Below, piece after piece: positions 1 through 64,000 of a stretch of DNA of 64,000 bases. The notes below the pieces were generated by a model, which made no database searches, was not told the origin of the DNA, and was given only the letters and a program-made list of their open reading frames with translations. The translations under genes were made by a program, and so were the position numbers. The DNA is from Candidatus Latescibacterota bacterium (GTDB lineage: Bacteria > Latescibacterota > UBA2968 > GCA-2709665). Each line of letters opens with the position of its first letter. Position 1 is the stretch's first letter. The stretch is from assembly GCA_965222075.1 (NCBI GenBank), contig OZ244937.1, positions 1,984,001 through 2,048,000 on the forward strand, in the 5' to 3' direction.

Positions 1-649
1 TAATCATATCATCGGGACCCAGAAAATCGGGGTGCCGCGCCGGGCTGCGCTGGTCCACCCCGATTGGCAAATCGCGCTGTTCGGCAATCGTGTCCAGCAC
101 CTTTGAGCCCAGCAGCAGCCCGCCCGTCCCCGGCTTTGCGCCCTGTCCGATCGTCAGCTCGATCCCGTCCGCCACCCGCAGGTCGTGGACATCGATGCCG
201 TATCGAGACGGCAGGACCTCGTAGATCAGCACCCTGCTGTGCTCACGTTCCGCCTTCAGCATCCCTCCGTCCCCGGTCGTATTCGACGACCCCACGATAT
301 TCGCCCCCTTTGCCAGGGCGACTTTGGCATTGTAGGAAAGCGCCCCCCAACTCATGCCCGTAATCATAATCGGCGTGTCGAGTGCAATCGGCTTTTCGGC
401 AAAGCGCGTGCCCAGCACCGTCCTGGCCGAGCAGCGCTCCCGGTAGCCCTCCAGCGGGATGCGCGTCAACGTACAGGGGATAAAGGTCAGATCGTCAAAC
501 GTTGCCCACCGCCGCTCCCGGAGCGTCCCGAACCCCCGGATGCGATAGCGCCCCAGGTCCGCCTTCACCTGGATATCTTCAATCACATCCGGCGTAAACG
601 TCCCGCTGGCTTTGAGGGGATGGTAGCCGCTTGGGGTGTCTTCAGACAT
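1..649 (-). CDS. glxD: FMN-binding glutamate synthase family protein (GlxD/MgsC-like), runs off the window edge
   Basis: Not in the ORF track. Manual translation from ATG 649: MSEDTPSGYHPLKASGTF...FDDLTFIP...PIMITGMSWGALS...TTGDGGM...IELTIGQGAKPGTGGLLLG, the GltS FMN-domain motifs. Follows glxB/glxC-like genes. Confidence 0.88.
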   Translation of the reverse strand, partial: MSEDTPSGYHPLKASGTFTPDVIEDIQVKADLGRYRIRGFGTLRERRWATFDDLTFIPCTLTRIPLEGYRERCSARTVLGTRFAEKPIALDTPIMITGMSWGALSYNAKVALAKGANIVGSSNTTGDGGMLKAEREHSRVLIYEVLPSRYGIDVHDLRVADGIELTIGQGAKPGTGGLLLGSKVLDTIAEQRDLPIGVDQRSPARHPDFLGPDDMI

Positions 650-706
650 AAAGTGATCCTGTCTTTTGAAGGCTCGTACCTGGTGAAGCGGGATCACGAA
701 CGACGC

Positions 707-1411
707 TCAAAGCGCCTCCCGCCACACCGCTCGCTCGTCCTTGTCAAAATTCCACAGCTTGCGTCCGGAAACGACCTTTTTGAAGCTCCGCCCGTCCATT
801 TGCCCGGCCTTCTCGGGAAGGTGTTGAGACAGCGTCTTTTCAAGAAGAGCCAGATCTTTTTCTGTCGGTTCTTCAACAACCGCGTCGTTTCCCAGCTCGG
901 CGATATTGCCGCCCACAAAGCAGACGGTTTCGTACATCGAATCGCCCAATGCCGTGCCCGTATCCCCGCAGACAATCAGCGTCCCTTTCTGTCCCATAAA
1001 CCCCGCCATATACCCGCAGTTGCCCCCCACAACAACCAGCCCGCCCTTCATCGCAACCCCCAGCCGGGCCGCTGCATGGCCGTGAATAACGATGGTGCCG
1101 CCCCGGATCGACGCCCCTGTACCGTTCCCCGTGCTGCCGTGGACCACCACCCTACCGTCCATCATGGACTCGGCCAGCCCCCACCCGGCGCTCCCCTCGA
1201 CCTCCACCGTGGCGCCGGCGATCATACCCGCGCAGTAATAGCCAACGCTGCCGTCGAACCTGATGCGCACGGACTCCAGGATCGCCACGCCCAGATTGTG
1301 CCTTGCACCGGGGCCTTTGACAAGAATATCCGCCTCCCCCTGTGCAATAAGCCCCTTGATTTTCCGGTTGATCTCGCGGATCGTTTTGCCCTCACAGACT
1401 ATCTCTGCCAT
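707..1411 (-). CDS. glxC: GXGXG beta-helix glutamate synthase subunit (GlxC/MgsB-like)
   Basis: Repeated GxxGxxxG motifs (GSVGYYCAG, GNCGYMAGFMGQKG); lies between a class II GATase and the FMN subunit. Confidence 0.85.
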   Translation of the reverse strand: MAEIVCEGKTIREINRKIKGLIAQGEADILVKGPGARHNLGVAILESVRIRFDGSVGYYCAGMIAGATVEVEGSAGWGLAESMMDGRVVVHGSTGNGTGASIRGGTIVIHGHAAARLGVAMKGGLVVVGGNCGYMAGFMGQKGTLIVCGDTGTALGDSMYETVCFVGGNIAELGNDAVVEEPTEKDLALLEKTLSQHLPEKAGQMDGRSFKKVVSGRKLWNFDKDERAVWREAL

Positions 1412-2307
1412 ATCCTCACGTCCTTTGCCTGTGCCTCGTCAACCTTGTAGGCGCCCTCAAAGGCAGCGCGTATCGCGATCTCTTCCGTAGCAACGGCAAC
1501 AAATGTATCGGTTTCGGTAAACAGCAGCGGTTTGAGGGCAAACGGGTCTCTGGCAAAACCGATCGCATCGGGCGTTGCCGCAAGATAGCTGAACGAACCG
1601 TCCAGATCGACCAGCGAGGCCTCCAGCGCCTCCTTCAATCCCATCTCCTGAGACAAACGATCGGCGAGGTACACACCGATGATCTCGGAGTCGTTCTCGG
1701 TGTAAAACCGGACGCCCCGCTGTTCGTACCGCCGACGCATCTTGTGATAGTTGGTGATATGCCCGTTGTGCACAATCGCCAGATCGGGATAGCCGTGCGC
1801 CCAGAAGGGCTGAGAGTGGCTCAAATCGATGCGGGACTCGGTAGAAAGCCGCGTGTGTCCGATCCCGTGGGTGCCCGTGAACGCGGAGACCCCGTAGGTC
1901 GCGTCCAGGTTCTGGGGCGACCCCACCTGCTTGACGATTTCCAGCCGGTGCCCCATGCTTACCACCTCGATGCCTTCGCCTGCGGACTCAACAAGACGCT
2001 CCAGTTGCCGGGCATCCTCCTGATCCTCCACCACGAGGCGCATGTACTCTGCGGTCGTAGAAGCATCACGCACCGAACCCGACGTCTGAACCCGCTGCGA
2101 GACCTGCGCCGCCCTTTCGTCAAAGGCGCCGTTTTCACCCAGGCTGATCCTGAGCACCAGGTCTCCGTTGCGCCCCCCCCCGTAAAGCGCCACACCTGCC
2201 GAATCGGGGCCCCGGCAGTCCAGGGCGTTCAGCATCTTGAGAATGGTCTGCCCCACCGCCGCGGATTCGTTTCCGGTCCTGTCCAGAAAACCTGAGATAC
2301 CGCACAT
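1399..2307 (-). CDS. glxB: class II glutamine amidotransferase (GlxB/MgsA-like)
   Basis: Start MCGISG at 2307 (N-terminal nucleophile Cys); RGPDSAG, GHTRLST, HNGHITN, NDSE motifs. Confidence 0.88.
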   Translation of the reverse strand: MCGISGFLDRTGNESAAVGQTILKMLNALDCRGPDSAGVALYGGGRNGDLVLRISLGENGAFDERAAQVSQRVQTSGSVRDASTTAEYMRLVVEDQEDARQLERLVESAGEGIEVVSMGHRLEIVKQVGSPQNLDATYGVSAFTGTHGIGHTRLSTESRIDLSHSQPFWAHGYPDLAIVHNGHITNYHKMRRRYEQRGVRFYTENDSEIIGVYLADRLSQEMGLKEALEASLVDLDGSFSYLAATPDAIGFARDPFALKPLLFTETDTFVAVATEEIAIRAAFEGAYKVDEAQAKDVRIWQR

Positions 2308-2394
2308 ACGCGCTTTCTCCTCAAACGTGACGAAATCCCCCCTCTCGATGCACACAACGGATGATACACCGGATGGGCCAAAAGTCAAGCGAAA

Positions 2395-2660
2395 TCCCTC
2401 TTTCTCTTACGCCTCCCCCGCCTCCGGGGCGGGGGGAAGGGGCTTTTCCGCGCAGATCCCCCCAGCACCTGCGCCCAAAAACGCCCAAAAGGTCCGCAGG
2501 GCAGAAGCGCCTGCTTCCACCACAGGGGCAATTCGCGGAAAAGCAGCCCCCGCGGCGTCTGAGCGGCGCCCTTCTTTTTCGGCCTTTTTCTTGGGCGAAC
2601 AAGAAAAAGGCCTCGCCGAAGGCATGAGAAGGGTGTGGAGGGGTTGCGGATAACGGAGAC
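2395..2660. repeat. intergenic mosaic of short palindromes (REP/BIME-like)
   Basis: Perfect 13-bp stem GGCCTTTTTCTTG/CAAGAAAAAGGCC at 2581-2612; CCCCCGCC..GGCGGGGG near 2415-2435; GAAGC/GCTTC near 2503-2516. Confidence 0.5.
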
Positions 2661-2823
2661 CCAAAGGTTATTTTCCAACCAGGTTCCTTAAGATATATCC
2701 GATTCGCATCCGTGTCAATCTCCAGGTGCGTTGTTGGCCTGAAACCACTTGCCTGTTCTGGTCCTTCTGGCTATCTTGACCCTGCCGGAAGCAAAAACCT
2801 CAAAAAAAGCAACGGGAGCAGGC

Positions 2824-4305
2824 ATGGCGCACACCGCAACCTACCTGGCCTATGACCTCGGCGCCTCCAGCGGGCGGGCCGTTGTGGGGCGGTTCGACGG
2901 GGCGCGCATCGCCCTGGAGGAGGTTCACCGGTTCTCCAACGGACCCATCCCCGTATCGGACGGCCTCTACTGGGATGTCCTGCGGCTTTTCCAGGAGATG
3001 ATTCAGGGCCTCAGGCGCTGCGTGCAGGCCTGCGGGAAGGACCTGATGGGCATCGGCATCGACACCTGGGGCGTCGACTTTGCCCTTTTAGACGGTCGGG
3101 ACGACCTGCTGGGCAATCCCCGCTGCTACCGGGATGCCCGCGTGCAGGGCATGATGGAAGCGGCCTTCGACCGGGTACCTAAGGAGGAAATCTTCGACCG
3201 CACCGGCGTCCAGTTCTTAGAGATCAACACCCTCTACCACCTCCTGGCCATGTCCGTCCGGAACGCTCCGCAGCTCCAGATCGCCCGGACCTTTCTGATG
3301 ATGCCCGACCTCTTCAACTTCTGGCTGACAGGCCGCAAAGTCTGTGAGTTCTCCAACGCCACCACCACCCAATTTTACGACCCCCGCCGGCAAAACTGGG
3401 CCATCGATCTCCTCCAGCGGCTGGAGATCCCCACCGACATGCTCCCCGAAATCGTCCCCCCAGGCACCTCTCTGGGGGCCCTGCGCCCTGCGATAGCCGA
3501 TGAGGTTGGCATTCGATCCGCCGAAGTCATCGCCCCGGCCTGCCACGACACCGGCTCGGCTGTTGCGGCTGTGCCCATGCAGCGTTCCGATTCCCTCTAC
3601 ATCAGCTGCGGCACCTGGGCGCTGATGGGCGCCGAACTCGCCCAACCGGCCATCACCCGGGCAGCCCTGGCCCACAACTTCACCAACGAAGGCGGCGTCT
3701 GCAACACCTTCCGCTTCCTCAAAAACATCTCCGGCCTCTGGCCGGTACAGGAATGCAAGCGTATCTGGTCACGCGACGGCCGCAACTTCTCCTACGACGA
3801 CCTCACCCGCCTGGCCTCCGAGGCCCGCCCCCTCGCCGCCTTTGTCGACCCCGACCACGCCGACTTCTTTGCCCCGGGCGACATGCCCGCCCGCATCCGG
3901 GCGTTCTGCAAGCGCACCGGCCAGCCCGAACCGGATACCGAAGGCGCCGTCATCCGCTGCGCCTTAGAAAGCCTCGCCCTGAAATTCCGCCATATCCTCG
4001 ACCAGCTCGAAGAGACCCTTGGCAAAGGGATGAGTAGCATTCACATCGTGGGCGGCGGCACCCGGAACACCCTCCTCTGCCGGTTTACTGCAAACGCCAC
4101 CGGCCGCCCCGTCGTCGCCGGTCCGGTCGAGGCCACCGCCCTTGGCAACATCCTGGTTCAGGCCCTGGCCCGGGGCCAGGTCGGGTCGCTGGCCGAAATC
4201 CGCGAAATCGTCCGCAACTCCACCGACCTGGTCACCTACGAACCCCGCGCAACAGACGCCTGGAACGAGGCCTACGGCCGGTTCCTCAAGCTTCCGAATC
4301 TCTAA
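2824..4305 (+). CDS. rhaB: rhamnulokinase / FGGY-family carbohydrate kinase
   Basis: DLGASSGR, GIDTWGVD, HDTGSA, FTNEGG, IVGGG, GPVEATALGN motifs; start MAHT at 2824 after GGGAG. Confidence 0.85.
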   Translation: MAHTATYLAYDLGASSGRAVVGRFDGARIALEEVHRFSNGPIPVSDGLYWDVLRLFQEMIQGLRRCVQACGKDLMGIGIDTWGVDFALLDGRDDLLGNPRCYRDARVQGMMEAAFDRVPKEEIFDRTGVQFLEINTLYHLLAMSVRNAPQLQIARTFLMMPDLFNFWLTGRKVCEFSNATTTQFYDPRRQNWAIDLLQRLEIPTDMLPEIVPPGTSLGALRPAIADEVGIRSAEVIAPACHDTGSAVAAVPMQRSDSLYISCGTWALMGAELAQPAITRAALAHNFTNEGGVCNTFRFLKNISGLWPVQECKRIWSRDGRNFSYDDLTRLASEARPLAAFVDPDHADFFAPGDMPARIRAFCKRTGQPEPDTEGAVIRCALESLALKFRHILDQLEETLGKGMSSIHIVGGGTRNTLLCRFTANATGRPVVAGPVEATALGNILVQALARGQVGSLAEIREIVRNSTDLVTYEPRATDAWNEAYGRFLKLPNL

Positions 4306-7300
4306 AACAACGAAAGCTGCCCGGCTGCCTTTTCCTTCCGCCCCGGCGGCTCCAGGTGCTCCTGGTGAATGAGGTCCGCTGGAATGTCCCGAACAAACGG
4401 TGAAACCTCCGGCCGAATACGCTGGCCGTAGCGCAGCCTGCTCCGGGCGCTTAAAAGCACCACCTCGTCCCGTGCCCGCGTCAGCCCCACGTAAAACAGC
4501 CGGCGTTCCTCGGCCAGGTCCGCGCCCCGCTCCCGGTATGGAATCAGACCGTCCTCCACCCCGCAGATAAACACCACCGCGAACTCCAGCCCCTTGGCCG
4601 CGTGGAGCGTCATCAGCGTCACCGCCTCCGGCCGACCATCCCCACCTGCCCGCTCGTAGTCCGCCTCCCGCCCCATCAGCACCGTATCCAGCAGCTGCTC
4701 CATCGAAGGCGTGTTCGCCGCCACCCGGACCAGGCATTCGAAATCGGAATCGCCCCCGGCGCCGAATTCCTCCTGCCACTGCCCCAGCAGGTCCTCCGGA
4801 CGCCCCGCCACTGCCAGGCTTCGGAACCGCCCGGCCGCTTCTTTAAGCGTCGCGGCCTTCCGGGCAGCCGCCGGAGGCAGATCCTCGACACGCGCGTTGG
4901 CAAGCGCACCCTCTCCTGCGCGGCTTCGCAGCCGGGCAAGCGTGGCCCGGCCCGGGTGAAACGGCGGCAGTGCAAGGGCATTCAGAAACCGCAGGTCTCC
5001 CCCCCCGCGGAGGGCATAGCGGAAAAAGGCCAGGGCCTGGCGCACCGGCTCGGCCTCCAAAAAACCCTTCTGCCCCACAATCCGATAGGGCAATCCCTCC
5101 TGCAGAAAACAGGTCTCCAGTTCATCGGCCTGCCGTCCGGTCCGGAAAAGCACCCCGAAATCGCCAAAACTCCTTGCCGCCTCACCCCCGCTGCCTCCGG
5201 TTGCCCGATTGTCGGACTGGAGCATATCGGCCCCGCCTACCATCCGACCGATCTCCCGCACCACGGCAATCCCTTCGGCCGTCTCGCCCGGCACCGAAAG
5301 CAGCCGGCATCTGACCCCCTCGCCCCGTGCGGCAACCAGCGCCACCGGTTGCCGGCCTGCCTGCGTGCGTGAGTCAGCACGCGCAGGCAGGTCCGCATTG
5401 TGAGCAATCACCGCGCAAGCCGCACGCACGATCTGCCCGGTCGAACGGTAGGTCGTCTCCAGCACGACCTTGTGCGCAGACGGAAAATCCTCGAAAACCG
5501 AGGCAAAGTACGCCGGACTTGCCCCCCGAAACCCGTAAATCGCCTGGTCGGCATCTCCGATCACAAACAGCCCTTCCCCCTCACCTGCCATCATCCTCAC
5601 CAGGCGGTACTGCACCGCGTTCACATCCTGAAACTCGTCTACGAGCACGTGGCGAAAACGCTTCCGAACCCCCTCCAGCGCCTCCGCATCCACCTCCAGC
5701 AGTTCGAGCAGATCCAGAAGGACATCGTCGTAGTCCCGAACCCCGTAAGCCTCCAGCCGCTCCTGGTAGGCCCGGTAGACTGCCCGCAGATCGTCGCCTC
5801 CCTCAAACGCATCCGGCCTCACCCCCTTCGCCTTCGCCAGCGAAACGGCCGCCTCTGCATCGGCCCGGGAAACCGGGCGCCCGGCGCTGGAAATCGCATC
5901 GGCCAGGATCTCCCGGGCCTCCACCTCATCCACCACATCCTGAGACCCTTCCGGATGGTAGACCTTCAGCAGATCCAGTGCCACACTGTGAAACGTTCCC
6001 ACCCTCAGCGCTTCCAGCCCCTCAACCTCCGGCAGCAGCTCCCGGATGCGTCTGCGCACCTCCTCTGCCGACCGGTTCGTAAACGTCACTGCCAGGACCG
6101 CTCCGGGAGGGACGCCTCGCTCCCGGAGCAGATAGGCCGCCCGGTGCGTCAACACCCGCGTCTTGCCCGTCCCCGGCCCGGCCACGACCACCACCGGCCC
6201 GGCCGCCGACCGCACCGCCGCCCCCTGCCGATCATCCAGCCCCTCGCCCGTTCCTGCCTGCGCCGGATGCTCGGCAGGCAGGCAGGTTTCAGGTTGCCCT
6301 GTTCCCTCCTCCGTCAACCCGGGAGCTGGAACCTTGAACCCGGAACGCGCTTTCCTTTCCGGCCGGCCTGCCGGCAAGGCAGGGGCAGGGAGCACGGCGC
6401 AGGCAGGCATCTCAAACAGCGTCCCCTGCCCGCTCATCAGCGCCCGGTCCGCCTCTGAGAAGACCTGAATTTCGCCGTATACCCCGTCGTACCCGGCCAC
6501 AATCTCCACTTCTCCCGCCCGCATCCGGCGCACCCCCTCCGCCACCAGCGGTTGCCCGCAGCGGGCGACCTCCTCTACCGGAACCGTCCGCAGGATGTGA
6601 AGCTCCGGTCCCAGGTCGGCCAGCAGCCGGTGATAGACCGTCTGCACCTTCTTGCTGGTTGGCCCCACGCCCAGGGCCGATCCGATAATCTCGGGCAGCG
6701 GAATCAGGTTCTCGTAAGGCCGTGTCCCCTCCGACCGCGCTCCCTCCGACCGGTCGGCCAGGGCCTCCACCCGGTGGAGCACCCCCACCGTCAGCTTGCC
6801 TCCACAGACCGGACAGACCCCCTTGGCGGCAAGCGTCTCCACCGGCTTCCAGCGCACCTCACATTTCCGGTGGCCGTCCCAGTGGTACTTGCCCTCCTCA
6901 GGGTAAAACTCCAGCGTACCCAGAAATCGGTCCGGGTCCCGCGTCTTCAGCGCGTCGTAAATTGCGCCATAGGAAAGCTCGGTATCAAAACACGTCCCCT
7001 CCCGCGCCAGCTTCTGCGGCGAATGCGCGTCCGAATTGGAGACAATCGCGTAGCGGTCCAGCATGGACAGCCGCCAGTTCATCGGCGGATCGGAAGACAG
7101 CCCCGTCTCCACCGCGAAGATATGGGGCAGCATATCCTCGAAGCAGGCCTCCAGGCTGTCGAACCCCGAGCTGGACCCTAAAACCGCGAAGTGGGGCGTC
7201 CAGATGTGCGCCGGGATAAAGAGCACATCCGCACACGCCTCCAGGCAGATCTCCACCAGGTCCCGGCTGTCCAGCCCCAGAATCGGCCGTCCGTCCGACG

Positions 7301-7697
7301 CCAGGTTGCCGATCTCCGAAAGCCGGGCGTTCAGCCGCTCGACCGCCTCAAAATCGGGCATCAGCACCATGTGGTGAACCTTCCGGGTCCTGCCATCCTT
7401 CTTGTAAATCACACTGATCTCGGTCGAAAGCAGGAACCGCACCTCCCCCCGGCAGGTCGGGTACAGCTCGGCCTCAACCGGCGCGCGGAATTCATCCTTC
7501 AACCGGTAAAGCCCCGCCTCCGCCGGCGCCAGCTGCTCCTTCAGCTCCGCGATCCAGGCCGGATGGGTAAAGTCCCCCGTTCCCACAACCGTCAGCCCCT
7601 TGAGAGATCCCCATTTATAAAGGTTCTCCGGATTCAGCGCCCTGCTGGTGGCCCGGGCGAACCGGGAATGCAGGTGTAGATCGGCAACAAAACGCAT
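4302..7697 (-). CDS. PHP/endonuclease Q-like domain fused to UvrD/Rep SF1 helicase
   Basis: N-terminal DLHLHS, GTGDFTHP, PAHIWTP, NSDAHS, CPVCG; C-terminal AGPGTGKT, DEFQD, GDADQAIYGFRGA, TLHAAKGLEF, EERRLFYVGLTRA. Confidence 0.9.
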   Translation of the reverse strand: MRFVADLHLHSRFARATSRALNPENLYKWGSLKGLTVVGTGDFTHPAWIAELKEQLAPAEAGLYRLKDEFRAPVEAELYPTCRGEVRFLLSTEISVIYKKDGRTRKVHHMVLMPDFEAVERLNARLSEIGNLASDGRPILGLDSRDLVEICLEACADVLFIPAHIWTPHFAVLGSSSGFDSLEACFEDMLPHIFAVETGLSSDPPMNWRLSMLDRYAIVSNSDAHSPQKLAREGTCFDTELSYGAIYDALKTRDPDRFLGTLEFYPEEGKYHWDGHRKCEVRWKPVETLAAKGVCPVCGGKLTVGVLHRVEALADRSEGARSEGTRPYENLIPLPEIIGSALGVGPTSKKVQTVYHRLLADLGPELHILRTVPVEEVARCGQPLVAEGVRRMRAGEVEIVAGYDGVYGEIQVFSEADRALMSGQGTLFEMPACAVLPAPALPAGRPERKARSGFKVPAPGLTEEGTGQPETCLPAEHPAQAGTGEGLDDRQGAAVRSAAGPVVVVAGPGTGKTRVLTHRAAYLLRERGVPPGAVLAVTFTNRSAEEVRRRIRELLPEVEGLEALRVGTFHSVALDLLKVYHPEGSQDVVDEVEAREILADAISSAGRPVSRADAEAAVSLAKAKGVRPDAFEGGDDLRAVYRAYQERLEAYGVRDYDDVLLDLLELLEVDAEALEGVRKRFRHVLVDEFQDVNAVQYRLVRMMAGEGEGLFVIGDADQAIYGFRGASPAYFASVFEDFPSAHKVVLETTYRSTGQIVRAACAVIAHNADLPARADSRTQAGRQPVALVAARGEGVRCRLLSVPGETAEGIAVVREIGRMVGGADMLQSDNRATGGSGGEAARSFGDFGVLFRTGRQADELETCFLQEGLPYRIVGQKGFLEAEPVRQALAFFRYALRGGGDLRFLNALALPPFHPGRATLARLRSRAGEGALANARVEDLPPAAARKAATLKEAAGRFRSLAVAGRPEDLLGQWQEEFGAGGDSDFECLVRVAANTPSMEQLLDTVLMGREADYERAGGDGRPEAVTLMTLHAAKGLEFAVVFICGVEDGLIPYRERGADLAEERRLFYVGLTRARDEVVLLSARSRLRYGQRIRPEVSPFVRDIPADLIHQEHLEPPGRKEKAAGQLSLF
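5356..5391. repeat. 36-bp CCTGCCTGC...GCAGGCAGG palindromic element inside the UvrD gene
   Basis: cctgcctgcgtgcgtgagtcagcacgcgcaggcagg; removal gives HNADRQPVAL. Confidence 0.85.
6253..6282. repeat. 30-bp palindromic element in the PHP-UvrD linker
   Basis: cctgcctgcgccggatgctcggcaggcagg, identical to 63384-63413. Confidence 0.85.
6363..6407. repeat. 45-bp composite palindromic element in the PHP-UvrD linker
   Basis: Minus strand cctgcctgcgccgtgctccctgcccctgccttgccggcaggccgg (PACAVLPAPALPAGR); one arm has a mismatch. Confidence 0.65.
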
Positions 7698-7942
7698 GGA
7701 AAATCCCCTGACCTGGAAAAAACCGACAGAGACGAACCGTGGCCCATAGGTCTCCTCTATCGAAAAGAGCACACAAAGACAATATCTCACCGCGTCAGAA
7801 CGGTTCCTGTGATCAGACAATATAAGAAAATAATTCCCGCAAGTAATGTTCAAAATAAATGGATGGACACCGTCCGGACGCCCATCCATTTCCATTGAGA
7901 AGTTGCTTGTCGGGTCAGGATTCTGAAGTCGATTTAACCTGC

Positions 7943-8482
7943 CTAAGCGCTTCGAGTTTGTTTTGAAGCTCTCGCTCGAAGAGCGCCAATCCGGCCGGCG
8001 AACCGCATATAGACAAACACCGGCTTCGGCGTGATGATCAATTCCGGTATTAGGGCGTGATGCGTGTTCTTCATAGTCACCCCGACGGCGTGGAACCCGT
8101 ATTTTTGACTCAGGGACACAATCTCGGATGTCCTGTCGTAGGTCATCAAGAAATCCGTGCCGCTGTCGGCAAGCATCTCAAACAGCCGCGGATGATCTAT
8201 CTCGTTGTGGGCGTAAAGCCGTCTGCCCGCGCGCTTGCCGCCGGCCGTATATGGCGGGTCTACGAAAATCACCTCGGCACCACTGGCGTCTGACCTGCCT
8301 GCCGCGCTATGCTTGGCGCAGGCAGGTCCATAACCGCGGTTGGCCAACAACTCCTCCAGCAACTGCATGCCGTCCGTTTCCCGAAAGTCGATGCGGTCTG
8401 CGTGCCGCCCAATCTCCCGCAAGCGATTCACAATGGTTTCGGGATACCAACGGGACGCGTCGAAACCCGAAGGCCTGGACAC
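7943..8482 (-). pseudogene. 5'-truncated Dam/D12-type DNA adenine methyltransferase remnant
   Basis: IFVDPPY catalytic motif plus FLMTYD and ELII; the N-terminal SAM-binding FxGxG half is missing; abuts the stop of the upstream gene. Confidence 0.7.
8294..8326. repeat. 33-bp palindromic element inside the methyltransferase remnant
   Basis: cctgcctgccgcgctatgcttggcgcaggcagg (reads PACAKHSAAGR on the minus strand). Confidence 0.85.
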
Positions 8483-8488
8483 CTCTTT

Positions 8489-9760
8489 CTACTCAACGCC
8501 TGCCTGCGCTAAGGCTGCCCGGATATCTTCTTCTGCTCGATAGCCCACCGTATAACTCTGCACAATCCCATCTTTGTCGATCACCAGCGTCGTCGGGATG
8601 CCCTGCACCTTGTAGAGTCCCCACACCGCCTTCCCCTCATCTGTCAGCGTCGTGAACGTATAGCCCTTCTCCTGCGCGAACTTTCCGCGCCACCTCTGCC
8701 GGTTCCGCATTGATCCCCAGAACAACCAGCCCCTTCTCTTTAAACGCGTATAGCCCTTCTCCTGCGCGAACTTCCGCGCCACCTCTGCCGGTTCCTGCCC
8801 CTTCTCTTTAAACTCCTCGTGGAGCTTCTGAATATGCGGAAGCGCCTCGACGCACGGGCGGCACCAGGACGCCCAGAAATCGATCAGCACCGTCTTGCCG
8901 CGCAAAGACGTCAGACGGACCTCTTTCCCATCCAGGCCCTTGAGCGCAAACTCCGGCGCCTCTTTTTGCAGCACGCCCGCCTGCTGCGCCTGCGCATCCT
9001 GCATCCTTTTCATCATCGCATTGCCGTCGCCCACCGGCACGCCCGCCAGCGGCGTGTACACAAACAGGGAATCCGCTGCCTCAACGTCGAACGCCAGGTC
9101 CTGAATCGTGAAACTCATCAGCGCATTGCCCGCTTTGTCGTACACATCCATCGTTCGGACAAAACCGTCCCTGGCCCCTACCCGGAACTGCATCCGGTCA
9201 ATCGGCATCGGGCCGGTCTGCGCGCCGGACCTGGGTTTGAGATCGACCACGTAAGCCGGCGCCCCTGAGACCTCATCCATCCCGCTGACCTTCAGGTCGA
9301 ACTGGAGCATCACCTGGTTCTTGAGCTCCTCGATCCGGTCGGCATCCACCGTCCCCCAGGGACCCAGGCCGCTGACCTGCGCCGCCGCGCTCGCATCCAT
9401 CGTGGCAAGGTCATATTTGACCACCTGAAGCCCCATCGGCATCTTCACCGTCTGCCACATCGTCTCTCCATTGGAGATAACCGAAGTCGTCATCTCCCCT
9501 ATCGGCATGGACATTCGGATCACAACGCGGAGCTTCCCGGGGCTCTTCAGCATCCCCTCCCCCTCTCCCGTTATCGTCTGTCCCATCATCGAAGCTGTCT
9601 GTGTAAACGTAAACCTCGCAGTCCGGGTTCGAGTCGAACGCGCTTTCATCAGATCGAACAGCCCATCCACATCGATGTCCGCGGGCTTAAGGGCCTCCTG
9701 TGCGCCGGTCAAAGACCCACAGACGAAGAGCAGCGTAACGGCCCGGATAATGTGCTTCAT
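8489..9760 (-). CDS. secreted LolA-like domain plus TlpA/ResA thiol-disulfide oxidoreductase (Trx domain internally scrambled)
   Basis: Signal peptide MKHIIRAVTLL; LolA-like FTQT/LKSPGKLR/FVYTP; APEFALKGLDG, DFWASWCRPC, GIPTTLVID. Confidence 0.75.
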   Translation of the reverse strand: MKHIIRAVTLLFVCGSLTGAQEALKPADIDVDGLFDLMKARSTRTRTARFTFTQTASMMGQTITGEGEGMLKSPGKLRVVIRMSMPIGEMTTSVISNGETMWQTVKMPMGLQVVKYDLATMDASAAAQVSGLGPWGTVDADRIEELKNQVMLQFDLKVSGMDEVSGAPAYVVDLKPRSGAQTGPMPIDRMQFRVGARDGFVRTMDVYDKAGNALMSFTIQDLAFDVEAADSLFVYTPLAGVPVGDGNAMMKRMQDAQAQQAGVLQKEAPEFALKGLDGKEVRLTSLRGKTVLIDFWASWCRPCVEALPHIQKLHEEFKEKGQEPAEVARKFAQEKGYTRLKRRGWLFWGSMRNRQRWRGKFAQEKGYTFTTLTDEGKAVWGLYKVQGIPTTLVIDKDGIVQSYTVGYRAEEDIRAALAQAGVE

Positions 9761-10288
9761 CTCATACCCTCCACAGGTAAGGGTTTTCAATGGAATTTAG
9801 ACTATAACCTGAGTTTGATGATTGACAGTTTGGATCGCGGCGCTGTAAGTGAGGAGAACCTGACCTTTCTTTGGGGTTGATCCCCAAAGGGTTACGAGGT
9901 CTTGACAAGGAAGCAACTTGGGGTAAACCCAATGCGGATGGCTGGGTTTATGGCCACGGCAGCTTCTCAATAACCTCTTACAAAATATACATGATTAGAA
10001 AAAACGTCACAAGTAGATTGTAAGTGCGCTTTTGACAGGTGCCAACTCCGGTATCGACGAAACGATTGCTTGAAAGTACATACAGACAACCCCCTTACCT
10101 GTCAACGCCTTACATCCCAGACCCACCGGCTCCTTTACAACTTGCCGTCCCCCCATTTTTCTTTGTAACTTATGTGACACCGCCATCAGAAGTTCGCTCC
10201 TGTTAGTACCGTGTTGTTTTCTATGTGATTCCGTATGGTGGTTCTGTGGCGCTCTTGAATTTCCAGTTCAACCAAATGAGGATAAACG

Positions 10289-11065
10289 ATGGAATCCCTA
10301 ACCCTGCTTTCCGGCCACACAATGCCTGTTGTCGGCCTTGGCACCTGGCCGCTGAAAGGCCAACAGTGCAAACAGGTCATCAAAAAAGCCCTTGAACTCG
10401 GCTACACCCACTTCGACACCGCCTGGATCTACAAAAACCAGCGTGAAATCGGCGAAGCGCTCCGGGAGGCCGGTGCTGACCGTTCACAACTCTTCATCAC
10501 CTCCAAAGTCGGCAAAGATTACCTGCAATATGAAGTCGCCCTGAAACAAGCCGACGAGATCCTCCGGCATCTCCGGATGGACTACCTGGACCTGCTGCTC
10601 GTCCACTGGCCCAGCGAAACCGTGCCCATGGAAGAAACCATCAGCGCTTTCAACGAAATTTTCGACGCCGGAAAAGCCAGAAGCATCGGCGTCAGCAACT
10701 TCTCGGTCGAACAAATGAAACGCGCCCGATCCCTCTCCGCAACACCGATCAGCGTCAACCAGATCAAATACCATCCGGGCTACGAACAGCGAGATATCCT
10801 GCAATGGTGCCTGGGAAACAACGTAGTCGTAACCGCCTACTCCCCTCTGGGCAAAAAAAACATCCTTCAAGATCCCCTCCTGTTGGAGATCGCCCGCATC
10901 CATAACAAAACGCCTGCACACGTCGCCCTCAAATGGCTGGTCCAAAAAGGCATGATCATCATCCCCAAAGCCAGCTCCAAAGAGCACCTCCAGGCCAACC
11001 TGGATGTCTTTAACTGGTCCTTATCCCAAAACGAGATGCAGTCCATCGACCGAATCGCGGGGTAA
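10289..11065 (+). CDS. aldo/keto reductase (DkgA/B-like)
   Basis: GLGTW, FDTAWIY, ITSK, LLVHWP, IGVSNF, AYSPLG, IPKAS. Confidence 0.92.
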   Translation: MESLTLLSGHTMPVVGLGTWPLKGQQCKQVIKKALELGYTHFDTAWIYKNQREIGEALREAGADRSQLFITSKVGKDYLQYEVALKQADEILRHLRMDYLDLLLVHWPSETVPMEETISAFNEIFDAGKARSIGVSNFSVEQMKRARSLSATPISVNQIKYHPGYEQRDILQWCLGNNVVVTAYSPLGKKNILQDPLLLEIARIHNKTPAHVALKWLVQKGMIIIPKASSKEHLQANLDVFNWSLSQNEMQSIDRIAG

Positions 11066-11242
11066 AGAACGCGCTTGAATCGGACGTTTTGCGGCCAGAG
11101 AGCGGAGGGTGTGACCGAGGTTCGAGCGGCGGAGTCGGGCGAGGCGCTGGAGGTACATGACGTAGAGCTCGAAGGGCGGAACTGCAGGCGGGGGTGATGC
11201 TGGCGCAGATGGAGAAAGCCGAGGAGATTCAGGTCTTCAAAA

Positions 11243-11338
11243 CAGACCGTCAAGACGGCAACGCAAGGAAAAACCACCGGCTACGACGCCGGAAAAAAAG
11301 TAAAGAGGCGCCAAGCGATACCGGCGTGTAGATACCGA
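11243..11338 (+). mobile_element. IS5-family transposase remnant
   Basis: Translates as QTVKTATQGKTTGYDAGKKVKRR..VDT, resembling the IS5 DDE motif SVKT..GYDxGKKVKGRKRH..VDT. Confidence 0.6.
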
Positions 11339-11356
11339 GAAGCTGTGCAGCGAGGT

Positions 11357-12223
11357 CTAATGTCCTTCATGCGCTTCCATCCCATGGTGTATGGCACTGG
11401 ATTCAACGTAATACAGTGCATAGGCGAGACCGACTCCCACGAGGAGGGATACGATGAGCTTGCCGCGGTCGTGGCTGTGGAAATGTATCTCCGGCAGCAG
11501 ATCGCTCAAGGCAATGCACAGGAACGCGCCAGCCGCGAAGGCCAGCACATAGCCGACCACCTCCCCTACTTCCCACGGGTCGAGCAATCCCACACCCCAG
11601 AAACTCGCCAGTGCCACCAAAGGGCACAGCATGGCAAATCCGACATTGGCCACCGTCCGGGCACGCCGGCTGTGACCGGCGGACTTCATCATGCCGATAA
11701 TGGAGTACGCATCGAGCGGCTTGTGCAGCAGAATGGCGAGGAATACCCCCAGTCCCGCCAACGCGCCTTTGCCGTCGTGCGGCGGACCCATCTGCATGCT
11801 GGTGCCCAGAGCGACCCCTTCGGTCACGGTGTGCACCCCCAGGCCGAGGGCAACGCCCAGCAAACTCCGCGAATGTACACCGGAACCACCGTGGCCGTGT
11901 TGATCGTACAGATCGCTTGCCTCACTGCTGAAGTCATGCTGATGAAAGTGAAAGATACGCAGCAAAAAAATCATCAGGATCATGCCGAACACCATCCATC
12001 CCACGGCTTTTTTTACAATGTCAGGCCCGGAAATGCGCTCGAGGCTGTGGGGTAGAAGATGATACATAGCGATGCCAAGGATGAAACCTGCCACAAGACT
12101 CATCAAGATCTGTGTACGCACGTGCGTCATGGTACCCAAAGCCGCCAGTTTTCCGCCAAGCAAGGAAGCGGCAAAGATAGCGGCTGAGTATCCCGACAAA
12201 ATCAGTAGAGAATCTGAATCCAC
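11357..12223 (-). CDS. ZIP-family metal (Zn/Fe) transporter
   Basis: HLLPHS, His-rich loop, HTVTEG, LHKPLD, DLLPE; about 8 TM helices. Confidence 0.88.
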   Translation of the reverse strand: MDSDSLLILSGYSAAIFAASLLGGKLAALGTMTHVRTQILMSLVAGFILGIAMYHLLPHSLERISGPDIVKKAVGWMVFGMILMIFLLRIFHFHQHDFSSEASDLYDQHGHGGSGVHSRSLLGVALGLGVHTVTEGVALGTSMQMGPPHDGKGALAGLGVFLAILLHKPLDAYSIIGMMKSAGHSRRARTVANVGFAMLCPLVALASFWGVGLLDPWEVGEVVGYVLAFAAGAFLCIALSDLLPEIHFHSHDRGKLIVSLLVGVGLAYALYYVESSAIHHGMEAHEGH

Positions 12224-13405
12224 GATAGCTATAACCGGAAATTATCTGAGAAGCTGTCTTACCCTATCGCCGCGGCACCGGGTCGAAATTCTGTCGGTGG
12301 CGCATTGACTCCATATCGGATTGCACTTTTTTTTGTACATTATGAACTTCTGAAGGATGGACGCGTATATTCAACGCGAACGGTTCCGGGTAGCCAATGG
12401 CACGATGGGGATACTTCCAGTGAACATAACAGACGATGCTTCTGGCATACTTTGCCGGCTCGCGCCAGATGACATCGAAGCCGAGCGGCGCGGCCATATC
12501 CGACTTGAACTGTTTGCCGTCGAAACAGCGCGGCATCCGCCTACACTTGTCCGTCTAATGCGCCACCCGCCAGGCGGAGCAGGAGCTGACCACTTCTGTC
12601 CAATAGAGACCGCTGTGTTCGGGCGTGGGGTTCTTTGAGGTCAGCCCCGACGAACGCCAGGTACTCTTCGGCACATCTGGAGGTAGCGTGCATGTGCTGA
12701 CTTTAGCGACGGATTGGAAAGGTCCAGAAGGTGCAGTCGTCTGACAAAAAAAAGGGCAAGATGGATGTTATGGTGGCCCCAGTCTGGCGCAGAGCAGGCG
12801 AGTTCACCTACCGTCAAGCGTCTGTCCTCTGAGGATAGACCTGCAGAGGATCATCCTGTGGAACGGTGGGCAAGAGATTGTGCTGAGTAAAGACTGGACC
12901 AGCGAGTTCATCAGACAGCTCGTCGATGATGAGAAATAAAGGCGTCGACGTATCACATACCGCCCGCAGAACCCACACACCACCCTCAAATTGTCACGCT
13001 GCTTGCGCAGAAAAGCAAAGGCTCCCAGGCGGCGCGCCAATCCGCCTGCGGCGGAACATGCCCCTTCGCGAGCGGCTGAAAGTCAAAGAAGCTGAAATCC
13101 TGGTCACGCAAGAGGGGACCACCCAACCCTGAATCCGTGTTGAATTCCCTGTTAAAAGTGTTTATCTTATGCAGGTAGATCGTAAATCGTGAAAACGAGC
13201 CGCGCTTCACGAACCAGGAACCACACAAACGTGGAAAGTGATAAAATGGTCGGAACGTAAACATCCCTACAATTTAAACTTCGCCTATCATCCGTCTCCT
13301 CGCAACACGATTTATTCGCTTGTCATCTTACCTCCACTTTGGTTAATTTAGGGACTTATTAAATCGTCATTTTCAGATCTACAGAATAATGAAGGAGATC
13401 CTCAC

Positions 13406-14179
13406 GTGAGCCTGCGCCGCTGTCCCCTGTTCCTGCTGGTCTTCCTCCTTACAGCCGGTTGTGGCAACGAAGCGCCTACCGACACCGAGCCCTCTGCCAA
13501 TGCGGACCTCATCCAAACAGAACCGATCCGCTTTATCACCAGCGACGGCTTTACCATCAGCGGCACCTGGTTTAGCTCCAACAGGCAGCAGGGCGCCTGG
13601 CCCGTTGTGATCCTGCTTCACATGTTCGGCGGCAACCATGCCCAGTGGACCCCCTACGTTCCGGAACTGGTCGAGGGGGGCTACCTTGTCCTCGCCTTCG
13701 ATTTGCGCGGCCATGGTCAAAGCACAGACCGGAACGGCTCGTTTGCGCCACGCACCCTCTTCTCAAGAGACGACCTTGACAGCATGCCCTTAGATGTAAA
13801 GGCCGCCATCGACTGGATCAAAACCCGGTCCGAGGCAGACGCTCAGCGCATCGGCCTCATCGGGGTCGACATTGGCGCCAACATCGCTTACATCAGCTCC
13901 GGCACCCTCTCCGGGATCAAAACGGCCGTCTCCATCTCCCCCGACAACCAGCAGAGTGTGCTGACGGGTGAAGACATCCCCGATTTTCAACCCCGCTCGG
14001 TCCTCTTTTTGGCCGCCTTCGGCGATGGATATGCCTTCACATCGGCCGAGGCCATGGCCGAACAGACGCAGAACCCCAAACGTGTCAAAGGGTATCAGGG
14101 CACGGCCCACGGCTTCTTTCTGCTCAACGATGCGGATGCACGATCCGAAGTGTTCAAGTGGCTCAAGGAAAACCTTTAA
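13406..14179 (+). CDS. alpha/beta-hydrolase fold lipoprotein
   Basis: Lipobox LTAGC; LLHMFGG, FDLRGHGQS, elbow GVDIG, Asp (FGDG) and His (AHG). Confidence 0.75.
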   Translation: MSLRRCPLFLLVFLLTAGCGNEAPTDTEPSANADLIQTEPIRFITSDGFTISGTWFSSNRQQGAWPVVILLHMFGGNHAQWTPYVPELVEGGYLVLAFDLRGHGQSTDRNGSFAPRTLFSRDDLDSMPLDVKAAIDWIKTRSEADAQRIGLIGVDIGANIAYISSGTLSGIKTAVSISPDNQQSVLTGEDIPDFQPRSVLFLAAFGDGYAFTSAEAMAEQTQNPKRVKGYQGTAHGFFLLNDADARSEVFKWLKENL

Positions 14180-14202
14180 ACCGTCCAGGGGAGGAGACAA
14201 GC

Positions 14203-15681
14203 ATGAAAACAGCGAAGCGGTTTTTTCGGATACTGATCTTTCTCGTTACCGGTTTCCTCGTCTGGGAGTCTGCCTATGATGAGGCCTGGGCACAGCGTGG
14301 GGGTGGGAGGGGAAGGCGTGGCCGGGGGGGCATGGACCTGAGCAGCTCCCAGCGCCGCGGTCCCTTTTCGAACCTGCCCTGGGGAGCTCAGGAACTTCTC
14401 GGACAGTACCAGGAGGCGTTCCGACGCCTGCCGCCGCAGCTTCGGGTCTACATTCTGACCGCTCTGAGGGGTTGGGACAGCTTCTTCCCGCCCGAAAAGA
14501 AACAGTTCGAAGTCTTTTTACGGAAGGCCAAAGGCGCCTCTCCCGAAGAACTCCGGGACGCATTTCATGGCACCCTGCCCCCTCTCTCCCGAAGAAACGT
14601 TCAGGACTTGCCCCCTTCGGACGAAGGGGACGTTCAGCCTGCCCCCCCAAGGGGCAGGTGGGGCAGGAGGGGCATGCGTGGAGCCGCCGGTCAGACAGGA
14701 CCCAGGCGGCGCGGCCCCCGGATCTCCCTTACCCCCGCCCAGTTCGCAAAAATCGATGCGGCGTTCGACCGCTATGTCTTTGCCGACATGGGAATCGGCC
14801 CCGGCCTGATCGTCATCGCCTTCAGTGCAGCAGCTACCCCAGCGGCCAATTCGGTCCTCCAGGACAGCCTCATCTCCCAGGGCACCCTTTTGAAAAACGT
14901 CGCGTTCACCGATCCGCCCAAAACCTGGATTGCAGCCCTCCTCACCGGATGTGGGGATCCCATCAAAGGGAAAAACCTGCGTTATCCCTCCCTCTTCGAG
15001 TACCACAATCGGGACCTGGACGATAAAACCCATACCAGAACCCTGGCCCTCTACCCGGGCAAAGACGCTCCCCCTGCTGTGAGCAAAACCAGGGGATTTG
15101 GGAAAAAATACGGCCCCCTCACGGTCCGGGCTTCCGATTTTGAGCCTGCCGTCAGTGTCATCAACAGTGAAATGGAGGCAGCCCGGCAAAAAGGCCGTTC
15201 GGAAAAGTATATCGAGAAAATGGTCAAACCCAAATTCACCCCAAAAACGCTGGGGCTCGACAAAACCCTGAGCGATGAGGCCCTGATACGCCTCGTCACC
15301 AGGACCCTCCTGGCCTCCGACGAAAACCTGAATTTAGACAACACCTTCCTTAGAGACCTCGCCTTCAGCTGCCTCCTCAAGGCCCAGCCGGACCTGTTCT
15401 TTGTTCACCTGAAAGACGACGGCAGCCCGGAAAACCAGCGCTTCCTGCTAACGGCCCAGGAAGTACACCGATCGCACTACAGATACAAAGACCGAACAAC
15501 CCTGGCCGTTTTGGATCAAAGCCGGGGCCAGGTCCTCATCATAGGCCCGGGAATTCCGGCAGGCCGCGAAATTTCCGAGCCTCACACCCTGCAGGACCTT
15601 TCGGTCACCCTCTCCCGGAGGGCCAACATCCGGGCCGCCCAGGCCCAGGGCGTCCCCCTCGAAGACCTGGTGGCGCGGTAG
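14203..15681 (+). CDS. secreted hypothetical protein with Gly/Arg-rich segments and a weakly alkaline-phosphatase-like C-terminus
   Basis: RBS GGAGGAG; N-terminal hydrophobic segment; PDLFFVHL, RTTLAVL, LIIGPGIPAG..TLQDLSVTL echo the AP-superfamily core. Confidence 0.55.
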   Translation: MKTAKRFFRILIFLVTGFLVWESAYDEAWAQRGGGRGRRGRGGMDLSSSQRRGPFSNLPWGAQELLGQYQEAFRRLPPQLRVYILTALRGWDSFFPPEKKQFEVFLRKAKGASPEELRDAFHGTLPPLSRRNVQDLPPSDEGDVQPAPPRGRWGRRGMRGAAGQTGPRRRGPRISLTPAQFAKIDAAFDRYVFADMGIGPGLIVIAFSAAATPAANSVLQDSLISQGTLLKNVAFTDPPKTWIAALLTGCGDPIKGKNLRYPSLFEYHNRDLDDKTHTRTLALYPGKDAPPAVSKTRGFGKKYGPLTVRASDFEPAVSVINSEMEAARQKGRSEKYIEKMVKPKFTPKTLGLDKTLSDEALIRLVTRTLLASDENLNLDNTFLRDLAFSCLLKAQPDLFFVHLKDDGSPENQRFLLTAQEVHRSHYRYKDRTTLAVLDQSRGQVLIIGPGIPAGREISEPHTLQDLSVTLSRRANIRAAQAQGVPLEDLVAR

Positions 15682-15707
15682 GGTCACGGCGCACCGTGAC
15701 CTCGCCC

Positions 15708-16760
15708 CTACCGCGTCTTCACGGCCCGCCCCCGCCGCACCGACTCGACCTCTTTAAAGCAGAGCCGCAGGGCATCGGCTGCCCGCTGTCCGGACAGTTC
15801 CGGCGCCTCTATCCCCCTGGAAACCGTGTCCACGGCCGCCTGGATCTCGCGCGTAAAAGCAACCACCGGATCGCCCGCCCCCAGCCTGGGTTTGCGGACC
15901 TTCCCGTCATCGGTCAACAGGGTCAGCGGGCTCGACAGTACAGGCTTCCCACCCAGGGTGGAAAACTCGTACACCACCGTGGCCCGCTCCAGATAGACCT
16001 CAAACCCGTGTGTAAATTCACGCCCGGGCTGAGAGATCGCCCCGGACGCGCAGGTGAGACACAGATCGGGGTGGTTCTTATAGCGATAGGTCGTACACAG
16101 GTACTCTGCGTGCTGCCCTTTCACCAGCCGGCCGGCCGATAACACCTGATCCGGAACCCCGCAAAGCAGAAGGATGTAGTGCGTATCGTGAATGTGCAAA
16201 TCGATGCCCGGCCCTCCGCTGCGCGCCATATTGCCAAACTCGGCAGACCAGTCCGGTTTGGAAATAATCCGCCTGAAATGTCCGCCTAAAAGCTTCCCGT
16301 ACGTTCCCTCCTCAACGACCTTCCGCAGATAGGCGAACTCCGGGAAAAAGGGGAGCACCTGGGCCACCATCAGGCATCGGCCCGCCCGCTGTGCTTCCTG
16401 CAGCATCCGGTTGGCATCTTTCATAGTCAGCGCAATCGGCTTCTCCAAAAGGACGTGTTTGCCTGCCCGAAGCGCCTGAACCGTCACCTCCGTGTGGAGA
16501 CCCGTCGGCAGACAGATATCGATCAGATCGATCTCCGGATCGGCCAGCAGATCCGCGATTCGCCGATACGTCCGGATCCCGGAAAGGTCCTCTATCCCCC
16601 CCGGGTCGCCAAAATTGCCCCGCACCCCCCGCCAGTCCCCCTCCAACTTCTTGGGATTCCGCGTACAAATCGCAGCAACCTTCCCCCGCTTCACCTTCCG
16701 GGCGCCCCTGTAATGGGTCATCCCCATAAACCCCAGACCGACAATGCCGATGCGAATCAT
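15708..16760 (-). CDS. Gfo/Idh/MocA family oxidoreductase
   Basis: IGIVGLGFMG, GKHVLLEKP, DLHIHD. Confidence 0.9.
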   Translation of the reverse strand: MIRIGIVGLGFMGMTHYRGARKVKRGKVAAICTRNPKKLEGDWRGVRGNFGDPGGIEDLSGIRTYRRIADLLADPEIDLIDICLPTGLHTEVTVQALRAGKHVLLEKPIALTMKDANRMLQEAQRAGRCLMVAQVLPFFPEFAYLRKVVEEGTYGKLLGGHFRRIISKPDWSAEFGNMARSGGPGIDLHIHDTHYILLLCGVPDQVLSAGRLVKGQHAEYLCTTYRYKNHPDLCLTCASGAISQPGREFTHGFEVYLERATVVYEFSTLGGKPVLSSPLTLLTDDGKVRKPRLGAGDPVVAFTREIQAAVDTVSRGIEAPELSGQRAADALRLCFKEVESVRRGRAVKTR

Positions 16761-17097
16761 AAGTACATGTCCTCCACAAAACCGAATGGTCAAAAACGAC
16801 AAATTTCCACCAATATAGGGATAGAAAAAGAGAACAGCAAGGGAATTGACAGCCGAAATACCCTTCCGCTGGGAGTGACATCTCTTATGTTAGCATGAGA
16901 TTGTGACCTTTTTAACCCGGTCTCTCTTTCCCGTTTGGCCTTTTCAAGATTCTCTATTATATTGTAAAAACGAATTATCTTTTATGAAAAAGTTTCGGCA
17001 CGATTTTCGCTAACCTCTGAATACGGGCCATGCGCTTATCTCAATGCCTCTGTACAACCGAACAGAATTTTAACAAACCTTACAATAAGGAGACAGG

Positions 17098-17640
17098 ATG
17101 AAACGCTGTACGCCATGGATCACGGGGATGCTAACGGCCCTGCTGCTCTGGACAGGTCCAACAGGGGCAGCCACCGCTCCCGACTTCAACCTGTGGGACA
17201 CAGGAGGCAAACGAGTCAACCTGAAGGCCCTTCTCAAAAAAGGCCCTGTCCTCCTGGACTTTTGGGCCACCTGGTGCAAACCCTGTCTGAAGGCCATGCC
17301 CAAACTGGAAGAAATCCACAACAAATACAAAGACCGGGGGCTGACCGTCCTGGGCGTCAACGAAGACGGCCCTCGCAGCCAGACCAAAGTGAAGCCCTTC
17401 CTCAGGGCGCGCAAGATTTCATTTCCATCCGTCTTCGACCCCGACGGCGGCGCCATGCGCCGGATGCAGGTCGGGCTGCTGCCCGTAACCTTTCTGATTG
17501 CACCGGATGGCGAAATCGTGCTTCGGCAGGCCGGATATAACCCGGACCATGAAAAGCCCCTGATAGACGCCATTGAATCCTTGCTTCCAGGGACCGACGC
17601 CGGCACAGAGCCCACCGGAGATGCCCGTGCGGAAAAGTAG
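17098..17640 (+). CDS. exported TlpA-family disulfide reductase
   Basis: RBS AAGGAG; signal peptide; APDFNL, DFWATWCKPC, LPVTFLI. Confidence 0.9.
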   Translation: MKRCTPWITGMLTALLLWTGPTGAATAPDFNLWDTGGKRVNLKALLKKGPVLLDFWATWCKPCLKAMPKLEEIHNKYKDRGLTVLGVNEDGPRSQTKVKPFLRARKISFPSVFDPDGGAMRRMQVGLLPVTFLIAPDGEIVLRQAGYNPDHEKPLIDAIESLLPGTDAGTEPTGDARAEK

Positions 17641-19135
17641 CCTGGCGGTTCTGGTCCTGCTTCTGTCCTCCGCTCCGGCAGGCGCCCAGATCACCGTTTC
17701 AAGCCTGACGGAAATGCAGCGAGGGCGTATCCCCGGAACCGATTCCACGGCCCTTTCCACGCTCTATGAGCAATTCAACGTCGATTACGCAAACAACGAC
17801 CTGCAGGCGGGGCTGCGGGCCGAGGTATTCAACGCCTGGGGAACCGACCGGGAGATGGTCCATCTCTCCCAGAAATACATCCGCTGGACGCATGGATCAA
17901 CCTATCTGGTCGCCGGGAACTACTATGCCATCCTGGGCCGGGGACTGACCCTCCGCGCATTTGAACTGCCCGGAGTGGTCCTGGAAAACCAGGTCTTCCG
18001 GCGCCGGTACACACCCTCGCGCGACATGGAGGGCGGCCTGGCCTCCTGGACCGGCGACCGCGCCGAAATCAAGGCCCTGATCGGGCGCCAGGCCAAAAAC
18101 GACATCCCCCCCGGCGTCCCGAACCTCGACCGCCGGCAGGACTGGGTTGCAGGAGGCGAAGTCTCCCTTCGGCCCGCCCCCCCCCTGAAAGCAGGCGCAA
18201 CCCTCGTCCACCTCCGTCCCAGGGACGCAGACAAAAGCCAGGCCTGGTCGGGCCTTGCCGAGGTTGACTTCACCTCCCTACTCGGACTCGGTGAAACCTA
18301 CGGCAGCTTCTACGGCGAGTACGCCAAACGCGCAGGCGGCCCGGAACAGGGGCACGGGCTTTATCTCTCGGGAAACGCCGGAGGGTCCGGACTCGGCATC
18401 AGCCTCGAATACAAAAATTACGACAACTTCATCCTGGAGGTCAACGACCCGCCCTCCCTGGTCCGGGAACACACGTCCGTCATGCTCAACCGCTCCACCC
18501 ACGTCCTCCTGCCCCTCACCGAGCGGGGGTACCAGATCGAGGCCACCTACACGCTGCCCACTCTGGCCACCCTTACAGCCAACCTCAGCTATGCGCGCAA
18601 CAACCTCGCCAAAGACCGGATAACAGTCTTCAAGGAGCGCTACCTCGGGGTCGACTTTGAAAAATTTCTGCCGAGCTTTTCAGCAACCCTATTCTACGAC
18701 TGGGGCAAAGACGAGTTGGAAGGGATCTCGAAGCACCGCACGGGAGGCCTCTTGCTGGAAGGCGCGGCCTGGCCCAACCATACCCTGGGGCTCGACTTCC
18801 AGGTTCAGCGCGCCACCCGTCCCTTTGCGGACCCGCCGTCGTTTACGGACATCTACACCGCCCTGTCCTGGCAGCATCCGCTTGGGGTCAGCGTCGCCCT
18901 GATCGTGGACCGGACGTCGGACCCTTTGGAAATCGACGATCCGGCGACCCTGACCCAAATCGAGACCGACGCGCGCACCTGGTGGGCGGCCACCCTCAGC
19001 GCACGGTTCGCCGGACGGTATGAGGCCCTCCTCTTCGCGGGCCGGCGGCGTGGCGGAACGGCCTGCACTTCCGGGACCTGCTACCAGGTCCTGCCCTTTA
19101 AAGGTCTGGAAATACGGCTCACCACCCATTTCTGA
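17621..19135 (+). CDS. outer-membrane beta-barrel, DUF6029-like, with C-terminal CTSGTC motif
   Basis: Signal peptide; GNYYAILGRGLTLR; amphipathic strands; ends RGGTACTSGTCYQVLPFKGLEIRLTTHF (terminal Phe). Family assignment is from memory. Confidence 0.7.
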   Translation: MPVRKSSLAVLVLLLSSAPAGAQITVSSLTEMQRGRIPGTDSTALSTLYEQFNVDYANNDLQAGLRAEVFNAWGTDREMVHLSQKYIRWTHGSTYLVAGNYYAILGRGLTLRAFELPGVVLENQVFRRRYTPSRDMEGGLASWTGDRAEIKALIGRQAKNDIPPGVPNLDRRQDWVAGGEVSLRPAPPLKAGATLVHLRPRDADKSQAWSGLAEVDFTSLLGLGETYGSFYGEYAKRAGGPEQGHGLYLSGNAGGSGLGISLEYKNYDNFILEVNDPPSLVREHTSVMLNRSTHVLLPLTERGYQIEATYTLPTLATLTANLSYARNNLAKDRITVFKERYLGVDFEKFLPSFSATLFYDWGKDELEGISKHRTGGLLLEGAAWPNHTLGLDFQVQRATRPFADPPSFTDIYTALSWQHPLGVSVALIVDRTSDPLEIDDPATLTQIETDARTWWAATLSARFAGRYEALLFAGRRRGGTACTSGTCYQVLPFKGLEIRLTTHF

Positions 19136-19175
19136 CGTGGAAACCCACCACCAACAACGGAAAGGAGAGTAGACA

Positions 19176-20510
19176 ATGTATAGCGTACGAAGATGTCTTT
19201 TGAGCGCCATGCTCTTATGCTTCGCCACTGCCGGCAGCCTGGAGGCCGCCGATGTGGGCGATTCGGTGCCCAACTTTTCACTGCGGGACCTCAAGGGACA
19301 GACGCACACCCAGGCAACCTACCGGGGGAAAGTCCTCGTCATCTACTTTCTGGGCTATGCCTGATCGGTCTGCTACAGGACGGGTCCGTCCGTAGAGAAA
19401 GAGATATGGCAGCGCTTCAAAGACAACAACATCCAGGTGCTGGGTCTGGACGTGTGGAACGGTAGCCAGGCCCAGCTTGCGAACTTTGCGAACATCACCG
19501 GCGTCACCTTTCCCCTGTTGCTGAGGGCCGCGACCGGAACCAACTTCGGCGTCAGCTCCTCCGGAGCAATTGATGTGATGATGGTCGTCGATCAGGAGGG
19601 CATCGTCCGGCGCCGCAGCGGTGTCAGAACCTCTGCTGCTGTCTCGGCTGCGGTGAGCCTGGTCCGGGAACTGCTCACCCCCTCCGTGCCGGTTATCGGC
19701 ATCAACCCAACCTCCCTCAACTTTGGGCCGGAACTCCAACCGGGAGAGTCCAAAACCCTCTCGGTCGAAGTGCAAAACACCGGCACGGACACCCTCAATC
19801 TCACGAGCATCCAGTCAGACATACCCGAACTCACCGTAAGTGACTCCACGTTCTCCATTCTCCCGGACGAAAGCAGGGAGATCCAGGTCACCCTAACGCC
19901 CACGCAGGACGGCACCCTGTCGGGCATCCTCAGCCTCCTCAGCAACGACCCGCAACAGGGCACCCTCCGGATCGTGATCGAACCGATCACCGTCAAAACG
20001 CTTCCCTCCGAAATCGCCCTGGCCGCAGAACAGCTCGAATTCAACAACATCGAAGTGGGAAGCCGTGTCAACCGCACCCTCACGATCCGCAACGAAGGCC
20101 AGGGATCTTTAAAAATCACCGACGTAAAATCCGACCTGCCGGGTCTGTCGGTCTCCCAGAAGGCCTTCGAGGTGCCCCCGGGAGAATCACACGATCTGAC
20201 CGTTACCGTCACACCCACCGCAGAAGGCGCCTTTTCAGGCAGCCTGACAATCGTAAGCAATGACCCCGACCAGGGCATGATCGTCCTTACCCTGTCGGGA
20301 TCGGCGGTGATGTTCCAGCCCGAGGGCCGGGCCGACTTCAACGGGAGCGGGCGGATCGATTTCGCCGATTTTGTTATCTTCGCGCAGGGCTTTGGCCGGC
20401 AGGCCGGGCAGGCGGGCTTTGATGAACGGCTCGACCTGAACGACAACGGGAGGATCGACTTCCCTGACTTCGTCATCTTTGCCCGGTCCTTCGGCAGCAC
20501 TGTGAACTGA
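19176..20510 (+). CDS. secreted selenoprotein: redoxin domain (UxxC), two Ig-like domains and a C-terminal dockerin-like double EF-hand
   Basis: ORFs 19176-19364 and 19437-20510 share one frame. TGA 19362-19364 reads FLGYA-U-SVC at the CxxC position and is followed by a SECIS-like hairpin. C-terminus DFNGSGRIDFADF...DLNDNGRIDFPDF. Confidence 0.85.
19365..19395 (+). promoter_or_regulatory. bacterial SECIS-like stem-loop
   Basis: CTAC-A-GGACG[GGTC]CGTCC-GTAG; G-containing apical loop starting about 19 nt after the in-frame UGA. Confidence 0.7.
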
Positions 20511-20535
20511 GCCTCTATCCTGCTCGTCTCATTTT

Positions 20536-20568
20536 CCGGCACGCCGGTCTGGTGTGCCGGTATTTTTT
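20536..20568 (+). terminator. intrinsic terminator
   Basis: CCGGCACGCC/GGTGTGCCGG stem followed by TATTTTTT. Confidence 0.75.
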
Positions 20569-20659
20569 AGAAACCGAATACGGTCTCCTGGAGTCCCATT
20601 CAAGGAATTACAACCATCCGCCTGATCGCGAACAATCAACCTGAACAGAGCTCCGGAAG

Positions 20660-22105
20660 ATGCCGCGTTCCAGAGAACCCGATTCAGATCCCAGAGATCT
20701 GCTTCCCCGCGTGCGGGCCTATATTGCCGAACAGGACATGCTGATCCCGGCAGAAGGCGTGGTTGTGGGTGTATCGGGCGGCCCCGATTCGGTCGCCCTG
20801 CTCGACCTCCTCTTCAGGCTGCGGGGTGAACTGCAGATCGCCCTTTGTGTCGCGCATCTGCACCACGGGCTGAGGGGAGCCGATGCAGAAGGTGATGCGG
20901 CATTCGTCGCCGGCCTGGCCGCAGAGCGTGGGCTTCCCTACCACGGGGGCACCGCCGATGTAGGGGCACTCGCCCGCCGGGGAAAACACGCCCCCGAAGA
21001 GGCCGGGCGCATCGCCCGGCACAGCTTTCTTGAAGACACACGCCGTAAAACGGGGTCGGCCCGGATCGCCCTGGGGCATACCCGGAGCGATCAGGCAGAA
21101 ACCCTGCTCTTGCGGTTGCTGCGCGGGGCGGGACGGAGGGGGCTGGGCGCCATTCGTCCCGTGCGAGACCGGATCTGGATCCGTCCCCTCCTGCAGGTCT
21201 CCCGCAGTGAAATCGAGGCCTATATCTCCTTCCGGGAACTGGAGACCCGGCAGGACAGAACCAACACAGACCCCCGATTTCTGCGCAACCGGATCCGGCA
21301 GGACCTGCTTCCCCACCTCGCTGCGGAGTATACACCGGGCATCGAACAGGTCCTGGCCAGGACCTCTGAAATTCTCCAGCGTGAAGACGATCTGCTCGAT
21401 CAACAGGCCGAAGCGGCCCTTCAGAAGGCTGTACAATACCGGGGCAAGCAAAAAATAATCCTTGATGTAAGGTCGGTTTTCGGTTATCATGTATCACTTC
21501 AACGGCGCATCGTTCAGAAGGTGTTGTTCTGCCACGATGCCGGTGCGGACGCCTTCGGTTTCCAAACGGTTCAGAGCATTCTAAAGCTCCTCTCACACCG
21601 TTCCGGAGCCGTCCAGATTTCCCCGGAGGTCTCAGCGCACAAATCGGGCCATCGGCTTATTCTCTGCCGGGCAACCCCGCCCTTTCATGTTCGGGTACGT
21701 GTGCCGGGCCATACGGAACTTCCCCTGCTGGATGCGACCGTCGAGACCCGCGTTCGGCCGGTCAAAGAGGTCAGGGATCGGTTGCGAGATTTGGGGCCCT
21801 ATCGGGCCTGTTTTGACACAGAGGTGCTGCAAGGCGAGTTGGTCCTGCGTAGTCGGCGCCCCGGTGATCGGTTTTGGCCCTATGGGATGCCGGGCACCCG
21901 CAAGGTGAGCGATGTCTTAATCGACGGCAAGGTCCCCGAGCCTTTGCGCGATGAAATCCCCTTGCTGCTGAGCAACAGCACCATCCTTTGGGTGGTCGGG
22001 CTGCGTACTGCACAGTCCGCCGCCGTCACCGGGCAAACGGTGGAAGTATTGGAAATCGTGTTCAGAGGGGGATGGCTCTGTACGGCGGAGTCCTCATCCA
22101 GTTAG
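20660..22105 (+). CDS. tilS: tRNA(Ile)-lysidine synthetase
   Basis: VSGGPDS, HHGLR, GHTRSDQAET, IRPLL, RNRIR; TilS C-terminal RRPGDR. Confidence 0.95.
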   Translation: MPRSREPDSDPRDLLPRVRAYIAEQDMLIPAEGVVVGVSGGPDSVALLDLLFRLRGELQIALCVAHLHHGLRGADAEGDAAFVAGLAAERGLPYHGGTADVGALARRGKHAPEEAGRIARHSFLEDTRRKTGSARIALGHTRSDQAETLLLRLLRGAGRRGLGAIRPVRDRIWIRPLLQVSRSEIEAYISFRELETRQDRTNTDPRFLRNRIRQDLLPHLAAEYTPGIEQVLARTSEILQREDDLLDQQAEAALQKAVQYRGKQKIILDVRSVFGYHVSLQRRIVQKVLFCHDAGADAFGFQTVQSILKLLSHRSGAVQISPEVSAHKSGHRLILCRATPPFHVRVRVPGHTELPLLDATVETRVRPVKEVRDRLRDLGPYRACFDTEVLQGELVLRSRRPGDRFWPYGMPGTRKVSDVLIDGKVPEPLRDEIPLLLSNSTILWVVGLRTAQSAAVTGQTVEVLEIVFRGGWLCTAESSSS

Positions 22106-22121
22106 AAAAGGTAGAATTTTT

Positions 22122-24344
22122 ATGATCGATCCCAAAGATCAGGAGCAGGCGCAGCACCCGGCAAAGGAGGAGCAGGCGCAGCACCCGGCAAAGGAGGAGC
22201 AGGCGCATCCCCATCGGGGGCAAAACGAAAATGCCGACGATCCTGAAAACACAAAACCGGAGGTGGAAGAAGCTCCGCATCAGGAATCGCCCCATCCAGG
22301 CTGGACAGGGGAGGGCCAGAGACGGGAGGCGGCGTCTGATGAGAACGAAGGGCGGTCGTGGCGGCGCTCGAAGACCCTTGCCTTCTGGATCATCTTCATT
22401 TTGGTGGCCATCGTCTTCTCCAAGTTCTTTGGCAGCACCCCCCCAGACGATATCGAGCTCAGTTATAAAGAATACAAGGAATTCCTCAAACAGGGAAAGA
22501 TCGAAAGCGCGGTCATCATTGCACATAAATTCTACGGCACGCTTCGGGACCCTGAATATACCGGCCTGCAGAGGGGCGCTCAGCAATCCTACAAGACCTT
22601 CGTGGTCATCCTGGGGCCCATAGATTCAGAGACAATCGCCGAATGGGAAAAATACGACGTCGACTTTCGATTTCACGAAAAACCGTTCAACTGGCTGAAC
22701 GTCTTTTTCAACTTCCTGCCCTGGCTCCTCTTTGTGGGACTCTGGCTCTTTATTCTTCGCCAGATGCAGGGCGGTCCCAAGGGCGTCTTCAGCTTTGGGA
22801 AGAGCCGTGCCAAACTCGTTTCCGAAGACAGGCCAAAGGTCACCTTTAAAGACGTTGCCGGTTCAGAGGAGGCCAAGCAGGAGCTTCAGGAAATCATCGA
22901 TTTCCTGAGAGACCCTCGAAAATTCCAGCGCCTGGGCGGGCGCATCCCCAAAGGCGTGCTCCTGGTCGGCCCCCCAGGAACCGGGAAGACCTACATGGCC
23001 AAGGCCGTGGCGGGCGAGGCCAGCGTCCCCTTTTTCAGCATGAGCGGTTCCGACTTCGTCGAGATGTTCGTAGGCGTTGGCGCATCGCGTGTCCGGGACC
23101 TCTTCGAACAGGGGAAAAACAACGCGCCCTGTATCATCTTCATCGACGAAATCGACGCGGTAGGGCGCCATCGGGGCGCCGGCATCGGCGGCGGGCACGA
23201 CGAGAGGGAGCAAACCCTCAACCAGCTCCTGGTAGAAATGGACGGCTTTGACTCTAAAGAGGGGGTCATTCTCATTGCCGCCACCAACCGCCCCGACGTC
23301 CTTGACCCGGCCCTGATGAGGCCCGGCCGGTTCGACCGCCAGGTGGTCGTAGACCGTCCCGATATCAGAGGGCGGGAAGGCGTGCTGAAGGTGCATATCC
23401 GGAATACCCCCCTGGACAAAAACGTAGACCTCAAAGTGCTCGCCCGGGCCACCCCGGGGTTTTCACAGGCCGACCTGGCCAACCTGGTCAACGAAGCGGC
23501 GCTGCTGGCCTCGCGCTACGACCGGACCCGGGTGGCCATGGAAGATTTCGAAAATGCCAAAGACAAGGTTATGATGGGAGCCGAACGGCGCAGTCTGGTC
23601 ATTTCCGACAATGAAAAAAAACTCACGGCCTACCACGAAATCGGGCATGCCCTGGTGGCCAAACTCGTTCCGGAAAGCGACCCAATCCACAAGGTCACCA
23701 TCATTCCCCGCGGCCAGTCACTCGGGTTGACCACCTACCTCCCGATGGACGAACGGCACAATTACTCCAAAAGCTACAGCGAAGCCGTGCTCACCTATGC
23801 GCTGGGCGGTCGCGTGGCCGAAAAACTCATCTTCGGAGAGTTCTCCAGCGGCGGCCAACAGGACTACAAGGTGGCCACGGACCTGGCCCGCCGTATGGTC
23901 TGCGACTGGGGAATGAGCGACGAACTCGGCCCCATCGCCTACGGGCAGAAGCAGGATGAAATCTTTCTGGGGCGGGAGATTGCCCAGCGGCGAGACTACA
24001 GCGAAAAAGTCGCCGAAGCCATCGACGAAGAGGTCAAAGCCTTTATTCTTAACGCCGAGAGCCGGGCGGAAAGATTGCTCCAGGATAACCTGAACGAGGT
24101 CCACCTCTTAGCCGAAACGCTCCTGGAATTCGAAGTCTTAGACGACGCCCAGCTCGACCGCATCCTCGCCGGGGAAAAGCTGGAAAAACCCAAGAAACCG
24201 ACCAAACCTGAGAACGGGCGTACAGAAGGGGAGCAGGCCGACGGTGAGATGGAGGGGCAGTCTCAGTACACCCATTCTCAGGATGGCGGGAAGGAATCGG
24301 ACGGCTCCCCATCCCTGGAGCAGAAATCGGCCTCAGACGATTAA
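22122..24344 (+). CDS. ftsH: ATP-dependent zinc metalloprotease FtsH
   Basis: Two TM helices, [16 protein letters not shown] motif, HEIGH. Confidence 0.97.
22141..22207 (+). repeat. 27-bp coding tandem repeat, about 2.5 copies (EQAQHPAKE), in the FtsH N-terminal extension
   Basis: aggagcaggcgcagcacccggcaaagg at 22141 and 22168, partial at 22195. Confidence 0.9.
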
Positions 24345-24450
24345 CAACCCATTGTACAGGGGATGTGGAGGGGCAAGGGGTGCCTTTGGCACCCTTTTTT
24401 CTATCCCGGTTCCCGGTGCAGAATATCTGTCTCAAATCGTGGAGGGTCTG

Positions 24451-25353
24451 GTGGACCGCCCCAAGCAGAAGGGGGAGCCCCCCCCCTATCGAATCAACTG
24501 TCGGGGAAGAATCCTGGAATTGGGGGCTCGCACCCACTTGATGGGCATCCTGAATGTGACCCCCGACTCCTTTTCCGACGGCGGGCGTTACCTGTCCTCA
24601 GACGCGGCCGTCGCCCACGCAGAGGCGATGGCCGAGGCGGGAGCGGACCTGATCGACATCGGCGGAGAATCCACCCGGCCGGCCGGCCCCTACGGAGAGG
24701 GGTCAGAGCCCGTATCTGTCGGGGAAGAAATACACCGGACCATACCGGTTATCGAAAAGGTCGCAACTCGCCTCGACCTGCCCATCTCCATCGACACCAC
24801 CAAAGCAGAAGTGGCCAGGCGGGCCCTGGAGGCAGGAGCGTCCATGGTCAACGATATCAGCGCCCTGCGGTTCGATCCCAAAATGGCCCAAACCGTCGCA
24901 GAAGCCGGTGTGCCTGTGGTCCTGATGCACATGCAGGGCACCCCCAGGACCATGCAGCAGAATCCTACCTATCGCAACCTGATCCGAGAGATCGGGGCCT
25001 TCCTCAAAGAACGGCGAGACGCTGCGCTCAAAGTGGGCATTGACCCGGCACAGATCGTGATTGACCCCGGTCTGGGCTTTGGAAAGCGCCACTGCCACAA
25101 CTTTGAAATCCTCGGCAGGCTCAACGAGTTTCACCCCCTCAACTGCCCGCTGCTGGTGGGCCCCTCCCGAAAAAAATTCGTCGGAGCAGCCCTCAACCTC
25201 CCGTCTCCAGACCGCCTCGAAGGCACCCTTGCCGCACTCGCCTTCTGTGTGGCTGGAGGCGCGCACATCCTCCGGGTGCACGATGTTGAGGCGGCCCTGC
25301 GCGCCGTGAAAGTCGCCCAGCAGATCGTGCGCTGTTCAACGCAACCCGGATAG
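24451..25353 (+). CDS. folP: dihydropteroate synthase
   Basis: MGILNVTPDSFSDGG, IGGESTRP, DPGLGFGK, SRK, LRVHDV; GTG start uncertain. Confidence 0.95.
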   Translation: MDRPKQKGEPPPYRINCRGRILELGARTHLMGILNVTPDSFSDGGRYLSSDAAVAHAEAMAEAGADLIDIGGESTRPAGPYGEGSEPVSVGEEIHRTIPVIEKVATRLDLPISIDTTKAEVARRALEAGASMVNDISALRFDPKMAQTVAEAGVPVVLMHMQGTPRTMQQNPTYRNLIREIGAFLKERRDAALKVGIDPAQIVIDPGLGFGKRHCHNFEILGRLNEFHPLNCPLLVGPSRKKFVGAALNLPSPDRLEGTLAALAFCVAGGAHILRVHDVEAALRAVKVAQQIVRCSTQPG

Positions 25354-25368
25354 GCCCGGAAAACGCCC

Positions 25369-25397
25369 TTGACAAACGGCAACCAGTTGGATAGATT
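25369..25397 (+). promoter_or_regulatory. sigma70-like promoter upstream of purM
   Basis: TTGACA-17 nt-TAGATT. Confidence 0.6.
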
Positions 25398-25506
25398 GCA
25401 TTTACAGAAGGCCGCTCCAAACTGCCCGCTCTCTATATTAACTTACAAGAAGGCCCCAATGGATGCGCGACATCTCCGTATCCTGGACGTCAAGCTCATC
25501 TATCCA

Positions 25507-26544
25507 ATGAAAAAACAAAAGGCATATGCCGCTGCCGGCGTTGACATCGATGCGGCCAATCGGACCAAAAAACGGATCGCAGGCCTGGTTCGCGCCACGT
25601 TTGGCCCGGAAGTGCTGTCCGACATCGGGGAATTTGGCGGGCTGTTTGCTCCTCCCTGGCGCGACTACGACGACCCGGTGCTCGTGGCCAGTGCCGACAG
25701 CGTGGGAACAAAGTTGAAGGTGGCGTTTCTCACGGGCATCCACCATACCGTAGGGGCCGACATCGTGGCGCACTGCGCCAACGACATCTTGGTACAGGGC
25801 GCCCGACCCCTCTTTTTCCTGGACTACCTGGGCATAGGCCGACACGACCCGGAGGTCGTTACGGAAGTCGTTGAGGGCATCGCCAGCGGCTGTAAGGCAT
25901 GTGGCTGTGCTCTCCTGGGCGGAGAAATGGCGGAACTCCCCGGTTTTTACGCGGATGGGGAGTACGATCTGGCGGGAACCATCGTGGGCATCGTCGACCG
26001 GGGCCACATCCTCGACGGGTCGGCGGTGTGCGCGGGGGATGTTTTGATCGGCCTGGGCGCAACGGGCCTTCACACCAACGGCTACAGCCTGGCCCGGAAA
26101 CTCCTGTTTGAGACGGCCGGCTGGACGGTGGATACCTATGTGGAAGACCTGGGAACGGATGTGGGAGAGGCCCTGCTGGCCCCCCACCGCCCCTATGTCT
26201 CTGCCGTCCTCTCCCTGATGGCGTCCCTACCCGTTCGGGGGATGGCCCACATTACCGGCGGCGGACTCATCGACAACCTGCCCCGGGCGCTGCCCCAGGG
26301 GCTGGGCGCCCGGGTCCGGCGCGGGACCTGGCCGGAACTTCCCATCTTCTCGCTGTTGCAGCGGCTGGGAGATATCGAAGAGGCGGAGATGTTTCAGGCC
26401 TTCAACATGGGCCTGGGAATGGTCCTGACCGTCCCCCCCGATCGCGTAGAGGATGCCCTGAGAAAGCTGCAATCCGAAGGAGAAGCCGCCTATTGGGTCG
26501 GCGAAGTCGTAGGTGATCCCAACCATGCGGTCCAGATTGTCTGA
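25507..26544 (+). CDS. purM: phosphoribosylformylglycinamidine cyclo-ligase
   Basis: YAAAGVDI, DSVGTK, LFFLDY, GGEMAE, HTNGYSL, HITGGG, FNMG. Confidence 0.96.
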   Translation: MKKQKAYAAAGVDIDAANRTKKRIAGLVRATFGPEVLSDIGEFGGLFAPPWRDYDDPVLVASADSVGTKLKVAFLTGIHHTVGADIVAHCANDILVQGARPLFFLDYLGIGRHDPEVVTEVVEGIASGCKACGCALLGGEMAELPGFYADGEYDLAGTIVGIVDRGHILDGSAVCAGDVLIGLGATGLHTNGYSLARKLLFETAGWTVDTYVEDLGTDVGEALLAPHRPYVSAVLSLMASLPVRGMAHITGGGLIDNLPRALPQGLGARVRRGTWPELPIFSLLQRLGDIEEAEMFQAFNMGLGMVLTVPPDRVEDALRKLQSEGEAAYWVGEVVGDPNHAVQIV

Positions 26545-26592
26545 AAAGCAGGGACCGAGGGCTGGCCCCAAACCCCTGTTTTTCAGGAGCCG

Positions 26593-26793
26593 ATGATGCT
26601 TTTTCGCCTATTCATGTTCGGTCTGCTGGTCGTGCTGGTGTTCCGCCTGGTCAAATATCTGCTGGGCACCATCCTGAGCCGGTTTATCCTGCACAATTCC
26701 GGAGACACCCAAACGGGTACGCAAAAAAAACCGCCCCTGGACCTGGATCAGACCCAGATTAAGGATGCAGAATTTCGGGACATCGAGCCCTGA
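26593..26793 (+). CDS. small membrane hypothetical protein
   Basis: RBS AGGAG; one TM helix; acidic tail IKDAEFRDI. Confidence 0.6.
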   Translation: MMLFRLFMFGLLVVLVFRLVKYLLGTILSRFILHNSGDTQTGTQKKPPLDLDQTQIKDAEFRDIEP

Positions 26794-26809
26794 ATCAACG
26801 ACCACTGCA

Positions 26810-27847
26810 ATGGCAAAACGCCAGAAACGCTCCGGCAACCTCACGCCCGCCCAGGTTCTCGCCCGCATTCGGGAGGGAGACCTCTCCCCCCTCTACGTCT
26901 TCTACGGCCCCGAAGACCTCGAGAAAAAGGAGATCCTCAAGACGCTTATCGATGCGGTCGTTGAACCCGCTGCGCGGACATTTAACCTGGACGTACTCCA
27001 CGCAGAGAACCTGGAGGCCGCCGATGCGGTCAACCGGGCGGCGGCCTTCCCCATGATGGCTGCCCGCCGGATGGTGGTCATCAAACGCGTCGACCGCCTC
27101 CCCGAGCCGGCCGCAGCACAGCTGCTCCCCCTCATCCAGACCCCTTCCGAGACCACCGTTCTGGTCCTCACGGCCGAAACGTTCGATGCCAGGAAAAAAA
27201 TTTTCGCAGGCCTGCGCAAGTCCGCGGTCTGCGTAGAATTCAAACGGCCCTATGAAAGCGAAATCCCCGACTGGATCCGGAGGCGGGTCGAAGCGGCAGG
27301 CAAACGCATCCAGCCCGAGGCGGTTCACCTGCTCCACATGGGCGTGGGCGCACACCCTCAAGACCTGGCCAATGAACTCGAAAAACTCGCCATTCACCTG
27401 AGCGACCGGGAGACCATCACCCGGGACGACGTCGCCCGGGTCGTAGGCGCCTTTAAGGGAGCGACTGTCTTTGAACTGGCCGACGCGGTCGGACGCGGAC
27501 AATCCGGCCCTGCCCTGGCGAGCCTGAAGCGCCTGCTCGAACAGGGCGAACATCCGGTGGGCATCGTGGCCATGCTCATCCGGCACATCGGCATCCTCCG
27601 CAAGGCCCGGTGGCTGCAGGGCCTCCGATTGCCCCGCACGGAACTGGCCGGTCGGTTAAAGGTTCCCCCCTTTTTTCTCTCCGGCTATATGAACCAGGCC
27701 GCCCGCTTCGATGACCAGGCCCTCTGGGACACCTACGGCGCTCTCCTGGATGCCGACAATCGGTTAAAATCCCACTCCCGAACCCCCTTTGTGACCCTCT
27801 CCCGGCTGATTTACGACCTGTGCCGCAGGCCCGGCGCCCACCCTTGA
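26810..27847 (+). CDS. holA: DNA polymerase III delta subunit
   Basis: PLYVFYGPE, FPMMAARRMV, NELEKL, VFELADA, ADNRLK. Confidence 0.9.
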   Translation: MAKRQKRSGNLTPAQVLARIREGDLSPLYVFYGPEDLEKKEILKTLIDAVVEPAARTFNLDVLHAENLEAADAVNRAAAFPMMAARRMVVIKRVDRLPEPAAAQLLPLIQTPSETTVLVLTAETFDARKKIFAGLRKSAVCVEFKRPYESEIPDWIRRRVEAAGKRIQPEAVHLLHMGVGAHPQDLANELEKLAIHLSDRETITRDDVARVVGAFKGATVFELADAVGRGQSGPALASLKRLLEQGEHPVGIVAMLIRHIGILRKARWLQGLRLPRTELAGRLKVPPFFLSGYMNQAARFDDQALWDTYGALLDADNRLKSHSRTPFVTLSRLIYDLCRRPGAHP

Positions 27848-27872
27848 CAATAAAGGGGAAAATTGGTAGATT
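27844..27872 (+). promoter_or_regulatory. sigma70-like promoter upstream of trxA
   Basis: TTGACA-17 nt-TAGATT. Confidence 0.6.
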
Positions 27873-27986
27873 TCCTTCTCTGCGATTTCCACTTCTGACA
27901 TATTGTCTCAAACCCCTACAAAAATCTGCTGATCGGCCAAAAAAAAACAGCAGAAAACCGAGCTACAAATCAACCTTTCTGGAAAG

Positions 27987-28328
27987 GTGGTGAAAGAAGT
28001 GGCAAGCCCAATAACAGTGACCGATGAAACATTTCAATCCGAAGTTGTCGAATCTTCCCAGCCGGTGCTGGTCGATTTCTGGGCCACCTGGTGCGGTCCC
28101 TGCCGGATGGTCGCCCCCATTGTGGAGGAACTGGCGCAGGAGTACGAAGGTCGGGTGAAGGTGGGCAAAATAGACGTCGACTCGGAGCAGAAGATCGCTG
28201 CCGATTTCGGCATCCGGAGCATTCCGACCCTGCTCATATTCAAAGGTGGTAAATTGGCCGACCAGGTTGTAGGCGCAGTCCCCAAAAAGCACCTGGTGGA
28301 AAAGCTTGAGGCCGTCCTGGCTTCTTAA
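27987..28328 (+). CDS. trxA: thioredoxin
   Basis: [16 protein letters not shown]. Confidence 0.96.
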
Positions 28329-28356
28329 AGCCTTCAGATCGAGGGCTTACACATAC

Positions 28357-28396
28357 AAAAGCAGGGGGAAACCATGCATTTTTCTCCCTGCTTTTT
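28357..28396 (+). terminator. intrinsic terminator after trxA
   Basis: AAAAGCAGGG...CCCTGCTTTTT. Confidence 0.65.
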
Positions 28397-28635
28397 GTGA
28401 ACTACCCCGACCTGACGCTTCCTCTTCAATATGCTCGCTGGAGGCGGTCTCTCCTCTCAACCCTGGATAACCTTCAGATCTACTCCAGGCTATCGTTCAG
28501 GATTCTGCCTTGACAGTCCCGGCCTCCCCTATTTCTTCCCCACAACCGGCATACGAATAGCGTAAATTTGAGAAAGATTAAGGCTCAAGATATAACCTGT
28601 CAAGCCTCACGATCCGTACGGAAGGAGCAGTCGGC

Positions 28636-29541
28636 ATGAAAATTGAAAAGGTGGTCATCCCGGTTGCCGGATTAGGCACACGCCTGCTGCCGGCAACAAA
28701 ATCGCAGCCCAAAGAGATGCTGCCGATTGGACGCAAACCTGTGGTCCAGTATGTGGTGGAAGAAATGGTGGAGCAGGGCCTGAAAAAAATCCTCTTTGTA
28801 ACCGGCCGCGACAAGCGGTCCATCGAAGACCACTTCGACCGGGACCCCGAACTGCTCAACCGCCTTTCGGAGAGCGACCACGAGGAACTCTTAGACGAGA
28901 TCGATTACGACAGAGAAGGCGTCAAATTCTTCTACACCCGGCAGATCATCCCACCGGGCCGCCTCACGCCCGCCGGCATTGGAGACGCCATCTACACGGC
29001 CGAAGACTTCGTGGCCGGGGAACCGTTTGTGGTGGCCCTGGGAGACACCATCTTCAACTCCGGAACGCACTCGGGACTGGTGCGCCGGCTCATCAGGTCC
29101 CACCTCAAACACGGGTCAAGCTGCACCATTGCGGTCCTGGAAGTGGCCCCCCACGAGGTGCAACATTATGGCATTGTCAAACCGAAAGGGCACGCAGGGG
29201 CCGATTTCGAAATTGAAGCCATCGTCGAAAAGCCCTCGGAGGCAGACGCCCCCAGCCGGCTGGCGGTGGCTGCACGGTATGTGTTCAACACCGAAATCTT
29301 CACCGCGCTGCGCCGCACCTCTCCCGGATACGGGGGAGAACTGGAATTGACCGACGCCATCGCCACCCTGCTCGAAATGGGCCATCCGGTCCGTTGTATC
29401 AGGCTCAAGCGGGACGAACTCCGCTACGATATCGGAAACTCGGTCTCCTACTTCAAGGCCTTTATCGACTTCGCCCTCTCAGACCAGCGCCACGGCTACC
29501 TCATCCGCCAGTACCTCCAGCAGCGTCTGAGGGAGTTCTGA
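28636..29541 (+). CDS. galU: UTP-glucose-1-phosphate uridylyltransferase-like nucleotidyltransferase
   Basis: VIPVAGLGTRLLPATKSQPKEMLP, IVEKP, GELELTDA, YDIG. Confidence 0.85.
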   Translation: MKIEKVVIPVAGLGTRLLPATKSQPKEMLPIGRKPVVQYVVEEMVEQGLKKILFVTGRDKRSIEDHFDRDPELLNRLSESDHEELLDEIDYDREGVKFFYTRQIIPPGRLTPAGIGDAIYTAEDFVAGEPFVVALGDTIFNSGTHSGLVRRLIRSHLKHGSSCTIAVLEVAPHEVQHYGIVKPKGHAGADFEIEAIVEKPSEADAPSRLAVAARYVFNTEIFTALRRTSPGYGGELELTDAIATLLEMGHPVRCIRLKRDELRYDIGNSVSYFKAFIDFALSDQRHGYLIRQYLQQRLREF

Positions 29542-29543
29542 GC

Positions 29544-30602
29544 ATGCCCCATGCCTACCTTTGCACCGCGCCAGGCCGGGCGGGCATCATCGGGAACCCG
29601 ACCGACATGTACGGCGGGAGCGTGATCTCCTGTTCCACCCTCGAACGAGCGGCCGTGCTGATCGAACCTGCAGACGGCCTCAGCTTCGAGGTGGCCGGCC
29701 TGCGCCACAGGGTCGAAAAACCGGATGACCTGAGGCTCGACGGCGGCTATTCGGACGTGGCCAAGGCCGTTATCGACTTTCTCAACCTCGCCAGCGCCCG
29801 GTTTTCCCTCCGGTGGGCGTGCAACGTGCCTTTCGCCGCCGGCCTCTCCAGTTCGGCGACCATGATCGTGGCCATCTTAAACGCCGTCCTCGCCTACCTG
29901 GGACGGTCGGAGAACCCCTTTTACCGGGCAGAAATGGCCCGGCACATCGAACTGCATTACATGGTCCTCTGCGGCTATCAGGACGCCTACATGTGCACCT
30001 TTGGCGGGCTCAACTACATGGACTTCCGTCAAAAACAGTTCTACCGGGCCTTTGGAGACGAACCCTATGCCACCATGGAGCCGCTTGCACCCTATATCGA
30101 TGACTTCCCCTTCCTGCTGGGGCATACCGGAATACAGCGAAGCTCGGGAACGGTACACCGCCCCATCCGGGAGCGCTGGCTGGAGCGGGACAGGGAGGTG
30201 GTGCGAAGCTACCTCCGGATTGCCCACTTAGCCCGTATGGGCAAACGCGCCCTCCTCTCCGGAGACTGGGAACGGCTTGGAGAACTGATGGTCGAAAACC
30301 ACGACATCCAGCGGGACCTGGGGGGCTCCGCCCCCGAAAACGACCGGTTGATCAATGCCGCATTGGAGGCCGGCGCCCTCGGCGCAAAGCTGGCCGGGGG
30401 CGGGGGCGGGGGCACCATTATCGCCCTGGCCCCTGAGCCTGAGCCTGTTGTGGAGGCGCTGGTGGACGCCGGCGCCAGCCGCATTCTCTATCCCAAACCC
30501 ACACCGGGTGTTACCGTGACCCCCCTTAAAACCAAAGCGGACTGGAAGGCCGCCGAGCGGGAATTTGCCCACCGGGCACAGGAGGAAGACTTCCACGCAT
30601 AA
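29544..30602 (+). CDS. GHMP-family sugar kinase (glucuronokinase-like)
   Basis: APGRAGIIGNPTD, PFAAGLSSSA, GYQD, GAKLAGGGGGG. Confidence 0.8.
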   Translation: MPHAYLCTAPGRAGIIGNPTDMYGGSVISCSTLERAAVLIEPADGLSFEVAGLRHRVEKPDDLRLDGGYSDVAKAVIDFLNLASARFSLRWACNVPFAAGLSSSATMIVAILNAVLAYLGRSENPFYRAEMARHIELHYMVLCGYQDAYMCTFGGLNYMDFRQKQFYRAFGDEPYATMEPLAPYIDDFPFLLGHTGIQRSSGTVHRPIRERWLERDREVVRSYLRIAHLARMGKRALLSGDWERLGELMVENHDIQRDLGGSAPENDRLINAALEAGALGAKLAGGGGGGTIIALAPEPEPVVEALVDAGASRILYPKPTPGVTVTPLKTKADWKAAEREFAHRAQEEDFHA

Positions 30603-30705
30603 TACCCCCGACCTCCTCCGGCACGAGATGGAAAAGCGGTCTTCCCACGCATCAAATCGTCAGCAGCAACCAGAATTCATTCATCGGCCAATTCGGAGAT
30701 TCCCT

Positions 30706-32322
30706 ATGACTGGCGGCGAGATCTTAATCGAAAGCCTGAAGGCGCAGGGCATCGGCTGCATCGTGGGCATGCCGGGCAATCAGAACATTGACATCTACGA
30801 CGCCCTCCTCCGGTCGGGAGGGATAGAGCACTACCTCATCCGAAACGAGCAGACCGCTACCCTCATCGCCAACGGCTACGCCCGGGCATCCGGAGAAGCG
30901 GGCGTCGCGCTGACCGTGCCGGGCCCGGGGGCGACCAACGCCTCTACCGGCATCGTCGATGCCTGCACCGACTGCGTGCCGGTCCTCCTGGTCACCGGGG
31001 GCACCGAGGTCGTCCACAACGGCCGGGACCGGAGCAAGTGCTTTCACGGCCTCGACCAGGCCGCCTTTTTTGCGCCCATTGCCCGCGCCTTTGCCCGCCC
31101 GGAACGCATCGAGGACATCCCCGACGCCGTCGTCGGGGTCTTCAAAGCCCTGCGCGCCCCCAGGCCGGGACCGGCCGTCATCGAACTCCCGACCGACATC
31201 GCCGCTGCAGAAGGCGAGGTGGACATCCCCTCCCGCGTTGCTGGAGATCGCCCCGCACCCGATCCTGAAGCTGTTCGCCGCGCCTCCGAAATCCTGAGCA
31301 GCATGGCCCGGCCCGTCATCCTGGCCGGAGGAAACACGATCGCCGCCGAGGCGACCGCAGAACTCCGCACGCTGGCCGAAGCGCTGAACGCGCCTGTGGT
31401 CCTCACCCGCCTTGGAAAGGGCGCCTTCCCGGACGGGCACCCCCTCTGTGCCAGCCACTGCCGGGCCAAACTGGCCAGGCGGGTCCTCGAACATGCGGAC
31501 GGCCTCCTCGCCGTCGGCTGCCGCTTCACCCAGATCGACACCTCCGGCTGGACCATCTCCCTGCCCCAACGGCGCGTACAGCTCGACCCCGATCCCGCGG
31601 AGATCGGCCGCGAGATCCCGGTTGACGCCGGCGTGGTGGGAGACCTGAAACAGGCCCTGCCCATGCTCTTAGAGGTGCAAAAGGAACTGGGCATACCGGA
31701 AACCGCGTGGAATAGCAGGCTCGACCGCATGCGCCGGGAGGTTGCGGCAGACCGCCCGCCCCTGCCGATCATGTCGGCCATGCGCGAGGTCCTCGAAGAG
31801 GACGCGGTCGTATCCGTGGACGTCACCTCCATCGCCTACCGGGCCTTCGACGAGTTTGAAATCACCCACCCCCGCGCCTTCCTCTACCCCTGTCATTCCG
31901 TCACGCTTGGCTTTGCCGTGCCCGCCGCCATCGGCGCCAAACTGGCCTGCCCCCACCGGCAGGTCGCCGCCTTCTGCGGAGACGGTGGATTCCAGATGAC
32001 CGCCTACGAACTGGCCACCGCTGCCGAACACGGCATCGAAGTCGTATTTGTCGTCATCAACGACGGCAGCCTCAGCGCCATCCGCGGCGCCCAGGCAGTA
32101 GCTTTCGAGGGCCGCGTCATCGACACCGACATGCAAACGCCCCACATAGCCGACATGGCCCGTGCCCTGGGTGCCCGGGGGATCCGGGTGGAAGATCCAG
32201 ACCGGTTCCCGGCAATCTTCGCAGATGTGATGGGCCTGGAAGGCCCCACCGTCATTGAAGTCATGATGCAGGACCGGCGGGACGACATCATCCGCCAGGT
32301 GCCATGGCTCTACCCGGATTGA
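30706..32322 (+). CDS. thiamine-pyrophosphate-binding enzyme (acetolactate-synthase-like family)
   Basis: MTGGE, GMPG, RNEQ, PGPGATN, GDGGF...NDG. Confidence 0.88.
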   Translation: MTGGEILIESLKAQGIGCIVGMPGNQNIDIYDALLRSGGIEHYLIRNEQTATLIANGYARASGEAGVALTVPGPGATNASTGIVDACTDCVPVLLVTGGTEVVHNGRDRSKCFHGLDQAAFFAPIARAFARPERIEDIPDAVVGVFKALRAPRPGPAVIELPTDIAAAEGEVDIPSRVAGDRPAPDPEAVRRASEILSSMARPVILAGGNTIAAEATAELRTLAEALNAPVVLTRLGKGAFPDGHPLCASHCRAKLARRVLEHADGLLAVGCRFTQIDTSGWTISLPQRRVQLDPDPAEIGREIPVDAGVVGDLKQALPMLLEVQKELGIPETAWNSRLDRMRREVAADRPPLPIMSAMREVLEEDAVVSVDVTSIAYRAFDEFEITHPRAFLYPCHSVTLGFAVPAAIGAKLACPHRQVAAFCGDGGFQMTAYELATAAEHGIEVVFVVINDGSLSAIRGAQAVAFEGRVIDTDMQTPHIADMARALGARGIRVEDPDRFPAIFADVMGLEGPTVIEVMMQDRRDDIIRQVPWLYPD

Positions 32323-32328
32323 CGGCAG

Positions 32329-32370
32329 GACCTACCCCCCGACCCCCTTTCCCAAAGGGAAGGGGGAGTA
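32329..32370. repeat. REP-like palindrome
   Basis: CCCCCTTTCCC-AAA-GGGAAGGGGG with a preceding CCTACCCCC arm. Confidence 0.5.
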
Positions 32371-32428
32371 ACTATCTATTCAATGACGTGGTAAACCCAG
32401 TCACCGCCAAACCCTATGGAGACACCCT

Positions 32429-33205
32429 ATGGACCTGCATCTCAAAGACAAAATCGCCCTCGTCACCGGCGGCAGCCGGGGCATTGGCCGGGCCACTGCG
32501 CTCGAATTCGCATCGGAAGGATGCAAGATCGGCATCTGCGCCCGGGGGCAGGAAGGCCTGGACAGGGCGCTTGAGGAGATCCGCGCCCGGGGCGTTGAGG
32601 CCTTCGGTACGGCCGCAGACGTGGCCCGGAGAGACGAGGCCGACCGCTTTGTCAACGAAGCGGTCGAAGCGCTGGGCGGCATCGACATCCTGGTCAACAA
32701 CGTGGGCGGTTCGTCCGGAAGGGTATTCGAGGAATCCTCTGACGACGACTGGGAGAGGACCTTCGACCTCAACCTCTTTCACGCCGTGCGGTCCACCCGG
32801 GCGGCCCTCCCCCACTTCCGGAAGCGGGGCGGGGGCAACGTCGTCACCATCGCCTCCATCTCCGGCTGGAAGCCGGCGCCTGTGGGCGCCCAGTACGGCT
32901 GCACCAAGGCCGCCGAGATCTTCCTCGCTGGCGCACTCGCCTGGGAACTGGCCTCCGACAACGTCCGGGTCAACACCGTCTCCCCCGGTTCGCTCTACTT
33001 CCCGGGTGGAGGCTGGGAGCGGTTCAAGAATGAAACCCCCGAAAAATTTGAAACCTTCGAAAGCCGGGAGTTCCCGTCCAGGCGTCTCGGCACCGACCAG
33101 GAGGTTGCGGATGTCGTCGTCTTTCTCTCCTCGGAGCGGGCGAACTGGATCAACGGGGCCAACATCCCTGTAGACGGCGCGCAGGGCCGCCCCACGGCGT
33201 TTTAG
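32429..33205 (+). CDS. SDR-family oxidoreductase
   Basis: TGGSRGIG, NNVG, YGCTK, VSPG, VDG. Confidence 0.92.
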   Translation: MDLHLKDKIALVTGGSRGIGRATALEFASEGCKIGICARGQEGLDRALEEIRARGVEAFGTAADVARRDEADRFVNEAVEALGGIDILVNNVGGSSGRVFEESSDDDWERTFDLNLFHAVRSTRAALPHFRKRGGGNVVTIASISGWKPAPVGAQYGCTKAAEIFLAGALAWELASDNVRVNTVSPGSLYFPGGGWERFKNETPEKFETFESREFPSRRLGTDQEVADVVVFLSSERANWINGANIPVDGAQGRPTAF

Positions 33206-34008
33206 ATAGTCAGGAACCCCGTCAGAATTCCCTTCACATACCCCAGCGTAAAGGCGATATCCCGGTCCACCTCTGCGGGTTCTTTCCCGCCCACGCACTC
33301 CACGTAAAGCGGCCCGTCGAACCCGCCGCCGACCAGTCCGGACAGCACCGTGTAGAAATCGACCAACCCGTCTCCCGGCGTTACCATCACATCCGCCTTG
33401 CCGTCTACCACCACGCAGTCCTTGATAATCCCTGTGGAAACCGCCGGCGCCACCTCCGCCACATCGGCCTCGGGCCGCCGCTCTCCCAGCGTATAATAGA
33501 TGATATTTCCCGGGTCGAAACAGATCGCAAACGCCGGGTGGTTCACCTTTTCGTTGGCCGCAATCAGGTCTCCGGCCGTCAGGCTGATCCCTCCATGCGG
33601 CTTCATCGTCAGGTGTACCCCCGCCTGTTCTGCGTGGGGCGCGGCCCTCCGCATAAGCTCGAAATAATCCTCGTAATGCGCCTCCTTGTTCGTCCCGCAG
33701 TCAAGCAGCCAGGTCGTGCCCAGCGCAGCGGTATTGTCGATCAGCCGCTTGTAGTCCTCCACCGCCGCGTCCAGCCCCAGGTCGAGTTTTGTTCCCCCGA
33801 TCAGCATCGAAGGCGCCACGCCCGCATCGGCCGCTGCCTTCCGCACCGCGACCACCTCCTCCGGCGTGCTCTCCGGCCGCACCGGCACCTGTCCCTCGTT
33901 GGCAAACACCGCCACATCGGTATATCCCGCGGCGGCGATCCGTTCGTAGGCCTCTGCATAGGGGAGGCCGGCGTAAGGCCGGGTCGTACATCCGATTGTC
34001 AGTTCCAT
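33202..34008 (-). CDS. sugar phosphate isomerase/epimerase (xylose-isomerase-like TIM barrel)
   Basis: KPHGG, FDPGN, IKD, PGDGLVDF, LYVE. Confidence 0.75.
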   Translation of the reverse strand: MELTIGCTTRPYAGLPYAEAYERIAAAGYTDVAVFANEGQVPVRPESTPEEVVAVRKAAADAGVAPSMLIGGTKLDLGLDAAVEDYKRLIDNTAALGTTWLLDCGTNKEAHYEDYFELMRRAAPHAEQAGVHLTMKPHGGISLTAGDLIAANEKVNHPAFAICFDPGNIIYYTLGERRPEADVAEVAPAVSTGIIKDCVVVDGKADVMVTPGDGLVDFYTVLSGLVGGGFDGPLYVECVGGKEPAEVDRDIAFTLGYVKGILTGFLTI

Positions 34009-34039
34009 CGTACACTCTCCTTTTGAGATTTTCCCTTCG

Positions 34040-34858
34040 TTACCCCTCTTCCGAAGGCGTGTGAATATCCTTTCCGCAGTGCGGGCAGAGCACTTGCCCT
34101 TCCTTTCTCCTTTCAATCTCCTCTGCAAAGCCGGACCCGAGGATGCCGGCCGGCAGGGCAAACATGCCGATTCCCAGAAGGGCGATAATCGCGCCCAAAA
34201 CCTTTCCCAGTGGCGTAATAGGATAGACATCCCCGTAGCCCACCGTCGTGAGGGTCACAATACCCCACCACATCGCCGCAGGGATGCTTGGGAACACCTC
34301 GCGCTGCACCTCGTGCTCTGCAAAATACATCAGACTCGAAGCGATCACCAGCATAATCAGCAGCACAAACATCGTCACATAAAGCTCGTCCCTCTTATCC
34401 TTGAGCACATTCCCCAGTGTCTGCATCGACTCCGAATACCGCCCCAGTTTAAACAGCCGAAGCAGCCGCATCAACCGCATGGCGCGGAGCACCCGTAAAT
34501 CCACCGAAATAACCATCGGCAGGTAAAAAGGCAGGACTGCGATCAAATCCACAAGCGCCATGGGGGTAAACACATATTTAATCTGCCCTGTAACAGGACG
34601 GCTGAACCTTGGATCGGCGGTAGAGGTCCACAGGCGCAGCAGGTATTCAACCGTAAACACGGAAACGGAAAAGGCCTCGGAAACCTCGAAAAAATAGGCA
34701 TACCTCGCGGCAAGGCTCGGCACCGTCTCCAGGACAACCATCACCACGTTCAGGACAATCAAAACCATAATAAAAGAATCGACCAACCTGCTGGTGCGGT
34801 CGCCGGCCGATGCCTTCTCTAAGATTTCGTAGGTACGGATCTTCTGTCGATACAGCAT
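34040..34858 (-). CDS. 6-TM voltage-gated-type potassium channel
   Basis: S4 LRVLRAMRLMRLLRLFK; selectivity filter TTVGYGD; C-terminal CPHCG. Confidence 0.92.
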   Translation of the reverse strand: MLYRQKIRTYEILEKASAGDRTSRLVDSFIMVLIVLNVVMVVLETVPSLAARYAYFFEVSEAFSVSVFTVEYLLRLWTSTADPRFSRPVTGQIKYVFTPMALVDLIAVLPFYLPMVISVDLRVLRAMRLMRLLRLFKLGRYSESMQTLGNVLKDKRDELYVTMFVLLIMLVIASSLMYFAEHEVQREVFPSIPAAMWWGIVTLTTVGYGDVYPITPLGKVLGAIIALLGIGMFALPAGILGSGFAEEIERRKEGQVLCPHCGKDIHTPSEEG

Positions 34859-34923
34859 GCGTGGATCATCCCTTCGTTTCACAGGTTTTGGCGTCTGGGT
34901 TGACAGCATTTTTTCGTGAACAC

Positions 34924-34952
34924 TTGACAACCGCTCACCCACACCCTATACT
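34924..34952 (+). promoter_or_regulatory. sigma70-like promoter
   Basis: TTGACA-17 nt-TATACT upstream of the NhaC-family gene. Confidence 0.6.
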
Positions 34953-34964
34953 TTCTCCCTCACC

Positions 34965-36998
34965 GTGGAAAAATCGACACAAAGAGAAGGGCTGTCAACC
35001 TTGTCTGAAGCAACCCCAAATCCGCCTCCCCGGGCCAAAAGGCGCACGCTCCTGCGCGTGCTCCTCGCCCTCCTTCTGTCGGCCGCCGTCACCATCCCGC
35101 TGCCCCGCAACCGGGACGGCGTCATCCGCCAGCAGGTCATCCACAACGTTCCCAAACTGGCCGCAGACCTGGGCGACGGCCCCTGGGTGCTCTCAGAGAC
35201 GGACGACCCGGCCTGCCGGGCGGGGTTTTCCGAAGCCCAGGTGCGGCGAACCACGCCCACCGGCAACAGTCTTCCCATCACGTATACCTGCCGGAAAGAC
35301 GCGGACCGGATCCTCCTCCGCGCAACAGTCGGCACCGGAACCGGAAAACGGACCCGTAGCGCCGCCCTCAGGGAAATCAACGGCTGGAGCCTCTTTCCCC
35401 CCCTCGCGGCCATCCTGGTCGCCGTGCTGAGCAGGCGGCTCATCCTGGGCCTTTCCTTAGCCATCCTGGCGGGCGGCCTGCTTTCCACCCCCAGCGCCCT
35501 GCCTGTCCACCAGGTGGTCTGGGAAGCCTTCAGACGCGCCGCTGTGGACTACGTGTGGACCCCGTTGGAGGGTTCCTTCCAGCTCTACATCCTCGCCTTC
35601 ACCGCAGCCCTCATCGGCATGGTGCGGGTCACCTCCCTCACAGGCGGCAACCTGGGCATCGCCAGCCTGTTGGCCTCCCGGGCCGAAGGCGCCAGGTCGA
35701 CCCGCGTCGCCGCCTTCCTCATGGGCCTGGCCATCTTCTTCGACGACTATGCCAACACCATCGTTGTGGGCACCACCATGCGCCCCATCGCCGACCGGTT
35801 CCGGGTCTCGCGTGAAAAGCTGGCCTACCTCGTCGACTCCACCGCCGCTCCCATCGCCGGCGTGGCCCTCATCAGCACCTGGATCGGCTACGAAGTCGGC
35901 CTCTTCGACGACCTGATGCGCGGCCTCCACACCGGCATCTCGGGCTACCAGCTCTTCTTCAGCGCCCTCCCCGTCCGCTTCTACTGCCTCTTCACACTGG
36001 TCTTTGTGGCCGCCTCTGCCTGGTTCCAGCGGGACTACGGCCCCATGCTCCGTGCCGAGCGCCGCGCACAGGCCACCGGCCAGGTTCTCCGCTCAGGCGC
36101 GGCCCCCATGGCGGGGCGCAGGTTTGAAGAGATCGGTCCGGCGGAGGGTGTTGTGCCGGCGTGGTGGACCGCAGCCCTTCCCGTTATCACGGTGATCGCA
36201 GCGGTTATCTCAGGAATGGCGATCCACACACTGGACCATCCGGCCGTCAGTGAAATCCGCCTCCGGGAATCGATCTTCAGCACCGCCTACTGGACCGCCT
36301 GCTTCTCTCACGCCGGCAGCAACGAGGTCGCCAGGGTCCTCTTCCTCTCCTCCGTGCTCGGCTCAGCCCTGGCCATCCTCATCGCCCTCACACGCCGCAA
36401 CCGGCACACGGGCGCGCCTGCCATCCGGCCCCTGGAAGCCCTCAGCACCTATGTGCGGGGCATCATCGGCGTGTACTACGCCATCGCCATCCTCATCCTC
36501 GCCTGGGCGATCAAAGAGGTCTGTACGGACGCCGGCACCTCGGTCTACCTCACGGTCGCCCTCTCTCCCCTGGTCTCGCCCGGCCTGCTGCCCATCCTCA
36601 TCTTCGGTCTTGCCTCTTTGGTCGCCTTCTCCATCGGCACCTCCTGGGCCACCATGGGCATCCTGATTCCCACCGTTGTCCCGTTAGCCCATGCGATGGG
36701 CGGCATGCCCCTCACCGTTCTGGCAGCCGCAGCCGTACTCGACGGCGCCATCTTCGGCGACCACTGCTCCCCCATCAGCGACACCACCGTCATGTCCAGC
36801 ATTGCCTCCTCCTGCGACCACATCGACCACGTCAAGACCCAGCTTCCCTATGCGCTCACCACCATGGGCGTTGCAGCCACAATCGGCTACCTCGGAACGT
36901 CTCTGCTCTACCCCTGGTGGATCGGCCTGGGCCTGGGCCTGGCCGCGGTCCTGGGCATCCTCTTCACCCTGGGAAAAAACCCCGACCTGGCGGCCTGA
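34965..36998 (+). CDS. NhaC-family Na+/H+ antiporter-like transporter with an extra N-terminal extracytoplasmic domain
   Basis: IFFDDYAN, SREKLAYLVDSTAAP, GTSWATM, FGDHCSPISDTT, HVKTQLPY. Confidence 0.88.
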   Translation: MEKSTQREGLSTLSEATPNPPPRAKRRTLLRVLLALLLSAAVTIPLPRNRDGVIRQQVIHNVPKLAADLGDGPWVLSETDDPACRAGFSEAQVRRTTPTGNSLPITYTCRKDADRILLRATVGTGTGKRTRSAALREINGWSLFPPLAAILVAVLSRRLILGLSLAILAGGLLSTPSALPVHQVVWEAFRRAAVDYVWTPLEGSFQLYILAFTAALIGMVRVTSLTGGNLGIASLLASRAEGARSTRVAAFLMGLAIFFDDYANTIVVGTTMRPIADRFRVSREKLAYLVDSTAAPIAGVALISTWIGYEVGLFDDLMRGLHTGISGYQLFFSALPVRFYCLFTLVFVAASAWFQRDYGPMLRAERRAQATGQVLRSGAAPMAGRRFEEIGPAEGVVPAWWTAALPVITVIAAVISGMAIHTLDHPAVSEIRLRESIFSTAYWTACFSHAGSNEVARVLFLSSVLGSALAILIALTRRNRHTGAPAIRPLEALSTYVRGIIGVYYAIAILILAWAIKEVCTDAGTSVYLTVALSPLVSPGLLPILIFGLASLVAFSIGTSWATMGILIPTVVPLAHAMGGMPLTVLAAAAVLDGAIFGDHCSPISDTTVMSSIASSCDHIDHVKTQLPYALTTMGVAATIGYLGTSLLYPWWIGLGLGLAAVLGILFTLGKNPDLAA

Positions 36999-37041
36999 CA
37001 CCCTGCCCCTTTTTTAACGCGTTCGAAGATTGCCGTCTTTT

Positions 37042-37080
37042 AAAAAAACCGGCGACAGCCTGAGCGGCTGTCGCCGGTTT
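37042..37080. terminator. bidirectional terminator between convergent genes
   Basis: AAACCGGCGACAGCC/GGCTGTCGCCGGTTT stem. Confidence 0.75.
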
Positions 37081-37862
37081 CAGGCGATCTCCGAGATAAC
37101 GCTTACAATCTCCCGGCTGCGTTTCAGGGCCTCAAGGGGGTCTGGCAGCCCGGCACTCAGTTCGAGGCTGACGGCCCCGTTGTAGCCGATATCAGCCAGG
37201 GCGGCGAATGTGCGGTGCAAAACCTTCTCGGTCAGCATGCCGTCCATCAGCGACAGGTGCTGGTCGTTTCGGCCGTCGTTGTCATCCAGATGAACGTAGC
37301 CCAGGCGCGATCCGGCCTGCGCAATCGTATCGGCGGGGTCTTCCCCGGACATCTGCGCGTGGCCGATATCGAAAAGGAGGTACAGGTTGGGATGGCCGAT
37401 CTCCCTCAGAAAATCGAGCGTCGCCGAGGCCGTGGGCAGGGCACGGTTGGGAAAGTGCTCGACACAGAGCTTGAGCCCCAGAGCCGACGCCCGATCCCCA
37501 GCAGCGGCAAGCGACCGGGCGTAGCGGGAAAGGGCCTCCCGGCTCCCGTCCACCCCGGGCACCACGTAGGCCGCCGCAGCGTCCAGGTCCGCGCCGTAGG
37601 CCAGGACCTTCTCGGTGTGCGCCAGGGCATCAGAGACCGCATCCGTATCCGGGCTGTCCAGCGCAGCCCCTTCCGGAACGCCGACCGATGCGGCCACGCA
37701 GGAGACGCTCAGGCCGCGTGCATGGATCCCGGCGCGTGCGTCCTGGGAGGAAAATGCGTAGGGACGAACATCAATCCACCGGAAGCCCGCATCAGCGATC
37801 CGGTCTAAAACCTCATCCTCCGGACCGGAGAGGGCCCAGATACAGCAGGAAAGTTTACGCAT
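37080..37862 (-). CDS. sugar phosphate isomerase/epimerase family protein
   Basis: CVEH, FDIGH, HLDDNDG, SLEL. Confidence 0.82.
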   Translation of the reverse strand: MRKLSCCIWALSGPEDEVLDRIADAGFRWIDVRPYAFSSQDARAGIHARGLSVSCVAASVGVPEGAALDSPDTDAVSDALAHTEKVLAYGADLDAAAAYVVPGVDGSREALSRYARSLAAAGDRASALGLKLCVEHFPNRALPTASATLDFLREIGHPNLYLLFDIGHAQMSGEDPADTIAQAGSRLGYVHLDDNDGRNDQHLSLMDGMLTEKVLHRTFAALADIGYNGAVSLELSAGLPDPLEALKRSREIVSVISEIA

Positions 37863-38718
37863 CTTCCCCCAGCAGCTTCAACGCGTTCTGATAGGTAATC
37901 TTGTCAAACGCCTCCCTGGGCAGATCGAGGCCCTGTATGAAGTCCATCAGCCGCGTATCGAAGTAGTCCCGCCCGAAAATCAGCTTATCCTGAAACGCGA
38001 TCAAAAAGCCCTTGCCGAACGCCGGGTCCCGACTGATTGCCCCCAGCGCCGACCCGGCGGAGAGATCGGCGAACAGATTGTCATATTGCCGCAGCATCTC
38101 CGGAACCCTGCCCCCCGGCAGCACCGGCCCGGTGGGATAGGACTCTTTGTCGAACTTATCATCCGCCGAAATATGCGCCCAGAACCCCGGCGCGTGTCCG
38201 ATAAACGCCGTCTCCGGGCAGGCCGTGATCGCCCGCTCAAACGCCTCGATACTCCCTCCGTACCAGTAGTTGGGACGCGGATAGTCGCCTCCTCCGTGGT
38301 CGAGCGGATAGTCCAGGTGAATCGTAATCGGCAGCCCCATCTCCCCGCAGGCGTGGTAGAGCCGGATCGCATCCGGATCGTCGAACAGCACCCGCACCTT
38401 CATCTCGCTGGCCACCCGGACCCCGTGAATCTCCACCGCCGCCTTCAGCCGATCAATCGCATCGGGCCGCTTGGGATGCGGAAAATACCCCAGTACGAAC
38501 CGGTCGGGCGCTTCCCGGCCCACCCGTAGCACATCCTCCAGGGGAATGCCCAGCCCCCCCGGCGGCAGCACCTTGTGGTAAGAGGGGCTGTACTCGTCTT
38601 CCGGCACCTCCCAGGTAAACAGCCACATCTGGTCGATCCCCTGCTCGTCCATATTCTTCAAAATCTTCGCAGCATCGTGCCCGTGCCAGTTCGGATGGTT
38701 GTGCGCGTCAATCAGCAT
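37855..38718 (-). CDS. amidohydrolase_2 family protein
   Basis: IDAHNH, PITIH, IGHAPG, ADLSA, FGRDY. Confidence 0.85.
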   Translation of the reverse strand: MLIDAHNHPNWHGHDAAKILKNMDEQGIDQMWLFTWEVPEDEYSPSYHKVLPPGGLGIPLEDVLRVGREAPDRFVLGYFPHPKRPDAIDRLKAAVEIHGVRVASEMKVRVLFDDPDAIRLYHACGEMGLPITIHLDYPLDHGGGDYPRPNYWYGGSIEAFERAITACPETAFIGHAPGFWAHISADDKFDKESYPTGPVLPGGRVPEMLRQYDNLFADLSAGSALGAISRDPAFGKGFLIAFQDKLIFGRDYFDTRLMDFIQGLDLPREAFDKITYQNALKLLGEDA

Positions 38719-38908
38719 AGCCCTCTCCACTATTTGATATAAGACATACCGCCGCATCATCCGGGGTGCGTATGATAACACCGGGCAGCGCGGCCTACCA
38801 GCGCGACATTGACCGGCACTGGCGGTTGTAACACGATAATGAGTCCGATGCTTGAGACACACCGAACTCATTATTTCACGCCAATTCGAGAACCTGCGCC
38901 AATTTCTC

Positions 38909-40759
38909 TTAGCGCGCGCCTTGCGGCAGCGTGTCCTTGCTTGCGGCATAGGCTTTCAGAATCTGTTCGATCTCCTGCTGGAACTTCTCCAAAGGCTCGC
39001 GCACCTGGTGCCGGAACTCCTCTCTCATCGCGTGATAATACTCCTGCGCCGCCTTCAGGATCACCCCGGCGTTGTGCTGCAGCGTGGTGTGATCGTCCTG
39101 GAAATGCTCAAACCGGTCGTGGACCGCGTGCATCAACTGGCTCGCGTAGGCGCCCACGTTTCGCTGAAAGGCCTCTTTGTACCCCTCGCAGAACCGCTCC
39201 AGGTGTTCCACAGCCTCTGAGAAGAAGGTTGTCATCTCGTCTACCTGCAGCGCCTGCTGGGTGGTGAGAATCAGGTGGTGGCCCTGCACCGCAAGGCGCA
39301 CCGCATTGGGCATGTTACCGGGGTGTCGAACCAGGGTGCGGGAAAGAAATTTCCAGTACTCCCACCTGTAACTTCCGGCAACCCCCTGCCGCCAGAGCGA
39401 CCGGAAAAAGGCCTTGACCTCCACCACTCCAATCGGCATCTTGCCGAGCGGCCGGCGCGGTTGGTGTTCAAACAGCGTCGAACACCGTTCAAAATAGGCA
39501 CCGGGGCTGTTGAGGGTCCCCACCGTTTTTCGATGCCGCTCGAAGAGTTCATCGGGATCGATGACCGGAACATAGCTCAACTCCCGGTTGAAAATCCCCG
39601 AATCGCCCGTGTACTTGACCCCCTCAACGAGGCGGCCAAGCCGGCTAAAGCGCTTGTAATCCGGCGTATCCCGAAGCACCCCCAGGATCCCCACCATGGC
39701 CACCGGAATACCCGCTTCCCGAATAAACGCAATCATCCGATCGGCGATATCGTCCGGGTCCGTATCCAGCCCCATAATAAACCCTGCCTGCACCTCGAAC
39801 CCGGCGCGCTGGAGAATCTTGACCTTATCCAGCAGGGGCGTTTTGCCCTGCAGGTTCTTCTGTGCCCCCATAAACCTCAAGCTCTCTTCAACCGGAGACT
39901 CGATGCCCGCGAACACCTTGTCGAACCCGGCCCAGTACATCGCTTCTAACAGCGCCGGATCGTCGCTTACCCGAATGCTCGCCTGAGTGTGGAACTGGAA
40001 GGGGTACTCCCGTACCTTCTGCCAGGGCACCACCTCTTCCTCTAAGGCCAGCCGGACCTCCTCCCGGTTGCCCACAAAATTGTCGTCCACAGCCATGACC
40101 GACCCACGCCAGCCGGCGTCGTACAGCGCATCCAGCTCTTGAATCATGCGGCTCTTACTCTTAAGCCGGGTGACCTTGCCGTAAAGCGACGGGATATTGC
40201 AGAAGGTGCAGCTCTCGGGGCACCCTCGCGTAATCTGGATCACCATGCTGCTGTAGTCGTTAAAATCGATCAGATCCCAGCGGGGCAGCGGTACTGCCGC
40301 CAGGTCCTGAAACTGGCCGCGGCGATCCACATAATCCCGCTCCACCAGGCCGGGGTCGGAAACCATCCTCTCCACGATATCCATAAACCCGTTCTCGGCC
40401 TCACCCAGATAGAATACCGCATTCCCTTCGATCTCCTCGTAGTACTGCGTGGGCAGGGGGCCGCCGTTCAGAACCGGTACGCCCTGGGCATTGCAGCGGG
40501 CAATCACCTCTTCTAAGGAGTGCCAGTGGATAATCATCGTAGACGTAATCACAATGTCTGCCCAGTCGAGATCTTCGTCCCGCAGAGGCGTCACATTGAT
40601 ATCCACCATCCGAAGGGCGTAGTCCTCGGGCATCATCCCGGCAATCGTCAGCAGCCCCAGAGGGGGAAAGGCCGACTTCTTATCGATCATCTTCAGAGCT
40701 TCATCAAAGCTCCAGAACGTAACCGGATTCTCCGGACAAACCAGCAGGGCATTCGGCAT
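38909..40759 (-). CDS. B12-binding radical SAM protein (DUF4070-type) with a helical C-terminal extension
   Basis: PPLGLLTIA, GGP, RGCPESCTFC (CX3CX2C), DDNF, GFIMGLD. Confidence 0.88.
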   Translation of the reverse strand: MPNALLVCPENPVTFWSFDEALKMIDKKSAFPPLGLLTIAGMMPEDYALRMVDINVTPLRDEDLDWADIVITSTMIIHWHSLEEVIARCNAQGVPVLNGGPLPTQYYEEIEGNAVFYLGEAENGFMDIVERMVSDPGLVERDYVDRRGQFQDLAAVPLPRWDLIDFNDYSSMVIQITRGCPESCTFCNIPSLYGKVTRLKSKSRMIQELDALYDAGWRGSVMAVDDNFVGNREEVRLALEEEVVPWQKVREYPFQFHTQASIRVSDDPALLEAMYWAGFDKVFAGIESPVEESLRFMGAQKNLQGKTPLLDKVKILQRAGFEVQAGFIMGLDTDPDDIADRMIAFIREAGIPVAMVGILGVLRDTPDYKRFSRLGRLVEGVKYTGDSGIFNRELSYVPVIDPDELFERHRKTVGTLNSPGAYFERCSTLFEHQPRRPLGKMPIGVVEVKAFFRSLWRQGVAGSYRWEYWKFLSRTLVRHPGNMPNAVRLAVQGHHLILTTQQALQVDEMTTFFSEAVEHLERFCEGYKEAFQRNVGAYASQLMHAVHDRFEHFQDDHTTLQHNAGVILKAAQEYYHAMREEFRHQVREPLEKFQQEIEQILKAYAASKDTLPQGAR

Positions 40760-40996
40760 GCTAAATCCTCTCTATGTTCGCAGGCGCATCTTCTGTTCTG
40801 GTAACGCTCATCACAGGCGGAAAAACGGCCCTGAGGGCCTGGACAATGCACGGTATCGGACATTCCCCACCCCTGATTCGAACGGCGTGCACTCCAGAGG
40901 GAGGACACCCTTCTGGACAGCACAGAATTAATATAATAAGATTCTTTCAATTCCGCTAAATAAAAAAACCCCGATCTCGAAAATTATATGCGTAAA

Positions 40997-41054
40997 ACCT
41001 GATCCGGCGATGCGGTTACGGCCCTATGCCCCATCCGGTCTCCCCCCTTGCCGC
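40997..41054 (+). repeat. 58-bp direct repeat of the sulfatase 3' end (second copy 45436-45493)
   Basis: 56 of 58 positions identical by manual alignment. Confidence 0.9.
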
Positions 41055-41135
41055 CTTACAATATCCCTTCCATCGCCGCAGACCACATCCCGCATCGGAC
41101 CTCCAGCATTCGGTCCACGGGCGTCACCAGCGTAA

Positions 41136-41384
41136 TCAAAAGCCGGAATGCCTCCAGGGCCGGTTCGCTGTTGTGCATGTGCCACATCCGGTGTGCGTAT
41201 GCCCCCGGTCCTGCCTGCGCGAAACACTGGTCACGACCGTACCGTCGGCGTGCAGGAGGTGGTAGGAAAGGTCCAGGTTCTTCCGCACCGGATCCAGCAG
41301 TTCCGGCCGGTCCAGGACCTGTCGGGACAGAATGGACTCCACCTGGGCATCCAGCAGCGGCAACAGAGCGTCATAGGTCAGCAT
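41136..41384 (-). pseudogene. internally deleted remnant of a hypothetical gene
   Basis: Protein-like segments [19 protein letters not shown] / [27 protein letters not shown] joined abruptly; adjacent to the duplicated sulfatase tail. Confidence 0.4.
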
Positions 41385-41567
41385 GGAAAAAAATCCTTCT
41401 GAATTGCAAAGCTTTTTGCCACCAGGAGCCACATGCTTATCCAAAAAACATCCTTGACTTCGTTTGATCGTTTTCCCGATATTTCACACATCTGTCAGGA
41501 AGGCACGTTGTAGGGCCTCGCGGTCGATCCTTCACCGGGCGCGGGGCGGTCCCGGAGGAGATTTTTT

Positions 41568-42464
41568 ATGCGTCTTAGATCATTCACCGCATCCGCCATT
41601 GTTGGATTCCTGTCGCTCTGTCCCATCTCCGTCGCGTCGGCCCGGAGTGGGCCTGCAGAGCCGCCGCGCTCCGGGTGGTACATCGGCGCGACCATGGGAC
41701 TGAATCGGGCATCCGACATGGACCAGGAGGGCTGGAATCGGGACACGCACTGCTATCCGACGGATGCCTGTTTCGATTTGGACCCCATTCCCCAAATCTC
41801 CGGATACCGCTGGCGTTACAAGATCGAAGCCGCCGCCGGAAACGTGTTCGAAATCTCGGCCGGACGCATTTTTGATCGCAAACGCCTGGAGCTGTCGCTC
41901 GCGCAGAAAAAGAACGGCCTCAACCAGGTATTCCGCAGCGTCACCGATTACGACGGGATGCCCATGGAGGAGCGACGCGGCGGCACGGTCGAATCCAATG
42001 ACCGGTCTTCGATCGACGATCTCATCGTGCGAACACTCTCGTTCAACGCGTACTACGATTTTCCGGGCGCGTACCGCGGGATTTCTCCGTATCTCGGCGG
42101 AGGTTTGGGCGCCGCGTACGTCGAGATGTCGGGAGTACACTACTCCAACGACCATAAGGAAACGTCGAGCAATGCCCAGGTATACGACCCTCCGCTCTCC
42201 TTCTACAACAGCCGCCAGGATGGCGACCTCTCCGACGTGGTTTTGGCAGGGCACCTGCACGCCGGGGCCGACTACCGGGTACACGACAGGACATTGCTGG
42301 GATTGAAGTTGACGTACTCGATCACAAGAAGCATCAATGTCCGGGGGGGATATTCGATTCACCCGATGCACGATCGAGAACCCGACTTCCCCAACCACAA
42401 TACGTTCACCGGAGCGCGTCACTGGACGTTGACGCTTCATGTCAAACGCCTGTTCGGGAACTGA
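41568..42464 (+). CDS. outer-membrane beta-barrel (opacity/P44-Msp2-like)
   Basis: RBS GGAGGAG; signal peptide; GWYIG, NAYYDF, SPYLGGGLG, HAGADY; ends near Phe. Confidence 0.7.
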   Translation: MRLRSFTASAIVGFLSLCPISVASARSGPAEPPRSGWYIGATMGLNRASDMDQEGWNRDTHCYPTDACFDLDPIPQISGYRWRYKIEAAAGNVFEISAGRIFDRKRLELSLAQKKNGLNQVFRSVTDYDGMPMEERRGGTVESNDRSSIDDLIVRTLSFNAYYDFPGAYRGISPYLGGGLGAAYVEMSGVHYSNDHKETSSNAQVYDPPLSFYNSRQDGDLSDVVLAGHLHAGADYRVHDRTLLGLKLTYSITRSINVRGGYSIHPMHDREPDFPNHNTFTGARHWTLTLHVKRLFGN

Positions 42465-42584
42465 ACGGGGCCGTCTGGTCGCGTTGGGTGAAATGACGAG
42501 CGCCGGGCGCTGTTGAGCTCTCATCCTGGTTATTTTCCAAGCAGTTCATCGAGCTTGCACCGATCCTGATTGGGGAGGACGCAG

Positions 42585-43322
42585 ATGGAACTGACCGAGG
42601 AGGAAATCTGGTATTTCAAACACAACGGCTTCCGGCGCCTGCCGGAATGTCTGCCGGATGATCTGGTCAACAGGCTCAATGCCGTCACCGACGAACAGAT
42701 CGACCGGATGATCGAACCCGTCGTCTGGGAGAAGCGGGAAACGCGCACCCCCGACGATGTCCGGAGGCTCTCCAAGATCATCGCCCGTGCTCCCGTCTAT
42801 TTGGAAGCGGCCTCCCATCCGATCATCACAGAAGCCCTGAGAGGTGTTCTGGGCCCCAATATCGAGCTTTTGACCAACAAACACAACCACATTATGGTGC
42901 GTCCTCCCGGCTCCGATTCCGTCTACTGGCACAGCGGCGAGCAACCCTATGACCACACCCTGATCACCGCCCTGGTCTACTTGCAGGAATCCACCCTGAA
43001 GAACGGCTGCATCCGGATTGTGCCCGGCAGCCACCTGCGGCCCTTCAGGCGCGACCGGCGCCCCAAAGAGGCGTTTCGCGAAAGCGACCTCTACGGTCTG
43101 TCAGTCCCCATCCCCATGCCCCGGGGAGGCGTCCTCCTCTTCAACGATTGCTGCTTCCATGGATCGGATGTCAACATGAGCGATGCATCCAGGCGAAGCA
43201 TGACCCTGGCTTACCGCGCCCACGACGCCCATGACGTGATCAAAGAAGACCCGGAAAAAATCCTGGTCAGCGGGGAAAAGGTCTACACCGGCCACCCCCA
43301 TCCGTTTCCGGGCAGCAACTGA
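42585..43322 (+). CDS. PhyH-family Fe(II)/2OG enzyme with HxG (halogenase-like) motif
   Basis: FKHNGF, WHSG, NGCIRIVPGSH, FHGS, RRSM. Confidence 0.82.
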   Translation: MELTEEEIWYFKHNGFRRLPECLPDDLVNRLNAVTDEQIDRMIEPVVWEKRETRTPDDVRRLSKIIARAPVYLEAASHPIITEALRGVLGPNIELLTNKHNHIMVRPPGSDSVYWHSGEQPYDHTLITALVYLQESTLKNGCIRIVPGSHLRPFRRDRRPKEAFRESDLYGLSVPIPMPRGGVLLFNDCCFHGSDVNMSDASRRSMTLAYRAHDAHDVIKEDPEKILVSGEKVYTGHPHPFPGSN

Positions 43323-43346
43323 CCCGCGCCAACTGGAGAAAACCCT

Positions 43347-44054
43347 ATGTCACTCACACCCGAACAGGTACACCTGTTTCGCCACAACGGCTTCCTCAAA
43401 TTGAAAGACCGGCTTTCCGGGGAACAGGTGGAAAAACTCAAAAAGGCGGTCCGGAAGAACATCCGTGAAGAGGTGCAACCGGTCGTACGCAACCGGGACG
43501 GGCGGGTCGTGCGCATCTCGGACATCGTGGACAGAGACCCTGTCTTCCTCGAAACCGCTTCCAGCCCCCTGGTCCTGGATCCCCTGGAATCCCTTCTGGG
43601 CCCCAACATCGAACTCATCAAAAACCGGCACAACCACGCCACGCTCCGCCTGGCCTCGGAGAACCGGCCGGAGGGATTGCACCGGGATATCAGGCAGTGG
43701 TCCCGGACCATCTTCACGGTCATCTTCTACCTGCAGGAAACAACCGTGGAGAACGGATGCACCCTGGTCGTGCCCGGCTCCCACCATTTCCCGGCCGTCA
43801 ACGGCCGTCTCTACGACGAAGCATGGGCTCGGGATCTCCTCGGCCAGGCCCTGCCGGTGCCCATGCCCGAAGGCGGCATGCTCGTAACCGACAGCATGAT
43901 CATGCACGGCGTTGGGCAGAACAGAACGGACGGCACCCGGATGAGTATGACCGTGGGCTACCACAGCGTGGACGAACTCTCCGACGTTGAAAATCCCAAA
44001 CGGATTCTGGTGCGCGGGGAGCGGCCCTACGACGGCAACGACGCCCGGAATTAG
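43347..44054 (+). CDS. PhyH-family Fe(II)/2OG dioxygenase (canonical HxD)
   Basis: FRHNGF, LHRD, NGCTLVVPGSH, MHGV, RMSM. Confidence 0.87.
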   Translation: MSLTPEQVHLFRHNGFLKLKDRLSGEQVEKLKKAVRKNIREEVQPVVRNRDGRVVRISDIVDRDPVFLETASSPLVLDPLESLLGPNIELIKNRHNHATLRLASENRPEGLHRDIRQWSRTIFTVIFYLQETTVENGCTLVVPGSHHFPAVNGRLYDEAWARDLLGQALPVPMPEGGMLVTDSMIMHGVGQNRTDGTRMSMTVGYHSVDELSDVENPKRILVRGERPYDGNDARN

Positions 44055-44057
44055 GAG

Positions 44058-45548
44058 ATGACGATGGCAACGGACAACCCTCAGAACCCCAATATCGTAC
44101 TCATCATGTCCGACCAGCACAACGCATCGGTCATGGGCTGTGCCGGCAATCCGATTGTCCGGACGCCCAACCTGGACGCGCTGGCCGAGCAGGGCACCCG
44201 CTTTACCAACGCCTACTGCCCCTACCCCCTCTGCGCTCCCTCCAGGATGGGCTTTATGGCCGCCCACTACCCCAGCGACATCGGCGTTTTCGACAACGGC
44301 GGCATCCTCTCGTCCCACACGCCCACATTCGCCCACGGCCTGGGCGCAGCGGGTTACGAGGCCGTCCTCTGCGGCCGGATGCACTTTGGGGGGCCGGACC
44401 AGTTCCACGGCTTTGAAAAGCGCATCCACGCCGATTGCGGCGGCCGGACACTCTCCCCCGAAATCCTCGGCTCGGCATACAACCGGACCAACGGACAGAC
44501 GAAATATGCCGTTGAAGTCTCCGGATACGGGCAGACCGGCTACCAGCTCTTCGACGGGAGCGTCACGGACACCGCCTGCAACTACATCTCGCATTGGAAC
44601 GGGAAGGGTCGTCCCTGCTGCCTCGTGGTCGGCCTCATGCTGCCTCACAACCCCCTCATCTGTTCCAAAGCGCTGTTCGACCACTACGAACAGATTCCCT
44701 CTTCAGAACCCGTATCTCAGGACTATCTGGACACCCTCCACCCCGCAATGAGAAAATGGCGGGAGCGGCGGGGCGTGGACGACCTGACGCCCGAACAGAA
44801 CCGGCGCGGTCTGGCCGCCTACTACGGCCTCGTCACAGAGCTTGATAGCAACATCGGCAGGATCGCAGGTGCGGTCAGATCCTCTCCGGAAGCCGATCGC
44901 ACCGTCATCATCTACTGCTCCGACCACGGCGATATGGCCTGCGAACACGGCATGTGGTGGAAAAGCAGCTTCTACGACGGCTCCGCCCGCGTCCCCCTCA
45001 TCGTCTCCTGGCCGCAGCAATTGCTCCGGGGGGAAAAAAACCACGCCGTCATCAGCCTCATTGACGTGGGCCCCACCGTCCTGGACCTGGCCGACGCAGC
45101 GCCTCTACCCGATGTATCGGGAAGGAGCTTCGCCGGTTTTCTGAGTGGAGACGGAACAATCCCCGACTGGCCCAACGAAGTCTTCTCCGAGTACATCGGA
45201 CTCTTAGGCGACCAGCCCTCCTGCATGGTCCGCACCGGCCCCTGGAAGCTGAACTACTATCACGAATTCCAATCCTGCCAGCTCTTCAATATGGACGAGG
45301 ATGCGGACGAAATGCACGACCGGGCGGAAGATTCGGCCTGCCGGGAAATCGTAGAGGATTGTCTGGCCAGAATTCACCGACGGTGGTCCGCCGAGCGCAT
45401 CCTGAGAAACGCTGAAAAGCAAAACCGGGCAAAAGACCTGATCCGGCGATGCGGGTACGGCCCTATGCCCCATCCGGTCTCCCCCTTTGCCGCTCCGGAG
45501 GGCTGCAATCGGTTCGATTTTTCCCAGCTACCGGGAAATCGGCCCTGA
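44058..45548 (+). CDS. sulfatase (choline-sulfatase-like)
   Basis: PNIVLIMSDQH, formylglycine motif CAPSR, GRMH, SDHG, VPLI. Confidence 0.9.
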   Translation: MTMATDNPQNPNIVLIMSDQHNASVMGCAGNPIVRTPNLDALAEQGTRFTNAYCPYPLCAPSRMGFMAAHYPSDIGVFDNGGILSSHTPTFAHGLGAAGYEAVLCGRMHFGGPDQFHGFEKRIHADCGGRTLSPEILGSAYNRTNGQTKYAVEVSGYGQTGYQLFDGSVTDTACNYISHWNGKGRPCCLVVGLMLPHNPLICSKALFDHYEQIPSSEPVSQDYLDTLHPAMRKWRERRGVDDLTPEQNRRGLAAYYGLVTELDSNIGRIAGAVRSSPEADRTVIIYCSDHGDMACEHGMWWKSSFYDGSARVPLIVSWPQQLLRGEKNHAVISLIDVGPTVLDLADAAPLPDVSGRSFAGFLSGDGTIPDWPNEVFSEYIGLLGDQPSCMVRTGPWKLNYYHEFQSCQLFNMDEDADEMHDRAEDSACREIVEDCLARIHRRWSAERILRNAEKQNRAKDLIRRCGYGPMPHPVSPFAAPEGCNRFDFSQLPGNRP

Positions 45549-45928
45549 CCTGTCCCCAATCTTCAGCCTTACAATCTCTACCCTCCTCCATTGACTACAT
45601 CAAATACCAACTTCGCATCCATATATTACTCTCCTCGGCTATCAGGTAGCTTCTGAGTAAGAGAAAAGCGCGCGCGCGGGCTATTCGTCCGAGCATGACT
45701 GGCCGCTCCCCAGGCCAGTTCACACCGTGCCGCGATGAAGAAGTCGGGAATGCGACCTGCGACCAGACCAGTCAGCAAACCATTGACTTTTTGCTGTGAT
45801 AGTATATCTTAGTTTACAAGAAGCCGCCCCCTCTCCAGATGAAAAGGGAGATAAACCAGTATTCAATCGCAGTCTATGAACTATAACCCTGTGTACTATC
45901 TGCCCCAATATAGTCACGGGGTTTTTTA

Positions 45929-47491
45929 ATGAATACAGGGGGAACCATGACCAGACGCAGACTGCCTATCGGTATTCAGACCTTCCGCGAGATCCGCGAT
46001 CAGCACTGCTACTATGTCGATAAAACCGCATACATCCGGCAACTATTGGATGGGAGCAAGCACTATTTCCTATCGCGCCCGCGTCGATTTGGCAAGAGCC
46101 TATTTCTGGACACCTTGAAAGAACTATTTGAAGGGAATGAGCCGCTATTTGAGGGATTGTACATCCATGACCACTGGGATTGGCAGGTGCGCCATCCCGT
46201 GCTGCGGCTCGACTTCAGCAGCGGCAACTATCAGGGTCCGGACGACTTGCGGAAGGAAGTGACGGCGCAATTGAATGCTTTTGAGGACGAAGCGGAGGTC
46301 ATCCCGCGCGACGACAGCGCGTCAGCCCGCTTGCGCCACTTGATGAAGGTGCTACACGAGCGCAGCGGTCAGCGCGTTGTGATACTGGTTGATGAATACG
46401 ACAAGCCCATCCTGGACGCGCTGGCGGTGCCTGAGGTCGCCCGGGCCAATCGCGACTTCTTGCGCGGCCTATATTCGACCGTAAAGTTTGCAGACGCGCA
46501 CATACGCTTCACGTTCATTACTGGCGTCAGCAAATTCTCTAAGGTGAGTATCTTCTCCGGTCTCAACAACCTCACCGACATCACCATTGACCCGCGCTAT
46601 TCCGCTATCTGCGGCTACACCGAAGCGGACCTCGACACCGTATTCGTGCCAGAACTGCCCGGCCTGGACCGAGACGAAATCCGCGACTGGTACAACGGCT
46701 ATAGCTGGCTGGGCGACGAAAAAGTGTACAACCCCTTCGACATCCTCCTTCTATTCGACAAGCGCACCTTCGGCACCTACTGGTTCGAGACCGGCACTCC
46801 CACCTTCCTCATCGAAACCCTCTTTCAACGCCACATCAGTTCTCTCGAACTGGATAACATGATCGGCAGCGACGAGTTGTTATCCACCTTCGATGTCGAT
46901 GACATGGCAACAGAGGCATTGCTATTCCAGACCGGCTACCTCACCATCACAGAGGAAGAAAACCTCGGCGGCGCGTCATTCTATCGCCTGAGCTACCCCA
47001 ATCGGGAAGTGCGCCAGAGCCTCAACGAGAGCCTGCTGCGCTACCTGGTAAAAGACGCCACACGCCAGATGGCGAACACCGTGCGTCTGTATAGGCTGCT
47101 GGAAGCCAACGACTTTGCCGGCCTGAAAACACTATTCCACGCCTTCTTTGCCAGCATCCCCTACGAATGGTACACCAACAACGACATCGCCAATTTTGAG
47201 GGCTACTACGCCAGCGTGTTCTATTCCTATTTCGCGGGACTGGGGTTTGACATCACCATAGAGGACAGCAGCAGCCATGGCCGTGTAGATATGGCCGTTC
47301 ACTTTAACGATAACATCTACCTGTTCGAGTTCAAAGTGGTGGAGATGGCGTCTGAAGGCGGGGCAATGGCGCAATTGCAGGCAAAGGGATACGCGGACAA
47401 ATATCGCGGTCTGGACCAGCCGATCCACCTGATCGCCGTAGAGTTTAGCAAAAACACTCGCAATATAACGGCCTTTGAGGTCGCACAATAG
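45929..47491 (+). CDS. AAA-ATPase-like domain plus PD-(D/E)XK nuclease
   Basis: LPIGIQTF, YVDKT, RPRRFGKS, VDEYDKP, YNGY, GRVD, FEFK, QLQAKGY. Confidence 0.9.
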   Translation: MNTGGTMTRRRLPIGIQTFREIRDQHCYYVDKTAYIRQLLDGSKHYFLSRPRRFGKSLFLDTLKELFEGNEPLFEGLYIHDHWDWQVRHPVLRLDFSSGNYQGPDDLRKEVTAQLNAFEDEAEVIPRDDSASARLRHLMKVLHERSGQRVVILVDEYDKPILDALAVPEVARANRDFLRGLYSTVKFADAHIRFTFITGVSKFSKVSIFSGLNNLTDITIDPRYSAICGYTEADLDTVFVPELPGLDRDEIRDWYNGYSWLGDEKVYNPFDILLLFDKRTFGTYWFETGTPTFLIETLFQRHISSLELDNMIGSDELLSTFDVDDMATEALLFQTGYLTITEEENLGGASFYRLSYPNREVRQSLNESLLRYLVKDATRQMANTVRLYRLLEANDFAGLKTLFHAFFASIPYEWYTNNDIANFEGYYASVFYSYFAGLGFDITIEDSSSHGRVDMAVHFNDNIYLFEFKVVEMASEGGAMAQLQAKGYADKYRGLDQPIHLIAVEFSKNTRNITAFEVAQ

Positions 47492-47499
47492 TAGAAACC

Positions 47500-47532
47500 A
47501 AAAAAGCGGTGATCTTAAGACCACTGCTTTTT
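47500..47532 (+). terminator. intrinsic terminator
   Basis: AAAAAAGCGGTG...CACTGCTTTTT. Confidence 0.6.
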
Positions 47533-47576
47533 GCTTTCCCTCTTCAATCCACTCAGGCTTAAAGGGTTGAAACAGA

Positions 47577-47750
47577 TCAGGGGAAATCAGACGCCTTCCA
47601 ACGCCCGCTACCGACGCGCCTGCGGACTGAGCGGCCCAGGTCGGTCCCATCGAAGAGCATCACCTGTGCCCCGGCAGCCGGGGGCGCCAGCCGCACCCGC
47701 CCCTCAACCAGCGGCTCGACGTTGGCGCCCACGCCCACCATCAGCCCCAT
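47577..47750 (-). pseudogene. N-terminal fragment of a secreted-protein family
   Basis: GLMVGVGANVEPLVEGRVRL..AAGAQVMLFD..DL looks like a signal-peptide end plus a carboxypeptidase-regulatory-like start, then degenerates. Confidence 0.35.
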
Positions 47751-47768
47751 GAGACAGCTGATTACCAA

Positions 47769-47981
47769 TCAAGTGTCGGCAACAAGCTGCTGAGCCTGTT
47801 GGTCGAGCCCCTTAATGGCGCCCTGAATTGCGGCGACTTCGCGCTCCTCGGAGTACGCCTCGCCGCACTGGTCACAGACCCAGGCAGGGACTGTATCGAA
47901 CACCAGGTGATAGCCGTTACGGTCAACATGGAAGGGCGCCTTCGAACGCTTCATCTGGCCATGGCAGTGGATGCAGTTCAT
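47769..47981 (-). CDS. YgiT/MqsA-type zinc-finger antitoxin-like protein
   Basis: MNCIHC...VPAWVCDQCGE; start overlaps the stop of the DUF4258-like fragment. Confidence 0.8.
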   Translation of the reverse strand: MNCIHCHGQMKRSKAPFHVDRNGYHLVFDTVPAWVCDQCGEAYSEEREVAAIQGAIKGLDQQAQQLVADT

Positions 47982-48125
47982 TGCGATCTCCTTGTTCGTA
48001 AGTCTTGCTTCCACTTATCCTCTGTGGGAAGGTACGCTGTGATTACTGCGAGCAAATCCTCCTCAGGTGCACAGACTACGTGGATATCTCGCTGATCAAC
48101 TCCTTGGCCATGCAGTAGGCAAAGG
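47978..48125 (-). pseudogene. 5'-truncated DUF4258-like toxin
   Basis: CLLHG..RDIHVVC..AVITAYLP..KW..LRTRR C-terminal pattern; N-terminus replaced by unrelated sequence. Confidence 0.6.
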
Positions 48126-48135
48126 AGACTCAACC

Positions 48136-48250
48136 ATGGCTCCTTGTGAAGATAACACAATTGAGACGTCCTCGCACGAGCTTTTCCCCCAAGACTATCT
48201 GCGTGAGCAAGCTGAAAAGACCCACGTGATCCGGAGAGAGCGGAAGGCCG
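48136..48250 (+). mobile_element. possible IS4-family transposase N-terminal remnant
   Basis: AAGGAG RBS then MAPCEDNTIE...LFPQDYLREQAEKTHVIRRERK, reminiscent of IS4/ISH8 N-termini. Confidence 0.35.
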
Positions 48251-48329
48251 GAGAAAACGCCGGCCTTGAGCGTCAAGATGCCCTGGTATGGCAAACGTAG
48301 GACGTAAATCGCTGCCAGTTGGTCCGCGG

Positions 48330-48624
48330 TCACGTCGCCCGCATCAAACCCCTCGTAAACAACCTGAGTCGAATCGTATTCAAAGCGGATGGAAAGACTG
48401 CTCGCATCTTGAATATCACTGCCGAAAATCTGAATGGGAACAACTTGATCGGGAGACACATCAAGAGAGGATACGGCCTGGTCGCCTTCCGAACGATCCA
48501 GATCCAGCGCAAGGGAAAAGCTGCTGGTCTGTGTGGATAGCGACCACGGGTAAATCAAGAGTGCCAGGCTCAGCAGGCTGGCGATGCCGAGCGAGAAGGG
48601 CAAAATCCTAACAGGGAGTTTCAT
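48330..48624 (-). pseudogene. truncated third paralog of the cohesin-headed giant proteins
   Basis: MKLPVRILPF..PWSLSTQTSSFSLALDLD..GFDAGDV matches the N-termini starting at 57395 and 62978, then breaks at about 48330. Confidence 0.85.
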
Positions 48625-48674
48625 AGTGGTGGATGCCTCCTGAAAGGATGTCAGAATTAGCCTTGATTCGACAG

Positions 48675-48762
48675 GACGCCGGATGCGGGAAATCCGCACG
48701 TCCGATTTCAAGGGCGGAGACCGGTACCCGTCCTTGTAACGGAAAGGACACTTCGCCTCCAC
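48675..48762 (+). ncRNA. group II intron domain V/VI remnant
   Basis: GACGCCGGATGCGGGAAATCCGCACGTCCGATTTC resembles domain V; GGCGGAG/CTTCGCC stem ending CTCCAC resembles domain VI and the 3' end; no RT gene nearby. Confidence 0.55.
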
Positions 48763-51700
48763 CGTCCGGACCGGAGGACGATTCGACACGCCCTGTGGCG
48801 ATTTTTGGCAGCGACTTCATACTGGTCATCGTTCGTTGAGCACCCGTATTTCCAGGATCGTCGATTCCAGGACGCTCGGGGAAGCGTCCGGTACTTCGAC
48901 CATTTCGGCTTCGACAGGATGACCCGCAACGCATTTGAATGGAACTTGCTGCACAGATGTCCTTGCCATTTTAGAAGAGGAAGGGGCGGGAAGCGTGTAC
49001 GGATCAGCCTGCGTGACGTCGACGACGTAGCCGATATCGGCCAGAGCCTGGACCGTGACCGCGCTGAGCGGAGCGGGCTCGTCTAAGAGAGAGGTCATGA
49101 GTTCGTCTCCGAGAACGGACTCGCGCCAGTGGTGGTCAACTGAACCAGAGGTAAGTCTCGTGACGCCGTTCTCCACCGGCGCCTTCGCACCCGCGTAGTC
49201 CGCGCCGCCTGCGTCGTCAAATGCCGCGATCGCCAGCGGACCGAGGAAATGAGTGTCGGGAATTTCGTCGCCGATCCTGTCGTATTTCCTCCGGCCCCGA
49301 AGGTAGTGTCGCCATCTGTGTGCAGTGGCTGTAAAACCCAGGGCGTGCGCCATCTCGTGCAAGATGACGGATTTCAGTCTTTCGTCCGACAAGGAACCAT
49401 AGAACGTCTCATCGAACTTCATCCACGAGACGGCCGGCAGGTGGGACTCGAAGCGAAGAATTTTTACGTTTGCAGCGGCTGTCCCAAGAGCCTGGGGACT
49501 CAGTTCCACCTCAATCCGCAGGTCGTCCACCACCTCGCCGTCGACCGTATAATCCGGCAGGCTGTTCCTGATGATGCTCTCCCAGCGCGCTTCCGCGGCG
49601 TCGAATACTGCCTTTTTGGCTGCCGTGGGCGTAAAGTTCTTGAAGACGAACTCGACGTCGAAGGCACTGGTCCCGCTTGTCGTGTATTCGACGGTCCTGG
49701 ACCAGGGACCGGGGCTGTAGTCTCGTTCGGTGCAAGGCTCTCCCCTGTACCTGTAATCCGCCTCATAGGTGGTGCCGGGCTCGACGCCCACTGACGTCAT
49801 GATCGAAATATCCGCGGCACTGGTTTCCGGGTTCGACTGTTCAATGCATCCTGTTATGTAATCACCCTTATATCCGACCCTGACCTTACCCAGCACCTCC
49901 AGGGGCGTCTGCTGTCGAACTCTGACGTCGTATGCGCGGGTTTCCCCGGCTTCGAAGCGATCGGTGAACCGGATGGTGAGGTCCTCGTTGTCGGCATCGA
50001 AAGCAGCAGTGGGATCCGGCAGCGTCGCCGCCTGAACCGTTACGTTAATGGTCTGCGCGGCGGTCTCGCCATAGTTGTCGCTCCCCGTGATTTCAACGGA
50101 CGTGTTGCCCACGGCCACCGGTCGGATCGTCAGATACCAGCCCGCCACCCGTGCGGTCGCGACAGCGTCATCGTTCGACGAGGCGGCGAACCATGCCATA
50201 TCTTGCCCATCCCGGAACCCGTACCACAACGGCACCATTTCCGCGGCGCCCTCGAACGTCAACGTCCTGTCGCCCAGGGGGGTGACGAAGGGCGGTCCGT
50301 TGTAAGTCGCTCCAAAGGCGGATTCCGACCATTCCCCCGTCCCTTCGGCATTGGCGCCCCGCACCTGCACCTCGTACCTGGTGTTGGTCTTCAGGTAATG
50401 AACGTCCGCCTTCTTCTGGTTGGCGGCAGTGCTGTAATAGCTGAGACGCCCGGTGGCGAAGGCGTCGCCGCTGTCGGCGATGCGATATTGCACTTCGTAG
50501 CGGCCAATGTCAGGCCCGTCGTTCTCCGGCACCGACCATTCCACCGACAACGCCCTGACAAATACCGACGCGGAGGCCGCCGGCATGTCGATTTTTCCGG
50601 GCGGCTCGAGCACGTTGGTCACGGTGACGACGATCGGCAGCGCCGTGGTCTTCACCCGGTCGCCGGCGCCGCTGGTCGCCGTTATCTCGACGATGTAATC
50701 GTTGTCGCCCGCTTCACTCGCCGGGACCGTGCTGGCAAGGTCTCCCGGACGGTCGAAGTCGGGAGCGGTCCTGAAGGCCAATGTATTCCCGCTCGTGATC
50801 TCGAACTGATCCTGATCGGCTCCGCCGGTAATTTCATAACCGGTAATACTGTCTTCCGCGTCGGCATCGTCGGCAACGACGTCGCCGGCCATCGTTTCGT
50901 TTTCCTCCACCTCGAAACGCCCGTCGACAGTGAAGACCGGAGGCTGGTTGTCGCTGGTCGTACCGCTGACCGGATCGGACCACCCGCCCTCCCCATCGGC
51001 GTTCCTCGCCCGCACCTGCAACTCGTATTCGGTGTTCGCGGTCAGGTTCCCGACCGTCGCCCTCGTGTCCGTCCCATCGTAATTCACAACGGTGAAGGTA
51101 CCGGCGCCTGTGCGGTATTGAACGTCATAACCGGCGATGGCCGGTCGCCCCGTGTTGTCCGGCGCAGTCCAACTCAGGGTCAGGCTCGTCAACGTCGATG
51201 CCTCCACCCTCGGCGTCCCCGGCATACCTGGCGGTTCATCTGCATCGATCAACTCGATGGTCGCATCGACGGTGGCGCTGCCTCCCTGTGGATCCACCAC
51301 CTTCACCGTCACCGAATAGCTGTTCTTTGTCTCGTAGTCGTAGGTTACGCCCTCTTTGGTCTGAAGCTGACCGTGGCGGCCGCCTTGCACCGTGACGATA
51401 TCGAAACTCCCGGCATCCGTGCCTTCGAGGCTGAAGGCCATCCCGGACCAGATATAGTCGTCCGTTACGTGCAACGGCTCGCCGACGTCCTGGCCGGCCC
51501 CGGTGTTCTCGGCAAAACTGCGAATCGGCGATGCCTCGTCGAACGTCGGCGGTTTGTTGGGTTGGACCGATCCGAAGCCCGAGTCCGACCATTCGCCGGG
51601 TCCGTCATCGTTGATCGCCCGCACCTGTACCTCGACGGCGGTGCCCGGGGGCATGTTTTGGATGTTTTGGACCGTTGTTGCCGTGCCCGTGGTGACGGAA

Positions 51701-54579
51701 GTGTGAACGTAGGACGGCTTGCCGTCCAGGCGGGATCGCAGGTCGTAGCCCGTGATGGGCGTGCCGCCGCTATTCTCCGGCGCCGTCCAACGGATGACCA
51801 GGTAGGCGGGCCGTGGGGACGTCAGGGTCGGTGGATCCGGTTTCCCCGGCGGTTCGCTCTCGTTGGTGACGGTGACAGTGATCGTCTGCTCGGCGGTCAG
51901 CGCGCGGCCTCCCTCGCCGCCGATTACCGTGACCACGACGATGTATGTGTTGTTCCTTCCGTCGTCCGTGGGATTCTCGAAGTTGGTGGCATCCTTGAAG
52001 GTCAGCACGCCCCCGCTATTGATCTCAAGCAGGTCACGGTCAGCACCGCCGGTGACCTCGTAGCCGGTGATGCCGTCGTTCCTGTCGACGTCGGTGGCGG
52101 TCACCCGGCCGACGGACTGCTCGTTTTCATCGACCTTAAAGGCATCGTCGCTGGTGAAATGAGGCGGCTCGTTCACGTCGGTAACGGTAACGGTGATCGT
52201 CTGTGCTGCGGTCAGGGCCCGGCCTCCCGCGCCGCCGGTGGCCGTGACCGCGACGCTGTACTGGTTGTTCCTTCCGGAGTCCTTGGGATCCTCGAAGTCG
52301 GGGGCATCTTTGAAGGTCAACGCGCCTCCGCTGTCGATCTCGAACAGGTTCTGGTCCGACCCGCCGGTGATGGTGTAATTCGTGATATCGTCGGCACTAT
52401 CCTCATCACGGACGACCACTGCGCCAACTGTCGTGCCATTTTCTACCGTCTCGAAGGTCGCGTCGCTGGTGAACGAGGGCGGCTCGTTGACGTCGTTCAG
52501 GTTGATCAACACGCGGATGGTGCGCTCACCGCTGTGCCCGTCGGTTGCTTTGATACGCAGAACGTAGCGGGACTTCGCCTCGTAGTTGTAGGTCTGATCC
52601 GATTTGGTCCGAACTTGACCGCTGCGCGTGTCGATGGTGAAGGCATCTGCGTCTGTGCCTTCCAGGCTGTAGGTCAGCGTCGTGTTCTCGGGATCGGTTG
52701 CGCTTACCGGATCGCCGATGTTCTGCGCGCCCGTGGTGTTCTCGTCGAGGCTGCGCGTGGCGCTCGACCCGTCGGTGAAGACCGGCAGCTCATTGGCGCT
52801 GGTGCTTCCCGTGCCCGACGGCGACCAGTCGCTCGCGCCCTCGGCGTTGCGCGCGCGCACCTGCGCCTCATAGCTCGTTCCCGGGGTCAGGTTGGTGATG
52901 GTCGCGGTCAGGTTCACGCTGTTGTGTGTATAGGAGGTAAAGCCGCCGCTGTCCCCTTCGCGGTATTGGATGTCGTAGTCGTTGATGTCGGGGCCGGTGT
53001 TGGCCGGCTCGGTCCAGGTCACCGTCAGGCTGGTGGAAGAGGCCGCTGAGACGCTGGGTGCTGCCGGGGTCTCGGGCGGTTCCTGTTGGTCTATCAGATT
53101 GATGGTCACCTCGATGGTGTTGCTACCGCCCTGATCGTCTTCTACGCGAACCGTTACCTCGTAGCTGTTCTTCTCTTCGTAGTCGTAGGTTTCGCTCGCT
53201 CTGGTTTGTAGCTGGTTGCCGTCGAGAGCGAAGGACGCCCGGTCCGTGCCTTCGAGACGGTAGGTCAGTGTCCCTCCGTCGCCGTCGGTGGCGGTTACCG
53301 GATTGCCGACGTCCTGCGTGCCCGTCGTGTTCTCCGCCAACCTGCGGGTGGTGCTCGATCCTTCGGTGAAGGTGGGGGCCTGGTTGGCGACGGTTCTCAC
53401 ATCTGCTGATTGGGACCACTGGCTCTCGCCTTCGGGACTACGTGCTAACACCTGCACCTGGTAGAGCGTGTTGGCTTTCAAGCCGGTGATGGTCGTGCTC
53501 CTGCCGGGGCCATTGTGTTGCCAGTCGGTGAACGTGCCGCCGGTTTCCCTGTACTGAATGTCGTAGTCGTTGATGGCAGGACCGGTGTTGATGGGAGCTG
53601 TCCAGCGTATGGATAGGCTACTCAGCGTCGAGGCAGTGACTGCCGGCTTGTCGGGTCTTTCTGGTCGTTCGTTATCGTCATCGGTCACTTCTATCGTCAC
53701 TGTGATGGTCGCCCGCCCGCTATGCTCGTCCTGTGCCTCTACCCTGACCGTATAGCGATCCTTCGTTTCGTAGTCGTAGGTGACGCTCGTCCCGGTCTGC
53801 AGTTGACCGGTGTTCGGGTCGATGGCAAAACTCTCCGTATCCCCGCTGGCGAGGCGGTAACTCACCGTGCTACCCTCGGGATCGGTCGCTCTTACCGGAT
53901 CGCCGACGTCCTGGACGCCTGTCGTGTTCTCGACCAGGCTGCGCGTGGGCGCGGACTCGTCGAATGCCGGCGGCTGGTTGGCACTGGTCGTGCCATAGCC
54001 CGAGGGAGACCATGCACCCGTGCCTTCGTCATTGGTCGCCCGCACCTGCACCTCGTAGCGCGTGTTCACCTTCAGGTCCGCAATCGTCGTGGTCGTGCCC
54101 GTGTTGTGTTGCCAGGGGAGGAAGCTGCCACTACCTGTCCGATATTGCACGTCGTAGTCGTCGATATCAGGACCGGTGTTGACAGGAGCCGTCCACGTCA
54201 CCGTCAGGCTGGTGGATGAGGCCGGCTGCACCTGCGGCCTGTCCGGCGCCTCGGGCGGTTCGTCCACGTCGGCCACATGGATCGTCACGGCAATGGTGGC
54301 ATTGCCGCCGTGACCGTCGTCTGCGGTTATTGTCACCGAATAGCGATTCTTTGTCGCTTCGTGGTCGTAGGTGACGCCCGATAGGGTGCGCAACTGACCG
54401 TTACCTGCGTTGATAGCGAATGAACCGGCATCGTCCCCGCTGAGGCGATAGGTCAGGCTGTGACGGTCGGCATCGGTGGCGCGGACCGGATGCTGGATGT
54501 TTTGACCTGCCGCCGTGTTCTCGGCTACGGTGCGGTTGGTGCCTGGACCGTCGTCGAAGGTCGGAGCATTATTCTGACC

Positions 54580-54648
54580 CGGCGGAGGAGGTGGAGGCGG
54601 TGGAGGCGGTGGCGGCGGCGGAGGTGGAGGCGGTGGTGGAGGCGGTGG
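54580..54648 (-). repeat. poly-proline linker (23 Pro)
   Basis: Run of CCN codons; paralog has 21 Pro plus 1 Arg at 60249-60314. Confidence 0.9.
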
Positions 54649-56178
54649 TGATGTCACGACGACCCTGAAGGTGGTTTCCACACGGTTGCCCTGCGCATCA
54701 ATCGCGGTGAGGGTGATGGTCGCACGACCTGGCCTGTTAGAGGTGATCCTCACCACCGAACCTGAAACACTCACCGCTGCCACATTGGGTTTGGACGAGG
54801 ACACCTCATATTTCAAGGTGGCCTCAGAACGGAAGAGGCCAGACACATCCACAGCCTCCTCACTCCCTTCCGGATTTAGTGTCTGCGTGTCTATTGAACC
54901 AACGACCTCTATGGGCTTCACGAACAGGCGCAGCGGACCGCCCACACCCGTCCGGATACCCTGATAGCCTTCCGGCGCCTCAGACACAGACTCCAGGCTT
55001 ACACAGTCACATTGTCCCCACGCTGCGTCACGGTGATGGGCGTGCTCCTGGTGCTGCCCGCTTCTATGGTGGCCTCGCTGTGCGACAGGCGCCCACCCGT
55101 GACGGACAGACGCACACCCATCTTGAACGGCGCACCCTCGGGAAGGGTGACCCTCACCCTCGCCGGACCGGGTGCAAACACATCCGGCGTATCTGTCCGT
55201 TTCAGTGCCAGCATAAGCGGGAAGGGCGCGCCCGGGTTGTGGTCCAACCACAGCCGTTGCAAACCGGACAATTCGGAGAACACACCCGAAGGCAGCGTGT
55301 GCAACTTGTTCACATAAAGCAACAGGATCTGCAGGTCGGACAGGTCGGAGAACACGCCTCCGGGCAACACGGTCAAAGCATTGCCCCCCAGGTCCAGCCG
55401 TTGCAGGTTGGACAATTTGGAGAACACGCCTCCGGGCAGGCTGCTCAGAGCATTGGCGCCAAGCTGGAGGTCCTGTAAGCTGTCCAGACCGGAGAAGATA
55501 GCTTTGGGCAATGCGGTCAGACTGTTGCTGCCCAAACGCAGGACGCTCAGGTTGGACAGACCGGCAAAATCACCCGCCTTCAAAGCCGTGATCTCCTGCT
55601 TTCTCAAATACAGGGTATCCCTGATCGTGCTCAAGTGCGCCTCTGTGACCAGCGCGCAGTCGGTGATCTCCGGAATCAGGGATAAGAGCACGTCGCGCAC
55701 CTGTGGGGTGCGCCCGCAGATCCCCGGCGCGGTCAGCAGCACGGTTACGGCAATCTCCTGCGTGGCACTCCAGCGGTCATCACTAACTGTGACGGTGATG
55801 GCTGCACGCCCCACAGCCACAGGGCGGATGGTCACGATGGAATCAGACACACTCACCGTCGCAACCGCGTCATCGGACGATGCTGCCGTGTAGGTCAGCG
55901 CCTGACGGCCCGGATGGGTGAACGCGCTTGCCGCATTCACGCGAACGTCGCCATCGCCCAGGATCAGGGTCTGCGCAGGAATAACGCCCACAGGCACCGG
56001 CCCTCCCACAGGTGTGCCGGAAACAGGGGCTGACCATGCACTGGCCCCCTCCTCGTTGAGCGTGCGCACACGCACCTGATACACCTGGTCGTTGGTCAGC
56101 CCCGTCAGCGTGATACTCGTATCGGCGCCACTGCTCAGGGTCTGCCCACTCCCCCATTCACCGCTATCCACAGTCCGG

Positions 56179-56265
56179 CCTGTCTGCGTGCCACGCACAG
56201 GCAGGCCTGCCTGCCCGCCTGCGCGCTGCGCGCGGGCAGGCGCCGAGTCCTGCGCGGCAGGCAGG
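56179..56265. repeat. 87-bp cluster of three palindromic elements inserted in frame in an FN3 domain
   Basis: 27 bp (56179-56205) plus a 33-bp element interrupted by a 27-bp element (56214-56240); absent from the paralog at about 61830-61850. Confidence 0.92.
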
Positions 56266-57424
56266 CGCGCCACCTCATACCCGCTCACCGGGGGCTTGCC
56301 CACTTCGTCGGGCGCCGCATCCCAACGCACTGTCAATGCGGTGTCGCGCGGCGCGACCACCACACCCGGGGGCGGCGCAGCAGGCGGCTCGTCCACGTCG
56401 GTGACGGTGATGCCGACGACGACGCTGGCGCGGCCCCCCTCGCCGTCGCTGACGCGTGCGATCACTGAGTAGCTGCTTTGCGCCTCAAAATCATACGTCC
56501 CCTGTGTCCGTATCTGCCCCGTGCCCGCGTCAATGGCAAAACTGTCCGCATCCGCGCCACGCAGACGGTACGCGAGGGTATTGCCATCCGCATCGGTGCC
56601 GGAGACGGGGGTGCCGATATTTTGTCCCGCCGGAGTGTTCTCAGCGATGGAACGCGTCACCAGCGTCGAGGTGAACACCGGCACGCGGTTCACCGTATTG
56701 CCAAAGCTTCGGGCAAAGATCTCAAAGTCGTCAAACCCGACCCTGCCATCGCTGTTCAGGTCGTACTTTCCCCCATACTGCTCATCACCCTCCTGATACC
56801 CGAACGCGCCGGCAAACAGCACAAAGTCCGCAAAATCCACCAGCCCGCTCCCGTCGAAGTCCGGAGAAGGGGGCGCGGCGACCTGTAAGGCAACGCTGAG
56901 GGATAGCGTCACCGCCCCGGTTTGTTCACCCCGGCCCAGTTCAGCGCCCATCAGCCGAATCTCCGTCTCCAAAAACACATCCGTGGTGCGAAATCGCACC
57001 GTGCCGATCAGACCTGTATTCACCGTAGACCCACTCAGGGACGCGATACCGATCCGAACAGAAATCGAGTCCTGCTCTACAAGGACCTGTGCATCGGGCA
57101 GCACGTCGCCCGCATCAAACCCCTCGTACACAACCTGAGTCGAATCGTATTCAATGCGCGCGGAAAGACTGCTCGCACCTTGAATATCACTGCCAAAAAT
57201 CTGAATGGAAACCACCTGGTCGGGAGACACGTCGAGCGAGGAAACGCCCTGGTCGCCAGCGGCATCGTCAAGGTCCAGCGCGAGCGAAAAGCCGGACGGC
57301 TGCGTCGACGGCGACCACGGGGAAATGAACAGCAAAAGGCTCAGTAAACTGATGGCGCCGAGTGCGAGGGGAAAAATTCCAGAGTGGATTTTCATCTGTC
57401 AATACCTGGTTCAGCCTTTATAGC

Positions 57425-57453
57425 GTAGCGGGCGACCGGCCGGTCGCCCCTAC
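57425..57453. repeat. GTAG-type REP palindrome
   Basis: Minus strand GTAGGGGCGACCGGCCGGTCGCCCGCTAC, lying between the two giant genes. Confidence 0.7.
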
Positions 57454-57512
57454 ACGGAGACGTCCGCTTCGCGGCGTGCCCTTCGCAGCGCCGGTCTCTC
57501 TCACAGCCGGAA

Positions 57513-60500
57513 TCACTCATCGACCTGGGTGCCGAAAACCCAGGGACGCGCCTGCTTGATCGCCAGGACGTCGTCGCTGGTGATCTTGAACTCGATCTCC
57601 ATGGCGAACGGTTCATCGGCTGCGGGGTCGTACAGCTCCTCGAACTCCTCGTGGATCACCTCGAGACGTTCTCTCAACTGGCGCATTTGGTCACGGCTCA
57701 TGAGGAGTTGCCCGGGCGGCACCTGGTTGGAGGTCCCAAGGATGATGTAGGGAGGTAGGAAAGGCGGGTTCAACAGGACTTCCTCCGGCACCGAGTGCGC
57801 GTCGGGATTGGTGACCAGATCCTCGCCGACCTGCGTGTTGACGTAGTAGCGCCCGTCACCGCCGTAGATGGGGTCGAAGCTGACGGCCACGCCGTTGGCC
57901 AGTTCGTCCCTGTAGCTGGGATGCACCAGGATGCCCATCGCCGCCGCCATGTGATCGATGCGATGGAAGTCGCGTTCGACGAAGGCGCGGAAGTTCCACA
58001 GGCTGGCGTACACTTCCTTGAGGGACTTGGCGAGATCCTTCTCGTCCTCGCTCGGCTTCTGGCTCTTGGAATCATACAGCCCCGCGCCGTTGAAGCCCGG
58101 CAGGTCCTCGTTGTTGGTGCTGGACCGGTAGCGGCGGTTGATCCCTGCGGAGAAAGACTCATTCATTGTCTCGATTGCCGAGATGATCCAATCCGGCGTC
58201 TCCGCGTCTTCGATGGCCTTGCGCAGCTTCTTGAGTGAGTCCGCCTGGGCTTCGAAGTCCGTCTGGAAAGCTTCGTCGGCCAGCATGGTTTCAATGCGGG
58301 TGTAGAACCCGTTGTGCTTCATGAACTCGTCGTAGAAGTAGAACGGGATCGCGAAGCCGTCGGGCACCGTCCCCTCCGGAAACCCCAGCGTCCCCAGCAC
58401 CGCCACGTTGGCCGCCTTGACGCCGAACGCGTCCCAGTCATCGAAGCCGATCTCACTGAGCGGCGTGATCTCCGTGACCTCGAGGTCCCGTTGCGGCGTC
58501 TGCGTTGTGGCGGGTCGGGACGATTCGTAGTGGGCATCGACCTCCGCGCGGGTGGCTGCCCGGATCGAGTATCCGTCCCCGGTCACCGTGTAGTGGACGT
58601 GGCTGCCGATGAGAGCATCGATGTCGTTCTTGTCGAGGGCGCCGCGGATGAAGGCGTTGGGAATGCCGTCCTGCACGGCGCGCAGGTTGACATGCGAGAG
58701 CGCCGTCTGGGGCACGGTGGAGATGATGCCGGCGACGCGGGGCAGCTCGTTGGGCAGCGCCTCGTAGATCACGATGTCGCGCGGGTGAGGCCGCTCGTCC
58801 GGGTCCATGACCCGCAGCAGGCCGTACCCCTCCCCCGGGTTCAACGCCAGAAAACTGGTTTCGTCGAGGAACTCATCGTCGAACACGAGGTTGATTCGGG
58901 ACTCCCTGTACAATGGCAAGTCGGATTGGGAATGCACAAGAGCGTCGTTCGATATGTAGAACGCCAGGTCGTCCTCAAGCAGCGGCATGCTGGCGGCAAG
59001 CAGCGTATGGGCGCGCGCCACGACGCTGAAGGAGTACGGATGCTGGCGATAGCTCCACCAGTAGCAGTAGACTCCCGGACTGCCATCGGGGGCAACGAGA
59101 TTCCCACGACGCATGAGACTGCCTTCGATCATCCCCTCCTGTCCCAGCTCGATGCCGATGGCCTCCAGGAACTCTTCATGAATCAAGGTGGTTCTGGTGT
59201 TCATGAAGTAGAGACGCGGGCTGTCGGTGTGCATGCCGAGCAGAACGAACTTGAGGTAGTACCCGCTAAAGGAGATCGCCTTGAATGTTTCCAGATCGGG
59301 AATGGCCAGTGCGCCGGTGGTGAATTCCACGGCCGCGGCAGGGTTGACCGGGTTCATGTCCACCGTGTCGAGTTCGGTGAGGTCGTCAATGCAGTCGCCG
59401 TCGACGTCGGCCGGGTCGGTGACGAGGTACTTCTCCACCCGGTAGCGCTCCCTGGGCAGGGCCGCCACGTTCTCGGCCAGCGTGGTCGTGCCCGCTTCGC
59501 CGCGCTTGACCAGGACCGGCGTCTCTACCGTCGCGCCATCCACGTCGTGCCGGACGTAGAGCACGAAGTACCAGTCGGTCGTGGACGCGACCACGATGGG
59601 CACCGCCGTCACTTCCACTTCCACCGGCGTCGGGGCGTCGGCGCCTTCTGTACAGATCCCCCCCACGCCCGAGGACGACCACTCGCCCGTGCCTTCGTCG
59701 TTGGTTGCCCGCACCTGCACCTCGTAACGGGTGTTGACCTCCAGGTTTGTGATGGTTGTCGTCGTGCCGGCGTCGTGCGGCCAGGGGAGGAAGCTGCCGC
59801 TGCCCGCACGATATTGCACGTCGTAGTCCTCGATGTCAGGACCCGTGTTTGTCGGTTCGGTCCAGGTTACGGTCAGGCTGGTGGACGAAGCTGCCTCGAC
59901 CCTCGGGGCAGACGGCCTCCCGGGCGGTTCCTCGACGTCGGCCACGTGGATGGTGACGTCAATCGTGGCCGTGCCGCCGTTGCGGTCGTCGGCTTCCACC
60001 ATCACCAAATAACTATTCTTTGTCGCTTCGTAGTCATAGGTGACGCCCGATCGGGTGCGAAGCTGACCGTTGCCTGCGTTGATGGCGAATGAATCGGCAT
60101 CGGCCCCGTTCAATCGGTAGGTCAGCCGGTGTCCGTCCTCATCGGTGGCGCGGACCGGATGCTGGATGTTCTGGTTCGCCTCGGTGTTCTCGGCCACGGT
60201 GCGGGTGGCGCTCGGGCCCTCGTCGAAGGTCGGGGCCTGATTGGGACCCGGCGGTGGAGGCGGCGGACGTGGAGGCGGCGGAGGCGGCGGAGGCGGCGGG
60301 GGCGGCGGCGGGGGTGATGTCACGACGACCCTGAAGGTAGTTTCTACACGGTTGCCCTGCGCATCAATCGCGGTGATGGTGATGGTCGCACGACCCGGCC
60401 TGTTGGAGGTAATCCTCACCACCGAACCCGAAATGCTCACCGATGCCACATTGGGTTTTGACGACGACACCTCATACGTCAAGGTGGCTTCAGCACGGAA

Positions 60501-62978
60501 GAGGCCCGACACATCCACCGTCTCCTCACTCCCTCCCGGGTCCAGCGTCTGCGTGTCAACAGAACCGACCACCTCTATGGGCTTCACGAACAGACGCAGC
60601 GGATCGCCCACACCCGTCCGGATACCCTGATAGCCTTCCGGCGCCTCAGACACGGACGCCAGGCTTACCACGGTCGCGTTGTCCCCACGCTGCGTCACGG
60701 TGATGGGCGTGCTCCTGGTGCTGCCCGTTTCTATGGTGGCCTCGCTGTGCGACAGGCTACCGCCCGTGACGGACAGACGCACACTCATGTTGAACGGCGC
60801 ACCTTCGGAGAGGGTGACCCTCACCCTCCCCGGACCGGGTGCAAACACATCCGGCGTATCTGTCCGTTTCAGTGCCAGCATAAGCGGGAAGGGCGCCCCC
60901 GGGTTGCGGTCCAACCACAGCGATTGCAAGCTGGATAGCCCGGCGAATATACCCTCGGGCAGCGTGTGCAACTTATTCACATAAAGCAACAGGGTCTGAA
61001 GGTCGGACAGGTCGGAGAATACACCTTCGGGCAACACGGTCAAAGCATTGCCCCCCAGGTCCAGCCGTTGCAGGCTGGACAATTTGGAGAACACGCCGTC
61101 GGACAGGCTGCTCAGGGCATTGGCGCCAAGCTGGAGGTCTTGCAAGCTGTCCAGACCGGAGAAAATACCCTCGGGCAATGCGGTCAGACTGTTGCTGCCC
61201 AAACGCAGGACGCTCAGCCTGGACAGGCCGGCAAAATCACCCGCCTTCAAAGCCGTGATCTCCTGCCTCCTCAAATACAGGGTATCCGTAATCGCGCTCA
61301 GGTGCGCCTCTGTGACCAGCGCGCAGTCCGTGACCTCCGGAATCAGGGATAGGAGCGCATCGCGCACCTGTGGGGTGCGCCCGCAAATCCCCGGCGCGGT
61401 CAGCAGCACGGTTACGGCAATCTCCTGCGTCGCACTCCAGCGGCCGTCGTTGGCTGTGACGGTGATGGCTGCACGCCCCACAGCCACAGGGCGGATGGTC
61501 ACGATGGAATCCGACACACTCACCGTCGCAACCGCGTCATCGGACGATGCCGCGCCATACGTCAGCGTCCCCTCACCCGGATGGGTGAACGCGCTTGCCG
61601 CATTCACGCGAACGTCGCCATCGCCCAGGATCAGGGTCTGCGCAGGAATGACGCCCACGGGCACCGGCCCTCCCACAGGTGTGCCGGAAACAGAGGCTGA
61701 CCATGCACTGGTCCCCTCCTCGTTGAGTGTACGCACACGCACCTGATACACCTGGTCGTTGGTCAGCCCTGTAAGCGTGATACTCGTATCGGTGCGACTG
61801 CTCAGGGTCTGCCCGCCCTCCCATTCACCGCTGTCTCCAGGCAGGTGCGTCACCTCATACCCGCTCACCGGGGGCTTGCCCACTTCGTCGGACGCCGCAT
61901 CCCAGCGCACCGTCAATGCGCTGTCACCAGGCGTGACCACCACACCCGGGGGCGGCGCAGCAGGCGGCTCGTCCACATCGGTGACGGTGATGCCCACCAC
62001 AAGACTGGCACGGCCCCCCTCACCGTCACTGACGCGCACGATCACCGAGTAGCTGCTTTGCGCCTCAAAATCATACGCCCCCTGTGTCCGTATCTGCCCC
62101 GTGCCCGCGTCAATGGCAAAACTGTCCGCATCCGCGCCACGCAGACGGTACGCGAGGGTATTGCCATCCGCATCGGTGCCGGAGACGGGGGTGCCGATAT
62201 TTTGTCCCGCCGGAGTGTTCTCAGCGATGGAACGCGTCACCAGCGTCGAGGTGAACACCGGCACGCGGTTCACCGTATTGCCAAAGCTTCGGGCAAAGAT
62301 CTCAAAGTCGTCAAACCCGACCCCCCCATCGCTGTCCAGGTCGTACTTTCCCCCATACTTCTCATCACCCTCCCGATACCCGAACGCGCCTGCAAACAGC
62401 ACAAAGTCCGCAAAATCCACCAGCCCGCTCCCGTCGAAGTCCGGAGAAGGGGGCGCGGCGACCTGTAAGGCAACGCTGAGGGATAGCGTCACCGCCCCGG
62501 TTTGTTCACCCCGGCCCAGTTCAGCGCCCATCAGCCGAATCTCCGTCTCCAAAAACACATCCGTGGTGCGAAATCGCACCGTGCCGATCAGACCTGTATT
62601 CACCGTAGACCCACTCAGGGACGCGATGCCGACCCGAACAGTAGTCGAGTCCTGCTCTACAAGGACCTGCGCATCGGGCAACACATCGCCCGCATCAAAC
62701 CCCCCGTAAACAACCTGAGTCGAATCGTATTCAATGCGCGCGGAAAGACTGCTCGCACCTTGAATATCACTGCCAAAAATCTGAATGGAAACCACCTGGT
62801 CGGGAGACACGTCGAGAGAAGATACGCCCTGGTCGCCAGCGGCATCGTCCAGATCCAGCGCAAGCGAAAAACTGCTGGTCTGTGTGGATAGCGACCACGG
62901 GGAAATCAGGAGCGCCAGGCTCAGCACACTGACGATGACAAGCGCGAAGGGAAATACATAAGGTTTCACGCGATCCAA
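57513..62978 (-). CDS. giant secreted protein: cohesin-like, dockerin, cadherin/FN3, LRR, poly-Pro, C-terminal PEP/pyruvate-binding (dikinase ATP-grasp) module
   Basis: N-terminal hydrophobic segment; DFDGSGLVDFADF; LRR units LQxLxLxxNxL; C-terminal GVKAAN, VPDGFAIP, RSSTNNED, AGLYDS, EIEFK, KQARP; start may be GTG 62969. Confidence 0.88.
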   Translation of the reverse strand: MDRVKPYVFPFALVIVSVLSLALLISPWSLSTQTSSFSLALDLDDAAGDQGVSSLDVSPDQVVSIQIFGSDIQGASSLSARIEYDSTQVVYGGFDAGDVLPDAQVLVEQDSTTVRVGIASLSGSTVNTGLIGTVRFRTTDVFLETEIRLMGAELGRGEQTGAVTLSLSVALQVAAPPSPDFDGSGLVDFADFVLFAGAFGYREGDEKYGGKYDLDSDGGVGFDDFEIFARSFGNTVNRVPVFTSTLVTRSIAENTPAGQNIGTPVSGTDADGNTLAYRLRGADADSFAIDAGTGQIRTQGAYDFEAQSSYSVIVRVSDGEGGRASLVVGITVTDVDEPPAAPPPGVVVTPGDSALTVRWDAASDEVGKPPVSGYEVTHLPGDSGEWEGGQTLSSRTDTSITLTGLTNDQVYQVRVRTLNEEGTSAWSASVSGTPVGGPVPVGVIPAQTLILGDGDVRVNAASAFTHPGEGTLTYGAASSDDAVATVSVSDSIVTIRPVAVGRAAITVTANDGRWSATQEIAVTVLLTAPGICGRTPQVRDALLSLIPEVTDCALVTEAHLSAITDTLYLRRQEITALKAGDFAGLSRLSVLRLGSNSLTALPEGIFSGLDSLQDLQLGANALSSLSDGVFSKLSSLQRLDLGGNALTVLPEGVFSDLSDLQTLLLYVNKLHTLPEGIFAGLSSLQSLWLDRNPGAPFPLMLALKRTDTPDVFAPGPGRVRVTLSEGAPFNMSVRLSVTGGSLSHSEATIETGSTRSTPITVTQRGDNATVVSLASVSEAPEGYQGIRTGVGDPLRLFVKPIEVVGSVDTQTLDPGGSEETVDVSGLFRAEATLTYEVSSSKPNVASVSISGSVVRITSNRPGRATITITAIDAQGNRVETTFRVVVTSPPPPPPPPPPPPPPPRPPPPPPGPNQAPTFDEGPSATRTVAENTEANQNIQHPVRATDEDGHRLTYRLNGADADSFAINAGNGQLRTRSGVTYDYEATKNSYLVMVEADDRNGGTATIDVTIHVADVEEPPGRPSAPRVEAASSTSLTVTWTEPTNTGPDIEDYDVQYRAGSGSFLPWPHDAGTTTTITNLEVNTRYEVQVRATNDEGTGEWSSSGVGGICTEGADAPTPVEVEVTAVPIVVASTTDWYFVLYVRHDVDGATVETPVLVKRGEAGTTTLAENVAALPRERYRVEKYLVTDPADVDGDCIDDLTELDTVDMNPVNPAAAVEFTTGALAIPDLETFKAISFSGYYLKFVLLGMHTDSPRLYFMNTRTTLIHEEFLEAIGIELGQEGMIEGSLMRRGNLVAPDGSPGVYCYWWSYRQHPYSFSVVARAHTLLAASMPLLEDDLAFYISNDALVHSQSDLPLYRESRINLVFDDEFLDETSFLALNPGEGYGLLRVMDPDERPHPRDIVIYEALPNELPRVAGIISTVPQTALSHVNLRAVQDGIPNAFIRGALDKNDIDALIGSHVHYTVTGDGYSIRAATRAEVDAHYESSRPATTQTPQRDLEVTEITPLSEIGFDDWDAFGVKAANVAVLGTLGFPEGTVPDGFAIPFYFYDEFMKHNGFYTRIETMLADEAFQTDFEAQADSLKKLRKAIEDAETPDWIISAIETMNESFSAGINRRYRSSTNNEDLPGFNGAGLYDSKSQKPSEDEKDLAKSLKEVYASLWNFRAFVERDFHRIDHMAAAMGILVHPSYRDELANGVAVSFDPIYGGDGRYYVNTQVGEDLVTNPDAHSVPEEVLLNPPFLPPYIILGTSNQVPPGQLLMSRDQMRQLRERLEVIHEEFEELYDPAADEPFAMEIEFKITSDDVLAIKQARPWVFGTQVDE

Positions 62979-63361
62979 CCTGCCTGTGCGTGTTCGCTGT
63001 GTTGTGTCTCGTTAGAAACGGAAATATCTATATACAGGCAAAATACGTGCCAGATCTCAAAAATATGCCTAACCCATTGCTGTTGAACGAGTTAGGCAGA
63101 ATATATGAGCAGCGGAGAATTTTGGGAAATTGTCGCAAAATGCAACGCCCAAACCCCTCCGAAGAACAAGCCCATGTCTTTATAACTGACTGTTTATTAA
63201 TGTATTTATAGGAAAGTTGTAAGGCGGGAACGAAAGAATGTTGCAACTTGCAATGGGTGTTGCAACTTGCAACATTAAAGGTGGGTGGTACCGGGGAACC
63301 GTCGCTGAGGAGGGAGTCGTCGAGGCGTATCAGGTAAAAAGAGAGGTTTCACACGGCCCAA

Positions 63362-63433
63362 CCTGCCTGTGCGCCTGCCTGCGCCTGCCTGCGCCGGATG
63401 CTCGGCAGGCAGGCCGTTGGCACGGCAGACAGG
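63362..63433. repeat. nested palindromic elements (intergenic)
   Basis: 30-bp element 63384-63413 inside a 30-bp element (63374-63383 plus 63414-63433), preceded by an orphan arm 63362-63373. Confidence 0.85.
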
Positions 63434-63595
63434 TCGGGACAGTGGATGGGTTGGCGAACCCGGGTGGAAGGCGATTTGTTTGAGGAGTTAGAGGCGGGTG
63501 GTTGCGTTTACAACAGGTACTGACGTGGTGTAAGCCTGGCCTGATGTTTACCGCCAGGCCCGCGAGGAATATACCGCTCGCAGTGCGGCCGGCTT

Positions 63596-64000
63596 TCAAG
63601 CAGACGCTACGGGTGAACTGCGGGGCCGTGCCAGCACGGCGAAGGCGACCACGACCGGGAGCAGCACGATCGCGGCCGCCACGAATCCGGCGCGCAATGA
63701 CAATCCGAGCGCGATTGCGCCCAGGAGGGGTCCGCCGATCACCTGGCCGACGGCATCCATCTGCCCCCCGAAGGACAGGACCGTAGCCCGAACGCGCGAG
63801 GGCACAAAGCGGTTCTGCCAGGCGCTCAGCAGCGGGCCACTGGCGCGCCGTAACGGCCCTCGAGCCCAGAACATCGCCATGGCGAATGGAAACCCCGTCG
63901 CCAGGCCAAAGGCCACCAGGCTGCCGACATAGAGGCCCTGCAGGACCACCAGCACGCCGGCCACGGCCCGGTCGCTGGATGTATTCACGGTCCGCCTGAC
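63596..64000 (-). CDS. MFS transporter, C-terminal part (start outside the window)
   Basis: Hydrophobic helices; VPSRVRATVLSFGGQMDAVGQVIGGP. Confidence 0.75.
   Translation of the reverse strand, partial: VRRTVNTSSDRAVAGVLVVLQGLYVGSLVAFGLATGFPFAMAMFWARGPLRRASGPLLSAWQNRFVPSRVRATVLSFGGQMDAVGQVIGGPLLGAIALGLSLRAGFVAAAIVLLPVVVAFAVLARPRSSPVASA

Follow-up and report, generated by a model that had tools for sequence, protein, structure and literature searches.

A REP-like family of very short mobile DNA hairpins located within genes, between genes and within its own copies in a Latescibacterota genome

What are the short palindromes scattered over a 64,000-nt stretch of a Latescibacterota genome (hereafter the window), some of which are read as part of proteins, do they move, and what keeps those within genes in frame? 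Seven copies had been listed in an earlier note on this sequence, and all of them are present with the coordinates and lengths given there. Three lie in P0001, a 1197-aa ORF on the minus strand (4302-7895), which we take from its sequence motifs to be a PHP-domain plus UvrD-type helicase, which probably starts near residue 66 and which has orthologues in all 18 other family genomes searched. The 36-nt copy at 5356-5391 has the minus-strand reading LPARADSRTQAG and folds at -15.2 kcal/mol (z -4.27), and the other two occupy the linker that joins the PHP domain to the helicase domain, namely a 30-nt element (6253-6282) that a register-shifted CAGG extends to 6286, read ..CLPAEHPAQAG.., and a 45-nt degenerate or composite element (6363-6407) read as ACAVLPAPALPAGRP. 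A 33-nt copy (8294-8326; -12.1 kcal/mol) lies in a 179-aa ORF on the minus strand (7943-8482) and is read PACAKHSAAGR. Further along, a 27-nt intergenic copy (56179-56205), with the variant arms CCTGTCTGC/..CAGGCAGG and a weak hairpin (-6.7 kcal/mol, z -1.35), abuts a 60-nt composite (56206-56265) in which an inner unit of 27 nt (about 56214-56240) splits an outer 33-mer after CCTGCCTG, and a second 60-nt composite (63374-63433) consists of an outer 30-mer split after CCTGCCTGCG by an inner 30-mer (63384-63413). As previously noticed, the 30-mer at 6253-6282 is identical to this inner 30-mer 57 kb away, the 33-mer at 8294-8326 differs from the outer 33-mer of the first composite by 7 loop bases only, and CCGG stands immediately 5' of the copies at 5356, 6363 and 56179.

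These elements are mobile, have been recently active in this genome and have been copied into several hundred places, as the earlier note had suspected of a recently active mobile element. Three of the four copies between positions 4300 and 8600 have precise empty sites in contigs of an approximately 96%-identical lineage (X1) from an independent public run, and two of these three also have empty sites in a genome of the same genus (G001). In DNA alignments with G001, whose helicase orthologue has 93% protein identity, there are exact gaps of 36 nt at 5356-5391 and of 45 nt at 6363-6407. Contigs of X1 skip from 5353 to 5390 (shorter side 103 nt) and from 6360 to 6406 (shorter side 255 nt), and one joins 8290 to 8327 with CGA alone between them, the 8294-8326 element being absent there. 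X19, X21 and X22, which are at least 99% identical and come from three studies, carry all four copies. The peptides LPARADSRTQAG (12 residues) and ACAVLPAPALPAGRP are missing from all 11 helicase orthologues, in agreement with the proposal that the elements add peptides to proteins and against a reading of the empty sites as deletions. It had been cautioned that clean excision of 6253-6282 leaves a TGA; this boundary is now explained by a diverged inter-domain linker, in which the G000/G001 alignment is ambiguous and that with X1 is likewise diverged over 6253-6286, together with the extension of the right arm. No orthologous site was found in relatives for the composite at 56206-56265, and the composite at 63374-63433 has no synteny with G001; the outer 33-mer of the former has a solo copy at C1:507599 and its composite arrangement recurs at C1:2253455, and for the latter there are four solo copies of the inner unit and a solo copy elsewhere that matches the outer unit with at most one mismatch.

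The element can be described as a GC-rich hairpin of 27-36 nt with 9-bp arms (CCTGCCTGC/GCAGGCAGG), a variable loop, a 2-3-nt bulge on one side and a short covarying apical stem, with ends that read CCTG.../...CAGG. Inner stems covary at constant length (CGAG/CTCG, CGCG/CGCG, GCGCAG/CTGCGC), and the bulged hairpins of the family are computed to fold stably. The supposition that the repeats exceed chance is borne out, given that the arm occurs 60 times in the window with at most one mismatch against 26.0 ± 5.0 over 100 shuffles (largest 45), and that exact arms up to 150 nt apart are paired genome-wide 173 times in hairpin order, 5 times in reversed order and 18 times as same-arm pairs. With its complement, the arm is the second commonest 9-mer of the 5.36-Mb genome (233 + 246). 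A looser count, allowing one mismatch per arm, gave 425 left arms that pair with a right arm 19-66 nt away, compared with 46 in the reversed-order control, which corresponds to about 380 copies in the genome. The dominant length is 33 nt (76 of 143 minimal exact pairs genome-wide), and the same 33-mer sequence is found at several loci with unrelated flanks. Rfam 15 at the gathering threshold gave no match in the window.

Insertion sites have a recognizable, loose preference. A purine occupies position -1 at 171 of 200 pooled ends, both in intergenic (48/54) and in coding copies (32/38), and CMGR precedes 25 of 92 copies, compared with 2.9% in the background and with 10 of 92 for the opposite flank. 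The target is thus similar to CCGR^Y, and the empty sites read CCGG^T, CCGG^C and CCGA^T. Target duplication was seen neither in the three comparisons of empty and filled sites nor at 21 copies with AT-rich flanks, which confirms what had been read from the window. The idea that the elements also insert into each other gained support, since 12 of 19 parses at 15 sites resolve to one solo unit inside another. About 12 copies lie directly upstream of a terminator-like hairpin within a dispersed repeat of ~300 bp.

Every length had been thought to be a multiple of three (3n). This is true of the copies in the window and does not extend to the whole genome, where it applies to 126 of the 173 exact pairs and to 107 of the 156 simple elements, the latter because the master copy is 33 nt long. 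In the coding-versus-intergenic comparison suggested in the earlier note, before correction of element delimitation, 3n lengths were not significantly commoner in genes (53/70) than between genes (53/83; Fisher p = 0.12); the 17 intragenic cases that seem not to be 3n are mostly artefacts of delimitation, and after correction the intragenic copies are essentially all 3n. According to a gene map from a rough codon-usage caller, 70 of 156 copies (about 45%) are intragenic in a genome with about 85% coding DNA, and 83 are intergenic, an enrichment in ~15% of the genome. All three reading frames are used (29/15/9), and of 53 copies 13 fall in the first tenth of their gene and 9 in the last. Translated copies are mostly xLPA..QAG loops, and this reading together with the intragenic 3n pattern fits selection; the 3n excess follows from the 33-nt master length plus the loss of non-3n copies from genes. 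The hosts are unrelated proteins, ordinary housekeeping genes among them, including Mur ligase, TsaD, HsdR and phage capsids, where the inserts are LPA..QAG loops of 9-15 residues, and a 1,922-aa UvrA that carries a composite element.

The 31 relatives have between 0 and 104 copies each, and the dominant sub-family differs from genome to genome. The same hairpin architecture is multi-copy in MAGs titled for many phyla, among them Patescibacteria, Nitrospira, Elusimicrobia and Latescibacterota. In HsdR, 11-residue inserts occur at two different positions, each corresponding to an exact gap in the homologue, indicating independent events.

This family is a REP-like element. It shares with REPs and REPINs a build of 20-40-nt GC-rich imperfect palindromes, tens to hundreds of copies, intergenic enrichment, a patchy distribution among relatives and sub-families with compensating stem changes. 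A minority of REPs also lies in frame inside genes, many of them in UvrD/Rep, UvrA and RecBCD, according to Di Nocera et al. (2013; PMC3733652), with a parallel here in the three copies of the PHP-UvrD gene and the UvrA composite; therefore the contrast once drawn with mostly extragenic REPs was overstated, the present family being itself enriched between genes. In that paper REPs are defined by a conserved GTAG (or CGTC) tetranucleotide with which the palindrome begins or ends, and CGTC-group families without a dedicated transposase are mentioned. Unlike such REPs, the family has neither tag, its flanks being C(C/A)G(G/A) and Y, whereas the two other REP families of the genome do carry GTAG. 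It also differs in its large intragenic fraction and frequent nesting and, unlike in a REPtron, no RAYT of the window genome is flanked by it, although two genuine REPtrons with other REPs exist there. REPIN-RAYT systems are described as vertically inherited and lineage-specific; in contrast, phage contigs and MAGs titled for many phyla contain the arms and bulge of this family. What is unusual for a REP-like element is the lack of a tag and of a cognate RAYT, the occurrence across phyla and in phages, and the inserts in HsdR.

Other systems resemble the family in part. An asymmetrically bulged hairpin, insertion without target duplication and a 5' preference (CMGR) resembling the element's own 3' tetranucleotide all recall the "peel and paste" transposition of the IS200/IS605 family. 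The element is, however, a single hairpin and not two distinct subterminal ones, its target motif is loose, and the orientation of copies relative to replichore and strand is unbiased (26/22 and 23/26), whereas IS608 and ISDra2 show a lagging-strand or replichore bias. Rickettsia palindromic elements likewise sit in frame in genes that stay functional and add a peptide, but RPE-1 is about 100-150 bp long and confined to Rickettsia, whereas the present elements measure 27-36 nt (60 for composites) and have hosts in other phyla. Compared by description only, the cyanobacterial SDR, very small dispersed repeats reportedly of 21-27 nt that are credited to Elhai et al. in 2008, and the GC clusters or "byps" of yeast mitochondria, GC-rich palindromes which can sit in coding sequence, are similar as ultra-short, nesting mobile repeats without a known transposase; their sequences and hosts differ from those described here. 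A MITE derived from a DDE transposon would have such inverted arms and was rejected for want of a target-site duplication.

In line with the earlier note, which saw no transposase, none was found adjacent to the copies. Its suggestion of a RAYT/HUH gene flanked by the family did not hold, given that all three intact HUH genes of the genome have other hairpins: the one intact TnpA of the IS200 type ends in unrelated hairpins of its own and lacks a family arm within 3 kb, P0002 has on its two sides its own GTAG REP (of which only 4 copies exist) and no family copies, and the L205-type RAYT goes with a GTAG-GGGCAACC REP and has no family arm within 2.5 kb. The L205 type is found in 21 of 31 relatives, element-free genomes included, and in G009 elements lie to either side of it as part of a duplicated segment. 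The L136-type RAYT has a REP similar to the arms and was absent from the matches in G000, G002 and G009; in G003 an element lies 150 bp upstream of it and a half arm lies downstream, and its true REP is GGCAGACA-GGAA-TGTCTGCC. As a hint of HUH involvement, matches to the P0002 class occur in 9 of 9 family genomes with at least 6 elements and in 4 of 10 with at most 2, counts that are not independent because the genomes are related. Y1-class genes are present in all five distant genomes tested, those of the low-GC genomes not being flanked by the element, and a RAYT-like gene occurs at only 2 of 113 cross-phylum loci. Altogether, no cognate enzyme was identified among the four HUH classes tested.

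Taking these data together, we think it somewhat probable that the copies are non-autonomous mobile DNA hairpins which form a REP-like family, are mobilized in trans and persist in genes by selection. Elements would multiply by copying a 33-nt master to new sites without duplicating the target, preferably at a purine|pyrimidine junction and often after C-(C/A)-G-(G/A), and insertion into a loop or stem of a copy already in place would yield the 60-nt composites. The insertion step itself would not be frame-aware, and copies in genes would survive only if their net length is 3n, they introduce no stop and the extra peptide does no harm, mostly as xLPA..QAG loops on the surface, in linkers or at termini; with a master of 33 nt, about half of the copies can persist in genes. 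The mobilizer may be a single-strand-specific HUH/Y1 (RAYT-like) enzyme acting in trans, either a resident one working outside its own REP or a visitor on phage or defence-island DNA.

It is unlikely, in our view, that no dedicated transposase takes part and that the host copies the elements by template switching or microhomology-primed synthesis at forks or during repair, seeded by CAGG/CCGG-like homology to the CAGG-CAGG ends, which would allow amplification in any phylum once a single copy arrives. Besides the negative result for the HUH classes, this accords with arms that are multi-copy in five very different genomes, including ones of 0.8 and 1.2 Mb, with the resemblance of the 5' flank CMGR to the 3' end CAGG, with strong clustering (as many as 16 arms within 5 kb, where the mean is 0.85) and with the two cleanest empty sites, where the junction is ambiguous by 2-3 nt common to target and element end. 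Yet GG or CC microhomology is found at the junctions of only about a third of the copies, and arms, bulge position and the length of 33 nt are conserved across phyla so strictly that a specific protein seems to recognize them. Congeneric or confamilial genomes, which presumably have replication and repair machinery in common, differ widely in copy number (6 versus 104; 0 versus 99). The Elusimicrobia copies within runs of CAGA/CAGTG direct repeats also speak for a host process, but many copies in that genome have longer common flanks and may be copies of a larger repeat.

Quite unlikely is a non-HUH, element-specific enzyme, such as a structure-specific recombinase or nuclease, residing on phages or defence islands, the association with these being that of a vehicle. 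In favor of it, 11 of the 16 hits on viral contigs belong to the family, and two of these lie in phage protease-capsid ORFs. By raw count, the largest protein cluster at the 113 loci comprises hairpin-containing type I restriction-modification (R-M) genes (HsdR in L080, L075 and L099, methylase in L079); a 1,062-aa methylase (L038) and a PLD-SNF2 nuclease-helicase (L087) are further hosts, and the patchy distribution among relatives agrees with such a carrier. On the other hand, clustering of 3,011 ORFs from the 113 loci revealed no recurrent neighbor family save host genes and repeat-derived ORFs, and housekeeping genes serve as hosts as well. That the hairpins are kept as useful modules (RNA stabilizers, terminators or peptide loops), a view compatible with mobility, is very improbable in spite of the intergenic enrichment, the copies preceding a terminator-like hairpin, the inner-stem covariation as a sign of maintained structure and the action of REPs in E. 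coli 3'UTRs reported in a preprint (bioRxiv 10.64898/2026.03.23.713779), considering that the helicase peptides are dispensable because they are missing from 11 of 11 orthologues and from the ~96%-identical lineage, that the host proteins are unrelated and use three frames, and that the window has no Rfam match.

REPs are usually regarded as lineage-bound intergenic companions of a domesticated transposase, and the REP-like family departs from this in three ways: tag and cognate RAYT are missing where its activity is highest, close to half of its copies are translated, and it is multi-copy across phyla and enters phage capsid genes. A bolder reading, possible although we doubt it, is that one hairpin "species" of ~33 nt circulates across much of the bacterial domain on phage and R-M DNA and amplifies without an element-encoded or lineage-specific transposase, through a universal host function or a hairpin-specific enzyme, writing loops into proteins. 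If spread across phyla is true, the element would be among the smallest horizontally circulating mobile elements known. As a natural experiment it would also show where proteins accept an 11-residue loop, and with its 33 nt, known target preference and known empty sites it would be a well-defined substrate for finding the mover of orphan REPs, a question raised when the CGTC group was reported without a transposase (PMC3733652). On the practical side, element copies create spurious indels in protein alignments, and contigs end at them, so that short-read assemblies are broken.

Mobility of the family elements, mini-hairpins of about 33 nt with the arm CCTGCCTGC, is demonstrated beyond inference by sites that are filled in one genome and empty in another. 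The PHP-UvrD helicase gene P0001 (window 4302-7895, minus strand), host to three elements, has orthologues in 18/18 other genomes of the taxonomic family searched, and in an alignment with 11 of these orthologues the peptides LPARADSRTQAG (element 5356-5391) and ACAVLPAPALPAGRP (element 6363-6407) were seen in the helicase of the window genome (G000) alone. The DNA of the same-genus genome G001, whose helicase shows 93% protein identity, lacks exactly 36 nt at the first of these elements and exactly 45 nt at the second, the empty sites reading GGTTGCC.GG.TCCGC and CTTTCC.GG.CATCTC. In contigs of the public run X1, whose lineage is about 96% identical, exactly 36 nt (from 5353 to 5390) and exactly 45 nt (from 6360 to 6406) are skipped, and 8290 is joined to 8327 with CGA alone between, showing that the 33-mer at 8294 is absent in X1. 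All four copies were present in each of X19, X21 and X22, runs from three other studies that are at least 99% identical. X1 and G001 may represent the same lineage, so the two lines of evidence are perhaps not independent. The proposal that the palindrome is mobile, very short and recently active, and that it inserts peptides into proteins, is borne out by the empty sites and by the helicase peptides. The lack of target duplication noted earlier held at every junction compared, these junctions being ambiguous by 2-3 nt because GG is common to the target and the element end. The caveat raised in the earlier note for the copy at 6253-6282, clean excision of which leaves a TGA, stems from the position of this copy in a diverged linker, where alignment cannot settle it. 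Two further indels relative to G001 were noticed in this region: a non-family indel of 42 nt (window 7764-7805) just upstream of where the helicase gene probably begins, and one of 8 nt at the 3' end of that gene (near window 4293).

The seven window copies reported earlier (5356-5391, 6253-6282, 6363-6407, 8294-8326, 56179-56205 and the composites 56206-56265 and 63374-63433) were all found again as described, and they exceed chance, given that the window contains the arm 60 times with at most one mismatch, against 26.0 ± 5.0 in shuffled sequences. On the single 5.36-Mb source contig (59.3% G+C), of which the window spans 1,984,001-2,048,000, only one 9-mer is more frequent than CCTGCCTGC with its complement (233 + 246 copies). 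Contig-wide, exact arms lying within 150 nt of each other formed 173 pairs in hairpin order (left to right), 5 in reversed order and 18 of the same arm. A length of 33 nt accounted for 76 of 143 minimal exact pairs, followed among simple lengths by 30, 27 and 36 nt, and 11 of the 173 pairs measured 60 nt. When one mismatch per arm was allowed, 425 left arms had a right partner at 19-66 nt, compared with 46 in the reversed control, which corresponds to about 380 family copies; the element is the most abundant of all 8-nt-stem hairpins in the genome.

The consensus consists of a 9-bp basal stem, a one-sided bulge of 2-3 nt, an apical stem of 4-6 bp and a loop of 3-5 nt, and since the bulge is on one side only, the element has an orientation. 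The apical stem varies between sub-families by compensating changes (CGAG/CTCG, CGCG/CGCG and GCGCAG/CTGCGC) while the total stays constant at 33 nt. Folded as single-stranded DNA, the window copies of 30-36 nt gave -10.5 to -15.2 kcal/mol (z -2.2 to -4.3), and the 27-mer folded weakly. An Rfam search of the window returned no family match. Exact CCTGCCTGC arms without a partner also occur at window 8499, 39783 and 41210; such solitary arms may be decayed copies or chance occurrences.

The sequences of the three empty sites are CCGG^T, CCGG^C and CCGA^T. Genome-wide, the base before the element is a purine and the one after it a pyrimidine (171/200 purine, both ends pooled), the tally leaving out copies that have duplicate flanks or sit in a larger repeat. 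This preference was equal in intergenic (48/54) and coding (32/38) copies, indicating that it reflects the mechanism rather than peptide selection. The motif C-(C/A)-G-(G/A) was found at the canonical 5' side of 25/92 copies (background 2.9%) and on the opposite side of 10/92. A longer stem, which might have taken the place of a target preference, was rejected because the ±1 positions were complementary in 50 copies (39 expected) and the ±2 positions in 19 (35 expected), so that the stem ends at 9 bp. Orientation showed no bias with respect to replichore (26/22 and 23/26).

According to our own rough gene map of G000 (3,758 ORFs, 84.7% coding), 70 of 156 simple elements lie in genes, 83 are intergenic and 3 fall on edges; intergenic enrichment thus exists alongside a very large intragenic minority. 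Lengths that are a multiple of three were found in 53/70 intragenic and 53/83 intergenic elements (Fisher p = 0.12). The 17 intragenic exceptions are mostly artefacts of delimitation (fragments of composite elements, arms displaced by the 4-nt CCTG register and copies at ORF extremities), so intragenic copies are essentially all net 3n, with intergenic copies unconstrained. The rule put forward earlier, that every length is a multiple of three, intergenic copies included, hence stands for genes and not for intergenic DNA, as a by-product of the master length and selection. The simplest reading is that the 33-nt master happens to be 3n and stop-free and that selection purges harmful insertions; the pattern does not require an insertion mechanism aware of the frame. 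Intragenic copies are biased towards gene ends (13/53 in the first decile and 9/53 in the last), and are read as xLPA..QAG in 29 cases, PAC..AGR in 15 and CL..RQ in 9.

Composite elements at 15 sites in G000 allow 19 possible parses. For 12 of the 19, including window 63374-63433, the inner unit is a known solo copy and the remaining outer sequence is also a solo copy with at most one mismatch; two different inner units struck one outer 30-mer at the identical internal position. The self-insertion claimed in the earlier note is confirmed by this within-genome decomposition alone, and no syntenic sites for the two window composites were found in relatives. A 27+33 composite is present at three sites, and some composites are copied as wholes. 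Elements 56179-56265 are flanked by two ORFs of 2,141 and 1,821 aa (window 48826-55251 and 57513-62978, both minus strand), whose DNA has paralogous matches of 70-80% identity in the genomes G003 and G002, in 5-10 places each, which suggests that these ORFs belong to a multi-copy family of giant proteins. A dispersed repeat of about 300 bp, with 12 copies aligned (for example at G000:C1 391139, 1155662, 3992668 and 4835817), contains one 33-mer immediately upstream of a terminator-like hairpin, GGCCTTTTTCTTGGGCGAACAAGAAAAAGGCC; the repeat is possibly a MITE, or else the gene of a small RNA. The 32-nt hairpin GGCCTTTTTCTTGGGCGAACAAGAAAAAGGCC alone has 47 copies in the genome.

Across 31 relatives, the 27-36-nt pattern was counted 104 times in G000, 99, 77 and 63 times in three other genomes of the taxonomic family and 0-13 times elsewhere, with only 6 copies in the same-genus genome; the reversed-pattern control was 0 in every one of the 31, and the dominant sub-family changes from genome to genome. 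With one genome per species, the exact 33-nt pattern occurred in at least 113 stretches, compared with a chance estimate of about 10. Judged by record title, the matches listed come from Latescibacterota (several multi-hit chromosomes), Verrucomicrobiota, Kiritimatiellota, Lentisphaerota, Planctomycetota, Bacteroidota, Omnitrophota, Methylomirabilota, Desulfobacterota, Acidobacteriota, Nitrospira, Patescibacteria, Elusimicrobia, Chloroflexota and some Proteobacteria. The full family architecture, as a pattern derived from the sub-families of G000 itself, was present in 85/119 33-mers (80/113 loci) among the matches listed, and identical 33-mers are shared between MAGs titled for different phyla. 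Five distant genomes are multi-copy: 28 near-identical copies occur in a 2.0-Mb, 36%-GC Elusimicrobia MAG, in whose AT-rich flanks the element boundaries coincide exactly with the 33-mer, and 6, 4, 3 and 2 in the others. Many 33-mers of this MAG (G035, L147-L166) lie inside runs of CAGA/CAGTG direct repeats, for example between gtCAGAagtCAGAt and gaCAGAaaaCAGAag or between CAGTggtCAGTg and gaCAGTggtCAGTgg, and these copies may belong to a larger composite repeat or mark an iteron-like target. Sixteen viral contigs carry the pattern, 11 of them with family members, two of which are inside phage protease-capsid ORFs.

Among the 3,011 ORFs of the 113 cross-phylum loci in the matches listed, type I restriction-modification genes containing the hairpin formed the largest protein cluster. 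The HsdR of locus L075 has an 11-residue insert, DLPAATRTAQAG, exactly opposite a gap in those of L080 and L099, which in turn have a common insert (DLPAPSGARQAG / DLPAPGAARQAG) opposite a gap in L075. Further cross-phylum hosts are a DNA methylase, a PLD-SNF2 nuclease-helicase, a Mur ligase, TsaD and a polyprenyl synthetase, and those in G000 include two sigma-54 regulators, BamA, a kinase, an outer-membrane barrel and a 1,922-aa UvrA.

The closest known kind of element is the REP/REPIN. PMC3733652 describes REPs inside genes in several species, many of these genes serving replication and repair (UvrD/Rep and UvrA among them), as well as a CGTC group of REPs that has no dedicated transposase; in-frame intragenic REPs are therefore not new. 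Unlike REP/REPIN, the family has neither tag nor cognate RAYT; its nesting is frequent, and a single architecture is spread over phyla and into phage genes. Literature searches with the arm strings, and on palindromic repeats in Latescibacteria, gave no description of the family among the papers listed, those with both arm strings seeming by title and opening of the abstract to have nothing to do with bacterial repeats; the figures and supplements of PMC3733652 could list it. The kind of element is already known, and what sets this family apart is its orphan status together with its cross-phylum reach.

Four HUH/Y1 gene classes were considered as mobilisers: IS200-type TnpA, the RAYT-like protein P0002 of G000, and the L205-type and L136-type RAYTs. 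P0002 (255 aa) matches the NCBIfam RAYT model partially (55.6 bits against a cut-off of 80), and P0002-class matches occur in 9/9 genomes of the taxonomic family with at least six elements versus 4/10 with at most two, these genomes being mutually related; its gene is bracketed by its own GTAG REP (4 genome copies), not by family elements, and the only orthologues found were those of G009, G012 and G017, the last with a TAG stop. The L136-type RAYT was an attractive lead, its REP being G(A/G)GCAGACA-GGAA-TGTCTGC(C/T)C, whose inward halves (CCTGTCTGC..gene..GCAGACAGG) are identical to family variant arms; it was not found in searches of G000, G002 or G009 and so fails co-occurrence. The L205-type RAYT, intact in G000 at C1:1858861-1859469, has its own GTAG-GGGCAACC REP with no family arm nearby, and is present in 21/31 relatives whatever their element count. 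IS200-type TnpA is represented in G000 by one intact (C1:2071937-2072296) and one broken copy; the intact one has unrelated end hairpins of its own and no family arm within 3 kb, and strong matches do not follow element number (32 matches and 0 elements in G004). Hot-spot neighbourhoods in G000 gave ordinary host proteins, and clustering of ORFs around the 113 cross-phylum loci among the matches listed returned host genes and no neighbouring mobiliser, a RAYT-like gene being present at 2/113. Y1 genes of the low-GC genomes were not flanked by the family element. The search proposed earlier for a RAYT/HUH gene flanked by family repeats was thus negative in G000 for IS200 TnpA, P0002 and the L205-type RAYT. 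With no cognate enzyme among the HUH/Y1 classes considered, the family is an orphan, and by analogy the element would most likely be moved by an HUH enzyme acting in trans.

Several RAYT loci were noted in passing. One REPtron (a RAYT gene bracketed by its own REP) of G000 (L167/L168, C1:3242104-3242871) has a 255-aa RAYT-like gene bracketed by GTAGCACAAACTGnCAGTTTGTGC; a second (C1:1858861-1859469) encodes a RAYT of 203 aa that is preceded by two partial copies and flanked by REPs of the GTAG-GGGCAACC type, and is located directly upstream of an ORF that, from its N-terminus, is presumably an HsdR. Both REPtron RAYTs were missed by Pfam Y1_Tnp at E <= 0.001. At L137 (G003) and L138 (G002), RAYT-like HUH domains, two of them in the G003 ORF, are in frame within ORFs of about 1,130-1,441 aa, which we take to be DNA methyltransferases; each would be a transposase domain translated within a host protein. 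At L214 (G013:C1:2121700-2126100), a tandem array holds one L136-type RAYT unit, whose REPs lie about 677 bp apart, and after it two units of about 233 bp that keep these ends but have lost internal sequence; the array looks like a series of deletions by which an autonomous element became a non-autonomous one. At L205 (G009:C7:57500-65200), a duplicated segment, about 3.4 kb long, carries an L205-type RAYT, and each duplicate is bordered by a unit in which a family element adjoins a GACTCCCC..GGGGAGT hairpin; the site is the same in these units (between TTCTG and CGACTCCCC), but the inserted elements differ.
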